Virus record (IMG/VR): IMGVR_UViG_3300045125_000140
Location: 25,214 to 89,213 of that record
Strand: one strand, 5' to 3'
From: a virus
DNA: 64,000 nucleotides
In this document: in pieces, positions 1 to 64,000 of the stretch
Position numbering within the stretch: position 1 is the first letter of the stretch
Layout: each line of letters begins with the position of its first letter
Position numbers and translations under genes: made by a program
The notes under the pieces: model-generated
Told to the model about the DNA's origin: nothing
Seen by the model: the letters and a program-made list of their open reading frames with translations, nothing else
Database searches by the model: none

Positions 1-3000
1 TACTGGTCTAGATAGGATCCTTTTGGGGCTAGCGGAATTACACTCGTAGAAGTTCCGGAAAATATACCTGAAAGTGATGCTTGCGATAAGCTATTGTAAA
101 TCTTTTTTTGGTGATCTACGATCAGAGATTGCCCAGGAGTTCTAGAAAAGTCTACTCCGTGAACTATTCCCGGGTTTGGGTTGTAGACGTTCTCCAGGTA
201 CTTAGGGACAAGCGTAAAGTAGGAGTTCTCGGCTACTCCGCTTAACGTCCGCGTCCCACCAACTTTAGTTTGCTTTTCTAGCAAGTAATTATTAGACGGC
301 AGCAACGGGTTTACTGGAGTAGTTGTTCCTGTAAACAAGTACTGGGTTTCTGGACCGATACCTCCGGGTTGCGTCCCATCTGGCCACGTGACCGGAAATA
401 CGTACGGAATCGTAGTTGGGCCTGTTGCATATGGAAGAGTTATTACCGTCGTCTGAAATTGTCCGGTGTTTCTGGATGTCCAATATCCGGGAATCGTGTA
501 CGGGAACAATCTCGGGGCCCGGTCAGGGAACGCACTAAATACTGCTCTTAAGCCAGACGCCATCTCCATGTAACTAATATTATTAGCACTTATGTAGGTA
601 TAAATAGACGGGGGAAAGGCGTATGTGAATGCGTTATTTGGCTCATATTGAATGTACCCAGATACACCGTCGCTGGCTCGCCCTCTAGCAGGTATGGAAT
701 TCTGCGTACCGCCCATGTCAAAGGAGTTGTTATGCCAATTATAGATATGAGCTCGTATGTTTCCGTCTTGGAAAAACTGCTCTAACCGAATGAGCTCATA
801 AAAAACAGGGAAGAAATTAGCCGCTGGAACCAGGGCGTTGCTGGTCTGGCTGGGGGCGTGAGAGTCTACTGGCCCTAAAACCACAAACAACTTCTCCAAC
901 TTAGTTCTTGGCGACACGTCGGAGCTGGCGCGCCACTTTGCAGGTAAGAAGTATGGTTGAGTAGCTTCGATCCAGTCTCGGTACATGACGGACGCGTCGT
1001 AGTATGCGGATTCGCCTTGGCCTCGAATCGGGAGATTCTTTATGCTTAGCTTGTACGGCTGCGAATACTGAGCGGCAGTTGTAAACTGTCCTGGCGTGAA
1101 GTTATTCTTCGGGTAATGCGTCCAGAATATCTCTAGGCACGTACCCAAACCTTTATAGGTGACCTGCTTCCAAAGCAGATTTGGATCTTCAAATTGGAAG
1201 TAGATTCCTCGACGTAGGACTACGTCGTATAGGGCGTTAAATCCGAGGGCGGGCGGCGCCGAGTTTGTTTTGTGACCGTCGTTTAGTGAGTACTTAAACG
1301 AAGACAAGGTCGGTCCGTGATGGATGCTTCCGGAGTGCTCGGTCTCAACAAACCGCATGTTGGACGGGTTCCCCTGGGGCTGTATCCGCAGTCTTGGGAA
1401 CTCGCCGCACACGATTGAGTATCTAGTCTCTCCAGTGGGGCCCCACATCTTGTGCCAGAATTTAATATCAACCGAAGACTCTTCGGTGTAAAGTTCGATG
1501 TTAAACGTTCTGGACTGATATACCGTAGATCCTGCGAGGGTAGTGGTCGTAATTCCGTTCGCCGTAGAGGTAGTGGTGGTCCACGTTATGGCGGACGAGT
1601 TTATTATTGCGAAAGAGTCGTTTACGTTATCCCAAATCACAGCGCGCCAAATCGGGCATGGTTCGCAAACCCAGGTAGACGGACCTAGAATCAACGAGCT
1701 GATGTATTTGCCGTAAGTTGCATCGGTAGAGAAATTCAATTGAGGCACCTCTTCCCACCAGTTCTCGTCAACTAATGCGCTAAAGTCAGTCCTCGTGGAG
1801 TAGGACGGTCCGATGTAGTCGTTGCCTACATAAGATAGATCAGATACCGAGAATGTTGGGATTTTCTTAAATGAAACTTGTTCAGATACAACCTCGCCCT
1901 TAAGTACGTCCTTAAGAGATCCGTCCTCTACTTGGGTAAAGGGAATAACTCCGACATCGGCGGGTTTTGACCGATGAAGTAGGGTTATAGCGTTATTGAC
2001 TCGGGTCTCGTCTGTATTCGCATTCCACGTGATCTTTGCGGCGAATATGAATCGGGACAGCACTTCGGATAGCAGCTTCGTCGCCTTTTGAATCGACTCG
2101 CCTTCCGCTAACGCGGACAGGTCATCGATCATAATATCCGAGAACGAGAAGGCGTCGCGCTGGCGCATCGTTCTCGTATAGAGCTTAGCCGACACGGCCT
2201 GTGTTCCAGTCAGCCTAGCGCCGTAGAATGATCCGTACGGGTCTACGCCGTATCGAACTGGAACAACATCTACCTTAGTGCGCGAAGACGCTGAGGTCGG
2301 AGTGACAATGTACGGTCGTAGATACCGGCGCTCGGTGTTACCATCGCTGGTCAGCACGATCATTTCGATAAGATCGGTCGGCCGATACAGCATACCCACT
2401 GATATCAGTGGAGAAGGACAGCTGGTAGTTGTCGCCGTCAATTATAAGAATCGGGTTGTCGAGGGTCACCTCGATCGGAAGGTAAGCGTCAACTCGCTTT
2501 CCGTACTGGTAATCTCCGAAAGACTGGGCTACGAACGGGAGCCAGTTAAGGCTCTTCGATACGCCGTCGCCCTCGATGATCTCGCAGTTCCGGTTTACCG
2601 GATGGAACGCAGGAACAACTCGACCAGGGTTATCGAACGGAACATCCGGATCGATCTTTAAGCTGGTTTGTTCCGTTAGGTGTATCTACAAGCAGGAGAA
2701 TCTCCGTCCTGCGTGTTATCGACGCCCTTGGATATGCCGGCTATCGGATGAGTACTCGGAGCCGAGCGCGATGCTCACCAGAGTCACGGGCGATCTTTAC
2801 CGTGCTGCCCGAGCGCATAGCGGCGTAGAAGGCTACAAGAACCTTGCGGTAATCATCAGTCCAGCGACCGCCGTCCTCGAAGCGAGCCGGCACCCCAAGC
2901 ATATCGCTCAGCAGGTGATCGTCGATCAGCGCGTTCTTAAACCAGGCTCGCTCGAATCGATCGCTAGTCTCGACCAGCGTGCCGCCTAAGTCCGGGCGAA

Positions 3001-4713
3001 CAGTTACTTTAAGATTATCGCCGCTGCACGATACCGTAGGTTTATCAATTCCATCCTGTATCGCGTCGGCGGACACAAGAGTTCCTCGATAATTCTCGGA
3101 TTCGTCGACTCGGGTCGGAACTACTGCGGTATATCGGAGCGACTGGATAGCGCCTCGAGCGCTTATTCTCGTACCCGACATAGTTATCGGGCTATCGACG
3201 ATGGTCAGGAAGTTTCCAGCCAGCGGCGTATCCGGAGCGGGGATAAGGCCGAGGTCGGAGCGGTCAACCATCACGGGGAAACGGTCCGAGTCGATCGGCG
3301 AATCAAATTCGATGCCGATAAGTTCGGCGTCTCGATCTAACGTGAGCATCGAATACGAGTGCACGTGATCTATAGGATCCTCGGCGTCCGTGTACTCGAC
3401 GTCAACCTGGTCTCCAGGATTAGCGAATACATTGGCGGACAGCTGGATCGTCGACGAATTTAGGAAGCTGTACTGCGAGGAGTACGTAGCAGACGATCCT
3501 GCAGCCGGTGGCCGCAGCAGAATCCCGTTGATATAGACCTTGATCGGGAAATTTGCGTCTTCAACTAGTTGGTTTGTCTTGAGGCGCAGCGGGCGAGACG
3601 TGGGCAGCGATATTGTTTGCGAACGAGTTCTTGCAATATAGCTATATCGGGCGTGATCATGCTCCGCAAAGTGTTCTCCGGTCACTTGGAGCTGGAGCCC
3701 AGCTACCGGAGCGGCGCTGAATGTTATTAATCCTTCGGATACGTCGATGGCGCCGAGGTCAATATTAAATATGGTAACTGTTGCCGTGTCCGGATTGACC
3801 GGCCGGCTCAGCTTAAATGTGGCCTCGCGCTTAGTTGTGGTGAACGACTGGACTCCGGACGAGTCCGAGATCTTGACCGTGATGCCTGGAGGAAGGGGCG
3901 TGTTAAGAGTCAGATAGTTATTGGTGAACGAGAACGGCTTTGGATAGATATCAACATTTAATTTGATAAGTGTACCGGATTTTATCCACGTGGTCGCCGA
4001 AATCCTTAGCGTGTCAGCACTTACGGATGAGGGGAATACAAACTCTTTCTTAGAGTTGTTACCAAGGAAGGCGGTATCGAATGGATTGCTGCGGTAGAGC
4101 TCCGCATCGGACTCGACTGTGAACGCGGCGTTTGGTTCAAGGAACTTAACCATGCGCACACCGAGCTCGGCCTGCTCTTCGACATTACGGAGTAATGGAT
4201 TTAAAATAAAATCCATGTCGAAGACGAGGCGCGTTCCCGGAACTGCGCCGGATATCGGAGTTACGCTCGGATTCGCGGCGATATCCTTGGCGTAATTGAT
4301 CTGATATTCGTCAAGTTCGTTCGTTAAGTAGATCTCGCCGCGTTTTGGTATGTATTTTCCGCCAAAATAGATTCGGCTTGATTCCAGATCCAAATACGAG
4401 CCCAAATAATAGGTCGTAATTCTCGGATCGAGCATGAATCCGCTAACGAAGCTCTTTACTACGTGGCGGTGACGAGATTTACGGATCTCCCATGTTCCGA
4501 ATTCGTGGTAAGCCCACGATCTAGGAGAAAGGACCGAGCTGGTAGCTAGCCGCGCGTTAGCCGCGGTCTGGAATAGGGCGGCGTAATCGTCCTCGATGAT
4601 ACGAGTTACGCCCTCCCACAGCTTACTAAGAACTACGCGGTCCTTTTGCGGAAGCTTATCTCTGTAAAATGACGGAATGGCCCCGAAAAGACTTCCGGAT
4701 CAAAAGATTTCAT
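1..4713 (-). CDS. Very large baseplate/tail structural protein (>1,500 aa), split by indels and truncated at the window edge
   Basis: The ATG at 4713 overlaps the upstream stop. The 564-aa ORF 2741..4435 is its core. Spot translation of one minus frame (2400-1681, 600-541, 60-1) shows no stop and includes LHRSKPADV. It is beta-rich and lies directly downstream of the baseplate J-like gene. Confidence 0.6.
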
Positions 4714-6660
4714 CCGAGCTTCCTGATGCTAAGAGTTGCGGCAGGGCGGAACACCTGATTGCCGCTCACCGACACTCTATCCTGCGACGATACCGAATCA
4801 ACGTTGCCGTCACCCATGTCCGTATTCATGAGAAGGGTGACGGGCATCTTGATATCGGTCACGCCGAAGAGATGGAGCAGCGAAATGATCTCGCTTATGG
4901 TGATCTCCGAGTCAAATCCCTTCGACAGAACCAGATCTCTAAATACCTGCTCGATATCTTCTATCAGCGCGGGGCCGGTATAGCTCATATCTAGATTAAC
5001 GAGAGAGATCAGCGGGCGCACGACCTGAATGTCCTTCGTGACGTCTCGATTTTCGTCGAGTTTAAGGAAGGTATCGATCGTGTTGTAGTCTGCGTTGGTC
5101 AGATACGTGACTCTCAAACGGGCCCCCGCGAAGGCGAGCCCATCTGTCGTATCAGGATCGCGGATAACTATGACGTCCTTAGTACTGGAGGTTGCAAACG
5201 CAGCTCGAGAGCTCGCTCTGACCAACGCATAATGCCTGTTCGGTGTAAGTTCGCGTATGAATCTCGTCGGTATCGATTTCGAGCTGCTCTATCTTGGTGA
5301 TTGTAAGAACAGGGAGCTCGAATCCAATACCGTCTTCGAATATAGCGACGCCCGCGTCGTTATTGGGTGATGTCTGGATCGGAATCTCAGCAACACCCGC
5401 GGCGTCCGTGAGCACCTTACCCACGACAACGGCTTTCTCGATGTCCGCGGACGAATCAACGTATACGTCGATCTTTCCGCCGATATGGAAGTTATTAGCC
5501 GCCGTCGGGCCGATGATTGTATATTTGAATCTATTGTCCTGATCGTCCGACAACGACGTGGTGTTGAACGGACGGTCGGTGAGCAGAAGCATCTTGTTCT
5601 CGCCACCGAACTCTACCGGGCCTGTGATCACGCGGGTGATCGTATAATCGCCGGTGTCGTCGACCGTGCCCTCATTACCATACAGCCGGATGCGATGACC
5701 GGGGCGAACGGCGACGCGTTCGATAGTCACGCCGTCCAGCGACGTCTCGAGGTTAAGATAATCGAGGTCCAGGAGATCATAAATAGCGCCAACGAACGGG
5801 ACGTTGGTGTACAGGTTTCCGTTGGGGTCGGCGAACTCGATCTCGCCCGAGTTATTTAACGGGACGTTGTGCTTCTTGCACATCGATACCCGGAACAGCT
5901 CCTGGAAGTCGACGTTAACGGCCACCACGTCACGGGTCATGGCCTTATCGCCGAAGCCGGAGACCTTTACACGGCGCACGGACGAGAAGTTATCGAGGAT
6001 AGTCTTCTCGATGCCGTCGCGCTTGACTAGGTCGCGATTAACTACGCTATTTATAATCCGCAGGTAGAGGTCGGTGTTTGAATCCCGATTCTGGCCTGAG
6101 GTAAACCCGAGCTCGTTATTGGTGCGGGTCGCGCCTTTGATGCCTTGCGATATAGTCACAGTGCCGGCGCTTACGGACTGATCTTCGCCGATAGCTACCG
6201 AGACTACGGGAACATCGACATAGTACTCGGCGGTCGAAGGCAGGAAGTTCGCCTCGAGCTCTTCCTCGGTCACGAAGACATTCGAGGAGGGGACGAATAC
6301 TCTTCCGGCCGAATCGAGGAACCTGGCGGTGGTCGTGATATTAACTGGCTGTACCACGCTGAAAAACACACGCTGAACTCCGCGAGCCTGGGCGCCGTCT
6401 CGGCGCGACACCAGGAAGTTCGAGGCGAGCGAGTCCATTTCCGACTCGTTCATTACCTGGAAGTTCCGGAGCTTCAGGTTGCGCGACATGACTCGAATAT
6501 AGTCACGGTGCGGCTGGAGCATAAGGGCGATAGGGCGTACGATCAGATCGTGGATCGCCGACCCATCATTTAGGTTGAGGTCCGGATAGCTTTCCTTGAG
6601 CAGGTCGATGAGAAACTGCTCGACAGGAATGTTGAATCGGACTTTATCGGATGCCGCCAT
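4710..6660 (-). CDS. Baseplate J-like (wedge) protein; ORFs 5179..6672 and 4710..5225 joined across a frameshift
   Basis: N-terminal DLNLNDGSAIHDLIVRP, MDSLASNFLVSRRDG, YYVDVPVVSVAIG and FTSGQNRDSNTDLYLRI follow the baseplate-J pattern. The C-terminal piece continues in another frame. Confidence 0.75.
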
Positions 6661-6956
6661 CAATAGCTCCAAAGGTCAAAAATAGTGTAACCTTAACTTG
6701 AATTCACCTGGATTAGTAGTTACCAGGTTATTCTAGTATTTAGGAGGACGTATGCGCACGAACGAGTTAACCAAGGTCAAACTCTCTACTAAAAAGAGAT
6801 ACCAGAGACCGCTAAGAAACACAAGTTGAGGGAAGCATTTCCGCTGCTCAGCAGCCTGCTCCATAGTTACGACCCGGATACAGCCGACGGAATGACTATC
6901 GGGTTGACCAACGGATTGCGCGATATATTCCTGCACGTTAAGAAGGGGGATTCGAT

Positions 6957-7568
6957 ATGACTCCGTTTAAGAACCGCGCCAACTGGGATAAGGCGTTATT
7001 TGAGGTCGGAAATAATCTGAGCGATGAGGATGCTCTTATCGAGCTGCTTCGAGCTGACGCGGCCCTCGCCGCGATGATTCAACCGATCATGGCCCGTGAC
7101 GCCGATATAGCCGCTGGGCTTATCATGGCGATGGTTACCTCTGACGCCGTGTTCCAAGGGCGCATGCGGCCCCTCAGCATCGACCAGATGATCGACCGTG
7201 AATACGAGGAGATCGAGGAAGATGAGCCGGCGCCGGAACGAGATATAATGGCGGATCTCCTGGAAGAGGAGTCTGATGAATATGCCGCCGACGCACCGCC
7301 GGTAATAGACGAGCCGGCAACGGGTGCAGGGTCCGGGAGCAGCACAGCCGATCTTAAGGCTATGCTCCGCACGCTCAGCGAAATCGGAGACATTACACCG
7401 AAGATTTCATACAATAGCGAGCTGGACCGTCTCGAGGTCAGCGTGAGCTTTGATAAAGAGGTCGACGCCAGCTTAGTGGCTACTCTTATATCCGCCTTCT
7501 ACGAAATCTCGCCCTCAACTACGATCCGCACCGATAACGGCGGAATCGTTATTTGCGCCGCCGTTTAG
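6957..7568 (+). CDS. Acidic hypothetical protein
   Basis: 203-aa ORF with an AAGGGGG RBS, divergent from the baseplate genes. Confidence 0.7.
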   Translation: MTPFKNRANWDKALFEVGNNLSDEDALIELLRADAALAAMIQPIMARDADIAAGLIMAMVTSDAVFQGRMRPLSIDQMIDREYEEIEEDEPAPERDIMADLLEEESDEYAADAPPVIDEPATGAGSGSSTADLKAMLRTLSEIGDITPKISYNSELDRLEVSVSFDKEVDASLVATLISAFYEISPSTTIRTDNGGIVICAAV

Positions 7569-8425
7569 GCTCGTCCGGCAAGAAGGGTAGCGGCGCGGGG
7601 GCCTTAGCCGGCTTCTTCGCCGCAGGCTTCGGAGGAGCCTTGGTGGCCGGCCTGCTCTCCGGTACCTTTACAGGTTCCGCGGGTCTGCTGGCCGGGGCCG
7701 ATTCAACTTTTGGCTTTTTAGGCAATACTTCGGGCGCTTTAAGTTTGAACTGCTCTTCGTTATATCTCTTCAGCAGTTCAATCAGATCGTTTCTTGAGGA
7801 TGACTCTTTGAATGCGGCTATGTTAGGTGGAACTAGCGGGCCCTTCCAAGGAGCAGTGGGGCCTACGACCACAGGCACATCGTGCTGAATGCCGCCAACC
7901 AGTGCAGCCTTGTGAGCGGCTTTAATCGCAGAGTTTATTTCGGCGGCGGTCGGCTTACCCTTTACTTTGGGCTTTAGATGCGTGCTCATCGCGGAGCGCT
8001 GGTCGATATGATATGTCTTATCCCTGTTTCCAGCTTTTCTTCATTGCTCCGCCTGTGTCATCCGCCACAACCCAGCCCTTGCCCGGAATAAATAGCCAGG
8101 ATCGCTCTGGAATAGCGGAAGGATCGACAGCTGCTCCTGGCTGGCTGGCTATTCCGCCGTATGCGGTGTCACGATCGATTCCTCGCTTGGCGTGCCCCTC
8201 GCAGCATGTGGGACATGGGCAGTAATTGGTGAGCTTGGCCGAGATCGTTTTAAAGCCTTCCGGAAGCGGCTCGAGTTTCGGAATATTTAGATCTTTTATA
8301 TCTTGGCCGCCCGCTCCAGCGGTAAGCGCCGCGGCTAACCCAGCGTTACGCAGAACTTCCTTAAATCCGGCTTCCTTTTGGAGCTCGTCCAGAAACGCGT
8401 CAAATACAACGGCGTGTCGGCTCAT
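7549..8425 (-). CDS. 3D-domain (lytic transglycosylase-like) protein with N-terminal tag and Pro/Lys-rich tail; frameshift near 8020
   Basis: Motifs TNYCPCPTCC, TAYG, AAVDPSAIP and VADDTGGAMK. Removing one G at CAGGGATAAG gives ...KQDKTYHIDQRSAMSTH, which supplies the third Asp and fuses it to ORF 7549..7989. The N-terminus has FDAFLDELQKEA. Confidence 0.7.
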
Positions 8426-8882
8426 TGCATCTGGGGGAGCCGTGAGGCGCTGTCGCTTCTGGGAATCCTCTGGACTGAGCGTCGCGCGATTTCTTTGCCA
8501 TGTAGCTTGCGCCCATCGCGCGCGACGCGGAAGTGGTCGGGTCTGCCGACGGAGTAACGGCGCTCGTGCGCAACGGATTGGTCTTCGGAGGCGGAGGAGG
8601 CGGCGTCTCGTAAGACGAGGTGGACGGATTCTGCGCCGTCGGCTCCGCCGGCTTGGGCAAATTCATCCAGTCGCTCTTGCTCATAGCTATCTTCGCCATC
8701 GCGCTGACGAACACCTGCCCAAACCCGGCTGTCTTATTGTGGGTTTGGGCGAGGTATTGCGGAAGAATCGCTTTGGCGAAGCCCGACTTCCCCATTATGG
8801 CGTCCGGCGGAACATTAGCGAACATGCCCTTGGCGATGTTCTCGGATGCGCAGGACGCTAATTTGAGGAAGGCGTTCGGCAT
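8400..8882 (-). CDS. Hypothetical virion-associated protein with KxA motifs
   Basis: 160-aa ORF with AFLKLAS, NKTAG and AMAKIAM. Confidence 0.55.
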   Translation of the reverse strand: MPNAFLKLASCASENIAKGMFANVPPDAIMGKSGFAKAILPQYLAQTHNKTAGFGQVFVSAMAKIAMSKSDWMNLPKPAEPTAQNPSTSSYETPPPPPPKTNPLRTSAVTPSADPTTSASRAMGASYMAKKSRDAQSRGFPEATAPHGSPRCNEPTRRCI

Positions 8883-8886
8883 TATA

Positions 8887-9303
8887 TCACTTACGGCCGA
8901 ACAGGCCTTTAAGCTTGCTCATGAAACCTTGACCCTTTAAGTGTTTTAGATATTGTTCCGCAAGTTCGTTACGGCGAGCCATCTCCTCGGTAAGATTATG
9001 CTTCGATCTCGCGCCGAGAACACCACCGGTTGCTCCGCCGAGCAGTGTTGATCCTAAGCCTACCGTCTTCATCTTCTCTTCGAGAAGATTGTTGAACATC
9101 GAGTCATGCATCGGGGAGTTAGGCATGGGGAATTTCCCCATTCCAGGAACGTCAATCGCAAGATCATCAACACCCTTTGCGGCGAGAAGAGCCGATAAGC
9201 CCGCTCCGCCAAGGCCGCCTAAAAGAAGGCCCTTAAGTGTTCCTGATCCAGCACCGGCGATTTTTTCAAGTTCAGTAAAGAAACCAAGTTCAAATGAGTT
9301 CAT
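8887..9303 (-). CDS. Tagged protein with glycine-zipper segments
   Basis: Starts MNSFELGFFTELEKIAG; contains GLLLGGLGGAGL and LLGGATGGVLG. Confidence 0.8.
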   Translation of the reverse strand: MNSFELGFFTELEKIAGAGSGTLKGLLLGGLGGAGLSALLAAKGVDDLAIDVPGMGKFPMPNSPMHDSMFNNLLEEKMKTVGLGSTLLGGATGGVLGARSKHNLTEEMARRNELAEQYLKHLKGQGFMSKLKGLFGRK

Positions 9304-9386
9304 GTGATATCACTTTCCTGAGAGAAGCGCTTTGAGCTTGTCTTTGAGTTCCACACGTATCTATTATAGGATTTTTGGTAGTCGTA

Positions 9387-10025
9387 TCACCGGTCACGTA
9401 CATCAAGTTGGTATGTTCCAAATACAGAGGGAAACATAGCTCCTCCGAGGGCCGCAGGAACACCTAACGCGAGAGCGTTAGATAAACGCTGTCTGGCGCC
9501 GCCGTTACCGATCGGGGCAGACGCGCCGAGTGCTGCGCCAAGGAGGCCGGTTATTGCAGCGGCCTTCCGCCGGCTAAACTTCGGCTCTAGCGCTTCATTG
9601 TATAAGTCCTTATTTAGACGGGTTGCGGCGGTTATTGCAGGCCCGACTGCCCCGCCTAAAAATTGCCCATAGAGTTGGGCCTTCCTGCTCTTACCCAGAG
9701 TGGCACCGAGGTGACTGCCGGCGAGCTGTCCGGCGGTTGAGAGACCAAGATCTAGTAGTAAGTGCTTATTCGTATAAGGTTCCTTGTCAACTTCGGGAGG
9801 AGAGTCAAAAACTACGAGCTCATGGTCATTTGTTCCCGGTATCGGCCTACGCATCGTACGTACTCTCGGATTATCTTCGAAATAGTCGGGCAAAAATTCT
9901 TTCGGTCCACGCCACCGTGTGTTGCCCAGCATGTCGTATGTCACCACCATCGGCTCGACGGGGCTTGCGGATGCCGACGCAACCTTAATAAGTTCGTCAA
10001 AGAAGCCGAGTTCGAAGCTGTTCAT
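9387..10025 (-). CDS. Tagged protein, paralogue of 10022..10792
   Basis: Starts MNSFELGFFDELIKVAS; shares the hydrophobic C-terminal domain. Confidence 0.8.
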   Translation of the reverse strand: MNSFELGFFDELIKVASASASPVEPMVVTYDMLGNTRWRGPKEFLPDYFEDNPRVRTMRRPIPGTNDHELVVFDSPPEVDKEPYTNKHLLLDLGLSTAGQLAGSHLGATLGKSRKAQLYGQFLGGAVGPAITAATRLNKDLYNEALEPKFSRRKAAAITGLLGAALGASAPIGNGGARQRLSNALALGVPAALGGAMFPSVFGTYQLDVRDR

Positions 10026-10792
10026 ATCAGGCTTTCGTTGTTCCGAAGCAAGGCGGGCGACCCAGCACCAAAAGCGGCCGCCGGAATACCGAGCGAGAGA
10101 GCTGCGGCTAGGCGATGTCTGGCGCTACCGTCTCCCATCGGAGCAGCTGCGCCAAGCGCCGCACCAATGAGCCCGGTTATTGCACCGGCCTTTGCCCGGC
10201 TAAACTTCGCCTTTTTGCCCTGCTCTTTTAGCTTCTTATTGGAACGGATTGCCGCATTTATTGCCGGCCCGACTGTCGCGCCTACAAATTTGCCCAAGTC
10301 TTCGTGATCCTCGTGTCCACCCATAACGCGGGCGAGGCGTTTTCCGGCAAAGCCGCCGCCGAGGCCGAGCGCGATATCAATTAGATCGTCTTTAATCGTT
10401 TCAGGTGCGCCAGTAGGAGTCGAGAGAATGTTGTCGACAGTCTTCTTTAATCCGCCCGATTCAGCGGACTTGCTCATATCGCCGCCTTGATTACGCGCAT
10501 CTCTAATGGCCTTAACCTTGGCGTATCTCTTGGCGCGGTCCATTACGGCAACATCATCGGCTGTGGGCGCTTTGGATCTGGCCTCTCTTGTCGGATCTTT
10601 GCTTACCGGTCCGCCACCAGGAGCTCGCTGATCTTGTTGGCTGTCGCGGTGAGCCATCGCGCCAAGATCCGCTTTGCCGCGCTTACCTAAAACGGGTTCC
10701 ATTTTTGGGTCGCGGTATAACTCGTAGAGCTCTTTGCTGCTTGTTGCGATTTTTTGCAGCTCGTCAAAGAAACCAAATTCAAAATGGTTCAT
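10022..10792 (-). CDS. Tagged protein, paralogue of 9387..10025
   Basis: Starts MNHFEFGFFDELQKIAT; ATGA overlap with the next gene. Confidence 0.8.
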   Translation of the reverse strand: MNHFEFGFFDELQKIATSSKELYELYRDPKMEPVLGKRGKADLGAMAHRDSQQDQRAPGGGPVSKDPTREARSKAPTADDVAVMDRAKRYAKVKAIRDARNQGGDMSKSAESGGLKKTVDNILSTPTGAPETIKDDLIDIALGLGGGFAGKRLARVMGGHEDHEDLGKFVGATVGPAINAAIRSNKKLKEQGKKAKFSRAKAGAITGLIGAALGAAAPMGDGSARHRLAAALSLGIPAAAFGAGSPALLRNNESLI

Positions 10793-10800
10793 GGCAGATC

Positions 10801-11190
10801 CTATGAGGTTTTATAAGCGGCCAACGTGCTGTTCGGTACGGTGTGATAAAGAGGTCCTTCGAGGCCGTAGGCTTTCATGCCTAGCTTGCGACGTTCCGGG
10901 AAGGTCAGCGAGGGAGCGAAGTAGTCCGTGATACGGCTCATGCCTCGTGATTGGTAACCCCTCGATTTTCGGTCCGCCTCTCTAAATTGACTCATATTAT
11001 GAATCAAGGCGCCAGTTTCAGCTCGGCTCCGTTTACCGAAGCCGCGCGTCGCCCTGTCCGGAATCATTTCATCAAATAAGCCCGAATGCCGAGGGGACGG
11101 ATAGCGCTGGCGCAGCTGATCCAGGCTCGGATCTACCGCGTCAGCAATTTTCTCTAATTCGTCGAAGAATCCGAATTCAAAGTGATTCAT
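10801..11190 (-). CDS. Tagged protein
   Basis: Starts MNHFEFGFFDELEKIAD. Confidence 0.8.
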   Translation of the reverse strand: MNHFEFGFFDELEKIADAVDPSLDQLRQRYPSPRHSGLFDEMIPDRATRGFGKRSRAETGALIHNMSQFREADRKSRGYQSRGMSRITDYFAPSLTFPERRKLGMKAYGLEGPLYHTVPNSTLAAYKTS

Positions 11191-11199
11191 GGCTTATCC

Positions 11200-11645
11200 T
11201 TAATTACTGCCTTTAACGGCACGATCTTTAAGAGCTTTGTATCCCATGGGGGACACTTGTTCGAGTGGGTCATTTCCTATAACTGGGCTCAGGGATACGC
11301 GCGTTAGCCCGAACGAGTCTTTTTAAAGTGGATAGATGCTTCAGTCCTCGCGCTATCTTACCCCCGCCAAAGCTCCCATAAAACCGGTGGCCGGAGAAGC
11401 GATCGACGCAGCTGCGGAATGGCCTCCTTTAGCTGCGTCGTAAACGAGCGGAGCTGCGGCGCCGATTATGCTGCCTGCTACTCGACCGTCTTGGTCGGCC
11501 GTGTCGAGATCCTGAGCGTGATGGCGGCTGGTTCCTTCACTCGGAAATCCGTAAGGAATTTTTTCTTTGGGAAGCTCAAAGTTCCGTCTTCCACGGTAGC
11601 CAGCTTTTCTAGCTCGCTGAAGAAGCCGAGTTCAAAGGCATTCAT
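11200..11645 (-). CDS. Tagged protein, frameshifted (missing from ORF track)
   Basis: The ATG at 11645 reads MNAFELGFFSELEKLATVEDG. A later frame ends YKALKDRAVKGSN* at 11200. Confidence 0.6.
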
Positions 11646-12349
11646 TGAGCGCCGCCCTGCGGTTGTGGATACGGGATGGGATTAGGCGCGCCTTCTAATC
11701 CGAAGGGTTTGTAGAGCTGCTTCCGTTGTCCCGCATCATTAACGTAGGTGCGCCGGGAAAGATCACGCGGATTCATCCGATCGGACTGATCAAAAACTGT
11801 GTCGAGGCGACTTACCTTCTTTTCGCGCTGCTCTCTGTTTGCAACTTGGCGAGGCTGCCCGTCCTGGTCAACGTTTTCGCCGAGCTGCGTTACGCCTGGG
11901 ATCGGAATAGTGGTATTAAAGAGACTCCGTCGTGCATTATCTTTACTGAATCTTGGATCCGACGGGTTTTCCGAAGACAGGCGACTAGCTGTGCCTCTTG
12001 CGAATTGAGTCAAGCCGGTCGCTCTGGCGCCAATATCTGCACGGCTCGCGTTTGGATACATCCTTCTATACCCAGCCATTCTTTCGGCCACTGCATCTCT
12101 GTCTGTGGCAGTCTTATTTATCACGGTCGTTTTGAGTTTGTTTGAGACGCCAGGGCCTAAATTTGGCCCCTCAGTCACCTTCGGTTTCGGAGGTATGAAG
12201 TCATTCTTAGTACCGCCATACGGACGGCCGGCCATGGGCATACTGGAACGCAGACGGCCGACCTCGAGCATAACGGGGTGAGGATCGTCGGACGAACTGG
12301 CTGCTATTTTAGCCAGCTCATCAAAGAAACCGTATTCAAAGTGATTCAT
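11642..12349 (-). CDS. Tagged protein
   Basis: Starts MNHFEYGFFDELAKIAA; internal NKTAT; C-terminal half similar to 10801..11190. Confidence 0.8.
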   Translation of the reverse strand: MNHFEYGFFDELAKIAASSSDDPHPVMLEVGRLRSSMPMAGRPYGGTKNDFIPPKPKVTEGPNLGPGVSNKLKTTVINKTATDRDAVAERMAGYRRMYPNASRADIGARATGLTQFARGTASRLSSENPSDPRFSKDNARRSLFNTTIPIPGVTQLGENVDQDGQPRQVANREQREKKVSRLDTVFDQSDRMNPRDLSRRTYVNDAGQRKQLYKPFGLEGAPNPIPYPQPQGGAQ

Positions 12350-12750
12350 ATTATAAATTCCACTGCATCGCCGGCGGCGGTTATAAGGTCGATATATATC
12401 TTCCAGCGGCCGACGCCCATTTGTTGTACTTCTCTTAAATAGGCGGCCTGGAGTCTTTCCGAACTACGCATTGTTTGGGAAGACTGGCGGCCCAGAATCC
12501 GCTGAGTAGCTATATCCAACGCCTCCGCGACGATCGCTTCTGCAGATGATTGGTCTACTGCGTTGGCTCCGTCGAGATTTTGAAGGAGGCCGGTTCCTCT
12601 GTCGAATCCGGGCAAAATCGCGGAGGAGAACTCAGCGGCGAATTCTTGAACTAATTGAGCTGTGCCGCTGACCGTGGCACAGGGATAAAATAGACCGAAT
12701 TTAAGCTCGTCATCCGAGGCTTTGGATTGTATAAGCTTTAGGTCGGTCAT
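12346..12750 (-). CDS. gp25/GpW-like baseplate wedge protein
   Basis: 134 aa with VSGTAQLVQEF, RGTGL, SERLQAA and IYIDLITAAG; size and pattern fit gp25-like proteins. Confidence 0.6.
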   Translation of the reverse strand: MTDLKLIQSKASDDELKFGLFYPCATVSGTAQLVQEFAAEFSSAILPGFDRGTGLLQNLDGANAVDQSSAEAIVAEALDIATQRILGRQSSQTMRSSERLQAAYLREVQQMGVGRWKIYIDLITAAGDAVEFII

Positions 12751-12760
12751 TTTACCTTAT

Positions 12761-12801
12761 TAAAAATGCGGGGGATCTTTTGGACCTCCCCGCATTTTTA
12801 A
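12761..12801. terminator. Intrinsic terminator, potentially bidirectional
   Basis: TAAAAATGCGGGG...CCCCGCATTTTTA inverted repeat. Confidence 0.7.
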
Positions 12802-12818
12802 CACTTAGGCTACGCTGA

Positions 12819-13329
12819 TCAGCCGCCCATGTTCTTGATCGAGTCAAGGAGGTTGCCGCCCTTACCCTTAACGTTTTCGAAAACCTCTTCGGCCTTCTTC
12901 ATGGCTTCCGAGCCCTGCGCCTTGATCTTCGAGAGGATCTCTTCGAGCTGGTTCGTGGTGCTTGGCACCGGCAACTGCGCTGCCGCCCATCAACGCGGCG
13001 ATGCCGCCGGCTTTGGCCGCCTTTTCACCAGCCGAGGACTTGCGCTCGCCGCCGAGAGCGGAGAGGAGCTTACCACGGGCGCCTTCCTTTGCATCGTCAG
13101 CCTTTTCCTTGGCCTTGCCGAGCATGCCCATCAACTTGGCCTTGAGGCCGCCCATTCCGGCTTCCTTTGTTTGGCCGTAGGCTTCAGCGAGCTTAACGAT
13201 CGCGGAGCCGTCGAATCCGGTTTCGGCCTCGTCGCGGCCATAAGTTTCCGCGAGCTTGAGCAACGCGGTGCCATCAACTTCGGGCTCTTGGTTGCCCGCC
13301 AACTTCTCAAGCAAAGAGTATCTTGCCAT
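12819..13329 (-). CDS. Lys/Ala-rich protein with repeated KLA/KEA motifs; frameshift near 12950
   Basis: LLEKLAG, LLKLAE, IVKLAE and TKEAG; the alternate frame ends ...LLDSIKNMGG* at 12819. Confidence 0.6.
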
Positions 13330-13440
13330 GATTGTCCTTACTAAACGCCGCAGGTGGGCGGCCTCTTGTTTATGCGTGCCTAAAAGAGCCCGCTATATGA
13401 GTATAGCCATAAGACATTCTATTTCATCTTCATACTGTAT

Positions 13441-15546
13441 TTGATGGCTACCGAAGAACCGCGCGGCACGGGAAATACCCAGGTCAACTTACCTCCAGGC
13501 TTTAGTTCAGCGACACAGGCGCCAAGCAGCTCTATTCCTGGGGTGCCGGGCAGCGGCGGCCAAGCCGCTATTAGCACCGACACGTCCCGAAGCGCCACTC
13601 TCCAGGAGATCGACGAAAAAGTTCGTCAAATGATTACGGAGCGTGCGGAGAAGTTAGACGTAGAGCTGCGGCTCAAAGAGTACGATCGGGCACGCCTAAA
13701 TAACGAAAGCAAGTTCTGGGATCTTTTTGTAGCCGAGCCGGTAAATCAGGCGATAGAGGAATTTGCTGACGAGTTCGGAGAAGACGACGAGTCTATAAGC
13801 AACGCCGCCACTAAAACAAAGGCAAAGCTGTCGAGCCTTTTAGATGTGGAATCGACTTGGGAAAACTTCGATACGAAATACGGAAAGCTGAAAAGCTCCG
13901 ACGACTTTACCAACCTCGAGAAGTTATTCAGCAATCCGGAAACAGAGAACTATATAATCGAGCAGTATGTAAGTCCATATGCTCGAAGCGCTCTGGATAA
14001 GGACAAGTGCGAAAATACGGTAGTCGGCGCGTCGATCGGGGTGGTATCTAAAACTTTAGCGGGCGCAGTCCGAAATCAGGTTCGAGGCGTATACGCGCTA
14101 AATGCGTCCTTGGCTCTGCTTATTAACCAGGTGGAGGGTCTGGGGTCGGCGTTCATGCAGATGCCGGTTCAAAACCTTATATCAATTCTGGTGTCTCGGG
14201 ACCTTATAATCGACCGGATAATAAAAGTTTCGGAAGCAATTGCGTCTATTTCCAGAGATATGTCGGACAGGGATTATCCGTTCGACCACCCATACTGGCT
14301 CCGCGAGGAGCAGCGCCGACTTAAAAACGCCGAGGACAAGCTTTCCAGAGTTCAGGCGATTTTGGAGGGCGGCGGTAAGTTTAATACCGGTTTATGGACC
14401 AGCGCCAAGCGGGACATCGATGAAGCGGCCGACGCGCTGTGCGGCACGAATATCGATCAGCTGCTCAGCGGCCTCAGCCTTCGGCCCATCGCGCTAGCCG
14501 GTCTGTCCGCATACCTGCAATCGTTGGTGTCGGTGCTTCAGCGTCAGCAACAGATTCGCAACCTTCTTATAAATTCAATCGTGTCGTTCAACAGCCGGTT
14601 CTTCCAGCTGACGCGATTCGACAATCTCTTCGTTCCGATTGTGCAGGCTATTCGGTGCCGCCTTACGAAGATAAACGATCAGATAGACGTGGCGATTAAA
14701 AAGAACCAGTTCTTCTACTACCTGATAAAGGAGAAGGAGTGGTGCTTATACCTTAAAGCGCTTTCGGCCCTCATGTCCGCGAGCGTCAAGTTTAATCTAC
14801 CCGAAAACGTTAATAAGTTCCTGGGCACGGAGATTCTTCAAAACGCAGCCAACAGCGTCGTAAGCACGTTGAACGAGGCTGCCGTCGAAAGCATCGACGC
14901 CTCTGCCCGAACACTCATCCGCCTGTGCAACGAGTTAATTCTGGTCGCCAAGAAGAAGGCGACGTACAACATCAGCCCGAACTATTTAACCAGCCTCGCC
15001 ACCTCGATTAAGGTGGAGGGTGAGCGGCTGAAGTCAGTAGACGATCCAGTTAGTAAGGTTCTGAATATATTCAGCGGCCTTATTCCAACGCAGGCGTTCG
15101 AGGCGGTTCTTATCGTAAACCAGCTGATGAGCTTTGCGAAGGACCGAAACCTGGATAAGTTCGTTGACGCTATTCAGGCCGGTAATCTCGACGACGCGTT
15201 TGGCGTCAGTGGCCTGATTGCCACTATTGATCAAACAGTTACTTTCGGAATATCAAACTACATAGCCGGAAACATTGCCGGAGGTGGCCTATTCGGTGAG
15301 CCGCTGCGCGAGGCTATTGCCGTTAGAAATTTATCTGTGTCAAGAGCACGGGCACAGGCGGCAAAACAGCGGGTACGCAATTACTCAGATCAGGGAATAA
15401 CCGAGGCATTTGATCAGGTTCAAAAGCTGAAGGACGCCAGACGGTCTATGGGCGTTGTTCTGCAAAACGAGGACGTAAGCACGCCCCCACAAACTATCTC
15501 ACCTAAGCTCATCGACGCTCAAATAATCCCGCATATTGCGGCATAA
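13441..15546 (+). CDS. Large helical hypothetical protein, possibly structural
   Basis: Intact 701-aa ORF. Confidence 0.8.
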   Translation: MMATEEPRGTGNTQVNLPPGFSSATQAPSSSIPGVPGSGGQAAISTDTSRSATLQEIDEKVRQMITERAEKLDVELRLKEYDRARLNNESKFWDLFVAEPVNQAIEEFADEFGEDDESISNAATKTKAKLSSLLDVESTWENFDTKYGKLKSSDDFTNLEKLFSNPETENYIIEQYVSPYARSALDKDKCENTVVGASIGVVSKTLAGAVRNQVRGVYALNASLALLINQVEGLGSAFMQMPVQNLISILVSRDLIIDRIIKVSEAIASISRDMSDRDYPFDHPYWLREEQRRLKNAEDKLSRVQAILEGGGKFNTGLWTSAKRDIDEAADALCGTNIDQLLSGLSLRPIALAGLSAYLQSLVSVLQRQQQIRNLLINSIVSFNSRFFQLTRFDNLFVPIVQAIRCRLTKINDQIDVAIKKNQFFYYLIKEKEWCLYLKALSALMSASVKFNLPENVNKFLGTEILQNAANSVVSTLNEAAVESIDASARTLIRLCNELILVAKKKATYNISPNYLTSLATSIKVEGERLKSVDDPVSKVLNIFSGLIPTQAFEAVLIVNQLMSFAKDRNLDKFVDAIQAGNLDDAFGVSGLIATIDQTVTFGISNYIAGNIAGGGLFGEPLREAIAVRNLSVSRARAQAAKQRVRNYSDQGITEAFDQVQKLKDARRSMGVVLQNEDVSTPPQTISPKLIDAQIIPHIAA

Positions 15547-15555
15547 GAATAATAG
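15540..15555 (+). promoter_or_regulatory. Conserved phage promoter-like motif, copy 1
   Basis: GGCATAAGAATAATAG followed by a GTGGCT...AGCCAC hairpin. Confidence 0.7.
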
Positions 15556-15641
15556 TGGCTGCTTTTGGCGTCAGAGCCACTCTGTCCGGGCAGACTCCCG
15601 GTGAAGTCTTTCTGGCCTAGCTAGCCAGAAGGGAGGCTGCG

Positions 15642-16259
15642 ATGGGATTCCGCATCGTAGTCAGTGTTGTGGAGGAGGGCCTCGTGCACGAGGGTCGAGT
15701 GATCGACCCCGCCACGGGGCCGGTGGTGTTAGACCCGAAGCGCGGTGTTCGGGTCTTGGTCGCAGCGCGCCCAGGTAACAAGCCGGGGCAGACGCTGCTT
15801 CAACTCCTTGTTCGCGTGGGCGCGGACAAGGAGTACGTCGTTCCAGCCCACATTCCGGGAGAGTACGCGCTGCTTCCGGAATTCGGTCACAGGGTAAAAC
15901 ATGCGACCGAGGTTAAGGATCCGTTGGAGCGGGTCCTCCGCGAGGAGGGGATTCCCCTTGCGGCCGCGTCCTTCTACCACGACCCCACGGTTGCGGTAGA
16001 AGTCGAGATCGCCACGGAGACGTCCGCGGCGGTTAAGCCCTGGAATTTCACCAAGGCGCAGACGGCTGTCCTGAATAAGGGCGGCCGTGTGTCTTTCGGG
16101 CCGTGGACCGAGCTCGGGCCCGGGCTCGGTCGGGCCCGGAAGGCAACATTCACCCCCTCCTCCAAGGGGGTGGTGATCATCCTCAGCGACGTTCGGGTGG
16201 GCCGCCACCCCGGCGTCGCCGAGCGCAGGATCGAAAGATCCTTATCGGCAGGGGCGTGA
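15642..16259 (+). CDS. Hypothetical protein
   Basis: 205 aa with a GGGAGG RBS; followed by a coupled 33-aa ORF (16256..16357, MTPAELKAALAAAK...). Confidence 0.7.
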   Translation: MGFRIVVSVVEEGLVHEGRVIDPATGPVVLDPKRGVRVLVAARPGNKPGQTLLQLLVRVGADKEYVVPAHIPGEYALLPEFGHRVKHATEVKDPLERVLREEGIPLAAASFYHDPTVAVEVEIATETSAAVKPWNFTKAQTAVLNKGGRVSFGPWTELGPGLGRARKATFTPSSKGVVIILSDVRVGRHPGVAERRIERSLSAGA

Positions 16260-16357
16260 CGCCTGCCGAACTCAAGGCCGCGCTCGCGGCCGCGAAGCAG
16301 GAGCGCCTGGACGTGATCCAGGCTTCTTCTGTGTCCGCGGCTGCGGCACAGGCCTGA

Positions 16358-16413
16358 AAAAGGGTGGGGTACAGGGGGCAGTGCGGCCCCTGTACCCAAC
16401 CCACCCTATTTTT
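16358..16413 (+). terminator. Long hairpin terminator
   Basis: AAAAGGGTGGGG TACAGGGG...CCCCTGTA CCCAACCCACCCTATTTTT. Confidence 0.65.
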
Positions 16414-16585
16414 AACCCAATTACACCCAATTAGGCCAAAAATAGCCATTTTTGTCATATTTTGGCTATATAGGCGGTTTTTAGGCCAAAATAGGCTATT
16501 TTAGCCCAAAATAGCCCAAAATGCCCTATTTTGGCCTAAAATGGCCTATTTAGCCCCTATAGGGCCAAAAACAGGGGTATTTTAT
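16410..16585. repeat. AT-rich degenerate ~10-bp periodic repeat tract
   Basis: Repeated GGCCAAAA/GCCCAAAA/GGCCTAAAA units and their complements, with quasi-palindromes such as AAAATAGGCTATTTT. Confidence 0.7.
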
Positions 16586-16601
16586 GGCACAAGAATAATA
16601 G
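16586..16601 (+). promoter_or_regulatory. Promoter-like motif, copy 2
   Basis: GGCACAAGAATAATAG. Confidence 0.7.
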
Positions 16602-16980
16602 AGGACATATTAGGTTGCAAACTAATGTGTTCTCAAACCCCGGGCATCGGACTAACTCACCGATGCTCTCAAGGGGTGCCCCCAAGGGCTGGCTCGACGA
16701 AGGAGCAGCCGCCGTATTAGGAACCGGCGAGGGGCAAGGTTGACACCAGACCTGATAAGGTGTCCCTCTACAACCAAAATGGTGAATCTGCGAATCGAGT
16801 CGGCAGATTCTTAATTGTAGAGGCGGTAAGTCGCGGGAAGGTCCCGCCCATGGTATGGCTATACCCGCTCACCCTAGCGAAAAGGGGGGATGTGGCAAGT
16901 CCCTTAAACTTGTGCTCCGCATTCTACGGGCAGATTCATTGTGGGTCTGCCCGTGGAGTTCGGTTCAAACAACATGTGAG
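16601..16980 (+). ncRNA. Candidate structured ncRNA or long structured leader (~380 nt)
   Basis: No convincing ORF. Consecutive stems at 16601-16634, 16642-16668, 16765-16823 (nested 16784-16810) and 16924-16956. Confidence 0.5.
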
Positions 16981-16995
16981 CTGAAAGGAGTTTAG

Positions 16996-17151
16996 ATGAG
17001 GTTTGATTTTGAAAAAGAGTTAGTGTTCGACAAGACCGGCAAAGAGATAGGTTATTTGGAACCCACGTACAACGCCATGAACTGGCGTGTACTTTTATAC
17101 GCGGAAAGCGGGCCTCCCATTCACTGGGGAGTAGCCTTTCCGACACCATGA
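16996..17151 (+). CDS. Small hypothetical protein, probably extended to about 17250 by an indel
   Basis: AAAGGAG RBS then MRFDFEKELVFDKTGKEIGYLEPTYNAMNW...; terminator AAAGCGGGGG/CCCCCGCTTT at about 17231-17260. Confidence 0.55.
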   Translation: MRFDFEKELVFDKTGKEIGYLEPTYNAMNWRVLLYAESGPPIHWGVAFPTP

Positions 17152-17284
17152 CCTCCGACACCTTGGATACGACGTCTCGTACGTTGTATTCGAGGTGTCG
17201 AGAGACCAGGCGAAAGCTTGGAACATCGTCAAAGCGGGGGTTAGACCCCCGCTTTCTTTTACTCCAAATAATATTGAAAACTGC

Positions 17285-17300
17285 GTCATAAGAATAATAG
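17285..17300 (+). promoter_or_regulatory. Promoter-like motif, copy 3
   Basis: GTCATAAGAATAATAG followed by a GAGAGAGT...ACTCTCTC hairpin. Confidence 0.7.
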
Positions 17301-17426
17301 AGAGAGTATTACCGGAGGTAGGGAAACTCTCTCCTAAACCTAGAGATCAGGAGGGTTCCTGATCCGTGGTTTAGTTCCTGTTCGACGATGAATGAAAGAG
17401 GAAAACTTTCTTCGTTCGCTCAAAAA

Positions 17427-17816
17427 ATGAGCGAACTCCTCGAGCTGCCGCACAGGCAGCTCGAGGATCTCCGAGAGGCTTCAAAGAAGTTTGAAGCCGT
17501 TCTCCTTTGGGAGGACGACGCGGACGACGAATGGGCGGACTTTGTGTCCGTCAGAGGTTGGATCGAGGTGGCGTATTTACGCCTGCTCGAGAGCAACCGA
17601 GTCCGCCCTGACTGGGATTCGGCGCTCGACGCACTCAAGTGCGTCGATGACGCGCTGGGGACCTTCACCTCGAGGGTGAAGGACCCCAAAGGCCGCAAGG
17701 AGGTCAATGACCTCCTCGAGGCCACCTGGGAGGTCCAGGCCGGCCTCAAGCCGGCTATCGATCGGCTCAGGCTCCGCCAACGGGTGGAGACTGAAGCACC
17801 CACCCTCAACGACTGA
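17427..17816 (+). CDS. Helical hypothetical protein
   Basis: ORF 17388..17816 with likely start at 17427; terminator GAAGGCGGGG/CCCCGCCTTC plus T-run at 17823-17863. Confidence 0.7.
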   Translation: MSELLELPHRQLEDLREASKKFEAVLLWEDDADDEWADFVSVRGWIEVAYLRLLESNRVRPDWDSALDALKCVDDALGTFTSRVKDPKGRKEVNDLLEATWEVQAGLKPAIDRLRLRQRVETEAPTLND

Positions 17817-17887
17817 GGGTGGGAAGGCGGGGTTGGTCATGTGCCGGCCCCGCCTTCTTTTTTACCTCAAATACTTCCACATATTGC

Positions 17888-17903
17888 GGCATAAGAATAA
17901 TAG
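17888..17903 (+). promoter_or_regulatory. Promoter-like motif, copy 4
   Basis: GGCATAAGAATAATAG followed by a GAGAGGAC...GTCCTCTC hairpin. Confidence 0.7.
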
Positions 17904-17968
17904 AGAGGACATTACTTGGAAAGGTAAGAAGTCCTCTCCCCGACCAGGCGTCAGGAGGGTTCCTGAAT

Positions 17969-18250
17969 ATGGTTGGGTTCTGGCAGGTTATGACGAACAG
18001 CAACAACAACTTGCCGCCGGCTCAACCGGCGGCTGCGGCGAAAGCTGCCGCCACGCCCAAGTGGGCGGTGGCGGCGGTGCTCGCCGCCATCACCCTCTCG
18101 GTGGTGGCGGCGGTGGTGGCCGCCTCGGCGAAGGCCGAGGCGCAGGCCAAGACGATCGTGTCCATCAAGGACACATCGTCTTGGTACCAATCGTCGGTGT
18201 GGGTTGCGACCCACGCCGACGGCTCAACGTCCACCCTCACGACTAAGTGA
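17969..18250 (+). CDS. Small membrane-anchored protein
   Basis: Hydrophobic WAVAAVLAAITLSVVAAVVAA segment; start at 17969 or 17990; terminator hairpins at 18257-18358. Confidence 0.6.
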   Translation: MVGFWQVMTNSNNNLPPAQPAAAAKAAATPKWAVAAVLAAITLSVVAAVVAASAKAEAQAKTIVSIKDTSSWYQSSVWVATHADGSTSTLTTK

Positions 18251-18393
18251 GGGTCGCGCCCCTCTCAGCTCGGAGCTGGGAGGGGCAAAACGCGGAGATG
18301 GATTGTCCCGCGTTTCTTTTACTCCGGATAGCCGCTTGGGTTAAGGCGGCTTTTTTTCACTATCATCATTGCTCAAATTTTATAGCAAATGAT

Positions 18394-18409
18394 GGCATAA
18401 GAACTATGT
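18394..18409 (+). promoter_or_regulatory. Promoter-like motif, copy 5 (variant)
   Basis: GGCATAAGAACTATGT upstream of the GGAGG RBS of the AAA gene. Confidence 0.6.
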
Positions 18410-18431
18410 GCGCTTTTTAATTGGAGGTAGC

Positions 18432-19538
18432 ATGACGTTTCTCAATAAAGTTACGAATTCGTTGTCCGGCTTCTATCAGCCGGAGAAGTTCGCGAAGGTG
18501 CTGTCCCTCGCTCTCGCGAGCGGGCGGCATCTGGTCGTCTACGGACCTGCCGGTCACGGCAAGTCCGAGATGACACAAACAGCCCTCAAGGGGCTGGACC
18601 CCTTCGTGCTCTCGTTCGGCGAGGGCATGACCGAGGACAAAATCTACGGCGGCATAGACTTTGCCGCCATGAACCGCGCGGACTCGCCGGTTCTTCAGTT
18701 CAACGCGCAACACTCCTTCCTCGCGCACAGCATCGCTGTGTTCGAGGAGTTGTTCGACGCGCCGTCGAACGTCCTCCTGTCGCTGAAGGACACCCTCGCG
18801 GCGAAGGCTCTGCGCGCCGGCCACCAGCAGGTGGCGTCGAAGGTGAAGACCATCGTGGCTCTCACCAACAAGAGCCCGAGCGAGATGTCGGAGCTCGGTC
18901 CGTCGGTGCAGGCGCTGACCGAGCGCTTCCCGCTGCAGTACGAGATGCGGTGGGCAAATTACGACTCCAACGCGTACCGGCAAATGCTGGCCGCGGAAAA
19001 GTCGTGGGCAGAGGCGGGCATCGTCGAGTCCGACCTCGACGAGGTGCGGGAAAATTGCGGCCGCGTCGAAATCGGTGAGGACATGATGGACGCGTACGCC
19101 ACCGTGCTCGGCACCGCGGCCGACTCGGGTCGCCTGGTGTCGCCGCGCATCGCGCGGGCTGGCCTTGACGTGATCAAGGCATCGGCGGCGATTAACGCCC
19201 GCAGCTACGTTGAGGTGGAGGACCTCGCCGAGGTCACCTATCTCGGGATCGATGTCGGCGATTACGTCGACACGATCGAGCGGCGGAAGAGGACTCGGGA
19301 GGCCAGAGAGTCCCTCTCGGCTCTCGAGGAGCAGCTGACCGCGCTCAAGGGAGCGCTGGCGAGCGCATCCACGCCGATCCCGGCTCTTCAGGTCGGGAAG
19401 GCGGCAAAGGAGATCGCGAACCGCGCCAAGGCACTCGCGGTCACCGACGATCTCGTCAGGGCGCGAGAGAACATCGAGGCTGGGGCGAACGTCGTCGCAA
19501 AGGCCGCCGTCGAGCTGGCCACGAGCCTCACTCGATGA
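18432..19538 (+). CDS. MoxR/RavA-like AAA+ ATPase
   Basis: Walker A GPAGHGKS, Walker B-like AVFEELFD, sensor TN, ALTERF and sensor-2 VSPR. Confidence 0.85.
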   Translation: MTFLNKVTNSLSGFYQPEKFAKVLSLALASGRHLVVYGPAGHGKSEMTQTALKGLDPFVLSFGEGMTEDKIYGGIDFAAMNRADSPVLQFNAQHSFLAHSIAVFEELFDAPSNVLLSLKDTLAAKALRAGHQQVASKVKTIVALTNKSPSEMSELGPSVQALTERFPLQYEMRWANYDSNAYRQMLAAEKSWAEAGIVESDLDEVRENCGRVEIGEDMMDAYATVLGTAADSGRLVSPRIARAGLDVIKASAAINARSYVEVEDLAEVTYLGIDVGDYVDTIERRKRTREARESLSALEEQLTALKGALASASTPIPALQVGKAAKEIANRAKALAVTDDLVRARENIEAGANVVAKAAVELATSLTR

Positions 19539-20739
19539 GGTTTTTCAGGAGTCCGGCGAACTATATCATGCCGTCGGACTACGAGCTCTCTGAGGGGCTC
19601 AAAAGAATCGGCTGACCGCAGAGCGTGATTTCTTTCACGACCTGATCGCGCGGTCAGCCGGAGGCGAGGTGGACACGAGCGTCGAGGCGGAGAACTACTC
19701 CGCGCGAGACTTCGTGAACTCCTTCGACCTGGAATCCGTTCCAGGCGATACGCCTATGAGGCGAGCTCTCTCGCTAATGAAGGCGTTGGAGCTGGTGGCC
19801 AAAGAGGCGCCGCCGGAGGTGGGCTCCAAGACCGCCCGCAAGGGATTTGCCCGCGCACTAAGCAGTGACGCGGTCACAAATGAGGGAGGCAAATTCACTT
19901 TCGCCTCCCCTGAAAAAACCGCGAGGCTGCTCAAAAAGCGGTTCGAGGCGGTAAAAGAGATGTCCGACGAGGAGCAGACAATTCTCGGCACCGACCCTGT
20001 CTCGATTATCAAGACGGGGTTGAAGGCCGGGGACTTCCTGAGGATCTCCAGGAAGCTCAAGCGATACGACAATTTCGCTCTCCGTCCCACTAACAAGGTG
20101 AAGGCCGACGTTAACGGGACGGACACGCGGATGCGTCCTATCAAGGACTTCTCGGAGATCGGCCGCGCGACGTCTGACTTCTGGGGCCTACCCAAGAGGC
20201 TCCAAAACTTCCGCATGGTGACCAACCAGGTCATGGTGCGGGAGAAGGTCAAGAAGGAGGATAAGAAGCAGCTGCTTTATATCCTCGTTGACGTCTCGGG
20301 GTCGATGAAGGACGGCGACCGCCGGGCAAAGGCGGTCGCGGTCGTTCTAAACCGACTCACGTCGGTTGTCCGGGGCGAAGCCGTCCTCATCGTGAGGACG
20401 TTCTCAAACCGCCTTCTCGATAGGTGGGAGGTTGAGGATGCGACCGACGCGAAGACCGTCATGAGTCGGATCGTAAATCACCCCTTCTCGGAGGGGTCGA
20501 CCGCGATCGGAAATTGCACCGCCAGTGCGGTGCATGAGATCGAGCAAATGTCCGAAAGCGGGAGGTTTGAAGGAACCAAGCCCGACCTGGCCGTCGTTAC
20601 TGATGGTCAGGATACGGTGGACATGCAGCTAGAGGAGCTCCACGGGATCAAGTTGCACGCATTCGTGTGCGACGGTGTGAACGAGGGGCTTACTCAGCTG
20701 GCGGTCAAGTCCGGCGGTTGCGGAGTCGGCAGCTTCTAG
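19535..20739 (+). CDS. VWA-domain (ViaA-like) protein; 5' frameshift
   Basis: MIDAS motif DVSGSM, GST and VVTDG; ATG at 19535 overlaps the AAA stop. Confidence 0.85.
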
Positions 20740-20772
20740 GAAGAGGGGGCGCTTCATGCGCCCCTTCTTTTT
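20740..20772. terminator. Terminator between convergent genes
   Basis: GGGGGCGC TTCAT GCGCCCCC followed by TTCTTTTT. Confidence 0.65.
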
Positions 20773-20962
20773 ACTGCTCGTTATTTTTCGCTATAACGGC
20801 AGCTGTCGCGTCTTCCCACGACCAACCATCATTTGCCGCCTTGAGTCGCTTTATTTCCGCGATCTCTTCGGTGGTCAAAAACTTAGGAATAGGAACGTGA
20901 TCGGGAATCCCTGACCGCAGAGATTCCCGTCTTCCTATCTGTCGTGCTCGTTCTTCGTTCAT
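20771..20962 (-). CDS. Hypothetical protein
   Basis: 63-aa ORF coupled to the upstream gene. Confidence 0.55.
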   Translation of the reverse strand: MNEERARQIGRRESLRSGIPDHVPIPKFLTTEEIAEIKRLKAANDGWSWEDATAAVIAKNNEQ

Positions 20963-21195
20963 GTACCGAAGTAGGATTGTCGAAGTTGGCTCTGCTTATA
21001 TTCTTCGGCTTCCTTCTTCGCACGATCGGACTGCCCGGAGGTTAGGCCCTTACCGAAGGCGTAGGAACCGATCGCGAGTGGGACACCGAGAACGGCCAAA
21101 GTTTTCATCCAGCTACCAATACCAGCCCGCTTCTCGAGCGGTGTCGACTCGTACAAATTGGAGACGAAGCTTTTTGTAAACAGGCTGGTATTCAT
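20959..21195 (-). CDS. Small membrane protein with degenerate tag
   Basis: SFVSNL...LEKRAG followed by a hydrophobic helix. Confidence 0.65.
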   Translation of the reverse strand: MNTSLFTKSFVSNLYESTPLEKRAGIGSWMKTLAVLGVPLAIGSYAFGKGLTSGQSDRAKKEAEEYKQSQLRQSYFGT

Positions 21196-21205
21196 AGGAC
21201 CTCTA

Positions 21206-21409
21206 TCAGTCTTCGTATTCTTCGGTGTCGTCTACCCGCTCATAGTCGGGTTCGCCGCCATCGTCGGAATACTCCTCATCTGAGTCGGTATCAGACTCTT
21301 CGTCGGAGGTATCCTCGTAGTCCTCGTCAGCGGCATCCGAGTCGTCCTCGGGTTCAGGCTGATTGGGCGCGGCGAGTTTGTAAAGCTCATCTTCGTCTAA
21401 ATGGGTCAT
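21206..21409 (-). CDS. Highly acidic small protein with DELYKLAA
   Basis: Asp/Glu-rich 67 aa with an AAGGAGG RBS. Confidence 0.65.
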   Translation of the reverse strand: MTHLDEDELYKLAAPNQPEPEDDSDAADEDYEDTSDEESDTDSDEEYSDDGGEPDYERVDDTEEYED

Positions 21410-21457
21410 GGTGGTCCTCCTTGCAGGACATCTTCAGTATAATCGGTTGGGAGGGAT

Positions 21458-21799
21458 ATGGTTAGTACGGCTAAAATAAGGAGAATGGCCGAGCTGCTGA
21501 GCAAAATCAATGATATTATCAGCAGGTCCGCGGTCATCGCCTTATCTCAAATCAATGAACACACTCCGCCGCATAAACGATTTATCGAGCGGGTGATGTT
21601 CGATGCGATCCTAGAATCGATCGCAAATACTCACGAATCCGAGATCCAGCAATTCATGCAGGATTTTCGGGAGATCGCTTCTATGCTCCGAGAATTCTCT
21701 GCCGACGACTTTAAGCAGGCGTTGGCTCAATCCGTAGTGGCGTCGGCCAGTCCGGACGGTTGGGCGATGCTTCTGTCTATTACAGGAGGGCGAGAGTAA
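21458..21799 (+). CDS. Hypothetical protein
   Basis: 113 aa with GGGAGG RBS and upstream TATAAT. Confidence 0.7.
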   Translation: MVSTAKIRRMAELLSKINDIISRSAVIALSQINEHTPPHKRFIERVMFDAILESIANTHESEIQQFMQDFREIASMLREFSADDFKQALAQSVVASASPDGWAMLLSITGGRE

Positions 21800-22146
21800 T
21801 GTTTTGGATTATCGTTACAGCAATTGTCTGCACATATATCGGGCGTCGGCTCTCGGCCTCCAAAATCAATATTCCTCAAGTAATCGTTCACCCTATTGAT
21901 GGGGTGCTCGGGTACATCAGAAGAGGAAACGACGTGGGCTGTAGCGCCTACGCAATTATCGTGATGGATGACGGCAGGGTTAACTCCCCCGTCAGAGTCG
22001 AGGTCATTCCCGGAAACGGGAGGAACCTTGAGTCATTCAACGTTACTGGTCATGCATTCGAGCGGCCTTCGCCAGATCAGGTGTCCCGCCGAATAGCCAT
22101 GATCATAGCCCAAGGGCATTTTAAATATCTGGAAGAAAAGAGATGA
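21799..22146 (+). CDS. Membrane-anchored hypothetical protein
   Basis: Starts MFWIIVTAIVC with an AGGAGG RBS; followed by a basic 41-aa ORF 22143..22268. Confidence 0.65.
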   Translation: MFWIIVTAIVCTYIGRRLSASKINIPQVIVHPIDGVLGYIRRGNDVGCSAYAIIVMDDGRVNSPVRVEVIPGNGRNLESFNVTGHAFERPSPDQVSRRIAMIIAQGHFKYLEEKR

Positions 22147-22309
22147 GCAAGGCAAAGATAAATAAAGCAATAAGGCTCTTAAAGAACACCGACGTGCGAC
22201 CTTTCGTGTCGCTCACGCTTCTGCGGTATCTTCTAGCTCAAAAGAAGAAGAAAAAGAAACCTGAATAATCAGGGATAAGTGGGGATAGCTACCCCACTTA
22301 TTTTTTACC

Positions 22310-22633
22310 TCAATTAGCTACTGCGCCAGGAGGTGCGGATGACTGGAACGACATGCTCGCTCCGCCGGTGGGGTCTTTACCGCCACGGAAGGCGTTAACT
22401 GCGTTTCTGATTCCAGTGAGCTTTTCGTGCCACCCACCAAGTGGGTTGTCGGTACCTTCTCCCATACCAGCTTGTCCTGCCGATTGACCGCCGCGAATCG
22501 CTCCCATCGCCGATAGGCCGCTGGCGAGGGCGCCAGCACCTCTAAGAGCTGTCCCGACTACGCCAATAAACCCAACCTTAGTCAGCTCGTCGGTAAAACC
22601 GAATTCGATCTTGGAAAGTCTTGAATCACGCAT
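22310..22633 (-). CDS. Tagged Gly-rich protein
   Basis: IEFGFTDELTKVG. Confidence 0.7.
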   Translation of the reverse strand: MRDSRLSKIEFGFTDELTKVGFIGVVGTALRGAGALASGLSAMGAIRGGQSAGQAGMGEGTDNPLGGWHEKLTGIRNAVNAFRGGKDPTGGASMSFQSSAPPGAVAN

Positions 22634-22958
22634 TCGGAGCTCCGACCTGCTGCGCCATCAGCGCCTTCTCTTTCATAGCCTGATTCTTCAGAAATCCGGA
22701 AAGACCTCCGAGAATGGATCCGCCGAGAAGAAGGCCGCCCGAGAGCAGTGGGCTCATCGAAGCGAAGTTACCGGCGTTAGCGATCGCCGTTCCAAGAAGT
22801 CCGGTGGCGGCACCGCCGGCGACGCTCTTCCCGACGCTTTGAGATCCTGGAGCAAGCATCCCGCCCATTAAAGATCCCCAAACCGCGGGGCTCATGTCCG
22901 CAGTTTTTTGGAGTTCGTCCATGAACGCGCGTTCGATTATGTCAATCTTTATAGTCAA
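22626..22958 (-). CDS. Tagged glycine-zipper protein
   Basis: IERAFMDELQKTAD. Confidence 0.75.
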   Translation of the reverse strand: MTIKIDIIERAFMDELQKTADMSPAVWGSLMGGMLAPGSQSVGKSVAGGAATGLLGTAIANAGNFASMSPLLSGGLLLGGSILGGLSGFLKNQAMKEKALMAQQVGAPNA

Positions 22959-22969
22959 AGTTGTGTCCC

Positions 22970-23566
22970 TCAGCGCACCGGGTTTGGGGGAAGCTGTCCG
23001 GCTTTAATCTTAGCGAGGGCGAGCTCGTTTTGGTATTTGTTTGCTTTCGTAAATCCGGCAACGCCGCCCATCAAGGCACCCAGCCCGAGTATGGGCAAAG
23101 AGGCCATCGGATTTATTGCTGTCGCTCCGGTAGCCAGTAAGTTAAGTCCGTGAGTCAGACCGCCTATGCCTAATCCGCCGATTAAGCCTCTACCGAACCC
23201 ACCGGCCCTAGACATGCCAGGTTTAGCTAACATACTCCCGCCGTACATCATACCGTAGAGAGCGGGGCTGATGAGGGGGAACGAAGATTTTACGGCGCCG
23301 TCGGCGACCCCAACTCCTGGAGTCAGCTTAGCGGCTGCAGCCGGATCAGCGGCACTCGATGTTATATGCGCGTCCGCTCCAGTGTCGTGGAGCATGTTGT
23401 GGCCGAAGGACTTAATCCCGCTCCAAGTAGAATCGGCTATTCCTTTGATATTTTCGCCAACGCCTTTAAGCCCTGCGCCTATGGAGCTGAAATCGACGCC
23501 TTCTAAAAATCCGAGTTTTTCAAGCTCGGAAATAAATCCACGTTGTATAGCGTCTGAGCGGTCCAT
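22970..23566 (-). CDS. Tagged glycine-zipper protein
   Basis: IQRGFISELEKLG. Confidence 0.75.
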   Translation of the reverse strand: MDRSDAIQRGFISELEKLGFLEGVDFSSIGAGLKGVGENIKGIADSTWSGIKSFGHNMLHDTGADAHITSSAADPAAAAKLTPGVGVADGAVKSSFPLISPALYGMMYGGSMLAKPGMSRAGGFGRGLIGGLGIGGLTHGLNLLATGATAINPMASLPILGLGALMGGVAGFTKANKYQNELALAKIKAGQLPPNPVR

Positions 23567-23607
23567 CTACCTATAAGTTTAGCTTCGGCTTTGGGCTGAT
23601 CCACAAA

Positions 23608-24138
23608 TCAAAGTTCCGGGAAGAACACCTGGTCGTTTCTTCTATAATCTTTGGTTTTGTGCCACAGATCGGGATCAACAAAAGACGGGTCGTAAAAGCG
23701 GATATAGTTGTTCGGATATAGAACTAAATGGCCGTTGTTGAGCAGAAGAAGATTAAGCGGCTTGTGCTGCTCCGGAGATCGGATGAACCCGCCGTCATAC
23801 CAATCCAGGATCATTCCGGAGTGTCGGCCGCTAACTCCTCCGACCTCGCAACCCAGCCCTTCCAGATAGGGCATGTGCGACATGAACGGCTGAGAACCCA
23901 TGCAGCCCCATGGCTGGCACTGCTTATGGTCCCAGGTCGGCGGCGTATCTAGATGAGTGATCCCATGTAGGGGAACGCCCGACCAATGCGCGCCAGTCTC
24001 AAGGAGCAGGTTTCCGTAAACAACCTGACCTGGCCGAGTATATAGCCCATGAAGGACGGCTCGAGTAGTGCCGGCGCATTTAGAAATAAAAGAGTTAGAA
24101 ACGATAACATAGAGGTGGTGCGGAAGTGCGGTGTGCAT
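23608..24138 (-). CDS. Hypothetical phage protein
   Basis: 176-aa ORF with LLETGAHWSGVPLH and LYPNNYIRFYDPSF. Confidence 0.7.
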   Translation of the reverse strand: MHTALPHHLYVIVSNSFISKCAGTTRAVLHGLYTRPGQVVYGNLLLETGAHWSGVPLHGITHLDTPPTWDHKQCQPWGCMGSQPFMSHMPYLEGLGCEVGGVSGRHSGMILDWYDGGFIRSPEQHKPLNLLLLNNGHLVLYPNNYIRFYDPSFVDPDLWHKTKDYRRNDQVFFPEL

Positions 24139-24153
24139 TTATCCAGCTGGTCA

Positions 24154-24507
24154 TCAATACGCCTTATCCGGATTCGAGATGTTGGTGATCTGGTATGGAA
24201 CTTGATTAACCTCAGCCGGATCTGATCTTATCGTATCGCCATGTGTTTTGGAAGGGGGCACAGCCATTCTTGGAGATTTTTTATGCCCGTGTTTATGCTC
24301 ACGATAAGACGGATATCTGCGATCCTCGTGACCAGTTCCTAAATAGTTACCGCGGACGTCGGTATCTATTCCGTGATCTGTATGTCTGCTGGAATTATAG
24401 TCCGTGATTTTCTCAACAGGGCCGTCGTGATGCAAGCCCGAGTATCTGGAGTAATACTCGGCAATCTTGGTCAGCTCTGATATAAAACCGCGGAATATTG
24501 GGCTCAC
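24154..24507 (-). CDS. Tagged His-rich protein
   Basis: IFRGFISELTKIAE. Confidence 0.7.
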   Translation of the reverse strand: MSPIFRGFISELTKIAEYYSRYSGLHHDGPVEKITDYNSSRHTDHGIDTDVRGNYLGTGHEDRRYPSYREHKHGHKKSPRMAVPPSKTHGDTIRSDPAEVNQVPYQITNISNPDKAY

Positions 24508-26150
24508 AGCTTAATCAACATTTCTAGGAACATGGGCCACTGCTTCTCGGCTGACGGGCCCAACCCGCCCTGGTCTACCTGAAGCTTATCTGGGGCAGGC
24601 GGAGTCGCTCCCGAGTCGATCGCCGAGAAGTTCATACCGATGTGTCCGAACATCGTCTTATTCAGCGCGACTTCCATATCCTTGTACTTCGTTCCAAACT
24701 TGGACTCGACGTACGGCCACAAGCGATACCAGAACGAGATGTGGGATATGGCGTTCTCGGACGGGTTGGTCGGTGTGCCGCTCGGCACATTAACGTGATA
24801 CTGCGCCTGCGCGATTCCTTTATCCTGGTTGCGCCAACCGACACCGTATTGGCAATACCAATCGAGCATTTGATAAAGGCGCGCTTCGTGGTGGCGGCAG
24901 ATATTTACTTCCGTCATCCACTTAAGGGCGTAGTAGAAGAAGGTCATGCCTTCCCAGGCGTCGGTATACGTCTTGACGTAATCGTTCGGAATCCAGAGCT
25001 CGTCCGGCTTAAGGACGGTGAAGAAGTAGTTGATGAAGGACTCGGCCTTGTCGAGGAACTTAACGCCTGAATCAAGGACGTTGTCCTTGTACATTATCCA
25101 GAGGTTCTGGAGATATCGGCCAGCCATGCGGCCGCCTGCGGCGCGAGGCCACACGACCGAATTAGATCGGTTGAGCAGCGACGTCTTGCGTACCTGAAGC
25201 GCGCGCTCGAAGATCGGCTCGGGGCTTATCTTGTTTGCGATTACAAGACTGGTGTCCCACTCTTTTGCGGCCGCCGGCGCCTGGAAGAAGCCGAGACGGT
25301 TTCCCTTCTCCCACTTCCAGTAGCCGTAGTACGGGTGGAGAACGTCCGCCATATCGTACAGGCCGTAATTGATCTTCTTGCGGAGAAGCATCAGGCCCAT
25401 CTCGAGCGCTACGCGATCGTCGTTAAGTAGGTAGTTAACCAAGAAGTACAACGGATGATCGTAGTGCTCGTTGGTGAGGCCGTCCGAGTTTGCCCAGATA
25501 GATACGAAGCCGTATTGCGACTTCATGTAGGACAACGGCGGGAAGTTGCCCCAACGCTTGTTGTATGACTCGGGCCAGATCCACCAGCCGAAGTTACGTT
25601 CTACCGCCGAGGGGTTGAAGCTGTCGTTGGTTACGCGGTAGAAGCTGAGGATGCGGCGAAGTGCGGGCTGCTCGGTCAACAACTTGTAGTCGAAGTTTAG
25701 GAGCTTGAGGCACTCGATGGATACATCCTTCGGGGCAACGAAGGGCTCATTGTGCGGGCGGAATCGTACCGAGAAGCAATCGCTGCCGTCTAGAAGATGG
25801 AAGTCGTTGGAGAGCGGGAGCAGCGGCGTCGGTACTTTCGGATCGCCTTGATCGAGCAGGATGTATATCCCGTCTGTCGACTCCGGCCCGTTCATTCGCC
25901 GCGCCGATCCTATATTGAGGAGCTCGGGAAGTAGAACCGGGTCGTGCGCGATTACGCTCTTGAGGTACACAGGCTGTCCGGCGTACGTAACCGAGTTGAG
26001 CGTGAGGTGGTACGGACGGCCCATGTTGTGGATGCGGACTACGTTGTCCGGGGTGATCTCGCACACGACGCGGCCGCTGTACACGGTCTTCTTGTCGATG
26101 CCGCTAAGCTCTACAACCAGGCCGTCGTGGAATTCAATTCTTGCTCTCAT
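24504..26150 (-). CDS. Aromatic-rich hypothetical protein, possibly an alpha/alpha-barrel enzyme
   Basis: Intact 548-aa ORF rich in Trp/Tyr; the fold is a guess. Confidence 0.75.
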   Translation of the reverse strand: MRARIEFHDGLVVELSGIDKKTVYSGRVVCEITPDNVVRIHNMGRPYHLTLNSVTYAGQPVYLKSVIAHDPVLLPELLNIGSARRMNGPESTDGIYILLDQGDPKVPTPLLPLSNDFHLLDGSDCFSVRFRPHNEPFVAPKDVSIECLKLLNFDYKLLTEQPALRRILSFYRVTNDSFNPSAVERNFGWWIWPESYNKRWGNFPPLSYMKSQYGFVSIWANSDGLTNEHYDHPLYFLVNYLLNDDRVALEMGLMLLRKKINYGLYDMADVLHPYYGYWKWEKGNRLGFFQAPAAAKEWDTSLVIANKISPEPIFERALQVRKTSLLNRSNSVVWPRAAGGRMAGRYLQNLWIMYKDNVLDSGVKFLDKAESFINYFFTVLKPDELWIPNDYVKTYTDAWEGMTFFYYALKWMTEVNICRHHEARLYQMLDWYCQYGVGWRNQDKGIAQAQYHVNVPSGTPTNPSENAISHISFWYRLWPYVESKFGTKYKDMEVALNKTMFGHIGMNFSAIDSGATPPAPDKLQVDQGGLGPSAEKQWPMFLEMLIKL

Positions 26151-26151
26151 A

Positions 26152-26364
26152 TTAGCGCATCTTACCGTAAAGCTTTTGTTTCTGCAAGGCGGAGTTAATA
26201 GCCCGAGATATTGCCTGTATTTTCGACTTGGACACAGGCTTAGCCGAAGGAACCTTCATCGGCTTAGGAAGCGATAGTTTCTTTGTCGGCGAGTTAAGAA
26301 GCGATCGTTTCTTAACTGCGCCGGCTAACTTCGTCAGGGAGGATATAAATGAGTCAGAGAACAA
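26152..26364 (-). CDS. Basic small protein with degenerate tag
   Basis: SFISSLTKLAG. Confidence 0.55.
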   Translation of the reverse strand: MFSDSFISSLTKLAGAVKKRSLLNSPTKKLSLPKPMKVPSAKPVSKSKIQAISRAINSALQKQKLYGKMR

Positions 26365-26403
26365 GAGGACGCTCCACTAACTAATTATACCCAAATACCG
26401 GCA

Positions 26404-26670
26404 TCAGTGCTTGCCGCGGTTATAGGACTTGGACGTGACCGATATGTTGCTGGTTCCGTTATTACGAGGATTTCCGTCCTTATGGTCTATGTCCTTGCCG
26501 TCGTTCTTGCTCACCCTGCCCGACGCTAATAGCCGCCTTCGAATCTTGTTCCGATGCGCTCTGTCTACCTTGGAAGCCCGCGACGCCTGAAACTTTCTAT
26601 ATTCGTCCTTATAGTCGCGGGCGGCCAACTTCTCCAGCTCGTCAAAGAACCCATATTGAAATGGATTCAT
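26404..26670 (-). CDS. Tagged HNH-like protein
   Basis: MNPFQYGFFDELEKLAA followed by RDYKDEY...KDIDHKDGNPRNN...N...SYNR. Confidence 0.75.
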   Translation of the reverse strand: MNPFQYGFFDELEKLAARDYKDEYRKFQASRASKVDRAHRNKIRRRLLASGRVSKNDGKDIDHKDGNPRNNGTSNISVTSKSYNRGKH

Positions 26671-27002
26671 TGGGCACCCGCCTTGATTGATCTCGCGATT
26701 TGATCGTATTTATAAGACGGAAGTGTTCTTGACGTATCTCGCCAGTTATTTTTCATGGCGGCGACAAATCCGTCCGGAGCCGGCTTCCAGTCAGTCCAAG
26801 CCGCGTTGTTCTCGGGCGTCACCAAGCTGTATGTCGGGTTGGGCGGCTTAATGGGATTGCCTTGCATATCGCGATGCGCGCCGTCGGGCGTGACGGCCCA
26901 CCTGAACGCCTTACCGTGATGCGCGTCCCAGTCGATGGGTTCGCGCTCGGCGGCGATCTTACGCAGCTCGTCGAAGAATCCTAATTCGAAGGCACGCACC
27001 AC
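26667..27002 (-). CDS. Tagged protein
   Basis: RAFELGFFDELRKIAA. Confidence 0.75.
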   Translation of the reverse strand: MVRAFELGFFDELRKIAAEREPIDWDAHHGKAFRWAVTPDGAHRDMQGNPIKPPNPTYSLVTPENNAAWTDWKPAPDGFVAAMKNNWRDTSRTLPSYKYDQIARSIKAGAQ

Positions 27003-27008
27003 GGCGTA

Positions 27009-27311
27009 TCAGCAGTTCCAGGCCCGAAGCGACTTATTGATTCTCGAGTCCGGATCTCTCGAGGTCTTGGCAGAGGTCAGCTTCGCCTTCATCCCACGCA
27101 TACGTGCGCAGAAAGATTTGCGGCGAGAGGCGTCCTTCTTGGTGCGGGGATTTGGCGCCGGCGCTTTTAGATTTCCGCCGTGAGCTCTGTTGTAGGACGC
27201 ACGTCCTTTAGCGTTGAGTCCGCCGCGAGGGTTCTTACCCTCTTTGCGGGTCCAAGCTTCGGAGGCGATCTTTTCCAGCTCATCAAAAAATCCGAATTCA
27301 AAGCTGTTCAT
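27009..27311 (-). CDS. Tagged basic phage protein
   Basis: MNSFEFGFFDELEKIAS followed by AWTRKEGKNPRGGLNAKGRASYN...RRKSFCARM. Confidence 0.8.
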   Translation of the reverse strand: MNSFEFGFFDELEKIASEAWTRKEGKNPRGGLNAKGRASYNRAHGGNLKAPAPNPRTKKDASRRKSFCARMRGMKAKLTSAKTSRDPDSRINKSLRAWNC

Positions 27312-27318
27312 GATAATC

Positions 27319-28052
27319 TCACGTGTAGTTATGTTTGGATCTAACCCGCGCCGCCGGCGTATTAGATACGAATTGGTTAGAGGAACTTAATTTCTTCTTG
27401 TCCGTGGCGACCTGCTCACCTTTTGAGAGGCTCTTCCACTTTTTCTCTGGGAGATAGCGGGAGGTGCGGCCGCTGTCCTTTTTGCGATAGGGCTGGTGCC
27501 CGGCCGAGTTCGCCACTTCTGTTTCGTCCACTTGACCATTTTGTTGGACGATGCAGACGGCTTACGGCCAGAATATCCGCCGCCGCTTTTCTTGTATATT
27601 TTCGTTGCAAGTTGCATCGCCCTGGCTGAGTGCTTACCGCCCATACGGGCTTTGGCCTGAGCCTTGGCCCGAGCCCACAGAGACGGATTTTTCTTGGTGG
27701 CCACGCCTTTGGCGGCCCCGGTCTTGTTCATATCCGCTGCTTCGCGAAGCGCCTGGCGAAGTTTGCGAACGCGATCTAACTTCTCACCTACATGATGTTT
27801 AACATCATGCACGCCCTTAGCCACGACGGGAATAGCCGCGGCGGCCGCGCCAGGGCCCCAGGCAAAAGTCGTGTCGCCTCTTGAAAGTCCCGCCATGGCG
27901 GCGGGGATCGCGCTCATCGCTGCCGTGGACGCGGAGTCCTTGGCGATTGGTTTGGCGGATCGCCTAAGTGCAATCGTATACTCTCGAAGCGTATCGCCGA
28001 GAGCGCCTAGCTTTTCCAGCTCGTCAAAAAATCCATATTCAAGAGCGTTCAT
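27319..28052 (-). CDS. Tagged two-part basic protein; frameshift near 27480
   Basis: MNALEYGFFDELEKLG; internal MNKTGA then NPSLWARAK...HSARAMQLATKIYKKSGGGY; C-terminus RYLPEKKWKSLS in another frame. Confidence 0.7.
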
Positions 28053-28062
28053 CTATATACCA

Positions 28063-28707
28063 CTAATCTCGCTTATTAAGACGCTTCCAATGCTTGTAGG
28101 CATCACGCTCGTCGAGAGTTGACAACGTCCCTCCCGTAAGCGCGCCTAAGAGAGCGGTTATAAGCGGAACCCCAGTGTTTCCATCGGTCATGGCCTCGAG
28201 GGGAAGACCGGCTAAACCTCCGAGGAGCCCGCCGCCAAGAGCTGATTTCAATACGCGAAGAGGCGCGGTAGCAGTGCGTGTGTGCCCGCCGAGGCCGGCC
28301 ACTGCAAAGTCGGAGGCCGCAATCTTTTGCAGCTCATCGAAGAAGCCGTACTCGAAAGCACCCTTCTTCTCGATAGCCTCCAGGCGCTCGTAATAATCCT
28401 TATCCTCGGTGAGGTGGTCCTTCGCGATCTCCTTCGCGATCTGTTTCTTCTTGGTGTGCTCGCGTTCGTGCTTAACGCCCTCTTTGAGTTTTTCTTTATT
28501 AAACTCGGAGTCGGGCTTGTTGTCGCCCTTACCGCCCTCGAGGATCTCGCCGTTATTCGGATGCTCGTCTTCCATCTCTTCCTCGGCTTTCTTGGTGTGC
28601 CAGGGAAGGCCTTTATTCTTCGCACCCTTTTCGTGCGCCCAGCGCTTGGCGATTTTAGGGTGCTTCGCCCACATCAGGCGGCGTTGTGCTTCTGATTTAA
28701 ACGGCAT
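28063..28707 (-). CDS. Multi-module protein with internal tag
   Basis: MPFKSEAQRR module, GVKHEREHT...AKDHLTEDKDYY module, internal AFEYGFFDELQKIAA, then a glycine zipper. Confidence 0.8.
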   Translation of the reverse strand: MPFKSEAQRRLMWAKHPKIAKRWAHEKGAKNKGLPWHTKKAEEEMEDEHPNNGEILEGGKGDNKPDSEFNKEKLKEGVKHEREHTKKKQIAKEIAKDHLTEDKDYYERLEAIEKKGAFEYGFFDELQKIAASDFAVAGLGGHTRTATAPLRVLKSALGGGLLGGLAGLPLEAMTDGNTGVPLITALLGALTGGTLSTLDERDAYKHWKRLNKRD

Positions 28708-28714
28708 GGTTATC

Positions 28715-29056
28715 TCATTTATACGGGCGTTTCATCCCGAGCGTTGTTTCGAATTTAGTGGTAGGCGGATCATCAGCAGTGGGCCGTCCGTCATGCTTCT
28801 CTGGGCGCGTCTTCATAAAGACATACCAGTGGAACCACGCGATCCACCACCACAGTACAGATATTCCAATATTGAGGCAGATCTCAGCTTTGGGAACTGC
28901 CGTCATCGAGGCGGCGGCGAAAGCGTGCCCGATAATTATGAACGTCATCGCGCTCTTTAGAACAAAGTGCGACACTCTAGAGAAGGTGTGCACCGCACTG
29001 TCTGGACGACCAAATATCATAAAAGGAGGCAGAGCATTCCGCTGAATCCGACGCAA
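28715..29056 (-). CDS. Membrane protein
   Basis: Two hydrophobic helices; adjacent to the holin-like gene. Confidence 0.55.
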   Translation of the reverse strand: MRRIQRNALPPFMIFGRPDSAVHTFSRVSHFVLKSAMTFIIIGHAFAAASMTAVPKAEICLNIGISVLWWWIAWFHWYVFMKTRPEKHDGRPTADDPPTTKFETTLGMKRPYK

Positions 29057-29095
29057 TGCGCTGCCGAGTTTATAATTATCGGAACGAGCTCCATA

Positions 29096-29395
29096 CTACT
29101 CTCCCGGGCCGGATAATTTCTGCATTAACTTAGAACTGAACTTCTCCACAACTCTTAATCCGAGATGTCCGGTCAGGAAGGCGACCGCATACGTAAGAGA
29201 TTGCGAAGTTATGTGCGCCAGTTCGACAATAAGTGGAGTGAGGTAATTGGCCGCCACTGCTCCCCCAAAAAGAGCGAGTAGCGTCTCTCTCCACGTAATA
29301 GCCGACGTCCTGCTGATCGAGAGGATTGCGCCTGCAAGACCTGCGAGGAATAGGGCTACATTTATTCCCATGTCTTTGAAGTTAGAATCGTTCAT
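29096..29395 (-). CDS. Putative holin-like three-helix membrane protein
   Basis: LAGLAGAIL, GAVAANYLTPLI and AVAFLTGHLGLRVVE. Confidence 0.65.
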   Translation of the reverse strand: MNDSNFKDMGINVALFLAGLAGAILSISRTSAITWRETLLALFGGAVAANYLTPLIVELAHITSQSLTYAVAFLTGHLGLRVVEKFSSKLMQKLSGPGE

Positions 29396-29401
29396 ATAAC
29401 C

Positions 29402-29725
29402 CTATTCAGAGGCCAGATTCAAAATGAAAGATCGAACAAACAAGCTGTCGGTAAGTCCGGCCTCTTTTTGAACGCCGTCTTCCGACTGCTTGTTTGTATT
29501 GGGGGTCGACTCTTTCGCCTTCGGGGCCTCGGGTTTTTTAGTAACTGGTTTTTTAGAGGCGAGTCTGCTAAGTACATACGCCGCAAGCATGCCGGCGTAA
29601 AGTGGCCTTGTTATAGACTCAGATTTAATCTTGCCTTTGGAGAAGGACTGGGTCAGCGTTCCCGCTACCCCAGCCCCGGTTACTCCGGAGGACAAAGATT
29701 TGATGTGGTCAAATATAGAGGCCAC
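29402..29725 (-). CDS. Hypothetical protein
   Basis: 107 aa with an internal QKEAG. Confidence 0.55.
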   Translation of the reverse strand: MASIFDHIKSLSSGVTGAGVAGTLTQSFSKGKIKSESITRPLYAGMLAAYVLSRLASKKPVTKKPEAPKAKESTPNTNKQSEDGVQKEAGLTDSLFVRSFILNLASE

Positions 29726-29761
29726 TGATACCGTCGATTAGTCTGCTAGATAGTTACGGTA

Positions 29762-30334
29762 TCAGTACTTCGGACCGAGCTTCCAACCTTCAGCTTTATC
29801 CGTTGCAGCTGGAGGCATAGCGTTGGGGCCTACCTTCTCGGTGTAGCCGCCTTCATTTAGGATCTTGGGAAGAACTTTAAGCGCTGATCCTTGAGTGTAC
29901 TGGGGCTCGTGATGAGGCGAGTAGTCTTCTATCCCGTACGGATCCAACTCATGGATGGAGAGTGGGGCTTTAGAAGCGCCGCCGCCGAATAATCCCTTAA
30001 TCTTCTCTAAGATTGAGGACCCCTTCAACTTCTCCATGATTGAATCACCGAGTCCGAAGTGATGGGCAGCGCCTAAGGCGCCGGCACCGAGGGCGCCTCC
30101 GAGAAGCATCTTCTTTCTGTTTGCGCTCTGACTTGCCGCAGCCGCCGCAAGGGCGGCTTGTCTGGCCTGATCGTCCTTATGGCCCTGATACATTTTGTAA
30201 CCGCCATAACCGAGACCGCCTACAGCTAGGAGCTTAAGCAGATTGGCCATGTTTGCGGAGCCTTTAGCTGGGGCTGCCTGATCCTCAGCAATCTTAACAA
30301 ACTCGCGCATAAAAGTACGTTCAAACGAATTCAT
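29762..30334 (-). CDS. Tagged glycine-zipper protein
   Basis: MNSFERTFMREFVKIAE. Confidence 0.75.
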   Translation of the reverse strand: MNSFERTFMREFVKIAEDQAAPAKGSANMANLLKLLAVGGLGYGGYKMYQGHKDDQARQAALAAAAASQSANRKKMLLGGALGAGALGAAHHFGLGDSIMEKLKGSSILEKIKGLFGGGASKAPLSIHELDPYGIEDYSPHHEPQYTQGSALKVLPKILNEGGYTEKVGPNAMPPAATDKAEGWKLGPKY

Positions 30335-30374
30335 GGTGTCTCCGGTAAAGTTTGACCCACATTTAGTATGTGGA

Positions 30375-30767
30375 TTATCTGATGCGCCTCATTGTTTGAA
30401 TGAAGCTTTCTGATGCCTTTTTTACCATCTTATTTGAAGACGGCTTTGAGTTGTCGAGAATATCCGGAATTTCGGGCAATTGGATGAGCGGCTTATTCTC
30501 AGAAAGTCGCTTAAGAGCTCTGGCGCCTTCAGTAACGGCAACACCGCCAAGCAATGCGCCGCCAATGTCTTTCAGACGCTGATTGAATTTGGCCGATTCC
30601 GTGAGCTGCTTCTGCTGTTCTAGCAGCTGCTTCTCCATTTTACGGGAGCGGATATTCGAGTGGACCGCGTCGGCTATGCCGGCTACGGAGATAGCGGGCA
30701 TAACCCACTCCGGCATCCACTCCGGCAACCAGCCTACCACAGCTGCTTTTTCAAGGTGCTTAGACAT
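30375..30767 (-). CDS. Hypothetical protein with KxA motifs
   Basis: HLEKAA and VKKASESF. Confidence 0.65.
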   Translation of the reverse strand: MSKHLEKAAVVGWLPEWMPEWVMPAISVAGIADAVHSNIRSRKMEKQLLEQQKQLTESAKFNQRLKDIGGALLGGVAVTEGARALKRLSENKPLIQLPEIPDILDNSKPSSNKMVKKASESFIQTMRRIR

Positions 30768-30769
30768 AA

Positions 30770-31213
30770 TTAAACAACTCTTCCAAATCTAGGAGTTGCT
30801 GGCAGAAGACCTCGGAGCCCGGCTCCGATGGATCTGAATACGCGTCCGAACACTCCGGGGCGCAAGCCCTGCTTAGCTGCTCTGGCTCTGGCCAGATCGG
30901 AGGCGGCCATGGGAAGGGCCCTAGCTGCGTTTCTTAGAGCGAATTGACGCTCCTCAAGACCACGGGTGTATTCTCTCGGATCCATGGTTCCGTGATACCG
31001 GCCGCCGTATCCATAGTCTTGTCGGTATCTGTTCAGCTCTCGTTGCATGTCCGCGCGGTGAGCCGCTGCGTCCGACAATGCCTCGTGGTAACTTCCCGCA
31101 GGAATATCCCCTCGAGGTTCTCCTATCGGGACATTGGGCGACGGAGTTCCGAGCTGAGCGGCTTGCTTTTTAATCTGCCACTTGAATTCGGTAAGTAGTG
31201 ATTTGTTGGACAT
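30770..31213 (-). CDS. Hypothetical protein
   Basis: 147 aa with IKKQAA. Confidence 0.65.
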   Translation of the reverse strand: MSNKSLLTEFKWQIKKQAAQLGTPSPNVPIGEPRGDIPAGSYHEALSDAAAHRADMQRELNRYRQDYGYGGRYHGTMDPREYTRGLEERQFALRNAARALPMAASDLARARAAKQGLRPGVFGRVFRSIGAGLRGLLPATPRFGRVV

Positions 31214-31233
31214 GGGTATCTCCTACTTAATTA

Positions 31234-32796
31234 CTAGGCCACACCAGAGCTAGATGCCGGAGGCGCGTCGGGAGGAGGTATTAAAGGTCTTGGCGCTCTT
31301 CGAGCCGGCGCTGCTCCTGGCGCGGGCGGGGAGGTGTCGCGCCTGGAGGCGGAGCCGCGGCGCCTGGGGAGGAGTTGCTGCTCCTGGCGGAGGAGCTGCC
31401 GCTCCGGGCGGAGGCGGTCCTGCGGCAGGTTTGCCGCCAAAGACTCCGGCAACAGATTTACCGAACCTGTACGAAAGGGAACCCTTATCAACAGGTGGGC
31501 CAAGTTCGGGATTTTTTCTCCGGCTCCAGCGCGGTAATCAGAGACGGGCCGATCATTGGCGACTGCGCCACGACCAAAAACTCCCCCGAGTCGTTGGGGT
31601 ATGCTCTTCTTTTCCTGCACTCCTTGTTGGAGCTTGGCTTGTTGAGCACGAGTTTGTTCCAGAGCGCCCTTAGCAGTATCTAGCTGTTTGCGCTCCTCCT
31701 CGGACAAGCCCGCCGGCGTTTTCGCTTTAGCCTCTAAATCCGAAACAGTCTTTTTATTCTGTGCGGCTTGTGCCGAAGTCTCGTCAAGTAGCTTGGCTTT
31801 ACGAGCTCTGGCTACGTCAGCGTCGGTCTGGTATTTACCTAACGTGACATTTTTAAGAGCCATTTGACCAAACGATCGAGCAGCGCGACCAAAGATTCCG
31901 CGTTCCTTCCCGCCCGAGGCGGCGTAGGATAGGCTGGTATCTAGTTTCGCCTTCTCCTTATCCAGAGACTGCTGCACCCGAATAGCGGACTGATACGCGC
32001 GCTCCTGGTCAGGTCTTAGAGGCTGGCCGCTCTTTATCTGCTCTTCGAAGCCCTTGATCGCGGCTTCATTTCGGCCTCTGTTCTTCTCTATGTCGCTGAG
32101 TCGGCCCTTAATTCTGGTGTACTCGTCCTGGCGGCCCTCAAAAGACTTCTCTCTTCCGGCGCGCTGAACTTCGTAAACACGCTGGCGCTCTTGATGCAAT
32201 CCGGCTAAGTCTGATGCGGCGGACTGAATTCGATTCATAACCTCGGGTGGGACCGAGCCGGGCCCACCTCTCGGATCGACGCCTTCGGTTGCCCGGGCCA
32301 TCTCCATTACAGCGCCTCTCTCCTGGTCGCTTCCGGTAGCGAGCATTCGAGCTAAAGATCCCTCGTCAAGGGCTTTATGCTCCGGAGCGAGCGTCCTTAG
32401 CCGGATAGCCAGATCTCTAGCGAGGTCTCGATCTGCCTGAGTAACACCAAACTCATCCGCCTCGAGTCGAGACTTTGGTTTCTGATCCCGGTAACGACCG
32501 CCATCTCTACGGTCTCGGTCACGACGGTCGCCACGGTCACCACGGTCGCCACGGTCGCCGCGATCACGCCTATCACGGAAATAACGGAAATGATCGACTA
32601 GGCGGTCCTTACCACGACCGCCGTCCTTTGCAACCTTAAAGAAGCCGTCTACGACCTTGGAAAGAGGCCCAGAAACCTCCGCGGTTTGGAAGTATATCGT
32701 CTTATTATCCGATGCGGCCGCGACTTTATAAAAGGCGGACGAAAGAGTTAATACTACGGGAGATCTATTATCAGGCACTGTGTGGACCCTCACCAA
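31234..32796 (-). CDS. Coiled-coil protein with DRG repeats and a Pro/Gly/Ala-rich tail
   Basis: 520 aa with AFYKVAA, GFFKVAK and (DRG)n at about 32520-32580; indels likely in the 3' repeat. Confidence 0.7.
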   Translation of the reverse strand: MVRVHTVPDNRSPVVLTLSSAFYKVAAASDNKTIYFQTAEVSGPLSKVVDGFFKVAKDGGRGKDRLVDHFRYFRDRRDRGDRGDRGDRGDRRDRDRRDGGRYRDQKPKSRLEADEFGVTQADRDLARDLAIRLRTLAPEHKALDEGSLARMLATGSDQERGAVMEMARATEGVDPRGGPGSVPPEVMNRIQSAASDLAGLHQERQRVYEVQRAGREKSFEGRQDEYTRIKGRLSDIEKNRGRNEAAIKGFEEQIKSGQPLRPDQERAYQSAIRVQQSLDKEKAKLDTSLSYAASGGKERGIFGRAARSFGQMALKNVTLGKYQTDADVARARKAKLLDETSAQAAQNKKTVSDLEAKAKTPAGLSEEERKQLDTAKGALEQTRAQQAKLQQGVQEKKSIPQRLGGVFGRGAVANDRPVSDYRAGAGEKIPNLAHLLIRVPFRTGSVNLLPESLAANLPQDRLRPERQLLRQEQQLLPRRRGSASRRDTSPPAPGAAPARRAPRPLIPPPDAPPASSSGVA

Positions 32797-32837
32797 GAGG
32801 AACTGTCTAAATTATTATGGCCGAAACCGGCCCCAAA

Positions 32838-33135
32838 TCAATCGGGGTCGGTTTCGTCATTCAGCGGGTCGTCTATAATATCGCCCGGCAAAACCTCAGT
32901 AATTGCCGTAACCATATCCAGCCTGAAGCACTGGTAGAATGGGTACTTTATTTCGTAGAACTTCGGCGTGACTTCTTGGTCTTCGGTGAGCTCGAATTTT
33001 TTGACGACGGCGGGGAGTCCTTTGCAGACGACGACGGCCGTTTGCGTGTCCGAGAAGTAGACTTTGTAGACGCGGCAGCCTTCCCACTCGCGGGCGGTTT
33101 CAGCCTTGGCAAACTCACGGAAGAAGTCCCGGACG
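32838..33135 (-). CDS. Hypothetical protein overlapping the 3' end of the phosphoesterase gene
   Basis: Globular-looking frame VRDFFREFAKAETAREWEGCRVYKVYF...; start uncertain. Confidence 0.5.
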
Positions 33136-34294
33136 CTCCCTGCTTGTACGCCTCCAGTAATTGAACGCCGGTTTCTGTCGGTAGTACCTGGATCTTCCTC
33201 GTCTTCGGCCATAGGATCGCCATATAATCGGGATTTAAATTCTCCCACGCAAAGCCCTGCTCTATTGCGTAGTCGTCGTACTCGCTTCTCTTAAAGGCGC
33301 CGACCTGGATACCCCAGCGCGTTTTGCCTTTAAGCATGCGCTCCTGTACGCCGGAGCGATGTGTGTGGCCTGCCACGATTATGTCCGAATCGAAATAATC
33401 GAACATATGGTGCTTCGATACGCCGTGGGCCGGATTCAGCTCGGAGCCGCCCTTGACCTTGTGGCGGAGAAGGATCCGATACGGGACATCTCCGACATTG
33501 ACGGTTAGAAGCATCTCGAACGGGTGGTACGGGATCTTCTTCGACAGCTGAAGCATCACGGTGTCGAGGTGGGAGAACCCGGTCATGCGCCACGAGATCA
33601 GGTCGTGGTTACCGGCAACGACGCCCACGAGTCGGCCGGCTTTTACCACCTGCTCGAGCCAGTAGGTCGCGGCGAAGATTTCTTCGGGAACGTCGATCGG
33701 AGTCTTATGGCGCTCGACCATAACGTTGCGCCAGATCATGGAGTCGAGAACGTCTCCGATGGACGCGGTGTAGACGTCGATGTCCTTGCGGCTAAATACG
33801 TTAAGGAGGTATTCGAGTCTCGGGTAATCGGTCGAGGCCGACCCGATATGAATATCGCCGAGGAATACGATGCCGACAGGCCGATCGGTTTTGATATTGA
33901 CCACGCGGCTTGACGACATTTCGACTTCGTCGACGCGCTTGGCGAATCGGTCCTTCAGCTTGCCCCAAGCCTCGAGCCCGCTAACTTCAATGGGCGCGTC
34001 GGATTCGGAGGTTTCGCTAAGCTTAATCAGGTCATCCTTTTTAGGCTCCTGTGTTTCAACCAAAGACACAGAGCTAAACGGCTTATTCTTTTCGAGACAG
34101 TCTTTAATGTTGACCCACGGAATTCCGAAGTTGGTGATTACGTACATCTCGCTCATCACCGGCATCCGTAAGTCTCTGAGTGCTTCTCTAACCGTATGAA
34201 CTTTCAAGCTACCGTACCGCCGCATGCTAAGCTCGGCGGCTTTTCGGAACATATCCTCTACCTCGCTCAACGTGAACTTCATGTACTTGGTCAC
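32948..34294 (-). CDS. Calcineurin-like metallophosphoesterase
   Basis: GDIHIG, IGD, GNHD, H and GHTH motifs. Confidence 0.85.
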   Translation of the reverse strand: MTKYMKFTLSEVEDMFRKAAELSMRRYGSLKVHTVREALRDLRMPVMSEMYVITNFGIPWVNIKDCLEKNKPFSSVSLVETQEPKKDDLIKLSETSESDAPIEVSGLEAWGKLKDRFAKRVDEVEMSSSRVVNIKTDRPVGIVFLGDIHIGSASTDYPRLEYLLNVFSRKDIDVYTASIGDVLDSMIWRNVMVERHKTPIDVPEEIFAATYWLEQVVKAGRLVGVVAGNHDLISWRMTGFSHLDTVMLQLSKKIPYHPFEMLLTVNVGDVPYRILLRHKVKGGSELNPAHGVSKHHMFDYFDSDIIVAGHTHRSGVQERMLKGKTRWGIQVGAFKRSEYDDYAIEQGFAWENLNPDYMAILWPKTRKIQVLPTETGVQLLEAYKQGASGTSSVSLPRLKPPASGKAAASTKSTSRTRKRPSSSAKDSPPSSKNSSSPKTKKSRRSSTK

Positions 34295-34530
34295 GCGTTC
34301 TCCTTGGGGATCTTTATGAGGATCTCGGCGTCAGGGATTGTTATCTCGCCAGTGAGATAGTTAGCCAGTAAATCCAGTGCCGCATTTTTAGCTCTTGTTT
34401 CTCGTGAACTGAGCGGCACCGAATCTGCGCACGATCCTCCAAAATTTACCGGAGAGAGGATGGTAAGAACCTCTAACGCCGTAGCTACCTTTGAGGGTAG
34501 ATCAGGACCGCGACTCTCGTGATTGAACAT
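34291..34530 (-). CDS. Hypothetical protein
   Basis: 79 aa with a GGAGG RBS. Confidence 0.6.
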   Translation of the reverse strand: MFNHESRGPDLPSKVATALEVLTILSPVNFGGSCADSVPLSSRETRAKNAALDLLANYLTGEITIPDAEILIKIPKENA

Positions 34531-34605
34531 ACGAGTCCTCCGGACAGGCGAGCGCCCGCAGTTACAGTTTAACCGAACCGCGGGCAGCTAAGCAACAACT
34601 AATTC

Positions 34606-34800
34606 TTAGTCGTCGGAACTTTTGTTTTTCGGCGCTTTATCCATATCAGCGGATAAGCGCCATCCGAGGAAGAGGCCGGCCGGAAGGGACAGCATCGGCA
34701 AAACTTTAGCCCAGTCGACTTTTTTGAAGTCTGGTTTCATCTTGCTGAGCTCGCTGAAGAACCCGCGAGAGACTGGCTGCTGATCTTTACCGTCGAACAT
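34606..34800 (-). CDS. Small tagged membrane protein
   Basis: RGFFSELSKM followed by a TM helix. Confidence 0.6.
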   Translation of the reverse strand: MFDGKDQQPVSRGFFSELSKMKPDFKKVDWAKVLPMLSLPAGLFLGWRLSADMDKAPKNKSSDD

Positions 34801-35219
34801 CAGAGTAGATCAGGGTGCTTGGTCGGTACGTACACTTCGCGGATTACGAAGTTGTATCCACCGCCTGTCGCAGTGGCTGTAATGTAAATTGGCTCATTTA
34901 CTCCGGTAACAAACCACCCGTCCGGATTAAACGGGCAAACAAACATCGCGCTGCCTTTGTCTAAATGAATTCCAGGGATTGTTTTTGTCGCGCCGTTTGA
35001 CGCGTTAGCTATCGTATATGATAAATCGCTACCAGTATTTGGATTTGGGGATAGATGATAAGCGACTATCGAGTAGTAGTGTCCGGCCTTAGCAGCCAAA
35101 ACTAGGGTAGCCGTGTTTGCCGCCGCAATTGTCCCAGTAACACGGGTTGTTCCGACGAGAGTATCCGGGCCGTTAGCTATCGCCTGCGAAACTTGAAACG
35201 ACTTAGAATTTGTAGACAT
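34800..35219 (-). CDS. Beta-rich putative virion protein
   Basis: 139 aa, Thr/Ala/Gly-rich. Confidence 0.6.
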   Translation of the reverse strand: MSTNSKSFQVSQAIANGPDTLVGTTRVTGTIAAANTATLVLAAKAGHYYSIVAYHLSPNPNTGSDLSYTIANASNGATKTIPGIHLDKGSAMFVCPFNPDGWFVTGVNEPIYITATATGGGYNFVIREVYVPTKHPDLL

Positions 35220-35222
35220 AGG

Positions 35223-35504
35223 TCACTTCCTCAGTAGGTGGTAAAGACCACCTAACCCTGCACCGATTAGGGCGCCTTTGATGGCGCGCTCTTGTTTTGA
35301 TTTAGACTCGTCTCCGAGAAGGAGATTTGCGAGAGCGCCGGCTCCGCCAAACGTGGTCATGCGGCCCAACGCCGACGGGCCTGAGCTGCTGGGGAGATTT
35401 ATAAGGATCTCCTGGGGAAGCTGGGGAGCCATCTGAGCTTCTTGTTCCGCCGAAAGGCCGCGAGATTGTTTCTTATCTTTCGACTTATTCTTTCGGGAAA
35501 CCAT
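35223..35504 (-). CDS. Glycine-zipper protein
   Basis: GALIGAGLGGL. Confidence 0.6.
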   Translation of the reverse strand: MVSRKNKSKDKKQSRGLSAEQEAQMAPQLPQEILINLPSSSGPSALGRMTTFGGAGALANLLLGDESKSKQERAIKGALIGAGLGGLYHLLRK

Positions 35505-35527
35505 ATCGACGATGCGCTCTACGTCGT

Positions 35528-35998
35528 CTACCGAGAGGCCGCGCGACTCGCGCCGATCTTCTCTATCCGAGCCATACGATCTTTGGCGAGACCCGCCGCG
35601 TCCTGATCGGCCCCCAAAGTCACGGTCGGGCCCGGCATTTGATCGGCCGCCCGATCTTCTGCCGGAGTTCCCCCGGATTGGTTACCTGTACGGTAGGCCG
35701 GGCTAGAGATCGGAGGCAGCGGCATGGCCAGTTTGGAAAGAAGGGCGCCCATAAACGCCGCTTCGGCTTCCTTATGGTGCTCTTTTTCAAGACCTAGGTC
35801 CTCTGCTGCATCCTCGGGCACAGGCTTTTCGGATTCATACTCACGACGCTCCTTCTTAAGCCCATACTTTCGTTTAGCTTCGGGCGGAATCGGCTTAGAC
35901 GCATGATATTCATGCGACGCCAATTTGTTCATGAAGGAGTTCGTAACAATATCTAGCATGTGCAGGGGGTCCCTAGGAATAGGATAGGCTGGGGGCAT
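35528..35998 (-). CDS. Protein with two degenerate tags
   Basis: NSFMNKLAS and AFMGALLSKLAM. Confidence 0.65.
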   Translation of the reverse strand: MPPAYPIPRDPLHMLDIVTNSFMNKLASHEYHASKPIPPEAKRKYGLKKERREYESEKPVPEDAAEDLGLEKEHHKEAEAAFMGALLSKLAMPLPPISSPAYRTGNQSGGTPAEDRAADQMPGPTVTLGADQDAAGLAKDRMARIEKIGASRAASR

Positions 35999-36025
35999 AG
36001 ATATTCAAAAATATGCCGAATATGC

Positions 36026-36041
36026 GGCATAAGAAGATTAG
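36026..36041 (+). promoter_or_regulatory. Promoter-like motif, copy 6
   Basis: GGCATAAGAAGATTAG followed by a GCAGTAA/TTACTGC hairpin; lies at a strand switch. Confidence 0.7.
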
Positions 36042-36070
36042 AGCAGTAATTTACTGCTGAAAGGGGAGGT

Positions 36071-36382
36071 ATGAAGATCCTACTCGTTTACCAAGACGGG
36101 ATCGAGAAGGTTAACTCGGCCCGCGTCTTTTTTATGGAGCCTTTTGGCCGCGAGGTCGAGGCTCCTAAAAAACGAGAGATGCGGGAGTACTCGGAAATGC
36201 TGCCGGACATCAAGTCGGCGGCGATGATCCAGTACGGCCGCGACCTTAAAACCAGCAAGGTGTGCTGGTCTCGCAAATTCAAGTGCTTGCTCTTGAAGGA
36301 GCACCGTGGATTTGATATCTTCATCGAGTTGCCCGGTTTCCGGGCGTGGCACGATCGGTGCCTCGATTCGATGGACACCTGA
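36071..36382 (+). CDS. Hypothetical protein
   Basis: 103 aa with a GGGGAGG RBS. Confidence 0.7.
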   Translation: MKILLVYQDGIEKVNSARVFFMEPFGREVEAPKKREMREYSEMLPDIKSAAMIQYGRDLKTSKVCWSRKFKCLLLKEHRGFDIFIELPGFRAWHDRCLDSMDT

Positions 36383-36388
36383 AAAAGG

Positions 36389-36461
36389 AACTCCGTAGCT
36401 CAGTTGGTAGAGCAGCAGACTTTTAATCTGTTGGTCCTGGGTTCAACTCCCAGCGGAGTCA
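36389..36461 (+). tRNA. tRNA-Lys(UUU)
   Basis: TAGCTCAGTTGGTAGAGC D-arm, GCAGA-CTTTTAA-TCTGT anticodon arm, CTGGG-TTCAACT-CCCAG T-arm; position 1:72 mismatched as sequenced. Confidence 0.9.
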
Positions 36462-36536
36462 TAGGGCGGCATTAAGCTTCTGGATTTTAGATCGTTTCTA
36501 AAGTCCTAATACCCTTGGTTGATGCCGCCCGTCAAT

Positions 36537-36788
36537 ATGGAACAGCAACAACCTCAAATAGTGCCCGCGCAAGCGTGGTACTTTATTCGAAACACCGTAG
36601 GAGTCGGCGCTACCTTAATAGGTCAGGCGTCGATGTTCGCCAATAATCAATCCATCAAGCAGATGGAGTCCGTGCTTCCTGGACTTAAGGAAGTAGTGAT
36701 GAAGCTCGAGCAGCTTCTTAAATTCGCCAAGGAGGCGGATGAGCCGCAAGCTCAACAACCTCCCAGTGATACTGGGACGAAACCATAG
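36537..36788 (+). CDS. Hypothetical protein
   Basis: Starts MEQQQPQ. Confidence 0.55.
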   Translation: MEQQQPQIVPAQAWYFIRNTVGVGATLIGQASMFANNQSIKQMESVLPGLKEVVMKLEQLLKFAKEADEPQAQQPPSDTGTKP

Positions 36789-36988
36789 TATTCCGTACTA
36801 TGGGTTATTTCACTCAAGCTGTGTCGAGGGGAAGGACACAGAGTGGGAAAGAGCATTATCTAAGATGCTCCTAGATCAGGACGTCCAGATCGAGATAAAT
36901 CCTGATCTACCGCTCGAGCCGGCGTTACTGGCTCTTTTCATCCCCGTCCGTGTGGCATGGGCTACCCACAAAAAACTGTGGATCCTGT

Positions 36989-37004
36989 GTCATAAGAAGA
37001 ATAG
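36989..37004 (+). promoter_or_regulatory. Promoter-like motif, copy 7, upstream of the ECF sigma gene
   Basis: GTCATAAGAAGAATAG followed by a GTGGG...CCCAC hairpin; lies inside ORF 36739..37065. Confidence 0.6.
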
Positions 37005-37072
37005 TGGGAGAATTATTACCTTCGCTACGAAGGCTATAAGCGTCCCCACCATGTATCAGGTATAGGAGGTAT

Positions 37073-37660
37073 ATGCCTGAATTGTTTAGTAAGAGGAGAG
37101 CGGAGCTGCAAAAAGAGCTCATGCTCAAAGTAAAGAATTCTGCGCCGGATGCGCAGGAAGCCGCGGCGCAGCTCTACATGGAGCTGAAGCGAGCGGTGGC
37201 CGGAAAAGCACTGTCCGTCAGTCGAAGGCTGACGCCGGTGCTGGACGACCTCATCCAAGAGGTATTTCTGCGGATGTTGGACCGCAGCAAGTTGTACGAC
37301 CCTAAGTACAACGTGAACTCTTGGGTGATGAGAATCACCCGGAACATCTGCATCGATAAGATGCGGTATGAAAAGGTCCGGGAGACCGAGGTGCTCCAGG
37401 ACAAACCGTCCGCAATCGTCGAGGCCTCGAATCAAATCGAAGCCGACGAACAACGAGCTCTAATCGAACTCGGACTGAAAAAGCTTCCGGAGACCCAGCA
37501 GCTGGTTCTTCGGAAGTATTACTTGGAAGGGGATAATCTTGAGGAGATTATCTCGAGCACCAAATTCAAGAAGGGGACCATAACCTGCGCCATGTCGCGC
37601 GGGATTAAGGCTCTCCGAGAGAACCCGAATATCGGGAAGCTAGCGCCAGAGGTTGACTAG
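37073..37660 (+). CDS. ECF-type sigma-70 factor
   Basis: DDLIQEVFLR and SWVMRITRNICIDKMR (region 2); LKKLPETQQLV...LEEI...GTI..MSRG (region 4). Confidence 0.88.
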   Translation: MPELFSKRRAELQKELMLKVKNSAPDAQEAAAQLYMELKRAVAGKALSVSRRLTPVLDDLIQEVFLRMLDRSKLYDPKYNVNSWVMRITRNICIDKMRYEKVRETEVLQDKPSAIVEASNQIEADEQRALIELGLKKLPETQQLVLRKYYLEGDNLEEIISSTKFKKGTITCAMSRGIKALRENPNIGKLAPEVD

Positions 37661-37714
37661 CGTTGGGCGCGTTTGGACGACCGCAATCCGTCCGAATGCG
37701 CCCTGAACCGATCC

Positions 37715-37787
37715 GCTTTCGTAGCCCAACGGCAGAGGCAGGAGACTTAAAATCTCCCAAGTGTGGGTTCGAGTCCCACCGAAAGCA
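37715..37787 (+). tRNA. tRNA-Leu(UAA) with short variable loop
   Basis: GCTTTCG/CGAAAGC acceptor stem, GGAGA-CTTAAAA-TCTCC and GTGGG-TTCGAGT-CCCAC. Confidence 0.9.
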
Positions 37788-37840
37788 TGGGCCGCACGAT
37801 ATACGTACGGCTTTTTTATCAAAGGAGTGAGACACTATTT

Positions 37841-38470
37841 ATGAAGTCTATTATCCATATCGAAAAGATCGAAGCTGAAGGTGTTGTGTTCCACAACATC
37901 AAAATCGAAATCGACAACATCAAGGCCCACCTCCCGGGACCGTGTCGTCCGAACCGGACTTCCACGTACCCGGGAGGTGGGCCTGCCGCAGAACCGGCCG
38001 CACCTCGCGACCGTCGAACGCTGAAAACGGCGTTGGCGGGTACGGGGCTCACCACTAAGCAGCTCGCCGATCTCTTCGGCGTATCTGTCTGGTCGATTCG
38101 GGCGTGGTGCTTGGGAGACAACCGCCCCAAGGACGAGAAGATCGCGAAAATCGCGCAACTTCTCGACATGACGCCGAAGGAGGTCTCGCGACTTCTTCCT
38201 CGACGTCGCCCGTCGCGTACTGCGGCGAAGCGCGTCATGCGAACCCGCAAGTCTCTCGGATACGCCATCGCGGCGTACCCGGATGGCCGGTTCGTGGCGA
38301 ACGACGGCCACACGGCCGTGACGTTCACGGTTCGGAAGATGGGCCAGCGTACCGTTCTCGACCAAATCGAGACCGGTAAGGACAGCCCGCTTGGGAAGAA
38401 GATCGCGCGCGACGGCAAGATCAGCGGCTTCGGCCGCGTCTGCCAAGCGGCGCGACTGAACACTCTGTGA
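37841..38470 (+). CDS. XRE-family HTH domain protein
   Basis: GLTTKQLADLFGVSVWSIRAWCLGDNRP; AAGGAG upstream. Confidence 0.75.
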   Translation: MKSIIHIEKIEAEGVVFHNIKIEIDNIKAHLPGPCRPNRTSTYPGGGPAAEPAAPRDRRTLKTALAGTGLTTKQLADLFGVSVWSIRAWCLGDNRPKDEKIAKIAQLLDMTPKEVSRLLPRRRPSRTAAKRVMRTRKSLGYAIAAYPDGRFVANDGHTAVTFTVRKMGQRTVLDQIETGKDSPLGKKIARDGKISGFGRVCQAARLNTL

Positions 38471-38504
38471 TCGACATCCTCAGAGCCCGACGGGGGCTGG
38501 TGAC

Positions 38505-38531
38505 TGTGGGTTCGAGTCCCACCGAAAGCAT
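38505..38531 (+). repeat. 27-bp direct repeat of the tRNA-Leu 3' end (identical to 37762..37788)
   Basis: TGTGGGTTCGAGTCCCACCGAAAGCAT at both positions. Confidence 0.9.
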
Positions 38532-38534
38532 CAG

Positions 38535-39075
38535 TGGCTTCTATCTTGAGAGGATCGGGGCGAGCTAAGGATAAATATCCAAGGCTCGTTAACCCAAAAC
38601 TCTCGAGGTTACTGCGGCGAGCTCGCCGCGGGGAAACAAATTCGGACCATAAAATCCCTAGAATGCCCTACCCTCGAGGATCGCTCGAGGATAGGGCGCC
38701 TTCGGAGGTCCCCCTCCGACCAGGCTCGAGGAGCTTACGGGTCCCTCTGCCCGCGCGCACGGCTATTCTGGCGTAACCGCCAGATCGCCGTCGCGCGCGG
38801 GCAACGGTCCCCTACAGCTACCTCGAGCCCTGGTCTACGGGGGTAAGCACTGAAACCCGATCGAGGCACGTCGCAGGACGCGCATATCGATCGGGGGCGG
38901 GAGTACTTAGTACTGCTGCCATCGGTTAAGCGATTATTATCGCTGCACGGCTTAACACGTGCGGCACCATTTTCCTCCGACCAGAGGAAGATCCTCTCTA
39001 CCTCCGAGGATCGAGTTTGTGCAGAGGTCTTAACCTTTCAACTCTGCATATTCACTTCTCTGGTCGGACCTTACA
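38535..39075 (+). ncRNA. Candidate large structured ncRNA (~540 nt)
   Basis: No credible ORF. Long stems at 38544-38608, 38665-38697, 38720-38833 and 38976-39068; located in the tRNA region. Confidence 0.55.
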
Positions 39076-39090
39076 AAGGAGCGAGGTAAC

Positions 39091-39240
39091 ATGAGCGAAG
39101 AGGCTATTGTTTTGAAACAGCAAAATATGATCCTATCAGCGCGATTGTCCGAGCTCCAACGCGAGCTAGACAGCGCGCGGCAAACAATTGCGATCTTGGA
39201 GACTCTTCTCCAAGACGCGACGCTCTCGGCTAAAAACTGA
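39091..39240 (+). CDS. 49-aa coiled-coil peptide (missing from ORF track)
   Basis: GAGG RBS then MSEEAIVLKQQNMILSARLSELQRELDSARQTIAILETLLQDATLSAKN. Confidence 0.6.
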   Translation: MSEEAIVLKQQNMILSARLSELQRELDSARQTIAILETLLQDATLSAKN

Positions 39241-39244
39241 GGGC

Positions 39245-39298
39245 GGCCCAGGTGGTGGCACGGCCGCAAGGCTCCGGGTTCAACTCCCGGCTGGGATT
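39245..39298 (+). ncRNA. Minimal tRNA-like element lacking an anticodon loop
   Basis: CCCAG/CTGGG closing stem, GTG-GTGG-CAC, GGCC-GCAA-GGCT and canonical T-arm CCGGG-TTCAACT-CCCGG. Confidence 0.55.
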
Positions 39299-39489
39299 TC
39301 AAGGAGGAGAGGGGCCCGTGGCCCAACCGGTCAGTATCATTGTTTGATGCTGGCGGAGCGACATTCCCACGCTTCCGGGTCACCCTCTCTTCTGTCCGTA
39401 CACGGTACATCACTACGAGCTCACTCCGATTCCATTCTCTTCATTGGTTAGTGTTCGTTTCTCCTTTAACAAGTAGTGATGTGCCGCAT

Positions 39490-39563
39490 GTTCCCATAGC
39501 TCAGATGGATAGAGCATCGGATTTCTAATCCGACGGTCGCAGGTTCGAATCCTGCTGGGAACG
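39490..39563 (+). tRNA. tRNA-Arg(UCU)
   Basis: GTTCCCA/TGGGAAC acceptor stem, TCGGA-TTTCTAA-TCCGA and GCAGG-TTCGAAT-CCTGC. Confidence 0.92.
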
Positions 39564-39621
39564 TTGAGGTCCCGTGACTGATCAAGTAGATTAGCGCGGG
39601 ACTTCTTTCGTGGAGGTTAAC

Positions 39622-39927
39622 ATGAACCGTAATCTGTTGAAGCGCGCCGTCAAGGCCGCTACCGCCCGCGCGGCGGAAGAGTTCTCGGAAAAGTTGTTCC
39701 AACTCAATCTTCAAGCCTTCACTCTCGGTCTTCGGATCGAGGTGGTCGAAGGTCCGAAGTCGTTGAAGCCGGTGCGCCACCGCCCCGGAACGTGGCGTGG
39801 GAAACTCGGCGAGCGTGTTGACGCTCGCGGGTACCACGTCACCAAGGCGCGGCTCGCATCGATCGCAAATGCCCGCAAGGTGCGGGCAGCTCGGCACGCC
39901 GCCCGCAAGGCGGCCATGAAGGGATAA
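39622..39927 (+). CDS. Basic hypothetical protein
   Basis: GGAGG RBS; Arg/Lys/Ala-rich. Confidence 0.65.
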   Translation: MNRNLLKRAVKAATARAAEEFSEKLFQLNLQAFTLGLRIEVVEGPKSLKPVRHRPGTWRGKLGERVDARGYHVTKARLASIANARKVRAARHAARKAAMKG

Positions 39928-39928
39928 T

Positions 39929-40381
39929 ATGTTATCCCCCGGGGATACGATGTACCAGCACCAGTACCCGGCAAGGGTACGGGGCGCTAAGGTGCATCTC
40001 ACTGGACAGACGGTTGTCATATCCGGTGATTGTGTCCCCAACTCGTCCGTAGTCCGTCACGCGGTTGTCATGGCGCGACGGTCTACGAGGAAGCAGGCCA
40101 AGCACGCCGCGGTCGTGTTCGACCGAGGGCGTGTGGTCTGCTCGGCGGTCAACGCCGATAAGACGCATCCGCGTGGAGCTGGGCCATATACCCGGCTTCA
40201 CGCGGAAGTGCGTGCCCTACTTAAAATTTTCCGTTATAGGAGTAATTTGAGTGGGCTGAAGTTATTGGTCGTTCGCGTGGACAACGACCAAAAGACACGG
40301 ACCAGCATGCCGTGTGTGGATTGCATCGCTTTAATTAAAAAGCTTGGAATCCAGGTTTGCTGGTCAGAAGGCGTGGAATAG
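39929..40381 (+). CDS. Cytidine/dCMP deaminase-fold protein
   Basis: KHAAVV, LHAEV and MPCVDC zinc-binding motifs. Confidence 0.8.
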   Translation: MLSPGDTMYQHQYPARVRGAKVHLTGQTVVISGDCVPNSSVVRHAVVMARRSTRKQAKHAAVVFDRGRVVCSAVNADKTHPRGAGPYTRLHAEVRALLKIFRYRSNLSGLKLLVVRVDNDQKTRTSMPCVDCIALIKKLGIQVCWSEGVE

Positions 40382-40518
40382 AGGGGATGAAAATCTACAC
40401 TGCAGATAGACAGATACGCTGACAGGCGTACCACGTCCTCCTGCACTCATCTCCCTCCTCCCGCCTGTTGGCGCGCGGGGCGCACACAAATGCGCCCCGC
40501 ACCTTTTTAGGAGGTACC

Positions 40519-40932
40519 ATGAACAAAGACAAATTAGACCTGATGTCGGATCCCGTTCGTCTGCTTGAAATGACCATGGATATCATGGCCAGCAAGTTAG
40601 CCGTAGAAATGGCTAAAACCCTAAAAGAAGTTCTGAACGACTACAAGATATTCGGGAGCGACCAAACGACTATGGAGTCTGACCCGAGAAAGAGCAAAGA
40701 GATTATGACGGAGGTACACTCCCGAATCTTGAAGTCGGAAGCTCACAAGGACATCAAAAAGATGTGGGACACCACTATCTCTGCAATTCAGCTTCTGGGA
40801 GAAACGCCGGAGTCGTTCGGGCTGTATTCCGCGCTGACCAAGAGAATCTTGGACGGCAAGGTGCCAAACATCAGTTTTCAGAGCGTTCAGAGCGAGGACC
40901 AGAGCTCGTCGTCGGAGTCTGGTAAGTCGTAA
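40519..40932 (+). CDS. Hypothetical protein
   Basis: AGGAGG RBS; helical. Confidence 0.65.
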   Translation: MNKDKLDLMSDPVRLLEMTMDIMASKLAVEMAKTLKEVLNDYKIFGSDQTTMESDPRKSKEIMTEVHSRILKSEAHKDIKKMWDTTISAIQLLGETPESFGLYSALTKRILDGKVPNISFQSVQSEDQSSSSESGKS

Positions 40933-41486
40933 GACGCGATGAGGCAGTCGGTTACGCAGAACTGGAGGTAATCAAAAATAACCTTCGGTACAAAACCGGC
41001 CGCCTCTATCTGCTTCTGCGCCGTGTACGCGTCTTGCTCAATCACAATTGTGGTTACGTCTTCGTCGAGATCGGCGCAGCACGTATACCACCACGAGCAG
41101 AGCTTATCTAAAAGGTCTTCCCGGCCAACAGGGATAAGTCGAACAGAATCGACGCAAAGGTTTTCGCGGCAAACGTGCTCGTAACCTTTTCCGTCTTCCG
41201 GAGTCCACAACAATCCAGACTTGTTGTGGTGCTCCGGAATGACGGCGTCGACGTACGACACTGCAGGAATTATATTCGAGTAATCGACCTTCTTAACCAG
41301 GAGGCGATAAACTCGATGGATGTTGAAGTCTTTATTTTTACTTGAAATACGTAGGAACGACATCAACTGATCCGACTCCACCGAGGAGGAGACGATCCGG
41401 TTCTTCGTATTAAATACTTGTTCCTGCGTGATTAGGGTCTGACTTTTCGGTCCCAGCGGCGTCGCGAAGTTTTCTGGATACATCAT
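40887..41486 (-). CDS. Hypothetical protein
   Basis: 199-aa ORF. Confidence 0.6.
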   Translation of the reverse strand: MMYPENFATPLGPKSQTLITQEQVFNTKNRIVSSSVESDQLMSFLRISSKNKDFNIHRVYRLLVKKVDYSNIIPAVSYVDAVIPEHHNKSGLLWTPEDGKGYEHVCRENLCVDSVRLIPVGREDLLDKLCSWWYTCCADLDEDVTTIVIEQDAYTAQKQIEAAGFVPKVIFDYLQFCVTDCLIASYDLPDSDDELWSSL

Positions 41487-41808
41487 CCGCCCCTACTGTA
41501 AATAGATCGGACAGCTTGCTGGAGTTCGGGATCTTGGAGATCTCTTCGGCCTCTTCTGGTGATCTGGGTACCAGAGCGGCAAGCTTTCCGGAGTCCGTAG
41601 TGTATACCACCGGGTTGAACGAAACCAAGTCCTGCACCCAACTATTTTGGCACCCGTCATCTCGGCACGTAAAGGAAAGCCGATTCTGAACGTGATGCGT
41701 CATGGCGCCGGACGGAAGAACTATTCTCGTTTGGCTAGTCACCGAGAATTCCCGGCAACCGCATTCAGGGCAGTCTGCGGGCCAGTTGGAAACCAATTTA
41801 TAAGACAT
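41410..41808 (-). CDS. Zinc-ribbon protein
   Basis: CPECG...CRDDGC; AGGAGGAGG RBS. Confidence 0.65.
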   Translation of the reverse strand: MSYKLVSNWPADCPECGCREFSVTSQTRIVLPSGAMTHHVQNRLSFTCRDDGCQNSWVQDLVSFNPVVYTTDSGKLAALVPRSPEEAEEISKIPNSSKLSDLFTVGADDVSRKLRDAAGTEKSDPNHAGTSI

Positions 41809-42187
41809 GCCTCCTCCTAATCGGCAACAAGACTTCTTAGAGTTTTCTCCAAGGAGTCTTTGTCTTTTTTGTGGCGACCAGCGCGCTCACGTGATAAAGC
41901 CACTGATTTTTAGTATGCTTTAACGAGATGAGTGTCGCCGCGCCCAGCTTGCTGTGGAACTCGCAAGAGAACGTGCCGTCCTCTCCGAACCTGATGGGGT
42001 CCGGAGCTGGGTCTTTAAAAACATCGAGCAGGCCAAGAACTAGTGCGTTACCTAGTTGAAGGCTGCCGGTGCAGGAGCAATCAAATTGGTAAGCCACGGT
42101 GTTATTTTCTTTAGACAACTGTGAAGGTGACCGGCGTCGAGGTTCCGCCACCAACTCCCCCGACGGACGGATTTTCTACGGTCATCA

Positions 42188-44699
42188 CTATAGAAGTTCC
42201 GACAGTGGCTTGTCAAGGTGTCTCGGAATAGTAAATGTTATTTGAGTGTCGCTCTGCGCCGATGGAGTAACTATCGTTACGGTTCCGCCGATGTCGAGGA
42301 GTACCGCAGTATCTGAATAGAAGCTGTACGACAAGCCTCCAGTAAGTGTTAAAGTTCTTGCGGTGCCTACCGGAATGGTTAAGTCGACCGGAGGAGTAAA
42401 CGTGGGAGCGTTTCTCACAACCGTGTAGGTAAATGCCGCAGAAGATCCGCCGCCGTTTCCGCCGATCGTGAAGTTTGAGATTACGACCTCGAACGTGTTT
42501 CCGACAGTAAAGGTGGCGGCTCCTGAAGCTATGCCGAAGTTTTCGATTGTCGGAATATATCCGGGCGCGCTTCCGACGGTGACCGACGGAGTTGAGGTCA
42601 CACCGTTCTTGGTTATTGCGGTTTGTCCGTCTATAAACGCATACTGCGTTGCGCCCGTAAACGTATCAACTTTGTTTATGCCTTGCTGGACATAAAGAGC
42701 GGATCCCGTCGGGACAGTGAAGTCTGGGGCAATATTAACAACGGTAAAGTTGACGGTCGCGGACGGGCCGTTGCTCGGTGATGGGTTAGTTACTATAAGC
42801 GCGAGAACATCTTCGGGCGTAGTTACGGACGCGGCTCCGACGGTAAACGTCAAGGTCGGGAGCGGGCCCGTGTCATCGAAGACGACGCCTGATGATAGTG
42901 TTGAACCGCCGAACGAGACCTCGACCCCGAGACGAACGAATACTCAGTAGTTCCTGTAAGGACAATTTCAACTTCCTCACCTACGTATAGGTAGCTGCGG
43001 TTAACACCATCAACTGTGTAGGTAAACGTCGGCTGAGGGTTGGCAACCTCGAAGTTAACGACGGAGGAGTCGCCACCGCCTGGGGACGGGTTCGTTACCT
43101 TAAGCGGAACGGTGGCCCCCGGTACGTCGGCCACCGAGTCGGGAATCGTAAAATCGAGCGTCGGTATGTAGTCCGGATCAGTGCCCGGTAAATAAGTTAC
43201 AGGGGTGATCTCTGTAGTGTCGTTTACGAACACCTGGCTCGTTGGGTAGAACGCAAAGCTGTTTGTTCCGGTAAGGGTGACCGCGAGGGTGCCGTCGAAC
43301 GGAATTATGAGGTCTTCGCCGGTAACCGGTTCGAAGTCCGGAACGGTGTGGATGACCGTTATGTTCTGAGGCGTAGACGAGCCGCCACCCGGAGACGGGT
43401 TCGTGACAACGATCGGGAGAGAGATTCCGACGGAGTTGGTGAACGTATCCGGTATGGTGAACTCGAGCGTCGGGGCAACGCCGGCCGTGAATACTACAGG
43501 CGTTATAGGATCACCGTCGACCGTAACTGTTGACGTGGGGTATAGGGAGAATTCGGTAGTTCCCGTAACGGTCACGAGTTCCGATTCGCCATGAACGATC
43601 TCGTCATCAGCCAGCGGTTCGAGCGTCGGCGGGGCATATACGACGTCGAAGGTGAGCGACGTGGTTCCACCGCGAGGCGCTGGGTTGGTAAGCACCATTT
43701 CGATTTCCGCTTCCGGTGTGCCGGTGAGGGTATCCGGAATCGTGAATTCAATGGTAGGAGGATTGCCTGCCGTAAACGTCGAAGGTACGACCGTCCCTTC
43801 GAGAGAGATGGTCGAATTGGGGTAAAGGAGTAGGTGGTGATACCGGTGAGGGTGACCACCTTGTCCGCGCCGTTCTCCACGTCGGTATCCGTGTATGTCT
43901 GGAATTCAGGTGGACGGTATCCGACAGTGAAGGTGGCTGGTTCCGACGTGCCGCCGCCTGGGCCTGGCGTCTCGACGGTAACAATAAAAGTCGACTCGAC
44001 AATAGCGGTGAGCGACGAAGGCACGGTGAACGTAAGGGTCGGCGGATTTGTTGCCGCGAATGTCGACGCGACTCTGTTTTGATTAATATAAACTTTAGAC
44101 GTGGGATATAGCGAATAAGGCTGTGTCCCGGTCAATGTTACAGAGGTCGTGCTGTTCTGTGCGACCGTCGGGTCCGCGATAGCGACGAAAGTCGGCGGAG
44201 CGTTGATCACGGCGACCGGCAATCTTGCGGAGTACGCGCCATCGGCGTTAACAACCGATATGTACATAGTCCGAACTTTGTCGAACGGGGCGTTACCGAC
44301 TCCTACGGAGATAGTGGCTGCGATTGAAGTGGCGCTGGTGTACGTCGTTGTTGGTGAGAGCGTCTGCTCTACTCCAGTGCTGTCTAAGTAATAGACGCGG
44401 ACGGCGCTTGAGCTGGCGAAACCCGTTCCGGTTATCGTGAACGTTACGGAGGTGCCTCTGACGTAGGCGTGGGAGACCTGGGCAGAATATGTGTAGAACG
44501 AAGTAATTGTCGGTATGGCCGGAAGTGCGGCTATCGAAGCCTCAAGCCCCGCGATGACCTGCTGGACTACGGCGATCTCGGCGGTTAGCTCATTCACACG
44601 GGCAATAAGCTCAGCGCGCTGCGCGACCAGCGTATCTAATTGTGCGTTCTTTTGAAACAGCGCCTGCTGAAGGGTGCCGTATGTTGCGTTTCCAGCCAT
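42188..44699 (-). CDS. Ig-like/IPT repeat virion surface protein (~830 aa), split by indels into three ORFs
   Basis: N-terminal coiled coil, then ~7 Thr/Val-rich repeats with LTGT...YSFYPTS and VTNPSPGGG. Confidence 0.7.
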
Positions 44700-44741
44700 G
44701 GGTACCTCAGATATATTATACCCGGCTGGTCTTCTTTTTAC

Positions 44742-44996
44742 CTAAATTACCGTCAGCTTGTCGTCAGCAAGGGAAACAAATAGCTGAGTTCCCGGCCACT
44801 GAAATGGGGAGACTCCGTAGGTCTCGCTCTGATTCAGGGTAACAAACATGTTGCGGCTTAATTTAAGCAGCCCGCCCGTCTGACCCCACGGACCGAATAA
44901 AAATAGAGTCCCTGGAGGGTTATCTGGGGAGAATGGGCCGCCGGCCCAGGTATCCGGCTCGAGCCGGAGAACTTCCTTAAATTCGAACTTAGTCAT
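44742..44996 (-). CDS. Hypothetical protein
   Basis: 84 aa coupled to the sigma gene. Confidence 0.6.
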   Translation of the reverse strand: MTKFEFKEVLRLEPDTWAGGPFSPDNPPGTLFLFGPWGQTGGLLKLSRNMFVTLNQSETYGVSPFQWPGTQLFVSLADDKLTVI

Positions 44997-45715
44997 CTGG
45001 CTTGCTGTAGTTTCTTGGCGAGGTCTCGTTTAATTGAATAAACCTTGTCCTGCGTCAGACCGGTCTTATGGCATATATCGCTAACGCTGTCAAGTCTGGG
45101 TTTGCCGTGAGCTCCGAGAGAATAGTCAAATACCAGCTGCTCTTGGGGAGTCAGGACAAAATAGATGAATTCGAGGCTATCTTTAAATCGATCATTTACG
45201 GCGCCGACCTGATCGAAGGTCATACCGGAGGAGGAGAGCTCCTTGCGGCTGATGGCTTTCTCCAGCTCCGTAGCGTCGGAAACTGATATGTGGAGCGCCT
45301 CAGCCATCTCGGTGGGAGTAGGCTCCCGGTCTTTCTCGGTCTTAAGGATTTCTTTAGTTGCTACGTATCGGCTCAACATAAGGAATCTATGTTCTGGAAT
45401 TCTAGCTACGTTCTTAGTCTGATTTACGAATCTCGATAAACGTAAATTAGACTCTAGGAACGTTCTAAAGTTAGCGTCACTTGAAGGGTCATATCTATCG
45501 ATAACGCCTTTAAAGATCTTGATGGCCTGAGCCTTTATAACAGACTGAGGTACGGGAGCGGAAGAGTAGGCTTGAGATTTTTTCGTAATGAGGTCGTGGT
45601 GGCGCTCGAGCAGCTGATTAAATGCGTGATCGTCGCCCCGCTTTGCTTTGGTCACCAAGTCCTTATCCGGAGATAGGCCCATGGCCTTCATTAGGTTTGG
45701 TTGGTCAGGAATCAT
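44993..45715 (-). CDS. Sigma-70 family factor (group-3-like), probably the late sigma
   Basis: AKRGDDHAFNQLL, IDRYDPS..NFRTF, ARIPE, REPTPTEMAEAL and region-4 LTPQEQLV. Confidence 0.85.
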   Translation of the reverse strand: MIPDQPNLMKAMGLSPDKDLVTKAKRGDDHAFNQLLERHHDLITKKSQAYSSAPVPQSVIKAQAIKIFKGVIDRYDPSSDANFRTFLESNLRLSRFVNQTKNVARIPEHRFLMLSRYVATKEILKTEKDREPTPTEMAEALHISVSDATELEKAISRKELSSSGMTFDQVGAVNDRFKDSLEFIYFVLTPQEQLVFDYSLGAHGKPRLDSVSDICHKTGLTQDKVYSIKRDLAKKLQQAR

Positions 45716-46374
45716 TTGGATACCTTATTCAGATAAGCGGCGGCGCCGGCAGCTACGGCCGAAGAGGCGGCCTCGATCACGTAGGTGTTGAATGCGGCGG
45801 ATAGGATCTTGTTTGCGCGTTCAAGCTCCTCACCACTCAGTTTACCTTCTAGAAAACTCTTAGCTTTGGCGCTAGCTAGGTGCTCGGACACCAGTACAGG
45901 GACGTGGCCGAATAAGGACACCAGAGTAGCGGCGATGGGCATTCCCTCTACCGCGAGAACTGAGGACACCGCTTGGGAGACGGCGGGGGCGGTATTATAT
46001 AAGTCGCCGGTGTGCCATGCGCCGTCTTTTAAATATGAGGCGTGGGCCAGCTCGTGCAACCGAACAACCGGATCGTCGATTGCGCCGCCCTTGGCGCCCT
46101 GAACAGTTATCACCTTCTTGCCGTCCTTTTCGACAGCGAAGGTTGCTGGTGATCCGCCCTTCTTAAGATACTTAAGTTCCACGTCACCTAAATCGTGGTG
46201 GTGCTTGAACTCGTCCATGAGTCGGTCGGCAAGTTTAGGATTAATGTTTTGATAACCTAAAACCCTAGCGAGCTCTCGGCTGCTGGCGAAGCCTCCGAGT
46301 TTGTTGAATAGGAATACCGAACCTACGAAGGTAAGTAGGTTCTTGGCGGTATCGCTGAGCGGTTTCTCGATCAT
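45712..46374 (-). CDS. Zinc metallopeptidase (HExxH), membrane-associated
   Basis: LHELAHA, downstream EHLASAKA and LSAAFNTY. Confidence 0.7.
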   Translation of the reverse strand: MIEKPLSDTAKNLLTFVGSVFLFNKLGGFASSRELARVLGYQNINPKLADRLMDEFKHHHDLGDVELKYLKKGGSPATFAVEKDGKKVITVQGAKGGAIDDPVVRLHELAHASYLKDGAWHTGDLYNTAPAVSQAVSSVLAVEGMPIAATLVSLFGHVPVLVSEHLASAKAKSFLEGKLSGEELERANKILSAAFNTYVIEAASSAVAAGAAAYLNKVSK

Positions 46375-48869
46375 CCCTTGATACTCATGTTGCCAAAGCT
46401 ACGGAGTGAATACTGCCGGACCAGCTCCTGGCGATATGAGCTGGTCAATTGCTTAGTTATTACGTGTTTAAATTCAGACGCTATCGCTATGCCTCTACGC
46501 TCTTTTACGAGCGGGTCTTCGCTGAGTCCGGCGATCGATCGGCCGTCTACTAATCGGCATATTATGGAATTGTCAAACTGGTAATTTTTAGATTTTGCGG
46601 CCTGAGTGATTTGGGCCGGAACCATACGCTGGAACTTAGCTCCGTTGAACGGGCTTTCCGAGTTAAGAACCGGAGAGAACCCGTTTGCTCTAAGATAGTT
46701 CTCGAGAGTTTGCGCGGATCGTCTGTGGAACGACTGCTCTACCCAAGAAGTCACGTCTTCTCCGCTAAGTACCTGCTGATCCCATGAGGGGCTGACCGCG
46801 TCGAAGGAGGTGTCCGAGGGGGCGTACTTTCGGGCGCCGTCGAATACGCGCGCAAGCACCTTGAGCAGCTCAAGATAGTTCCGTGCGGAAGACTTGGAGT
46901 CGGTAGCGTCGGCTATCTTTATGCCCTTACCGTAAGCTTCAGATGAATAGAACTTCTGGCACCCAAGGAGCTGCTCGTAGAGTTTGTCGAGGCGCTGTGG
47001 GCTGGTGTAAGTAAATTCGGCCGACGGAGGCGGAGCTGGAAATTGATAATAGTCCAGGTCCTCGACTCGTTTGAACTTAAAGACCGTAGAGCTCTCGAAC
47101 GTGTAATCCAATGGGGCGAGCTCTCTAACCTGCGAAAGCTGCATTACGGTGCGCTCATCGCCTCCCGCGGAGATGGACGTCTCGGTCTTCTCCAACTTTC
47201 CTATATAGCAGGCATCTTTGTCAAATATGACGCAGGAGAATCCAGGAACAGCCCAACGCAAGCCGCGGCAAACCACGTTCAGCTGTCTCGTGTACATGTC
47301 TATGGTGTGACGGAATTTTAGATATTGCTGATTGAAGTCGAATATTTGTTTATCGTATGCTTTCTGTGCCTGCTGTCTGGCTCCAGCCTCGACGCTTTCA
47401 AGGAGTGGGGTTATAAAGTCCTGCCGGATCGCCGGACGTAATGGAGTAGCTTTCGTCAAATCGCCAAGTTTAGCACTGGCCGACGCCGCCGTCTTTCCTA
47501 TAGAGAGGAGCGCGGCAAAGGTAGAGTTTTTAAAGTTCTGATCTGCGGACGCGTACTCATCAAAGAATGCTCGCGCCGCCGCAAAGTAGAACTCGGGGCC
47601 GGGATCTACGGAGTTAAGAACAACTCCTCTCGTCAGCTCGTCGTCAGATAACGCTTTAAGTATATTAAGGTTATCGAACATTTCGAGGTTGAAGTCCGAG
47701 TCCATGCCGACTGTGGGTGTTCGTAACTCCCCGGTATTGCTGGGGAGCATGTTCCCCATGAACGCGTTTATAGACTGCTCAAGATCGTCAGTGCTCTTAT
47801 AAGATTGAAAAACAATCGTCTGATTAGAAGGTAAGCCGCCTCGAAGGGTCATCAAAGATCTAGTAGGTTCCTGATCAAAGTCTCGAGAGAAGGACAGCGA
47901 TGTTATCGAATCAGGAAATATTAAATTGCATGGAGGGGGAGGCAGGTAGTACGTTTCGGGAAGTACTAAGAAATCATTTCTTGTGAGATTGGTAGAGATC
48001 GCCCCTGGCGGGACCAGCATGGCTCTGAAGCTGTCTTCACTCAAAAGCTCAGTCTGCCCGGAACCGTTGGTCTGAGCAGATCCCGGGCATGTTGTTGAAT
48101 ACAGCGAATACCCAAATCGATTTAAAAAAGAAATAAGTATTTCAAGTAGCGGAGGTGTTTGACGACGCGCTCTGTTCTGTGTCGACCGCAAGTTGCTGCA
48201 GCGTTTCAACCCTAACGACCGTCTCCAAAGAAGCGTCGGTCATGCACGCAAATTTATCCAGAAGGCGTGTCCTATTAGCTTCGTTCTTGCACGCGCCGTT
48301 GGCGGAAATGAGCAGAGACGTCAGCGACATGATCAAAAGGGATAAATCAGTATCTGTTCTATTTGGGATAGAGCCGCGTTTAAATTTACTCTGATCCGTA
48401 GGAAAAATTAGAGCTAAGAACTCAGAAACGGGCGTACGCTCTTGCGCATTTGGAGTTGATATGTATGTCGAGGACGATATGTCGGCGATGACGTCGTCGG
48501 ACATTCGAGATATGTTTCCTTTTTATGTCTAATTAGGGTATCCAGGTGTCCTCTAAAAGATAGCGATGTGTTGCGTTGATCGGCAGATTTAGATGTCGAT
48601 ATCTCGTATACCGAGCCTTCTGCAAATAGGACGTAATCACGCTCGATGACGTCGGACTGCTGCTGTTTCTTAGGCGCGGCTCGATCTCTAAAGAATATTG
48701 CTATCGCGGCATATGGAGAAAGCCCCATGAGAAGCAGGCTAGATTGAACCTCTACCGAGCCGCTTAATTCTCCGTTCTTTCCGGAAGAGACGTTTATAGA
48801 GATGAACGGGATCTCCACTCCCTCCAGGAACACCTTCCAGTCATTTGATTGAAATACCGTGTTTCTCAT
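46371..48869 (-). CDS. Baseplate hub/tail-like protein (~830 aa), split by indels into three ORFs
   Basis: WKVFLEGVEIPFISINVS, PPPCNLIFPD and WAVPGFSCVIFD; located downstream of the tape-measure-like gene. Confidence 0.6.
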
Positions 48870-49591
48870 CGGGACGGCTTCGCGTTCTTCTCGGCCTCTG
48901 TTGGTGGTTTAGCTTTATCAGAGATTTTCTGAATCGGCGTGTGCTGATACGGAGTGGAGATGTTGGTGCAGACGAACGATAGCACGTGGGTCGTTATATT
49001 CGGGCGGTCGGCCCGAATCTCTGACGTCCGGGACACGAACCCTCCGGTGCATCGTATTCCATCCACCACCACCTCAGCGGACCCACCTGTGTAGGCAAGA
49101 TACGAGACTCTAGCAGAGTCGTAAAATTCAACAAATAAATCTGGGAGATTTGGATTTACCGAAGTAGGTATCGAGTATTGAGTGTTGGTGCTGCTTAAAG
49201 TCCCTCGAGCGTTTTTAGGGAGATCTATTTTAACGGGCGAGTCGTTGATGCTAAGTAACGGAATATATCCCGCGATCTCCAGCATCGATATTGCAGGTCC
49301 GTTGTTTACGAGCTTTTCGCCGTCCTGGGTAATGAATTGTTGTATTTTGATTCCGAGCGAAAAATTTACCGTCTCCGCGCAGAACCATGGGAAGTACGCC
49401 ACCAACGATCCTGAATTCGAGAATACTCTAAATTGAATCGGCTCTTGATCGGAGTCCTTTAGAAGTCCGGATCCGTACTCCGTGTTTCTAAATGGACCAT
49501 CCGCGGCAGCCGACTCTCCCGTATATTGGACTTTACTAAGTCGGGATGACCCGTCTCGGAGTTTTGTAAGCCGATAGTTATTACGTGACAT
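48866..49591 (-). CDS. Putative tail/baseplate protein
   Basis: 241 aa in the tail module. Confidence 0.55.
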   Translation of the reverse strand: MSRNNYRLTKLRDGSSRLSKVQYTGESAAADGPFRNTEYGSGLLKDSDQEPIQFRVFSNSGSLVAYFPWFCAETVNFSLGIKIQQFITQDGEKLVNNGPAISMLEIAGYIPLLSINDSPVKIDLPKNARGTLSSTNTQYSIPTSVNPNLPDLFVEFYDSARVSYLAYTGGSAEVVVDGIRCTGGFVSRTSEIRADRPNITTHVLSFVCTNISTPYQHTPIQKISDKAKPPTEAEKNAKPSR

Positions 49592-50162
49592 CTGTTACAA
49601 ATATCCCAAATGAGATAGACAAGACGCCCGGAAGTTGGGCGTCCGCGCCTATCTGGCACGTGGTTACGTGACCTTTAACCGTTTTCTTTAGATACGATAA
49701 TCTGGTTTCGTAACGAGTGATCTGTGTTTGGTCTGATGCGGTGGCGTCGGAGCTGAAGTACGTCTTCCACGCGTCGACCCAACGACTGAATGTTTTATTG
49801 AGGGAGTCTTGGGCGAGAAGATACCCGGTGTAGGAGTAGTTTCTAAACAGACGCCCGCTACCTCCAACGGACTCTCCGCCGCCACCCGACGTGGTCACGA
49901 TCGTAGGTCCTAGCGTGTAAACTGGGTTGTTTCTCTCTTCGTCCGCTTCTCGTATGGAGACGATAATAAAATCGTCGAGAGCAAATAATAAAGTTTGATT
50001 GGTGCCTTCTTTAATTTCCCACACGGACAACGCCGCATGAGCCTCGTCAGGTATCTGCGTTCGTGAAAAGAGCTGCGCCTTAGCATCGGACAGTGCGGTA
50101 TTTTTATAATCCGAAACTATCGTCTTGGCGGATGCTTTGTTTATTATGTCCTCTGCGGCCAT
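49581..50162 (-). CDS. Putative tail-tube-initiator-like protein
   Basis: 193 aa with DFIIVSIREADEER and YSYTGYLL; position after the tape-measure-like gene. Confidence 0.5.
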   Translation of the reverse strand: MAAEDIINKASAKTIVSDYKNTALSDAKAQLFSRTQIPDEAHAALSVWEIKEGTNQTLLFALDDFIIVSIREADEERNNPVYTLGPTIVTTSGGGGESVGGSGRLFRNYSYTGYLLAQDSLNKTFSRWVDAWKTYFSSDATASDQTQITRYETRLSYLKKTVKGHVTTCQIGADAQLPGVLSISFGIFVTDVT

Positions 50163-50164
50163 GG

Positions 50165-52497
50165 CTATGCAAATTTACGGTAATCAATTCACTGCGGTTT
50201 ACTAGGCGCGTGCGCTAACAATGTTTACGTCGACACGTTCCTATAACTCTTGCTTCTGAAGGTCCTGTTCCTTTATTGATAGATCCGTCTACTCGTTGAG
50301 CAGAAATCGGGTCCCTAAACAAGGAGCGTATGTACTCTTTGGTTCCAATGGCTTTATCCTTGAGCAACTTAAGTCCCTTGTCGCTTAATTCGTCAGTTTA
50401 GCGATATCGTACTTAGCAATAGAGCCCATTATATTGCCGCCGGATGCCTGTTTAACTGCACTAGCCATTGCGGCATCGCTGAACAGTCCTGGCTCATCGA
50501 CTTTGTTTTTTAGGAACAACCCTCTGTTTGTTCGGGCTTCTGCAGATTATTCTTCGATATAAATTTCGAAGTCTCTCGTTAGGTGCGCTTTAGCGTCTAT
50601 GCTCGTCTCCTTTGGACGGATCTCTTAGAAATATGCAAAATTACAAGTTTATCGACTTGATCTACGCCGTGTCTAGGAGCTACTCGCTCTTATCGCATCC
50701 GTTACTAGTTTTTGGCGATCGCGGCGAGTATCATCGAGGAAAGGCCGGATATAAAATCCCCTACACGATTTTTTCCGGACTTGTCATACTGCGGAGCCAG
50801 AGAGACCTTCCTGTATCATGCCAATTTCAGAGGTGGCGAAGATTTAATGCGGCTCAGCTGTGCGCGCGTCTAATCGCTTTACCGCTAATAGCAGACTCTG
50901 AAACCTCCGGGTGTTTTAGCTTAGGTATTGAGCGAACAGTTGCCATACCCTTGAGGATCCGTTATACCGTACGCATTGGCGACAATTTTAGACTGCCGCT
51001 AAGTCTCTGCTACCGGATCCATGCTACGAAACGTCTGTGGGAAGCTGTTCTGCGGCTAGCGCGCTCGAAAGATTTCTCAAAAGTCTATTTCGTTGGAACG
51101 CCGGCGATTTATTTAAGGCGGCAGAAAGGACACCTGCTTGCCCCAACTTTAGACAGCAACATTGGAGGCCATCACATCTGGAAAAAGTTTATAGCGCAGA
51201 GCTAGTAACGGATTTGACAACGTTGCGCCGAATGTTCCGGCGCGCCCTCGCAGCATTCCGGCTACGCCGGAGAATGCCGCCGGATTGAAGGCCTAAAGCT
51301 GCTTGCTGATTTACCACGGCAAATAATCCGCCGGCACTCATGCTCTCGGATAAAAGCTGCTCTCTAGTGGCCTGTAGGCTTTGAAGTCCCGCTATTCCGG
51401 TACCAAATACACCGGATTGATTAGCGCCTATAACCTCAAACTCACGCGTTGCCTGAGCTACGGAGGCAAACCTCGCGTTGCGCATCATATCCGCCTGCGC
51501 TCCTCTTAATCCTCTCGAGCTCGCTGAAATGGCCGTTTGAGATGCGAGCTGCGTTATAAACTCGTCGGTTCCAAAAGAACCAAACAGATTTTGAGATCTT
51601 GCGGTTTGTACCGAGCTCAGAAATAACTTGGAGGCGTCGAGATTGGTAGCGCCTGCTTTAGCAAGTTCTTGATATCCGGACATGAGCTTGTCGGCGCTTA
51701 TGCCGAGTTTTCCAACAGACTTTGCTAAAATCTTCTAAAAATTTAGAGGACTTATCTCCCAACATCCTTGGTAGTAGATCCGACGGGTCCTCCAAACGCT
51801 AAAGCGAGCTTAGCGAGCTCTTCTTGCTGAGAAGCTCCTAGACCCATACCCCATCTTTTCAGCGTTAAGCTTACCTATTCTGAGAGACGACCCTATTTAC
51901 GACGTTGCCCGCTAGCGCCGGTTCTTCCGATGAGGGCCGCCCATCTGCTCGGCTAGTTGTCTAGTGAGTCCTGATCTTATTCTCTCGTCGTAACCGCCGG
52001 TAGCTCTATACGCTATGCTGTCGTCGAGCAGGCCGCCGAAGGTGAAGTGCGCCGTATTTAACGTTGGATATGAACTCCTGACCTCTGAGTCTTAATTCTG
52101 ACTGTGCGTTATCTCGCATCTGCTCAGCAGTTTGCGAAATACTTCTATTAACATCCTGGAATAGGTATCCTCCCGAAGCTCTATTAAGAAGGCTGCCTAG
52201 TCCTGACTCGTAAAGAAGGCCACCAGGGCCGCCCACACGAGGCCCAAACGCAGAGGCCGACGCATACATGCCTCGGCCCATAGCCTGATTAAGGAATCCC
52301 GAGCTAGCGCCTAGGAACGGGGATATCATGCCCATCCCCGCATACGCGCCAGCGGCGCCGTGCGCTAATCCACCGGCTACGATCCCGCCTGCCCCCATCA
52401 GCGAGTTCTTGACCATCTGCAGCTGCTGCATGGTCTCTGCCCGGAGCTGAGCTTGCTGAAGGCTATCGGTAAGTTGTGCGGACAGATTATCAGGCAT
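50165..52497 (-). CDS. Tape-measure-like protein, heavily frameshifted
   Basis: Fragments 52006..52497 and 51189..51683 are Ala/Gly/Gln-rich and helical; located between chaperones and hub genes. Confidence 0.45.
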
Positions 52498-52556
52498 ACG
52501 TATACAGTTTAAATAAAAGAAGCCCCGGCAACGAGCCGGGGCCGGCTGTTAAGCCA

Positions 52557-52958
52557 TCACTTTTCGCCAGCTTGTCTTCTGGCGTTAAGTAATAAATTAT
52601 CCAGCTCTGCTCGAATCATGGTGTCGATGGAGCTATCGGACCGATGATTCTCGAGGAAGCGGATGATGGTTGTTTCGTAGTCCGTGAGCTCTAGATACCG
52701 GTCAGGCATTACGACGAACATGCCGTTTAATCGGCGCTTCGACGTAAAGGGTTTGCCCTCCCCGGTAAATACGGCTACTTCGATGTCCTCGTCGGACATG
52801 ATTTTAAGCCCGTTATTAACCGATAATCCGGAGTCGATTAAATGGACCGTATGGGTCTCGGTCGTCTTTTCAACGACCGAGCACGCCGTTACGCCCAATA
52901 CGATCATACAGCCGGCCAACGCTGCTAGAAGGGGCCGACGGGCGATCTTGGTTAACAT
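52557..52958 (-). CDS. Lipoprotein, o-spanin candidate
   Basis: Signal peptide with lipobox GVTA-C; start overlaps 52870..53061 in another frame. Confidence 0.6.
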   Translation of the reverse strand: MLTKIARRPLLAALAGCMIVLGVTACSVVEKTTETHTVHLIDSGLSVNNGLKIMSDEDIEVAVFTGEGKPFTSKRRLNGMFVVMPDRYLELTDYETTIIRFLENHRSDSSIDTMIRAELDNLLLNARRQAGEK

Positions 52959-53061
52959 ACTCAATCTTCTCCGTGATGGTCGTCTTGGGAACAAATACAG
53001 CCAATAACTGCTGTATCAGGGCCTCAAACACAGGCTTTAAAAGCGTGAGCAAAATGCTCAT
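52870..53061 (-). CDS. Small membrane protein, i-spanin-like candidate
   Basis: N-terminal hydrophobic helix; lies between the holin-like and lipoprotein genes. Confidence 0.45.
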   Translation of the reverse strand: MSILLTLLKPVFEALIQQLLAVFVPKTTITEKIEYVNQDRPSAPSSSVGRLYDRIGRNGVLGR

Positions 53062-53426
53062 GCCGTCGCCTTAATTCCCATCTTATCGAGAATGAGGCCG
53101 ATCATGCCCTTAACACGGTTCTCGCCCCAGGTCTTGATAAAGACACCGACCGGGCCCTTGGCCTCTTCAAGGACGAGCTCCCAAGCCTTTTGGCGGATAG
53201 CCGAAAGCTCGGCCGCGGTCACCTTGGCGCCACCGTCGGAGTCGGGCGCCATGGCGATCTTGAGCCACTCCTGCGCCTTATCGGTTACGCGCTTGGTGCA
53301 GGCGAGGATGAGTTCCTCGGCATCCTTAGCGAGGTTAGCCTTCTTAACGCCCCAGGCGACGAGCGCCACAACCAGAGCAGCCAGAAGAGAAGGAAGATGG
53401 TCAAGTAGGATAGGTAGGATTTCCAT
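53058..53426 (-). CDS. Holin-like single-TM protein
   Basis: N-terminal TM LPSLLAALVVALVAWGV followed by a soluble helical domain. Confidence 0.55.
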   Translation of the reverse strand: MEILPILLDHLPSLLAALVVALVAWGVKKANLAKDAEELILACTKRVTDKAQEWLKIAMAPDSDGGAKVTAAELSAIRQKAWELVLEEAKGPVGVFIKTWGENRVKGMIGLILDKMGIKATA

Positions 53427-53433
53427 GGGTATC

Positions 53434-53958
53434 TCACGTGAACAGGTAAGCACCTAAATAACCATGGATGTTTCGCACTCTTTCCCGCACAATCGAGTCA
53501 GAGTCCGCAACTTCCAGGTCAGCAGCATCATTGATGTGCTGCACGAATATAGCAGGTCCTACACGGGATGCAATAGTGGACGACGACAGATTTATCTTAT
53601 CCCGGTACTTGGCGGCAAATGTAGCGTTTACTCCGGGCACGCTCAAAAGGGGGTTTTGAGTATCCTGGGTGAGGTCATCAGTAATGGAGGTCTCAAGACC
53701 GGCGGCCGCCAGGAAGTCGGTAAAGAACCGGGACGACTCTATCACCTGAGAGGCGAACTGCTGGGTGGTAAGCTCGGACAGCCCGGCCGAGGTTCTAGAC
53801 GCGTTGGCCGCGGCCAGGGCGTCGTCGAACTCGTTAGGTGGGATAGCTCGGGCCTCGTAAAAGGGCGAGAGTCTCGGATTCTGTAAATCCCGAAGATCTT
53901 CTTTGGCGAGCTCGATGAGGGAGATCGCCAGATCTTGGGCAAGGTAGGTGTCAGCCAT
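53434..53958 (-). CDS. Hypothetical tail-region protein
   Basis: 174-aa ORF. Confidence 0.6.
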   Translation of the reverse strand: MADTYLAQDLAISLIELAKEDLRDLQNPRLSPFYEARAIPPNEFDDALAAANASRTSAGLSELTTQQFASQVIESSRFFTDFLAAAGLETSITDDLTQDTQNPLLSVPGVNATFAAKYRDKINLSSSTIASRVGPAIFVQHINDAADLEVADSDSIVRERVRNIHGYLGAYLFT

Positions 53959-54247
53959 TCGGTTTCTTCCTTACCTCTAGAATACTGCCGCGCGGCGACG
54001 GCACCGCCACGAATGCGTATTTTTGAATTTCGGCAAGCTCGGCTGCGGCAACCGTGGCCTTCTTCTTCTCGTTATCCTTGATCCCGATAAAGTACTCGTT
54101 CTTAAGGATCTCCAGGAGCTGCTCGGCCATCTCCTTGGACTTGGCGTTGGATACGACCATGGCGCACTGGTCCATATATCGGAGGGTGGTTTCCTTACGT
54201 TCGTATTCAATAATATCCACTTGCTCAAGCGGAGACAGCTCTCGCAT
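53951..54247 (-). CDS. Putative tail assembly chaperone, second (GT-like) part
   Basis: 98 aa directly downstream of the chaperone-like gene. Confidence 0.5.
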   Translation of the reverse strand: MRELSPLEQVDIIEYERKETTLRYMDQCAMVVSNAKSKEMAEQLLEILKNEYFIGIKDNEKKKATVAAAELAEIQKYAFVAVPSPRGSILEVRKKPNG

Positions 54248-54302
54248 GTCTACACCCCCGTACGCAGAAGAGCTTTTAATCGGTAAAACGCGAACGGGGT
54301 GC

Positions 54303-54917
54303 TTAAGGGTTTTTAAGATTTTCCAGGAGGGCCAATTGCTTAGCCTGATCCAGGTCGTTCAGAACACTCAGGATATAGTTGAAGAAGATGGGGTCCATAT
54401 CCAGGATGTAGTCGTACTGCTGCTTTACCAGAGGGTCAGCCGCCCACGTTGTCCTATTATCGGACGTGAGGGGGACCTTTTGGAATATAGTGTCGCCGAG
54501 GCGGACGATCTGAATAACGACCCGGTAAGCGCCCAAGTCGCGCTTGACTTCGTTAGACTGAGTCGAGCTTATACCAAACAGCGGGTCGAAGAGGGCGATG
54601 GCGGTCTGCTCTCTCCGGCTCATGCTTTGAACAACCAGCTCGGTTTTAAGGATCTTGGTCGTATATTGAATCCTACCAGTGATCAGGTGGTCCTTATCGA
54701 TCACCTGGTCCCAGATGGACTTATATTGGGCCTTGAACTCGTTGTACGAGAGCTTTCCGAATATATCCGAGGTGACGTCCTCGGGGAGCTTGACTAGGTC
54801 CTCACGGGACGCCTTATCGCTCTCCTCTTTACGGACCTTATCTACTGCCTCTACGGCCTGGGAGTCCCGATACTTCTGTTCGAGCATTTCCCGGCTAGGA
54901 CCGAATGAACTCTGCAT
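54303..54917 (-). CDS. Putative tail assembly chaperone
   Basis: AAGGAG RBS before the ATG at 54917; ends LENLKNP on an A-run. Confidence 0.55.
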   Translation of the reverse strand: MQSSFGPSREMLEQKYRDSQAVEAVDKVRKEESDKASREDLVKLPEDVTSDIFGKLSYNEFKAQYKSIWDQVIDKDHLITGRIQYTTKILKTELVVQSMSRREQTAIALFDPLFGISSTQSNEVKRDLGAYRVVIQIVRLGDTIFQKVPLTSDNRTTWAADPLVKQQYDYILDMDPIFFNYILSVLNDLDQAKQLALLENLKNP

Positions 54918-54963
54918 GCACGTCTCCTTGGGTATAGGATAACCAAAAATACGCACATATTGT

Positions 54964-54979
54964 GGCATAAGAAGAATAG
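54964..54979 (+). promoter_or_regulatory. Promoter-like motif, copy 8
   Basis: GGCATAAGAAGAATAG followed by a GTCGGC...GCCGAT hairpin; lies at a strand switch. Confidence 0.7.
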
Positions 54980-55070
54980 TCGGCTTATTTATTTGCCGAT
55001 GGAGAGCAACCATGACGTTTGTCAACGACATCCTGGCCGTATTTCACAACCTGGCCGGAGGTAAGAAAAA

Positions 55071-55649
55071 GTGATCGACGACGAGTCGGATAAGTTCAGC
55101 GAGGTGGCTCAACAGGCCATCAAACTGATGCGACGGTGCGAAGAAAGGCAGATGCATATCGAGATCATCCGCGAGTGCGAGGATGGGCCGGACGGGAAGC
55201 CACTCTCGCCAGTCGTCGCGGTTTTTAACCGGGACCTACCGGACGTCGCTATGGCGTTCTACAAAATGTACGGCGCGAGTCCGTACTGGGGAATCCTGAT
55301 CACGAATCGGGAAACCAAGACGAGGATCGCTTTACACAAGGTGATCTTCGAAGATCTCGAAAAGCTGATCTTTGATGCAAAGAAAGATCGGCTAAATAAA
55401 ATGCTGGGGACAAATACCCGGCACATGGTGATCGGCGACGAGGTCGTCGAATCCGAAACCGGCCCGTTCCTCTCCAATGGGGATTTGGAGTTCAGCAAGG
55501 TCCACCCTAACTGGGTAGTCTTGGTGGACGAGGCGCAGGAACCCAAGTTCTACGTGCCGGACGATGAGGAGTACCCGAATCAAAAGATTGCGGCGTACGA
55601 AAGAAAATACAACAAGTTCTGCCGTTGGATGGTCCAGCAGCTGACTTGA
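55071..55649 (+). CDS. Hypothetical protein
   Basis: 192 aa with GGAGG RBS; preceded by a 20-aa ORF 55012..55074. Confidence 0.7.
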   Translation: MIDDESDKFSEVAQQAIKLMRRCEERQMHIEIIRECEDGPDGKPLSPVVAVFNRDLPDVAMAFYKMYGASPYWGILITNRETKTRIALHKVIFEDLEKLIFDAKKDRLNKMLGTNTRHMVIGDEVVESETGPFLSNGDLEFSKVHPNWVVLVDEAQEPKFYVPDDEEYPNQKIAAYERKYNKFCRWMVQQLT

Positions 55650-55656
55650 CGAAATC

Positions 55657-55691
55657 GGGGCGCGGGAGTCACTCTCCCGCGCTCATTTTTT
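55657..55691 (+). terminator. Intrinsic terminator
   Basis: GGGCGCGGGAG/CTCCCGCGCTC followed by a T-run. Confidence 0.65.
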
Positions 55692-55703
55692 ACCAGAGGT
55701 TAT

Positions 55704-55889
55704 ATGAATATCGATGACGTAACCGGCATCAATCAGATGGCGGACAAGTACGACTGGCTCGCGATCGGCGACATCGACGGAGCCGAGTCAAGTGACTTAG
55801 TTCATCACCGCTACGTAAAGATGTTTAAAAACGTCTGCTTCTCGATAGCGGTAGTTTGCAAAGGTCGAAGCGGCGTCGATTATGCTTGA
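55704..55889 (+). CDS. Hypothetical protein
   Basis: 61 aa with a GAGG RBS. Confidence 0.55.
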   Translation: MNIDDVTGINQMADKYDWLAIGDIDGAESSDLVHHRYVKMFKNVCFSIAVVCKGRSGVDYA

Positions 55890-56241
55890 TATGTTTGACC
55901 TAGATAAGGGTCAGCCGCAAATCGTGTGCGCGCTGTCCCATTGGGATATGGATATCCTGGAGAGGCTCTTCAGCCGACTGGACGCAGAGGCGGCTAAGAA
56001 GTGGGCGAACAACGAAGCTAACCGTGAATACGTCCTTTCTCGGAACGGCCTGGTAGCCGTAGAGATGGGTGAGGGGGTTATTCGCGGAAGCGGTATGATC
56101 TGCGCACGACTTCTGGCTAACTGGAATGAAGAGCTCCAGGAGCCCATAACCGGAGACCGGGAAACGAATCTAGTGCTCGACAGCGTCGCAAAGCGCCTCC
56201 CGATTTTTGTAAATCAGGTTATGGAGGCGTTGGCCCCTTGA
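55882..56241 (+). CDS. Hypothetical protein
   Basis: 119 aa overlapping both neighbours. Confidence 0.6.
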   Translation: MLDMFDLDKGQPQIVCALSHWDMDILERLFSRLDAEAAKKWANNEANREYVLSRNGLVAVEMGEGVIRGSGMICARLLANWNEELQEPITGDRETNLVLDSVAKRLPIFVNQVMEALAP

Positions 56242-57302
56242 GCTGGTTATCCAGAACACAGGCGATGGCCAGAAGAGGGATACCCGCGCGACTGCGTAAG
56301 CCCGAGCAGTTTGAGCAGGCTAGGCAGGTGCTAGAGTGCGCGGAGAAGGCGATCATCGACGCGCGCAGCCGAGGAAAGGGGCCCGATGTTCGGGTTATAA
56401 AGATAGAAAGCCGATCTGGGAAAATTCGAAGGCTGGTAGAGCCAATCGAAGAAATCAAGCTGATTCAAAATCTAATCGGTTTAATCGTCCACAACATTCT
56501 GAAAAACACAGGTTCGCTCACCGGCGTTAAGCGGCAGAATCGGAAAGCTGTGCTCAGCCTTCACGGATTCATGAAAGAGCGAAGCATCAAATCGTACGCC
56601 GGCAACCATACTCGAAGAAATGTTGTGGTTAAGATGGACATTAAAAACTATTTTGAATCCATCACTGAACCTCTTATTTTTCGAGCGATGGATAAAGGTG
56701 AGTTAATCGGGTATCACTTTCCAGACTGGCTGCGAAATTATATATCTACGTATTGTCTCTGCTCTACAAATCCTATGCGGATTGCCGACAAGGCGGAGAC
56801 GGCCAGAAAAGCGCTAGCCTTGGGATTTCCGAGCAGTCCTAGCCTAGCAAACGTCGTAAGCGCCTTCTTAGTCGTCCCTCCAATACTGGGGGTACTTAAG
56901 GAGATGGATAAGTACGACATCGCGTTCACCATGTACGCCGACGACATGACCTTCTCTTCGCATTATCCAGAGTGTGCAAAAGTCGCTCGGATAGTTCCGA
57001 TGCTCCTAAAACGGGAAGGACTCAGCATAAATAGTAAAAAGACTAAAATCTTAAAGCAGAGCGCTCGTCAGGTCGTGTGCGGTGTTGTCGTAAATTCTCG
57101 GATGGGCGCAACTCGGGCATATCGACGAGCGCTTCGAAAACAGATTCATCACACGACTAAAGAGCTACTAATTGGTGCGAAAACGCCTGCTAATATTAAC
57201 GTAAGTGTTTTACGTGGGCAGGTGTCGCACGTTGAATTTCTGAACTCGGCGCACGCTGAGTCGTTAAAACGTCAGCTCAAGACGTTGGAGGAGTTGGTAT
57301 GA
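56238..57302 (+). CDS. Retron-type RNA-directed DNA polymerase (start 56238 or 56265)
   Basis: KIRRLVEP..IKLIQ, LHGF, SYAGNH (region-X-like), KMDIKNYFESI, LGFPSSPSLAN, YADDMTFS, INSKKT and QVVCGVVVN (VTG-like). Confidence 0.9.
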   Translation: MSWLSRTQAMARRGIPARLRKPEQFEQARQVLECAEKAIIDARSRGKGPDVRVIKIESRSGKIRRLVEPIEEIKLIQNLIGLIVHNILKNTGSLTGVKRQNRKAVLSLHGFMKERSIKSYAGNHTRRNVVVKMDIKNYFESITEPLIFRAMDKGELIGYHFPDWLRNYISTYCLCSTNPMRIADKAETARKALALGFPSSPSLANVVSAFLVVPPILGVLKEMDKYDIAFTMYADDMTFSSHYPECAKVARIVPMLLKREGLSINSKKTKILKQSARQVVCGVVVNSRMGATRAYRRALRKQIHHTTKELLIGAKTPANINVSVLRGQVSHVEFLNSAHAESLKRQLKTLEELV

Positions 57303-60300
57303 AGAAGGCAATTATTGCTTATCTTAACACGTTCTCGGAGTACGGCGTATCTATTCCGGACGACATGGCCGAGTCCGTAAATAACATCGTGGCCGGAGCC
57401 TCGGAGCAAATCGGCGGTGTTATTGGAAGTAGGGTGTCGTCGACGCCCGTAAAGCTCACGGATGTGACGACGGGAAGCACTGCGGCAGAAATTATCAAAA
57501 AGGCGGCGGAGGGCGGTACCCATAAAGTTACCGTAGAGTTGCTCGGTCGCTCGTCATACACATGGCCTGAGTTTGGTGGAGGTTTCGGTGCGTTCAAATT
57601 TGAGGTACCCGGGATAGTAATAAAGACCCCGAACAACTACGATCAAGCGGCCTCAGAATTTATAACAAGAATCATAGTAACGTGCGCGTCTGATAAATTT
57701 GCGCACCTGTGTACAATTGACAGCAATAACCAAAAACGCTACAGCGTCGCGGGACAGCTGCAGCTGGGTGCAAAGTTTGCGGACCCGGAGTCACGTGCCG
57801 GCGCTGAGTTGCTCGATAAAGACATTAAAGCGCGCGAAGAAGTTCACGTGCTTGAGGCCATTAAACGGCTGCAAAGATTCCGTGAGCTTGATCCGATCAC
57901 CGGAGATAAGGCGGTCATAATCACACCACGATTTAAACTAAATCGTCACGTGATGGATGTGTGTGCTGGAAATACGACAAACCCCGCTAAAGTTTCGGAC
58001 GAGATCTCTTTTGATGTCGAATATGTGTCTCGGCAAGAGATACAGAACGGTTTAGACAAAATAGACGAGGAGTACGTCAATCGAAAAGGGCTCGCTATTC
58101 TGGCCTTCACTTTAACCAGCGAGATCGTAAAACATCTGGTCTCCGTGCGGCCGCTGCTTGATACTCCGACTGATAGATTTGAATTATCCAAGTTTGTCTT
58201 GCAGATGCACAATCAAATCGCGTCTGCCGCGACGTTACGGGACATTACGGTTAGAGACTTCATCAATTTCTTTGACAACGCTGTTTTGCGATCATATACG
58301 AGCACACGGGTTCCTGGGCACTACATCCCGTTGGATCCTCATCAGATTTCGTTAAATTTTATACCATCTGAACTAATCGACGTAAATAAAACTGTTTTCG
58401 GAGGAGAAGATGACGGGAATCTTCTAGAATCTCAAAACTACAAAGCGGTTTGCCTACTCTTAGCAAATATTCTATCACAAACAGCTTATAAACTAGTTCA
58501 ACGAAAATTCAACTATTTACCGAAAATAGAAAATCGATCGGACGAACTGGTTTCCGCAAACTACGTGGCCGGAGACATTGTTGCCGCGAAGATAGTTTCG
58601 GTAGTCGAGCGCAATAACGCCAGGTCAGCACTATGTAAGGGAATCGGTCCGCGTGGCGACATCGCGTTCTTGATTACCGCAACAGTTGAACACAGTCGTG
58701 AAATCTACGACAGGCTCGATGAGGGGGCGGTGATTGTAAAACCGGCATCGAAGTGGCGGCTGGGTATTGTAGACTCAGTGGAGACTTTCAAAAATGCAGT
58801 TCCGTCATCTGGGATGAGGTAATTGGGGCTGAAATTGCGGAATACATAAATGAGAATGTAGGTAGAAATAGAATCTATCCGATCGCCTCACTACGCGGAA
58901 CCCGGTACTGCGGGCTGGAGCACGGTATCGACATCAGCTCTTAACCTCATTAAGAACCTAGATCCAGCTCAGAGAGCTGCTAGAGTTGCGATAAACTACC
59001 CGGATCACCATCTATCGGATAATGTAACTTTTCATTACGCAATAAATACAGTTAACACTGTTCAAAATTTTCCGGATAAAAACTTATCACTCTTGTTGTC
59101 TGGGAGAAAGTCGTATCACAGCGTTTACGGATACTCTTCGTTTGCGTCGGGTTATATAATTAACATGGGAGATAGCTGGTCAACCGGCGAGAGATGGCAC
59201 TACCAGAGTGAAGAGAAGCGGCTCACGAGTCCAAATAATCCAGTTTACATAGCTCCCATATCTCAGCAGCAGTTGGGAGTCGTTTCGATTCGACGAAGCG
59301 CCCAGCAGGTTATGGAAGCGGGATCGGTAACTGCTGCTTGGGCATTTAATCGCGGGCTTCTTAGATTAATCGCGACTGGAAAAGAATTTAAATTCTCGCT
59401 AAACTCCAGCAGCGCTGAGCTCGTAGTCAAAAAGGATGAGATTGTTTTCGGTGGTCGACGATTTAAAAGCTTGCTGGTAAAACCGGTGCCGGATATCTCT
59501 ATAATTGCTAGAACCATCTACACTCGAATTCAGCAAAGAGCTAACATAGCGAACACGTTCGATACGTTCAACGCTCTTCTCGCTGACGGTGCTCAAAAGC
59601 AAGAGGCTCATGACCACCTTAAAAACGATCAAATCTTGATTGAATTCCTGACAGAGGTCGCCAAGCTCCTCCAAGGAGATTATCAAAATGATTTGAAAAC
59701 TCACAGGTTAAACGTGGTGCGATCCGAGACTCGAAGCATGTTTCAGCCGAAGTTTCAAAGAGGCGGGAATAATGCTAACGACAGTGGATTTGACGGACCG
59801 TGGGCGGACATAAACACTCACGAGCTGTCGGAGTTTTCGCGATACGAAATGGCGCGCACGTCGGCGATCGAGACCGACCCTAAAATGCACCTCGCCTCGT
59901 TTCGAAATTCAGAAACTCTTCGACAAAAGCTCTATCCGGCCGTCTTCAGCGGCGACGGGAGCGGAGAAAGCGTTGAGGAGCTGTTTAACTTCAATAACCT
60001 GGTTGAGAGAGTGGTAGAAAGATCGCTGGCACCGGAGCTGTTCATAAAGGGTCAGACATCAGCTGATCTTAAAGCTTCGGGAATGCGGGTCAAAAAGGTG
60101 GACGATAAAACCTGGATCGTGGATATCTTTACGATCGGGGACGTCACCGTCGAGGTGACGGCCGAAACTACTACCGGCGGCGTTCTTAACTCTACCCGGT
60201 ATTTTGTAAACGGCTACCAAATCAAGGCGGTGGAGGTAATTAGAGTCGTTACTATGGCTACGTGTTTTGAGAACACTGAGACATATAACGAAACGGTTGC

Positions 60301-60999
60301 CCAAATCTCCGAGGTGTCTCTCGCGGCCAGAGATATTCTTCAAAATGGTTTCCACGCATCCGTAGATACGAACTACAAGACCTCGAACATTATGCTCGAG
60401 ATCGACCGCATTAAAAATAAGTGGGTTCTCGTAATACGAGACAAGGACGGTAACGTAACCAAGAATGTCCACATTCCTGGGGGCGTGACTCGGTTCATCT
60501 CTGTTCCGAGAATTAGAAACCGCGTAAGAAAAATGACGGTAGAATCTTTTGCGGCACTTCTGGACGGAATTCCGGAATTGGCGTTTATAGATATTAAACG
60601 TATTCACGAAAACGGTTTCACTAGGTACAATGAAATCATCGCCCGATCGAGGAAGTTCTTGGAGGACGTGATTGGTCTGACCAAGGCGTCTTTTGGAACT
60701 TTCGAGCTCGGCGGGGGCGTAACGCTGGCGCCATTTCTGGATACAGCGTAAAGGGAATGTCCGGCAAGTCTTACGTCGTTGCTTGCTCGGATATTGCCAA
60801 AGAAAAGCCGTTCGAGCACGATCACGGCACAAATAAGTTCGGGGCCATCTACTCGATGGAGACGGGCGAATATGTGTGCGTTGTCGACCGCTCGAGCGAC
60901 CAGTCCGGTTACGATGTTATCGCCAACAGGTTGTTGGCGATGTCGAACGACGTGGCTCTTGTGGATCAAATCCACACCTTAGGAAAGTTTGTTAGTTAA
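57299..60999 (+). CDS. Very large hypothetical protein (~1,200 aa), probably one gene split by indels
   Basis: ORFs 57299..58822, 58753..58944, 59093..60751 and 60757..60999 abut or overlap. The 59093 frame is open upstream to about 58890 with no start or RBS. ATGA overlap with the RT. Confidence 0.6.
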
Positions 61000-61000
61000 T

Positions 61001-61210
61001 ATGGTTACGATCAAAGTTGCTTCTCCTCGTGGACACGACGTTCTCGAACTCGCTCCGGCCGACGCGGTGGCTAAGCTCCGCGGCTTCCTGAACGACAAGA
61101 AGTTCGTCTACATCAACGGCCGCATTGTTACGGCCGCCACCCCGATCACGGAAGAAATGGTCACCACGGCTGAGGCGATCACCGTGGCGCCCAATCTTCA
61201 GGGCGGCTGA
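61001..61210 (+). CDS. Ubiquitin-like (beta-grasp) protein
   Basis: 69 aa with VYINGR, ending ITVAPNLQGG*. Confidence 0.8.
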   Translation: MVTIKVASPRGHDVLELAPADAVAKLRGFLNDKKFVYINGRIVTAATPITEEMVTTAEAITVAPNLQGG

Positions 61211-61212
61211 TC

Positions 61213-61664
61213 TTGCGCCGGGTTGTCTACTACGACAACCGGGTAACTGAAGAAATGGTTTCGCACGCGCTCCGGCACCCTTACGAAGAAATTTGTGGGG
61301 TGCTGGAGGGCAAATATCTTAGCCCCGAGGGAGCAATCTCTCGGGGTGAAGATTTCATCGTGCGAGTCACCGCATACTACCCGGTTAAAAATACGGCTTC
61401 CGACAAGCTCGGCGGGTTCACTATGGATCCGTACGAGACAAAAGCGGCGTGGGACGCGATCATTGAACGCGGTAACCACGTTGTCGGCTGCTACCACAGC
61501 CATCCATTATGGTCGTCGAAGTTCTCGGCCATCGATCTAAGAGAAGCAAAAATGCAGGCGGATGAGCTACTGTGGCTCATCTATGGAAAAAGGACGATCG
61601 CATCTCCGCGTTTGTCTTGGACAAGGATCGAATCAACCTTGTGGAATTGGAGGTGGATGTATGA
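61213..61664 (+). CDS. JAB/MPN+ metallopeptidase; indel near 61590
   Basis: EEICGVL and YHSHP...SAID; the corrected frame ends ...LVELEVDV* overlapping the E1 ATG. Confidence 0.85.
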
Positions 61665-62257
61665 AGAATATGCACATCGTGGGCTGCGGCGGAATCGGCT
61701 CGTACTTCTGCGGCGAAGTCGACCGGCTCGTAAAGACGCAGCAGCTCAAGGACTTGATGGTCACTATCTGGGATGGTGACGACGTCGAGCTCAAAAACCT
61801 CACGTATCAAAACTTCAGCGAAAACGAGGTCTACGCCAACAAGGCGGCTACGCTCGGTCGCAGATATCAGCTAAACTCGGCTCAGAGCCGGGTGGAAGAC
61901 TTTGATAAGCCCCCGATCAACGACGCCACTATCATCGTTTTGTGCGTCGATAACGTCAAAACTCGAAAAGCGTTTTTCGAAAGCCGCCTCTTCGAGAGGG
62001 TGCAGTGGATCGATCTCCGGTCGCAGGGCCGCGCGGTGGCGTACTACTGCTCTTCGAAAATGACCACTCGGGAGTTCATGCTCTCGACTCTTCCGGAAAA
62101 ACAGGAGGAGGGTACCGGCTCCTGCCAGTACGCTACAGATATTCTGAACAATCGTATCGAGAACGGCAACAAGATCGTTGCCGCTATCGGCGCGCAAGTG
62201 CTCTTAAATCTTGTTCGAAAAGAACAACTGGTTTCGAACTACATCCACGAGTTCTAA
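61661..62257 (+). CDS. ThiF/E1-like adenylating enzyme
   Basis: IVGCGGIGS, WDGDDVELKNLTYQNF, NKA, LCVDN, WIDLRSQG and GSCQ. Confidence 0.88.
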   Translation: MKNMHIVGCGGIGSYFCGEVDRLVKTQQLKDLMVTIWDGDDVELKNLTYQNFSENEVYANKAATLGRRYQLNSAQSRVEDFDKPPINDATIIVLCVDNVKTRKAFFESRLFERVQWIDLRSQGRAVAYYCSSKMTTREFMLSTLPEKQEEGTGSCQYATDILNNRIENGNKIVAAIGAQVLLNLVRKEQLVSNYIHEF

Positions 62258-62267
62258 ACTACTAACG

Positions 62268-62536
62268 GTGAAGAACGAGATCAGGGAGTACATCAAGCAG
62301 CATAAAACGGATAAACCGTGTTTTGATTGCGGCAAGGTGTACCCCTGGTACGTTATGGATTATGATCACTTGGAAGGGAAACGGTTTAATATCGGCAGCG
62401 CTAGAAAGACCGTTCCCTCGATATCATCAAGAAGGAAATACGGAAGTGTCAAGTGGTTTGCGCTAACTGCCACCGAGAGCGTACTTATCAAAGGCAGCAA
62501 AAAAAGAAAAACCCTCTTGACTCGATATCCGAGTGA
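62268..62536 (+). CDS. HNH endonuclease-like protein; frameshift near 62418
   Basis: PCFDCG...MDYDHL, then EIRKCQVVCANCHRERT in the shifted frame. Confidence 0.7.
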
Positions 62537-62542
62537 TATAAT
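62517..62542 (+). promoter_or_regulatory. Sigma-70-type extended -10 promoter
   Basis: TGATATAAT at 62534-62542; TTGACT upstream at short spacing; ACTCG/CGAGT inverted repeat between them. Confidence 0.45.
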
Positions 62543-62590
62543 AATTCCGACGTGGATTGGGTTTTGTTAACTCGGACCTGAGGAAATGAG

Positions 62591-62776
62591 ATGGCCAGAA
62601 AGTTCGAAGTGTCCTTATGGGTAGAAGTATCCATGGACGTAAACGCCGAAACTCACGAAGACGCTGAAGCGCGGGCGCTCTCTAAGCTGGAGAACGCCGC
62701 GACGCATGCCGGCATAAAGATACGGGATGCCGGGCAGCCGACGTCTACGGAGCACACGCCAGAAAAGAAACGGTGA
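62591..62776 (+). CDS. Small hypothetical protein
   Basis: 61 aa with VNAETHEDAEARA. Confidence 0.6.
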   Translation: MARKFEVSLWVEVSMDVNAETHEDAEARALSKLENAATHAGIKIRDAGQPTSTEHTPEKKR

Positions 62777-62817
62777 GTGCGGGGAGCTGGACTAACCTCC
62801 AGCTCCCATCCCCTCCT

Positions 62818-62891
62818 CGGCCTTTAGCTCAGTTGGTTAGAGCCGACGTCTTATACACGTCTGGTCCCCGGTTCGAGTCCGGGAAGGCCGA
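62818..62891 (+). tRNA. tRNA-Ile(UAU)
   Basis: CGGCCTT/AAGGCCG acceptor stem, TAGCTCAGTTGGTTAGAGC, GACGT-CTTATAC-ACGTC and CCCGG-TTCGAGT-CCGGG. Confidence 0.88.
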
Positions 62892-62892
62892 T

Positions 62893-63597
62893 ATGCGCGA
62901 GCAAGTAATGGCGGCGGTGGCTAGAATTGTTCCTGAGATCACAGCCGCTTGCAAAGAAAAATATGGAAGATGCGCACCGCCCGATGAGGTAATAGAAACG
63001 GTAACCAATCTTATCGTGAATTGGTTGCCCTCATTTGGTGCGATTAAAAAGGTTGAAGGAAAACCTCTGGAAAACCTGGGCGAACGTGTTCGCGAATTTC
63101 TTACGAAAGACGGCGCTCCGTATACACTGTCCGAAAAGCAGGTTGCCGAATTAGCGGCTCTCGGTGTTTCGGTAAACAGGGTGCGTATGGACGCGTCATC
63201 TGTGCGGGCCTGGAATACGGATAAGTATCGCTACGACCCGTCTGACGCAAAGCCTCTCCCTGACAACTCGGCGCTCGGAGACGTCGTCAAGGCTTTGCAA
63301 GCGGCAAAAACAATCTCTCCGGAAAACTTAAGGTCAGCTGTCCCATTTACGGTCAAGGGACGCAAGCAAAACAAATACGTCATTATCAAAGAAGACATGA
63401 CGTTTGAGTGCTCAAACAAGCCCCAGGAAGGGGACATGACCATTTTGGGTGAAAGGCTCTGGCCGAGCTTAGTAGCTCTAGACGATACTAAAGCGTTTTG
63501 GAAGGTCGGCATGTGTCCGACCGGACGCTTACTTGTTATCACCGACGGCGTCACTATAAGTGCCGTATCTGTGTTACGGGAGAAAACACATGAATAA
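62893..63597 (+). CDS. Hypothetical protein (true start after the tRNA)
   Basis: ORF-track start 62773 runs through the tRNA; the ATG at 62893 gives MREQVMAAV. Confidence 0.65.
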   Translation: MREQVMAAVARIVPEITAACKEKYGRCAPPDEVIETVTNLIVNWLPSFGAIKKVEGKPLENLGERVREFLTKDGAPYTLSEKQVAELAALGVSVNRVRMDASSVRAWNTDKYRYDPSDAKPLPDNSALGDVVKALQAAKTISPENLRSAVPFTVKGRKQNKYVIIKEDMTFECSNKPQEGDMTILGERLWPSLVALDDTKAFWKVGMCPTGRLLVITDGVTISAVSVLREKTHE

Positions 63598-63802
63598 AGA
63601 GATTGAAGAACGCGTCAACTTGCTTTACCGGAAAAAGAAAGTTATTGAAAACAAAATCAATAGCTACCTGATATTTCTAAAAAACAACCCCAATGATTCG
63701 TTTCAAAACGACTACAGGAAGATGATTGACGATCTGGAAGAGAGGCTCGCCAAAACGGACGAGATACTGGCTAATATTAAAGAGCTATGCAAACCTTCCT
63801 GA
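63590..63802 (+). CDS. Small coiled-coil protein
   Basis: GGGAG RBS; starts MNKEIEERV. Confidence 0.6.
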   Translation: MNKEIEERVNLLYRKKKVIENKINSYLIFLKNNPNDSFQNDYRKMIDDLEERLAKTDEILANIKELCKPS

Positions 63803-64000
63803 TAAGTCGATCGTTCCTGGTTACGGCGCAAGCTCTCGACGATAAACGTCTAGGCAAGCAACGCGTCGAAACCTTGCAAATCTTAAACACACTCACTGGA
63901 AAATCTAAGGGATGGGTAAACCATCCTGCCGTTAAAATGTGGAAAGGGCACGAAGGTGCTCTGATACGTTACGGCGAGGCTATGATAGGTGAGTGGCGGC
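63787..64000 (+). CDS. Pyrimidine-dimer DNA glycosylase (endonuclease V-like), partial
   Basis: MQTFL...LDDKRLGKQRVETLQI...GWVNHPAVKMWKGHE; runs off the window. Confidence 0.85.
   Translation, partial: MQTFLISRSFLVTAQALDDKRLGKQRVETLQILNTLTGKSKGWVNHPAVKMWKGHEGALIRYGEAMIGEWR

What the first reader, a model, noticed from the sequence alone, without database searches (positions are those of the whole stretch)
8018..35998. A shared N-terminal peptide tag (FExGFFDELxKIA) on more than 20 unrelated late proteins
Seen: near-consensus copies start the ORFs at 9303, 10025, 10792, 11190, 11645, 12349, 26670, 27002, 27311 and 28052. Looser copies occur at 8425, 21195, 21409, 22633, 22958, 23566, 24507, 26364, 30334, 32796, 34800 and 35998. 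All are on the virion-gene strand, and I saw none in plus-strand genes. Codons vary synonymously (Gly as GGT, GGC, GGA, GGG), so selection is on the peptide and not the DNA. The sequence after K-x-A is mostly unrelated. Known: T4 internal proteins use a short capsid-targeting sequence removed by the prohead protease. Inference: an amphipathic helix plus KxA cleavage site acts as a modular capsid-loading address for a large set of injected cargo proteins.
Basis: partly seen in the sequence, partly recalled or inferred. Interest (0 to 1): 0.88.

Follow-up and report, generated by a model that had tools for sequence, protein, structure and literature searches.

The report
Capsid-loading tag on phage cargo proteins
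An uncultured 155-kb freshwater phage starts about two dozen unrelated small proteins with the same 16-residue peptide, which ends in the motif that its own T4-type head protease appears to cut, so they are probably loaded into the capsid and clipped as phage T4 does with a few internal proteins, though packaging has not been shown.

Summary
Fourteen copies of MNxFExGFFDELxK[ILV][AG] lie in the window, all on the minus strand. Thirteen sit at an ORF start and one is internal. Shuffled sequence gives none. About nine looser copies follow, plus four outside the window.

Codons vary synonymously, and the sequences after the tag are unrelated.

The last residues, [LM]-x-K-[ILVT]-[AG], match a motif that is four-fold enriched only in the head-assembly proteins. 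That motif marks the conserved propeptide boundary of the capsid protein in six related genomes. It also flanks the catalytic domain of a protease whose model folds like T4 gp21.

Two cargos, DUF6321 and a small HNH protein, are common phage proteins. Here the tag sits exactly where their initiator Met would be, so a cut after Ala16 would restore the native N-terminus.

Five related contigs of the same RNA-polymerase-encoding clade carry the tag. So do 86 protein clusters in public data, nearly always at residue 1.

Best reading: a T4-like capsid-targeting propeptide with a new cut code and a much larger cargo set. Packaging, cleavage and injection are all inferred. The amphipathic-helix claim is not supported.

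This scan had already noted the K-x-A code in this genome's head module, and similar tag systems in other large phages.

The parts
9256..9303 (-). Tag MNSFELGFFTELEKIA at the start of ORF 8887-9303 (138 aa; the cargo is Gly-rich and hydrophobic, glycine-zipper-like)
   Evidence: (34 bits)
9978..10025 (-). Tag MNSFELGFFDELIKVA at the start of ORF 9387-10025 (212 aa)
10745..10792 (-). Tag MNHFEFGFFDELQKIA at the start of ORF 10022-10792 (256 aa)
11143..11190 (-). Tag MNHFEFGFFDELEKIA at the start of ORF 10801-11190 (129 aa)
   Evidence: 38.6 bits
11203..11645 (-). Tagged gene (MNAFELGFFSELEKLA) that is split by a frameshift here. The 55-aa ORF 11478-11645 continues in another frame to 11203, whereas the homologue P0133 is intact at 148 aa.
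12302..12349 (-). Tag MNHFEYGFFDELAKIA at the start of ORF 11642-12349 (235 aa)
8018..8425 (-). ORF with a loose tag (MSRHAVVFDAFLDELQKEA). The cargo has a borderline 3D-domain match of the kind found in peptidoglycan hydrolases.
   Evidence: PF06725, E 1.2e-4, just under the curated cut-off
21206..21409 (-). 67-aa ORF with a minimal tag (MTHLDEDELYKLA) followed by an extremely acidic tail
22310..22633 (-). ORF with tag ..KIEFGFTDELTKVG at residues 8-21, followed by a Gly/Ala-rich hydrophobic cargo
   Evidence: 27.9 bits
22626..22958 (-). ORF with a loose tag ..IIERAFMDELQKTA, followed by a Gly-rich hydrophobic cargo
   Evidence: ('mid' pattern)
22970..23566 (-). ORF with tag MDRSDAIQRGFISELEKLG (198 aa)
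   Evidence: 25.4 bits
24154..24507 (-). ORF with tag (V/M)SPIFRGFISELTKIA (117 aa, GTG start)
   Evidence: 27.6 bits
26152..26364 (-). 70-aa basic ORF with a minimal tag MFSDSFISSLTKLA
26404..26670 (-). Tag MNPFQYGFFDELEKLA fused to a small HNH protein. Untagged homologues begin M-ARDYKDEY.., so the tag replaces their initiator Met.
   Evidence: (PF13392)
26667..27002 (-). ORF with tag (V)VRAFELGFFDELRKIA (111 aa, GTG start)
27009..27311 (-). Tag MNSFEFGFFDELEKIA fused to DUF6321. Untagged homologues of 85-87 aa begin MSEAWTRKEGKNP.., and here the tag is followed directly by SEAWTRKEGKNP.
   Evidence: (PF19846, 4e-25)
27387..28052 (-). ORF with tag MNALEYGFFDELEKLG (221 aa)
28063..28707 (-). 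Two-module protein. An N-terminal DUF5661 module is followed by an internal full tag (..KGAFEYGFFDELQKIA, 28318-28365) and then a glycine-zipper module.
   Evidence: 32 bits; homologue P0176
29762..30334 (-). ORF with a loose tag MNSFERTFMREFVKIA (190 aa; Gly-rich hydrophobic cargo)
31234..32796 (-). 520-aa ORF with two minimal sites near the N-terminus (SAFYKVA, GFFKVA), followed by an Arg/Asp/Gly repeat. Its status as a tagged protein is uncertain.
34606..34800 (-). 64-aa ORF with the address half only (..SRGFFSELSKMK). It has no A/G at the cut position.
   Evidence: 13.6 bits
35528..35998 (-). 156-aa ORF with a minimal tag ..TNSFMNKLA

Best explanation
The 16-residue peptide is a two-part N-terminal propeptide that works like the capsid-targeting sequence (CTS) of phage T4 internal proteins.

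Residues 1-10 (M-N-x-F-E-x-G-F-F-D) form an address. It is found on the tagged proteins and not at the other protease sites. It probably binds a component of the scaffolding core of the assembling prohead.

Residues 11-16 (E-L-x-K-[ILV]-[AG]) form the recognition and cut site of the phage's own 490-residue prohead protease. This enzyme has a T4-gp21/herpesvirus-assemblin fold (genome 126080-127552, outside the window).

The proposed sequence of events is as follows. Tagged proteins are made together with the structural genes and co-assemble into the prohead. The protease then cuts after K-x-A/G at the capsid-protein propeptide, the scaffold proteins, its own linkers and the tags. The mature cargo, with a near-native N-terminus, stays in the head and probably enters the host with the DNA.

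What is shown: the motif statistics, the conservation, the protease fold and the exact grafting onto known proteins. What is inferred: binding, cleavage, retention in the capsid and ejection.
For: 1. K[IVLMT][AG] occurs 42 times in ten head-assembly proteins, against 10.3 +/- 2.8 in shuffles. It is at expectation in the tail, plus-strand and other gene sets.
2. In four related genomes the most enriched ORFs again lie in the head module.
3. The capsid protein has one such site. It is positionally conserved in six genomes (EKLG, EKVG, EKMA, EKLG, EKIA, DKIA) directly before the conserved mature N-terminus, although capsid identity falls to 35%.
4. The protease model (pLDDT 84.6) matches T4 gp21 5jbl_B at Z 9.4, rmsd 2.9 over 137 residues, followed by about 25 herpesvirus protease entries at Z 4.4-7.4. 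Across 65 homologues H130 and S181 are invariant. The sites K30-x-A32 and K250-x-A252 flank the catalytic domain.
5. The head sites share only [LMI]-[EV]-K-[LIVT]-[AG] with the tag. The F-E-x-G-F-F part is specific to the tag. T4's CTS is split the same way: targeting residues 4 and 7, processing residues 8 and 10 (PMC9026906).
6. Grafting. DUF6321 homologues of 85-87 aa begin MSEAWTRKEG, while the window's copy reads tag|SEAWTRKEG. Variant leaders ending KLA|G, KIA|A and KSA|S sit at the same junction. The small HNH protein shows the same: M-ARDYKDEY against ..EKLA|ARDYKDEY.
7. Five related contigs carry the tag at ORF starts. At least 12 strong copies lie in one 94-kb fragment.
8. In 1.84 billion representative proteins, 86 clusters match at E<=1e-3, nearly all at residues 1-17. 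They fall into 46 unlinked sequence families.
9. Tags also precede internal modules of polyprotein-like proteins.
10. All tags are on the strand of the head and tail genes.
Against: There is no proteomic, N-terminal or expression evidence, and no tag-bearing phage is in culture.

The exact scissile bond is inferred only from conservation boundaries.

The protease matches gp21 by fold only. Neither a Pfam scan nor a profile search of PDB sequences found a sequence-level match.

The partner that would bind the address is unknown.

One tag-like ORF (34606-34800) lacks A/G at the cut position.

In SPN3US, a giant phage with a related head system, about 80% of head proteins are not cleaved at all (PMC10052503). 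A tag is therefore not needed for packaging in general.

The helical, amphipathic character is not established.
Confidence: 0.62

Rival explanations
1. The tag is a cleavable propeptide only. The head protease removes it, but it has no addressing role. It might mask or inactivate the cargo until maturation, or the upstream residues might be an extended recognition surface (exosite) for the protease. Cargo would then enter the head by other means, or be cut outside it.
For: The cut-site half is the part shared with the head proteins. Most head proteins of SPN3US are packaged without being cleaved. No binding partner for the address was identified.
Against: Ten further residues are conserved across genomes whose capsid proteins are only 35-63% identical. 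These residues are absent from the roughly 48 other candidate sites, which is more than a gp21-type site is known to need. In T4 the equivalent N-terminal half is the targeting determinant.
Confidence: 0.15
2. The tagged proteins are transient components of the scaffolding core rather than delivered cargo. They would be recruited and clipped like scaffold proteins, then expelled or degraded during maturation.
For: Several tagged proteins are low-complexity, Gly-rich or highly charged, as scaffold and core proteins tend to be. Some carry additional internal K-x-A sites.
Against: Most have a single site, at the end of the tag. Two are intact, widely conserved, folded phage proteins (HNH and DUF6321). 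The set turns over rapidly: no tagged ORF of the window's genome finds a BLASTP match (E<1e-3) among those of the closest long relative, the 94-kb contig whose capsid protein is 63% identical. Such turnover is unlike structural core parts.
Confidence: 0.1
3. The tag is a recognition leader for some other machinery. Candidates are a RiPP-like modifying enzyme, the MoxR-VWA pair or the ubiquitin-like cassette encoded nearby, or a membrane or secretion address.
For: An earlier scan note (e1-127136) found that a shared phage N-terminal tag tracks a radical-SAM enzyme rather than the capsid. A MoxR AAA+/VWA pair lies between the tag clusters. Many cargos have glycine-zipper segments.
Against: No radical-SAM gene was found in the 155 kb held. 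The end of the tag is the same motif that marks the capsid-protein propeptide, the scaffold proteins and the protease linkers. The tag is acidic. It lacks the basic n-region and the long hydrophobic core of Sec or Tat signals, as the sequence itself shows. Its E-L-x-K-I-A spacing differs from the double-glycine leader (E-L-x-x-I-x-G-G). Cargos reach 461 aa.
Confidence: 0.06
4. The shared N-termini reflect chance or common descent, that is, a paralogous family whose C-terminal parts have diverged.
For: One pair of tagged ORFs (10022-10792 and 9387-10025) shares a 56-residue stretch.
Against: Shuffles give no matches. Of 44 post-tag sequences, 42 have no similar partner. Two cargos belong to different, well-populated families whose normal members lack the tag.
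Confidence: 0.02

Closest known systems
Phage T4 capsid targeting sequence (CTS) on internal proteins IPI, IPII, IPIII and Alt, removed by prohead protease gp21 (Mullaney & Black 1996; reviews PMC3012670, PMC9026906)
   Same: Both are short N-terminal propeptides (10-19 residues in T4, 16 here) on otherwise unrelated and fast-changing proteins. Both have a targeting half followed by a processing half. Both end in the cut motif that also marks the capsid and scaffold proteins. In both, the protease has the gp21 fold and shows signs of cutting itself at both ends.
   Different: The cut code is K-x-A/G, not (L/I)-x-E. The tag sequence is unrelated to T4's MKTYQEFIAE (quoted from memory). About 16-25 proteins per genome carry it, against a handful in T4. 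Tags also occur inside polyprotein-like proteins. The protease is 490 aa with a C-terminal helical domain. Nothing here has been shown by experiment.
Propeptides of head and ejection proteins in giant phages phiKZ, 201phi2-1 and SPN3US, cut by gp175/gp245 after (S/A/G)-x-E or A-x-E (PMC10052503, PMC5694885)
   Same: A gp21-type protease processes many head proteins, and a cut motif repeated in propeptides predicts the substrates.
   Different: Those propeptides are mostly long (111-254 residues) and are not one shared tag. The cut there is after Glu. About 80% of SPN3US head proteins are uncut.
Herpesvirus assemblin (UL26 family), a protease-scaffold fusion that cuts at (V/L)-x-A|S
   Same: The protease model matches assemblins at Z 4.4-7.4. 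The P1 residue is a small one, Ala (from general knowledge of assemblin sites). The layout is a protease followed by a cleavable linker and a C-terminal helical domain.
   Different: Assemblin cuts only itself and the scaffold and is not known to load tagged cargo. A Lys at P3 is not part of the assemblin rule.
Cultured distant relatives: Salmonella phage Arash (OQ632216; PMC10585845) and Vibrio phages D181, D148 and D69
   Same: Their proteases are 35-37% identical over the catalytic domain. Their capsid proteins have ..K-E-A-G just before the conserved ..FVRQKLRE. Their scaffold-like proteins are rich in K-x-A. In Arash, mass spectrometry detected 116 proteins in purified particles.
   Different: The tag HMM finds nothing in either genome. 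They can be used to test the cut code but not the 16-residue address.

Membership tests
T4-type capsid-targeting sequence (CTS) system | A short N-terminal peptide shared by otherwise unrelated proteins of one phage | tested here: met
   There are 14 strict copies, 13 of them at ORF starts. Among 44 post-tag sequences only 2 similar pairs were found.
T4-type capsid-targeting sequence (CTS) system | The peptide ends in the same motif that marks the maturation sites of the capsid protein, the scaffold proteins and the protease | tested here: met
   K-x-A/G is enriched four-fold in head-assembly proteins only, is conserved at the capsid-protein propeptide boundary, and flanks the protease domain.
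T4-type capsid-targeting sequence (CTS) system | The phage encodes a gp21-type prohead protease | tested here: met
   The AlphaFold2 model matches 5jbl_B at Z 9.4, rmsd 2.9 over 137 residues. H130 and S181 are invariant. No sequence-level match was found.
T4-type capsid-targeting sequence (CTS) system | The T4 cleavage rule (L/I)-x-E, and similarity of the tag to the T4 CTS | tested here: not met
   The motif here is K-[ILVT]-[AG]. The tag consensus MNxFExGFFDELEKIA shows no likeness to the T4 CTS (the T4 sequence is from memory). This is therefore an analogue or variant, not a sequence relative of the T4 tag.
T4-type capsid-targeting sequence (CTS) system | The tag is necessary and sufficient for encapsidation, is removed in the prohead, and the cargo is ejected into the host | not testable with these tools
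   No cultured tag-bearing phage and no proteomics are available.
gp21/assemblin-fold prohead serine protease (MEROPS S77/S21) | The assemblin-like beta-barrel fold | tested here: met
   By VIA-align, T4 gp21 scores Z 9.4 and herpesvirus proteases Z 4.4-7.4, covering model residues about 18-254. Foldseek ranks gp21 first, with probability 0.98 and E 0.01.
gp21/assemblin-fold prohead serine protease (MEROPS S77/S21) | Catalytic Ser and His at the positions equivalent to those of gp21 | tested here: inconclusive
   H130 and S181 are invariant in 65 homologues, but their structural equivalence to the gp21 catalytic residues was not checked residue by residue.
RiPP-type or double-glycine leader peptides | A dedicated maturase or C39 peptidase encoded alongside, and a short core peptide | tested here: not met
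   No radical-SAM gene is present in the 155 kb held. Cargos are 43-461 aa and include folded domains. A C39 peptidase was not searched for specifically.
Sec/Tat signal peptides | A basic n-region, a hydrophobic h-region of 10-15 residues, and an A-x-A signal-peptidase site | tested here: not met
   Read directly from the sequence. The tag is net acidic (E5, D10, E11, E13), has no long hydrophobic run, and ends K-I-A.

The most novel reading that the evidence does not exclude
A whole clade of uncultured phages that encode their own RNA polymerase may use a portable 16-residue 'load and clip' code: an address plus a Lys-x-Ala/Gly cut site, a specificity not described for gp21-family proteases. 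With it they could place two dozen or more freely exchangeable proteins in the capsid, including nucleases, a putative metallopeptidase, wall-hydrolase-like proteins, membrane-active proteins and highly acidic proteins. New cargo would be recruited simply by grafting the tag onto the first residue of an existing phage gene. If so, the tag is a ready-made index of the injected 'first-strike' proteome in metagenomes, and an orthogonal packaging tag for phage engineering.
Probability: 0.5. Interest if true: 0.72.

Novelty: new variant of a known kind. Interest (0 to 1): 0.6.

Why it matters
Proteins that travel inside phage heads are the first phage products to meet the host and its defences, and they are almost impossible to recognise from sequence. 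Here one short, strongly conserved tag lists them directly: about 25 per genome and at least 46 unrelated families in public data, nearly all of unknown function.

The two exact grafts onto common phage proteins show how new cargo is recruited. The K-x-A/G code also extends the known specificities of gp21/assemblin-type head proteases, which so far are cuts after Glu in phages and after Ala in herpesviruses.

The cut code, though not the address, can be tested now in cultured relatives (Salmonella phage Arash and Vibrio phage D181).

Tried and rejected
- Complex prediction with the full protease and a 36-residue tag alignment returned 'no answer' (score 0.00, controls not run). It gives no information either way.
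- Exact-word searches of the literature for the motif found nothing.
- Megablast of the region against cultured phages found nothing. TerL finds only relatives at 27% identity.
- phmmer of the capsid protein and of the 635-aa portal candidate against PDB sequences found nothing.
- A profile of the protease alignment against PDB sequences matched only designed coiled coils carrying K-K-I-A repeats, not gp21.
- The ESM Atlas gave nothing for the 583-aa head protein.
- The hydrophobic moment of the tag is moderate (0.3-0.6) and mostly no better than shuffles. AlphaFold2 of the tagged DUF6321 leaves residues 1-12 below pLDDT 50, apart from residue 9. The amphipathic-helix claim was therefore dropped.
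- I considered whether the single-chain RNA polymerase (2011 aa, outside the window) is tagged. Its N-terminal K-K-A is not conserved in relatives, so probably not.
- I looked for a shared promoter motif upstream of the tagged clusters by eye. Only scattered TATAAT-like boxes appeared, and I did not pursue it.
- The Pfam Radical_SAM family is absent from the genome.

Full report
**Setting.** The window is bases 25214-89213 of a 155,302-bp linear IMG/VR virus record, estimated at 81% complete. I read the whole record. The minus strand carries the tail and fibre genes (genome 0-32 kb; baseplate wedge) and a head module (115-155 kb). The head module includes a GpA-type large terminase, a major head protein and a 490-aa protein with a weak 'head maturation protease' match. 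No cultured phage is close at the DNA level.

**Observation.**
- A regex finds 14 copies of GF[FILMT]x[ED][LF]xK[IVLM][AG] on the minus strand and none on the plus strand.
- The back-translated DNA pattern gives 14 matches against 0.00 in 100 shuffles.
- A 16-position HMM scores the 14 copies at 25-39 bits. Weaker copies lie at window 34752, 22925, 30313 and 8425.
- Four further copies lie outside the window, all at ORF starts and all on the minus strand: genome 154358-154750, 120589-120819, 115051-115620 and, loosest, 15446-16924 (MRRLASSFEKIA).
- No plus-strand frame scores above 4 bits.
- Thirteen of the 14 copies start within 0-12 residues of a start codon. In this genome the core begins exactly seven residues after an ATG in 11 of the 16 strong copies.
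- One copy is internal, at 28318-28365.
- Codon use shows that selection acts on the peptide. Gly7 uses all four codons, and only 47% of identical-residue pairs share a codon.
- After the tag the proteins are unrelated. Among 44 tagged ORFs from six genomes, only two pairs are similar.

**What the end of the tag is.**
- K[IVLMT][AG] occurs 42 times in ten head-assembly proteins, against 10.3 +/- 2.8 in shuffles. These proteins are the ORFs between the 583-aa protein and the capsid gene, terminase excluded.
- The other gene sets are at expectation: terminase, capsid protein and the 1082-aa protein together (3 observed, 3.9 expected), tail proteins (18, 16) and plus-strand genes (35, 37).
- Small acidic ORFs next to the protease carry three or four (L/M)-E-K-(I/L/V)-A sites each. 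They behave like a T4 gp22-type scaffold.
- The capsid protein has a single site. In six genomes it sits at the same place, directly before the conserved mature start E(A/V)TGLYIQDKLRE. The middle residue and the A/G vary, and capsid identity falls to 35%.
- In four relatives the ORFs most enriched for the motif again lie in the head module.

**The protease.**
- The 490-aa protein has more than 300 homologues and no Pfam domain.
- Its AlphaFold2 model (pLDDT 84.6) has T4 gp21 as its top Foldseek hit (probability 0.98, E 0.01).
- VIA-align gives gp21 Z 9.4 (rmsd 2.9, 137 residues). About 25 herpesvirus assemblin entries follow at Z 4.4-7.4.
- Across 65 homologues H130 and S181 are invariant.
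- K30-x-A32 and K250-x-A252 flank the catalytic domain, in segments of low model confidence. This is the pattern expected of self-processing sites.
- A well-folded helical domain follows the linker. The layout therefore recalls protease-scaffold fusions.

**A two-part tag.** Aligning 48 candidate sites in head proteins gives [LMI]-[EV]-K-[LIVT]-[AG], with acidic residues upstream. The F-E-x-G-F-F segment does not appear. The last five or six residues of the tag are therefore the general cut site, and the first ten are specific to the tagged proteins. T4's CTS is organised the same way: targeting at residues 4 and 7, processing at residues 8 and 10 (PMC9026906).

**Modularity.** This is the strongest new evidence.
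- The cargo at 27009-27311 is DUF6321. More than 8000 homologues exist, typically 85-87 aa, beginning MSEAWTRKEGKNP.
- The window's copy reads MNSFEFGFFDELEKIA|SEAWTRKEGKNP.
- Three other homologues carry different leaders that end KLA|G, KIA|A and KSA|S at the same junction.
- The cargo at 26404-26670 is a small HNH protein. Untagged homologues begin M-ARDYKDEY or MAQARNYKEEY. The tagged ones read ..EKLA|ARDYKDEY.
- In both cases a cut after residue 16 would regenerate the native N-terminus.
- AlphaFold2 of the tagged DUF6321 leaves the tag unstructured and apart from the fold.

**Distribution.**
- An exact DNA-pattern scan of IMG/VR and a capsid-protein search found five contigs: 94.5, 22.5, 117.7, 209.4 (complete) and 42 kb.
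- All but the short 22.5-kb fragment share the capsid protein, protease, terminase, the 635-aa portal candidate and the 2011-aa single-chain RNA polymerase. The fragment lacks only the portal candidate.
- The clade fits the RNA-polymerase-encoding Caudovirales of PMC7481178.
- The 94.5-kb contig has at least 12 strong tags in one cluster, in a variant form M(x)F(T)xx[FL]FDELEKLA. The more distant genomes have three or four strong tags each.
- A profile search of 1.84 billion representative proteins found 86 clusters at E<=1e-3, nearly all matching at residues 1-17, with lengths of 43-461 aa.
- After tag removal these fall into 46 families unlinked by BLAST. Pfam recognises only one DUF5661 among them.
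- Three proteins carry two to four tags, each in front of its own module. One such module has an HExxH motif.

**Cargo in the window.** It includes:
- an HNH protein, a DUF6321 protein and a DUF5661-plus-glycine-zipper protein;
- a protein with a borderline 3D-domain match;
- several Gly-rich hydrophobic proteins;
- basic low-complexity proteins;
- one 67-aa extremely acidic protein.

**Cultured relatives.** Salmonella phage Arash and Vibrio phages D181, D148 and D69 have proteases 35-37% identical over the catalytic domain. In both D181 and Arash the capsid protein has ..K-E-A-G before ..FVRQKLRE, and the scaffold-like proteins are dense in K-x-A. Virion mass spectrometry of Arash detected 116 proteins. 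The tag HMM finds nothing in either genome.

**Comparison with what is known.** The system works like the T4 CTS (PMC3012670, PMC9026906). It differs in four ways: the cut code, the tag sequence, the number of tagged proteins and the internal tags. Known gp21-family phage proteases cut after Glu: (L/I)-x-E in T4 and A-x-E in SPN3US (PMC10052503). I found no paper describing this tag or this code.

**Earlier notes of this scan.** They reported the K-x-A code in this genome's head module (e1-5347361), which I re-derived independently. They also reported analogous tag systems with other codes in other large phages. One note warned that a shared phage tag can belong to a radical-SAM enzyme instead. 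No such gene is present here.

**Limits.** Cleavage, packaging, ejection and the binding partner of the address are inferred. The complex prediction gave no verdict. The amphipathic-helix idea is not supported.

Noticed in passing
window 11203-11645 (-): The tagged gene is split by a frameshift near 11544-11583. The 55-aa ORF continues in another frame, whereas the homologue P0133 is an intact 148 aa. It could be a pseudogene, an assembly error or a programmed shift.
   Followed up: partly
genome 126080-127552 (L007:18081-19553, -), outside the window: The gp21-fold protease carries a confidently folded C-terminal helical domain (residues about 300-490) behind a cleavable linker, like a protease-scaffold fusion. 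Several homologues of about 850 aa hold inteins (LAGLIDADG/Hint Pfam domains), including the copy on the 22.5-kb relative.
   Followed up: partly
window 21206-21409 (-): A 67-aa protein that is almost entirely Asp, Glu, Ser, Thr and Tyr after a minimal tag. Its composition resembles DNA-mimic proteins.
   Followed up: no
window 31234-32796 (-): A 520-aa protein with a long Arg-Asp/Arg-Gly repeat (RDRRDRGDRGDRGDRGDRRDRDRRDGG) after two F-x-K-V-A sites. It matches no family.
   Followed up: no
window 18408-20739 (+): A MoxR-type AAA+ ATPase and a VWA-domain protein form a plus-strand island between the two main tag clusters. Whether they have any link to the tagged proteins is unknown.
   Followed up: no
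window 27009-27311 (-) and its homologues: DUF6321 is a very abundant 85-87-aa basic protein. More than 8000 clusters were scored, and the 120 best listed are 77-97% identical to the window's copy, on many unrelated contigs. That is unusually strong conservation for a phage protein of unknown function.
   Followed up: partly
window about 16431-16540: An AT-rich intergenic stretch of repeated and inverted units (tttgggctattttgggctaaaatagcctattttggcctaaaa..). It may be a regulatory or origin-like element.
   Followed up: no
protein P0184 (metagenomic, 417 aa): A protein with two tags whose second module contains an HExxH motif (IAHEAFHAAHP). This suggests a metallopeptidase among the cargo of relatives.
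   Followed up: no
window 32948-34294 (-): A 448-aa calcineurin-like metallophosphoesterase (DNA-repair-exonuclease-type PHROG) lies inside the tag region. It has no tag and no K-x-A site.
   Followed up: no

Follow-up and report, generated by a model that had tools for sequence, protein, structure and literature searches.

A stretch of 64,000 nucleotides (the window; positions 25,214 to 89,213 of IMG/VR record IMGVR_UViG_3300045125_000140) was analysed within the 155-kb contig of a large uncultured lake phage, on which each of ten gene cassettes bears the same two-part start signal. The features of the window are listed in Table 1. The first copy of the signal overlaps the stop codon of a 701-aa ORF (13441-15546), and behind copy 2 about 100 nt of the RNA have a strong predicted structure (z -5.76), with no convincing ORF before 16760. 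Copy 6 lies in a 72-bp divergent gap after a minus-strand gene (35528-35998). The gene for an ECF-type sigma factor behind copy 7 is followed by tRNA-Leu, an HTH protein and tRNA-Arg. Copy 8 heads a long plus-strand block that contains reverse transcriptase (RT) and ubiquitin-like genes and runs on into the replication genes; at its beginning, the stop codon of the 20-codon upstream ORF overlaps the GTG start (55071) of the 192-aa ORF. Terminator-like hairpins with T runs precede three copies, giving terminator-promoter units at 17231-17300, 17821-17903 and 18330-18409.

Table 1. Coordinates of the promoter copies, terminators, genes and predicted 5' stem-loops in the window
Feature	Position	Strand	Remarks
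Promoter copy 1	15520-15555	+	CAAATA box 15520-15525, core 15540-15555, predicted +1 15554; 55.0 bits
Promoter copy 2	16566-16601	+	CAAAAA box 16566-16571, core 16586-16601 (CACAAG variant), predicted +1 16600; 43.4 bits
Promoter copy 3	17265-17300	+	predicted +1 17299; after terminator 17231-17255; 46.8 bits
Promoter copy 4	17868-17903	+	predicted +1 17902; after terminator 17821-17859; 54.6 bits
Promoter copy 5, variant core GGCATAAGAACTATGT	18374-18409	+	predicted +1 18408; after terminator 18330-18351; 35.0 bits
Promoter copy 6	36006-36041	+	predicted +1 36040; 47.4 bits
Promoter copy 7	36969-37004	+	predicted +1 37003; directly upstream of ECF-type sigma gene; 45.0 bits
Promoter copy 8	54944-54979	+	predicted +1 54978; 50.9 bits
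Intrinsic-terminator-like hairpin and T run	17231-17255	+	closes cassette before copy 3
Similar terminator-like hairpins	17821-17859 and 18330-18351	+	before copies 4 and 5
Cassette gene 1, 205 aa	15642-16259	+	no family match
Cassette gene 3, 142 aa	17388-17816	+	no family match; cassette missing in related strain
Cassette gene 4, 93 aa	17969-18250	+	no family match; replaced in related strain
MoxR-like AAA+ ATPase (to 19538) and VWA-domain protein (19669-20739)	18432-20739	+	downstream of copy 5
103-aa ORF and tRNA-Lys	36071-36461	+	downstream of copy 6
ECF-type sigma factor, 195 aa	37073-37660	+	downstream of copy 7
Sigma-like protein, 240 aa	44993-45715	-	reciprocal best match of Arash Gp10 (virion-associated sigma)
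20-codon upstream ORF (55012-55074) and 192-aa ORF	55012-55649	+	first genes after copy 8
Stem-loop, transcript 1 (AGTGGCT ... AGCCACT)	15554-15581	+	pairing 0.99
Stem-loop, transcript 2, 13-bp stem	16601-16634	+	leader z -5.76
Stem-loop, transcript 3 (17300-17333), and second hairpin (17334-17374), apical TCAGGAGGGTTCCTGA	17300-17374	+	z -2.84
Stem-loop, transcript 4 (17903-17938), and second hairpin (17939-17977)	17903-17977	+	z -4.10
Stem-loop, transcript 6, 7-bp stem, 3-nt loop	36042-36058	+	z -3.28
Stem-loop, transcript 7 (37004-37049), and second hairpin (37056-37080)	37004-37080	+	z -3.39
Stem-loop, transcript 8, 6-bp stem	54979-55000	+	z -1.29, weak alone

The 16-bp motif GKCAYAAGAAKAWTAG, described in an earlier note on this DNA, occurs in seven exact copies in the window (starts 15540, 16586, 17285, 17888, 36026, 36989 and 54964), all on the plus strand, against 0.00 expected from 100 shuffles. 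The copy at 18394 is the variant GGCATAAGAACTATGT; with 35 bits (14.6 in the leave-one-out scoring) against 7 bits for the best non-member, it is a real but weaker member of the motif family. The genome-wide scan called for in the note identified ten copies on the whole contig, two of them beyond the window at window-equivalent positions 72960 and 129555. These score 35-55 bits, the next best site reaching 7 bits, and their orientation is not random, since all ten are on the plus strand. Every copy sits 16-160 nt upstream of a plus-strand gene.

The full element is longer than the motif first described and consists of CAAAWA, exactly 14 nt, and G(G/T)CAYAAGAAKAWTAG. The A-tract that had been placed 15-20 bp upstream of most copies is conserved in all ten, but is really a fixed hexamer, CAAA(T/A)(A/T), 14 nt before the GG or GT. 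The spacing between CAAAWA and YATAAG is exactly 16 bp in every copy. A G at -14 and an A/T-rich discriminator 3' of YATAAG are conserved, and CATATTG(C/T) is found immediately 5' of three copies (15540, 17888 and 54964), as had been reported. Motif index 11 is T and index 12 a purine at 10/10 sites in this phage and at 26-30/30 and 13-14/14 sites in its relatives Arash and D69; the predicted +1 is probably the A of the final TAG. For a start 6-8 nt past the -10 box, usual in the sigma-70 family, the signs are indirect: this T/purine step, stems beginning at index 13-14 and, in both relatives, ribosome-binding words starting no earlier than index 12. In a metatranscriptome run (contig-level, depth 2-5), the contigs at three motif copies start 13-96 nt further upstream and not at the predicted +1, so that these data neither favour nor locate a start.

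The geometry is that of the sigma-70 family: a -35-like box, a 16-bp spacer (within the fixed 16-18 bp of that family), G(-14) and a -10-like YATAAG. The earlier note had seen no match to sigma-70 promoters, which is correct for the words, as a simple consensus scan calls none of the motif sites, but not for the geometry, and YATAAG is identical to TATAAT at 4-5 of 6 positions. With extended -10 promoters of sigma-70 (-10 rules from PMC7598289), the element shares the box spacing, G(-14), A(-11) (present in 10/10 copies), a discriminator rich in A/T and the step from pyrimidine to purine at -1/+1. It differs in an invariant G at T(-7), position 6 of the hexamer, in CAAAWA in place of TTGACA and in about 20 further conserved bases. 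T(-7) is the base that the primary sigma flips into a pocket (PMC7598289). An unusual host-type extended -10 promoter, read by the primary sigma holoenzyme of the host, is a highly improbable reading: the likeness to TATAAT including A(-11), G(-14) and the canonical spacer agree with it and the consensus of the host itself may differ, but the G at T(-7) is also found in all strand-biased copies in the Salmonella and Vibrio phages, whose hosts have a sigma-70 that needs T(-7), the -35 box is not TTGACA-like, and conservation over roughly 20 contiguous bases exceeds by far what host promoters show.

The core word G(G/T)YATAAG-N5-T-R is common to this phage, Salmonella phage Arash and Vibrio phage D69. 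In all three it is strand-enriched before non-structural genes, 15-60 nt before start codons, with 10/10 copies on the non-structural strand here, 31/33 sites (GGTATAAG/GTTATAAG; consensus GGTATAAGtaaaGTGTAa) in Arash and 25/30 in D69. Arash sites with the N5-T-R extension number 27 reverse and 1 forward (controls 0 and 2), and D69 contains TTATAAG 25 times on the minus and 5 times on the plus strand (control TTATAAT 8 and 8). No Shine-Dalgarno (SD) word begins before motif index 12 in Arash or D69. Reciprocal tblastn and domain scans showed that the three genomes share an RNA polymerase (RNAP) beside the portal gene and two conserved sigma types (Gp10-type and gp196-type), the RNAP identity of 29-32% marking the relatives as distant. 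This phage differs from the two relatives in spelling -12 as C, in the strongly conserved CAAAWA box where they are merely A/T-rich, in a 5' stem-loop that they lack, and in an RNAP of one chain that is split by inserted genes in the relatives. With 10 copies, where each relative has about 30, it must rely on other promoters, none of which was found, for many of its non-structural genes. The word was not found in four more distant RNAP-encoding phages, and no publication describing a promoter word of the Arash/D69 group was found.

The search for RNAP subunits that the note had suggested identified a gene, adjoining the portal gene, for a single-chain beta-beta' RNAP of 2011 aa, in which Rpb2 and Rpb1 domains were recognised (domain scans). 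This protein carries an ungapped beta' clamp-helix segment, the docking site of sigma; the clear capsid-address tag of this phage is absent from its N-terminus. Three sigma-like proteins of 240 aa, 282 aa and 195 aa (ECF-type) are encoded on the contig. Because the motif is shared with cultured relatives that have their own bacterial-type RNAP and sigmas, it is very probably a promoter of the phage's own transcription machine. The reading of the element as a two-part promoter of the phage's own transcription system is held with moderate confidence, and its reader is most likely a phage sigma-70-family protein bound to the single-chain beta-beta' RNAP. The 240-aa Gp10-type sigma is a candidate reader. 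Neither this protein nor the 282-aa sigma fits cleanly, because the region 4.2 helix of the latter is primary-sigma-like (RERIRQ) and would predict TTGACA rather than CAAAWA, and the WW dyad of region 2.3 is absent from the former. The gene of the Gp10 type lies on the structural-gene strand in Arash (annotated); in D69 and in this phage it is on the opposite strand, which is the minority one. The gene of the gp196 type lies downstream of a YATAAG promoter in D69 and inside the motif-headed block here. In the mass spectrometry of Arash virions, RNAP beta was the most-detected protein, and beta' and sigma Gp10 were also detected; gp196 is not among the listed rows of the virion protein table (PMC10585845). 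The promoter for a phage polymerase or sigma that the note had proposed is thus backed by the machinery, the word shared by relatives and the virion proteomics of Arash (PMC10585845).

Phage sigmas classically act with the host core. A phage sigma may redirect the core polymerase of the host, in the manner of SPO1 or of T4 late transcription, and the phage polymerase would then serve another class of genes. This alternative is unlikely, although the contig has three sigma-like genes, the upstream terminators are of the ordinary intrinsic type that host polymerase obeys, and recognisable sigma homologues are typical of large phages without their own polymerase (PMC7598289). Against it, three distant phages have both the promoter word and the polymerase, the four more distant RNAP-encoding phages lack the word, the phage polymerase retains the sigma-docking coiled coil, and polymerase and a sigma occur together in Arash virion preparations (PMC10585845).

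The motif might also be the target of the 195-aa ECF sigma, which would regulate its own gene from copy 7 together with a ten-member regulon. ECF sigma genes typically have their own promoter in front, and ECF promoters are built of two rigidly spaced boxes, both strongly conserved. The position of copy 7, 69 nt upstream of the ECF gene, the two boxes of the element and a strong CAAAWA box specific to this phage all agree with this. Known ECF -10 elements are, however, CGT-type and not TATAA-type as here, and ECF sigmas are without region 3, a contact suggested here by the conserved G(-14). Moreover, Arash and D69 have the -10-side core without encoding a relative of this sigma (genome comparison), and no homologue of it was found among 5.8 billion proteins, so that control by the ECF sigma is very unlikely.

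Virion RNAPs of the phiKZ/AR9 type consist of split beta and beta' fragments and have no known sigma homologue. The polymerase here, a single bacterial-like chain accompanied by conserved sigma partners, is thus an enzyme of another type, and the promoter has a second box at -35. The likeness lies in a phage-specific, highly conserved A/T-rich block centred near -10; in phiKZ-like and AR9-like jumbo phages such a block precedes early operons, and the multisubunit polymerase that reads it is delivered with the virion (PMC7598289). An N4-type promoter was rejected for the element. In N4-type phages, a giant single-subunit virion RNAP recognizes a DNA hairpin upstream of +1 with a stem of 5-7 bp and a 3-nt loop. 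Such a hairpin occurs only at copy 1 (CCGCA-TAT-TGCGG), and the conserved stems of this phage lie downstream of +1 and vary in size. PF00940 was unmatched in the ten window ORFs of 356-813 aa that were scanned.

The words early, virion-packaged and protected by the hairpin were inferences of the earlier note, and they enter the following scheme in that capacity. The polymerase and the 240-aa Gp10-type sigma, encoded on the late strand, would be made late and carried in the virion, and after injection they would fire the ten promoters, which are probably early. Small accessory cassettes, tRNAs, the MoxR/VWA pair, the ECF sigma, the HTH regulator and the RT/ubiquitin-like block would thus be expressed, and read-through would extend this to the replication genes and to the 282-aa sigma, the second conserved one. 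The newly made sigmas would then turn on late genes, and an upstream intrinsic terminator would insulate each cassette. The promoter word makes this unstudied phage transcription machine testable.

In most transcripts of this phage, a stem-loop would start 1-2 nt past the 5' end. When the RNA is taken from the A of the final TAG, positions +2 to +6 have a mean pairing probability of 0.85 against 0.45 in random 50-mers (p = 3e-5), and pairing exceeds 0.8 in 7/10 copies against 10% of random 50-mers, in agreement with the stem-loop first noticed at the motif end. Pairing is maximal with the 5' end at motif index 12-15, and in seven of the ten copies the stem begins 1-2 nt past the predicted +1 (index 13-14). 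Of seven leader folds tested, five have z values of -2.8 to -5.8 and the other two -1.3 and -0.2. Taken together, the hairpin energies fall only slightly below random (p = 0.04-0.07), and the signal lies in the position of the stems. The stem sequences are unrelated from copy to copy, and so structure, not sequence, is kept. A second hairpin covers the ribosome-binding site (RBS) in three leaders, which suggests, as far as predicted folds go, translational control as well; that of transcript 4 has the apical TCAGGAGGGTTCCTGA of transcript 3 and contains the SD word and the ATG at 17969, and the hairpin at 37056-37080 contains the SD word and start codon of the ECF sigma gene. 5'-terminal stem-loops of the ompA type stabilise bacterial mRNAs. 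The stems here likewise lie within 1-2 nt of the predicted 5' end, in 7/10 copies, and differ in that three leaders also hide the RBS. Most likely, the 5' stem shields the RNA from end-dependent RNases. The hairpin is a local addition in this phage and does not belong to the promoter class, because the leaders of Arash have less structure than random sequence and those of D69 show no significant structure.

Related strains differ by cassettes gained or lost at these promoters. T4-type phages have PeSL cassettes (promoter-early stem-loop), which border small genes without known function within a variable region, provide transcriptional insulation and act as the crossover sites at which genes are gained and lost, the promoters being recombination linkers because they are repeated (PMC2839356). 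The cassettes of this phage resemble them in the repeated promoter and stem-loop units, the insulated small variable genes and the indel ends at the motif, the last at contig level. The PeSL promoter is host sigma-70-type and its stem-loop a terminator. In this phage a phage-specific promoter has a stem on each side, the terminator upstream and another stem at the RNA 5' end. There is only a slight chance that the repeat serves chiefly for recombination or mobility, bounding mobile cassettes, or for RNA processing, and is not a promoter. Related lake strains do lose or swap cassettes with joints at the motif, but position, orientation and start-codon distance are as expected of a promoter, and so are the placement of the motif after a terminator, the sigma-type geometry and the conserved T/purine step. 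Since T4-type promoter cassettes double as linkers, the two roles are not mutually exclusive (PMC2839356). At contig level, one strain joint, 17260 to 17888, rebuilds CAAAAA-N14-GGCATAAG, and a second leads from 17903 back to 15563.

The motif GKCAYAAGAAKAWTAG has seven matches in the window, on the plus strand each time, whereas 0.00 are expected from shuffles. In the whole virus record (155,302 bp, estimated completeness 81%, the window being bases 25214-89213) the family comprises ten members, namely the eight copies described in the earlier note, including the weaker variant, and two others at window-equivalent positions 72960 and 129555, which confirms and extends the plus-strand family claimed there. 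A weight matrix constructed from the ten copies scores its members at 35-55 bits (15-50 bits in leave-one-out scoring), whereas no other site on the two strands exceeds 7 bits. This gap indicates that the family is closed and strand-pure, and no weaker copies were found in this phage by the matrix scan. A start codon on the plus strand follows each copy at a distance of 16-160 nt. Copies 3, 4 and 5 are preceded by G+C-rich hairpins with T runs, and the placement of these hairpins relative to the promoters makes the 15.5-18.4 kb region a row of self-contained units, each containing a terminator, a promoter, a leader and a small ORF.

Promoter copies, genes served and other features (window positions unless stated)
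Feature	Position	Strand	Remarks
Promoter cores, copies 1-8	15540, 16586, 17285, 17888, 18394 (variant), 36026, 36989, 54964	+	
Conserved (a)TT(a), examples	15564-15567, 16610-16613, 17309-17312		index 22-25
Repeat array	16429-16575		immediately 5' of promoter copy 2
Promoter 2 transcript	16599-16909	+	
Second-hairpin apices, leaders 3 and 4	17345-17365, 17950-17965		
ECF-type sigma	37073-37660	+	served, directly 3' of copy 7; best family models Bacteroidota-type (GFO_1088/PG0214)
240-aa sigma-like protein	44993-45715	-	Sigma70_r3 1e-5, phrog_351 7e-13; surfaced by Arash comparison
20-codon upstream ORF	55012-55074		
RNAP N-terminus	L033:10352-10420	-	L033, a piece of the same record
Portal gene	genome 150807-152714 = L033:10808-12715	-	
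Five small proteins			served; no family match
MoxR-like ATPase and VWA protein			served
tRNA-Lys, tRNA-Leu, tRNA-Arg			served
HTH protein			served
Start of long plus-strand block			served; RT and ubiquitin-like genes, then helicase, primase and 282-aa sigma gene
Two small membrane-like proteins			served

The copies align without gaps on the CAYAAG core, the C of which is index 0, as CAAA(T/A)(A/T), exactly 14 variable bases, and G(G/T)-CAYAAG-AAKAWT-AG. The word CATATTG(C/T), present in three copies, falls inside the variable stretch. The upstream box is located at index -22 to -17, the distance between the two boxes is 16 bp in all ten copies, and T at index 11 and a purine at index 12 are likewise found in 10/10. 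Judged from its sequence, the element has the layout of a sigma-70-family promoter, with a putative -35 box and, after 16 bp of spacer, a -10 hexamer that has A at -11 and is preceded by G at -14 (extended -10); a discriminator of six bases then leads to a pyrimidine/purine step at -1/+1. The upstream box differs from TTGACA, and the hexamer ends in G in all ten copies; primary sigma factors hold a flipped T(-7) there (PMC7598289). A simple consensus scan called 0 of the sites. The earlier statement that the motif matches no sigma-70 pattern is thus right for the words and wrong for the layout; with this correction, the interpretation of the motif as a promoter for phage transcription is largely in line with the evidence, and its early timing, virion packaging and hairpin protection are possibilities.

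Several known elements were compared with the motif and rejected. A FliA-type promoter (TAAA-N15-GCCGATAA) has the same spacing, but its match is limited to ATAA and serves as an analogy only. The resemblance of the core to the late TAAG motif of baculoviruses is a coincidence of letters; a start inside TAAG is possible on sequence alone, and would leave the conserved T/purine step and the stem boundary unexplained. The Bacteroidota -7 box (TAnnTTTG), read on the reverse strand, fits only two copies on inspection, and an N4-like upstream hairpin is found in a single copy. The exact 16-mer gives 32 single matches in IMG/VR, none with a CAAAWA box, and these are chance matches. All results of Rfam and tRNA scans of 15000-19000 are at noise level. 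A short (a)TT(a) word is conserved in 8/10 copies, about 11-13 nt past the predicted start; its position does not depend on the placement of stem or loop, and it may be a pause or a downstream contact.

When the RNA start is set at index 12, the mean pairing probability of +2 to +6 in 50-nt folds is 0.85 vs 0.45 in random genome 50-mers (p = 3e-5), and pairing exceeds 0.8 in 7/10 copies vs 10% of random sequences. The signal is maximal with an assumed 5' end at index 12-15 and is lost a few bases to either side; the final G of the motif opens the first stem. Folds of whole leaders (n=7) give z values of -2.8 to -5.8 in five cases and of -1.3 and -0.2 in the remaining two, and total folding energy by itself is weakly unusual (p = 0.04-0.07). 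No sequence is common to the stems, which argues that structure is what is kept. Leaders 3 and 4 contain a second hairpin with an identical apex, TCAGGAGGGTTCCTGA, and lower stems that differ by compensatory changes, and the proteins downstream of these two leaders are unrelated. The second hairpin of leaders 4 and 7 contains the ribosome-binding site and start codon, which suggests translational control. The action of 5'-terminal stem-loops against end-dependent RNases is well established, and on this basis the simplest role of the 5' stem would be a shield of the 5' end. In the cultured relatives with the same beta-beta' RNAP, Salmonella phage Arash and Vibrio phage D69, the leaders fold worse than random sequence and show no significant 5' pairing, respectively. 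It follows that the polymerase can do without the stem and that the hairpin is a local feature.

Contigs at depth 2-5 from one metatranscriptome run (X9) cover 15444-15663, 16573-16909, 17814-17982 and 18002-18211. They begin 5' of the motifs, DNA carry-over is possible, and no start site is placed by them. The longest in the region, 16573-16909, lies over the promoter 2 transcript, which begins with three strong hairpins (z -5.8), lacks a convincing ORF over its first 160 nt or so and may be a non-coding RNA.

The RNA polymerase supposed in the earlier note was found in the record as a 2011-aa single-chain ORF containing Rpb2 domains 3 and 6, then Rpb1 domains 1, 2, 3 and 5. Its beta' clamp-helix segment, the docking site of sigma region 2 in bacterial enzymes, can be aligned without gaps to solved beta' chains. 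A search for a T7-like polymerase gave no match, a weak negative since its control was also blank. Among cultured phages the polymerase matches those of Vibrio phages D69, D148 and D181 (29%, 93% coverage) and of Arash (32%). The adjoining gene encodes a 635-aa product that matches the Arash portal gp204 (tblastn 1.5e-64) and has no match in PHROGs; a portal gene beside the polymerase gene is common to Arash, D69 and this phage. No clear match to a capsid-address tag was found on the polymerase or the sigmas. At the polymerase N-terminus F9, E11 and L12 align with the capsid-address leader MNxFExGFFDELxKIA, and K-K-A stands at residues 21-23; this likeness is weak and failed the pattern search.

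Searches with sigma domains detected two genes, one for a 195-aa ECF-type protein and one for an RpoD/RpoS-like protein of 282 aa in which regions 2 to 4 are present. The 240-aa protein, which genome searches with Sigma70_r2 and r4 did not pick up, and Arash Gp10 are reciprocal best matches. The ECF sigma has zero homologues among 5.8 billion proteins, and neither it nor MoxR nor the RT has close relatives in IMG/VR. The 282-aa sigma has 14 relatives (44-95% identity) on contigs up to 193 kb. In IMG/VR and JGI metagenomes, three short contigs cover its neighbourhood, where this phage likewise has no motif copy, and the matches of ~30% there are mostly high-GC cellular sigmas.

The genomes of Arash and D69 were both examined whole. 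In Arash, G(G/T)TATAAG occurs 33 times, 31 of them on the minus strand, which is the strand of the non-structural genes; the site consensus is GGTATAAGtaaaGTGTAa, immediately 5' of Shine-Dalgarno sequences and with weakly A-rich -35 surroundings. In D69, TTATAAG is found 25 times on the minus and 5 times on the plus strand, whereas TTATAAT is found 8 times on each; the site consensus is (t)GTTATAAGtaatAT(a/g)(g/t)A, often directly 3' of a terminator. The sites of both phages have T at index 11 and a purine at index 12, and the earliest Shine-Dalgarno word past the hexamer begins at index 12, never sooner, which places the RNA start at or before index 12. The Salmonella and Vibrio hosts use TATAAT, with T at -7. 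Since 25-31 sites always have G at this position, the class is very unlikely to be the host's. Carin-5, GN1, RHph_Y65 and IME392, four phages at a greater distance whose beta and beta' genes are split, show no enrichment of the word, and the motif is therefore the local spelling of a promoter class limited to the branch of Arash, D69 and this phage. A blastn search of 13000-20000 against phage records gave no match.

A second promoter-like word, TAAAATAT(A)nnTA, precedes genes on the plus strand of D69 (for example upstream regions 41231, 47959, 137858, 140625, 159455 and 185661, pieces L047-L056 of that genome), the minority strand opposite the non-structural genes, which presumably carries the structural genes. 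Words like TAAAAT(A/C)C occur in Arash 5' of some plus-strand genes, that of the portal among them. No counterpart of either was found in this phage, in which k-mer and two-block searches for a second (late) promoter class gave nothing above shuffles.

The sequences of the sigmas give mixed hints on which of them reads the promoter. The 282-aa sigma has the canonical region 2.3 tryptophan pair, suited to a TATAA-like -10; its region 4.2 contains a primary-type RERIRQ helix, ill-suited to CAAAWA, and its region 2.4 differs in the alignment at the residues that read -12 in E. coli sigma-70. In the 240-aa protein the C-terminal helix-turn-helix is divergent and the tryptophan pair is missing. The ECF sigma is the least likely reader; it is unique to this phage, and the core word is not. 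All three phages carry the Gp10-type gene on the late strand, this being the annotated-structural strand in Arash and the minority, opposite strand in D69 and this phage. The gp196-type gene (the 282-aa sigma here) is also present in all three; it lies 3' of a YATAAG promoter in D69 and within a motif-headed block here. In the virion table for purified Arash, RNAP beta is the most-detected protein and beta' and Gp10 are also found, whereas gp196 is not among the rows examined (PMC10585845). Early transcription is named there by the authors as a possible role.

The placement of the two genes fits, but does not prove, a cycle with a packaged polymerase and two sigmas, in which the polymerase and the Gp10-type sigma would fire the motif promoters and the products would include the sigma for late genes. 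A full scheme is offered tentatively and is doubtful as a whole: a closed sigma-dependent cycle would operate on the phage's own bacterial-type polymerase, a degenerate Gp10-type sigma carried with it in the virion would read a -10 with G for the otherwise universal T at -7, early transcripts would give a second sigma for the late genes, and the same promoters would be crossover points that move self-expressing cassettes between strains.

Several studies have yielded lake and freshwater metagenomes that contain the phage, and the evidence for strain variation consists of assembled contigs only. One strain lacks 17261-17887 (promoter 3, its 142-aa gene and its terminator), and a 25-nt bridge restores CAAAAA-N14-GGCATAAG. 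In one contig the end of promoter 4 is joined to the sequence following promoter 1, and in other strains the genes that follow promoters 2 and 4 are replaced. The PeSL cassettes of T4-type phages behave in the same way (PMC2839356). Such promoter-bounded cassettes show a trade in accessory genes among these phages, here a reverse transcriptase, a ubiquitin-like kit, tRNAs and an ECF sigma. Cassettes missing or swapped in related lake strains are 17260-17888, 16867-17236 and 17940-18306, with breakpoints at or beside promoter copies.

To our knowledge, the phage multisubunit RNAPs studied so far (phiKZ, AR9) operate without sigma homologues. For the metagenomic lineage with the bacterial-type beta-beta' enzyme, neither a promoter nor a sigma partner nor a transcription programme was found in print; the words promoter and sigma are absent from the lineage paper (PMC7481178), a promoter is never mentioned in the Arash paper (PMC10585845), and no published description of the present promoters was found. 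A sharply defined promoter that also occurs in two cultivable phages opens this transcription machinery to bench work, as it supplies a template, a predicted start base and three candidate sigmas, and it provides a natural test of how a sigma tolerates G at -7. With its 5' stem, this compact promoter may in addition be useful as an orthogonal expression part.

Two further observations concern the surroundings of individual copies. The array 5' of promoter copy 2 contains dense GGCCAAAATAGGC-type repeats with a period of about 10 nt in both orientations (direct families of four and of three copies, and 11 inverted pairs); its last repeat supplies the CAAAAA box of that promoter, and the array could serve as a binding field for a regulator or as iterons of an origin-like element. 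The 20-codon upstream ORF (MTFVNDIL...) ends in a TGA that shares bases with the GTG start codon of a 192-aa ORF, and its first residues are like the N-terminus of the MoxR-like protein (MTFLNKV...) downstream of promoter 5.
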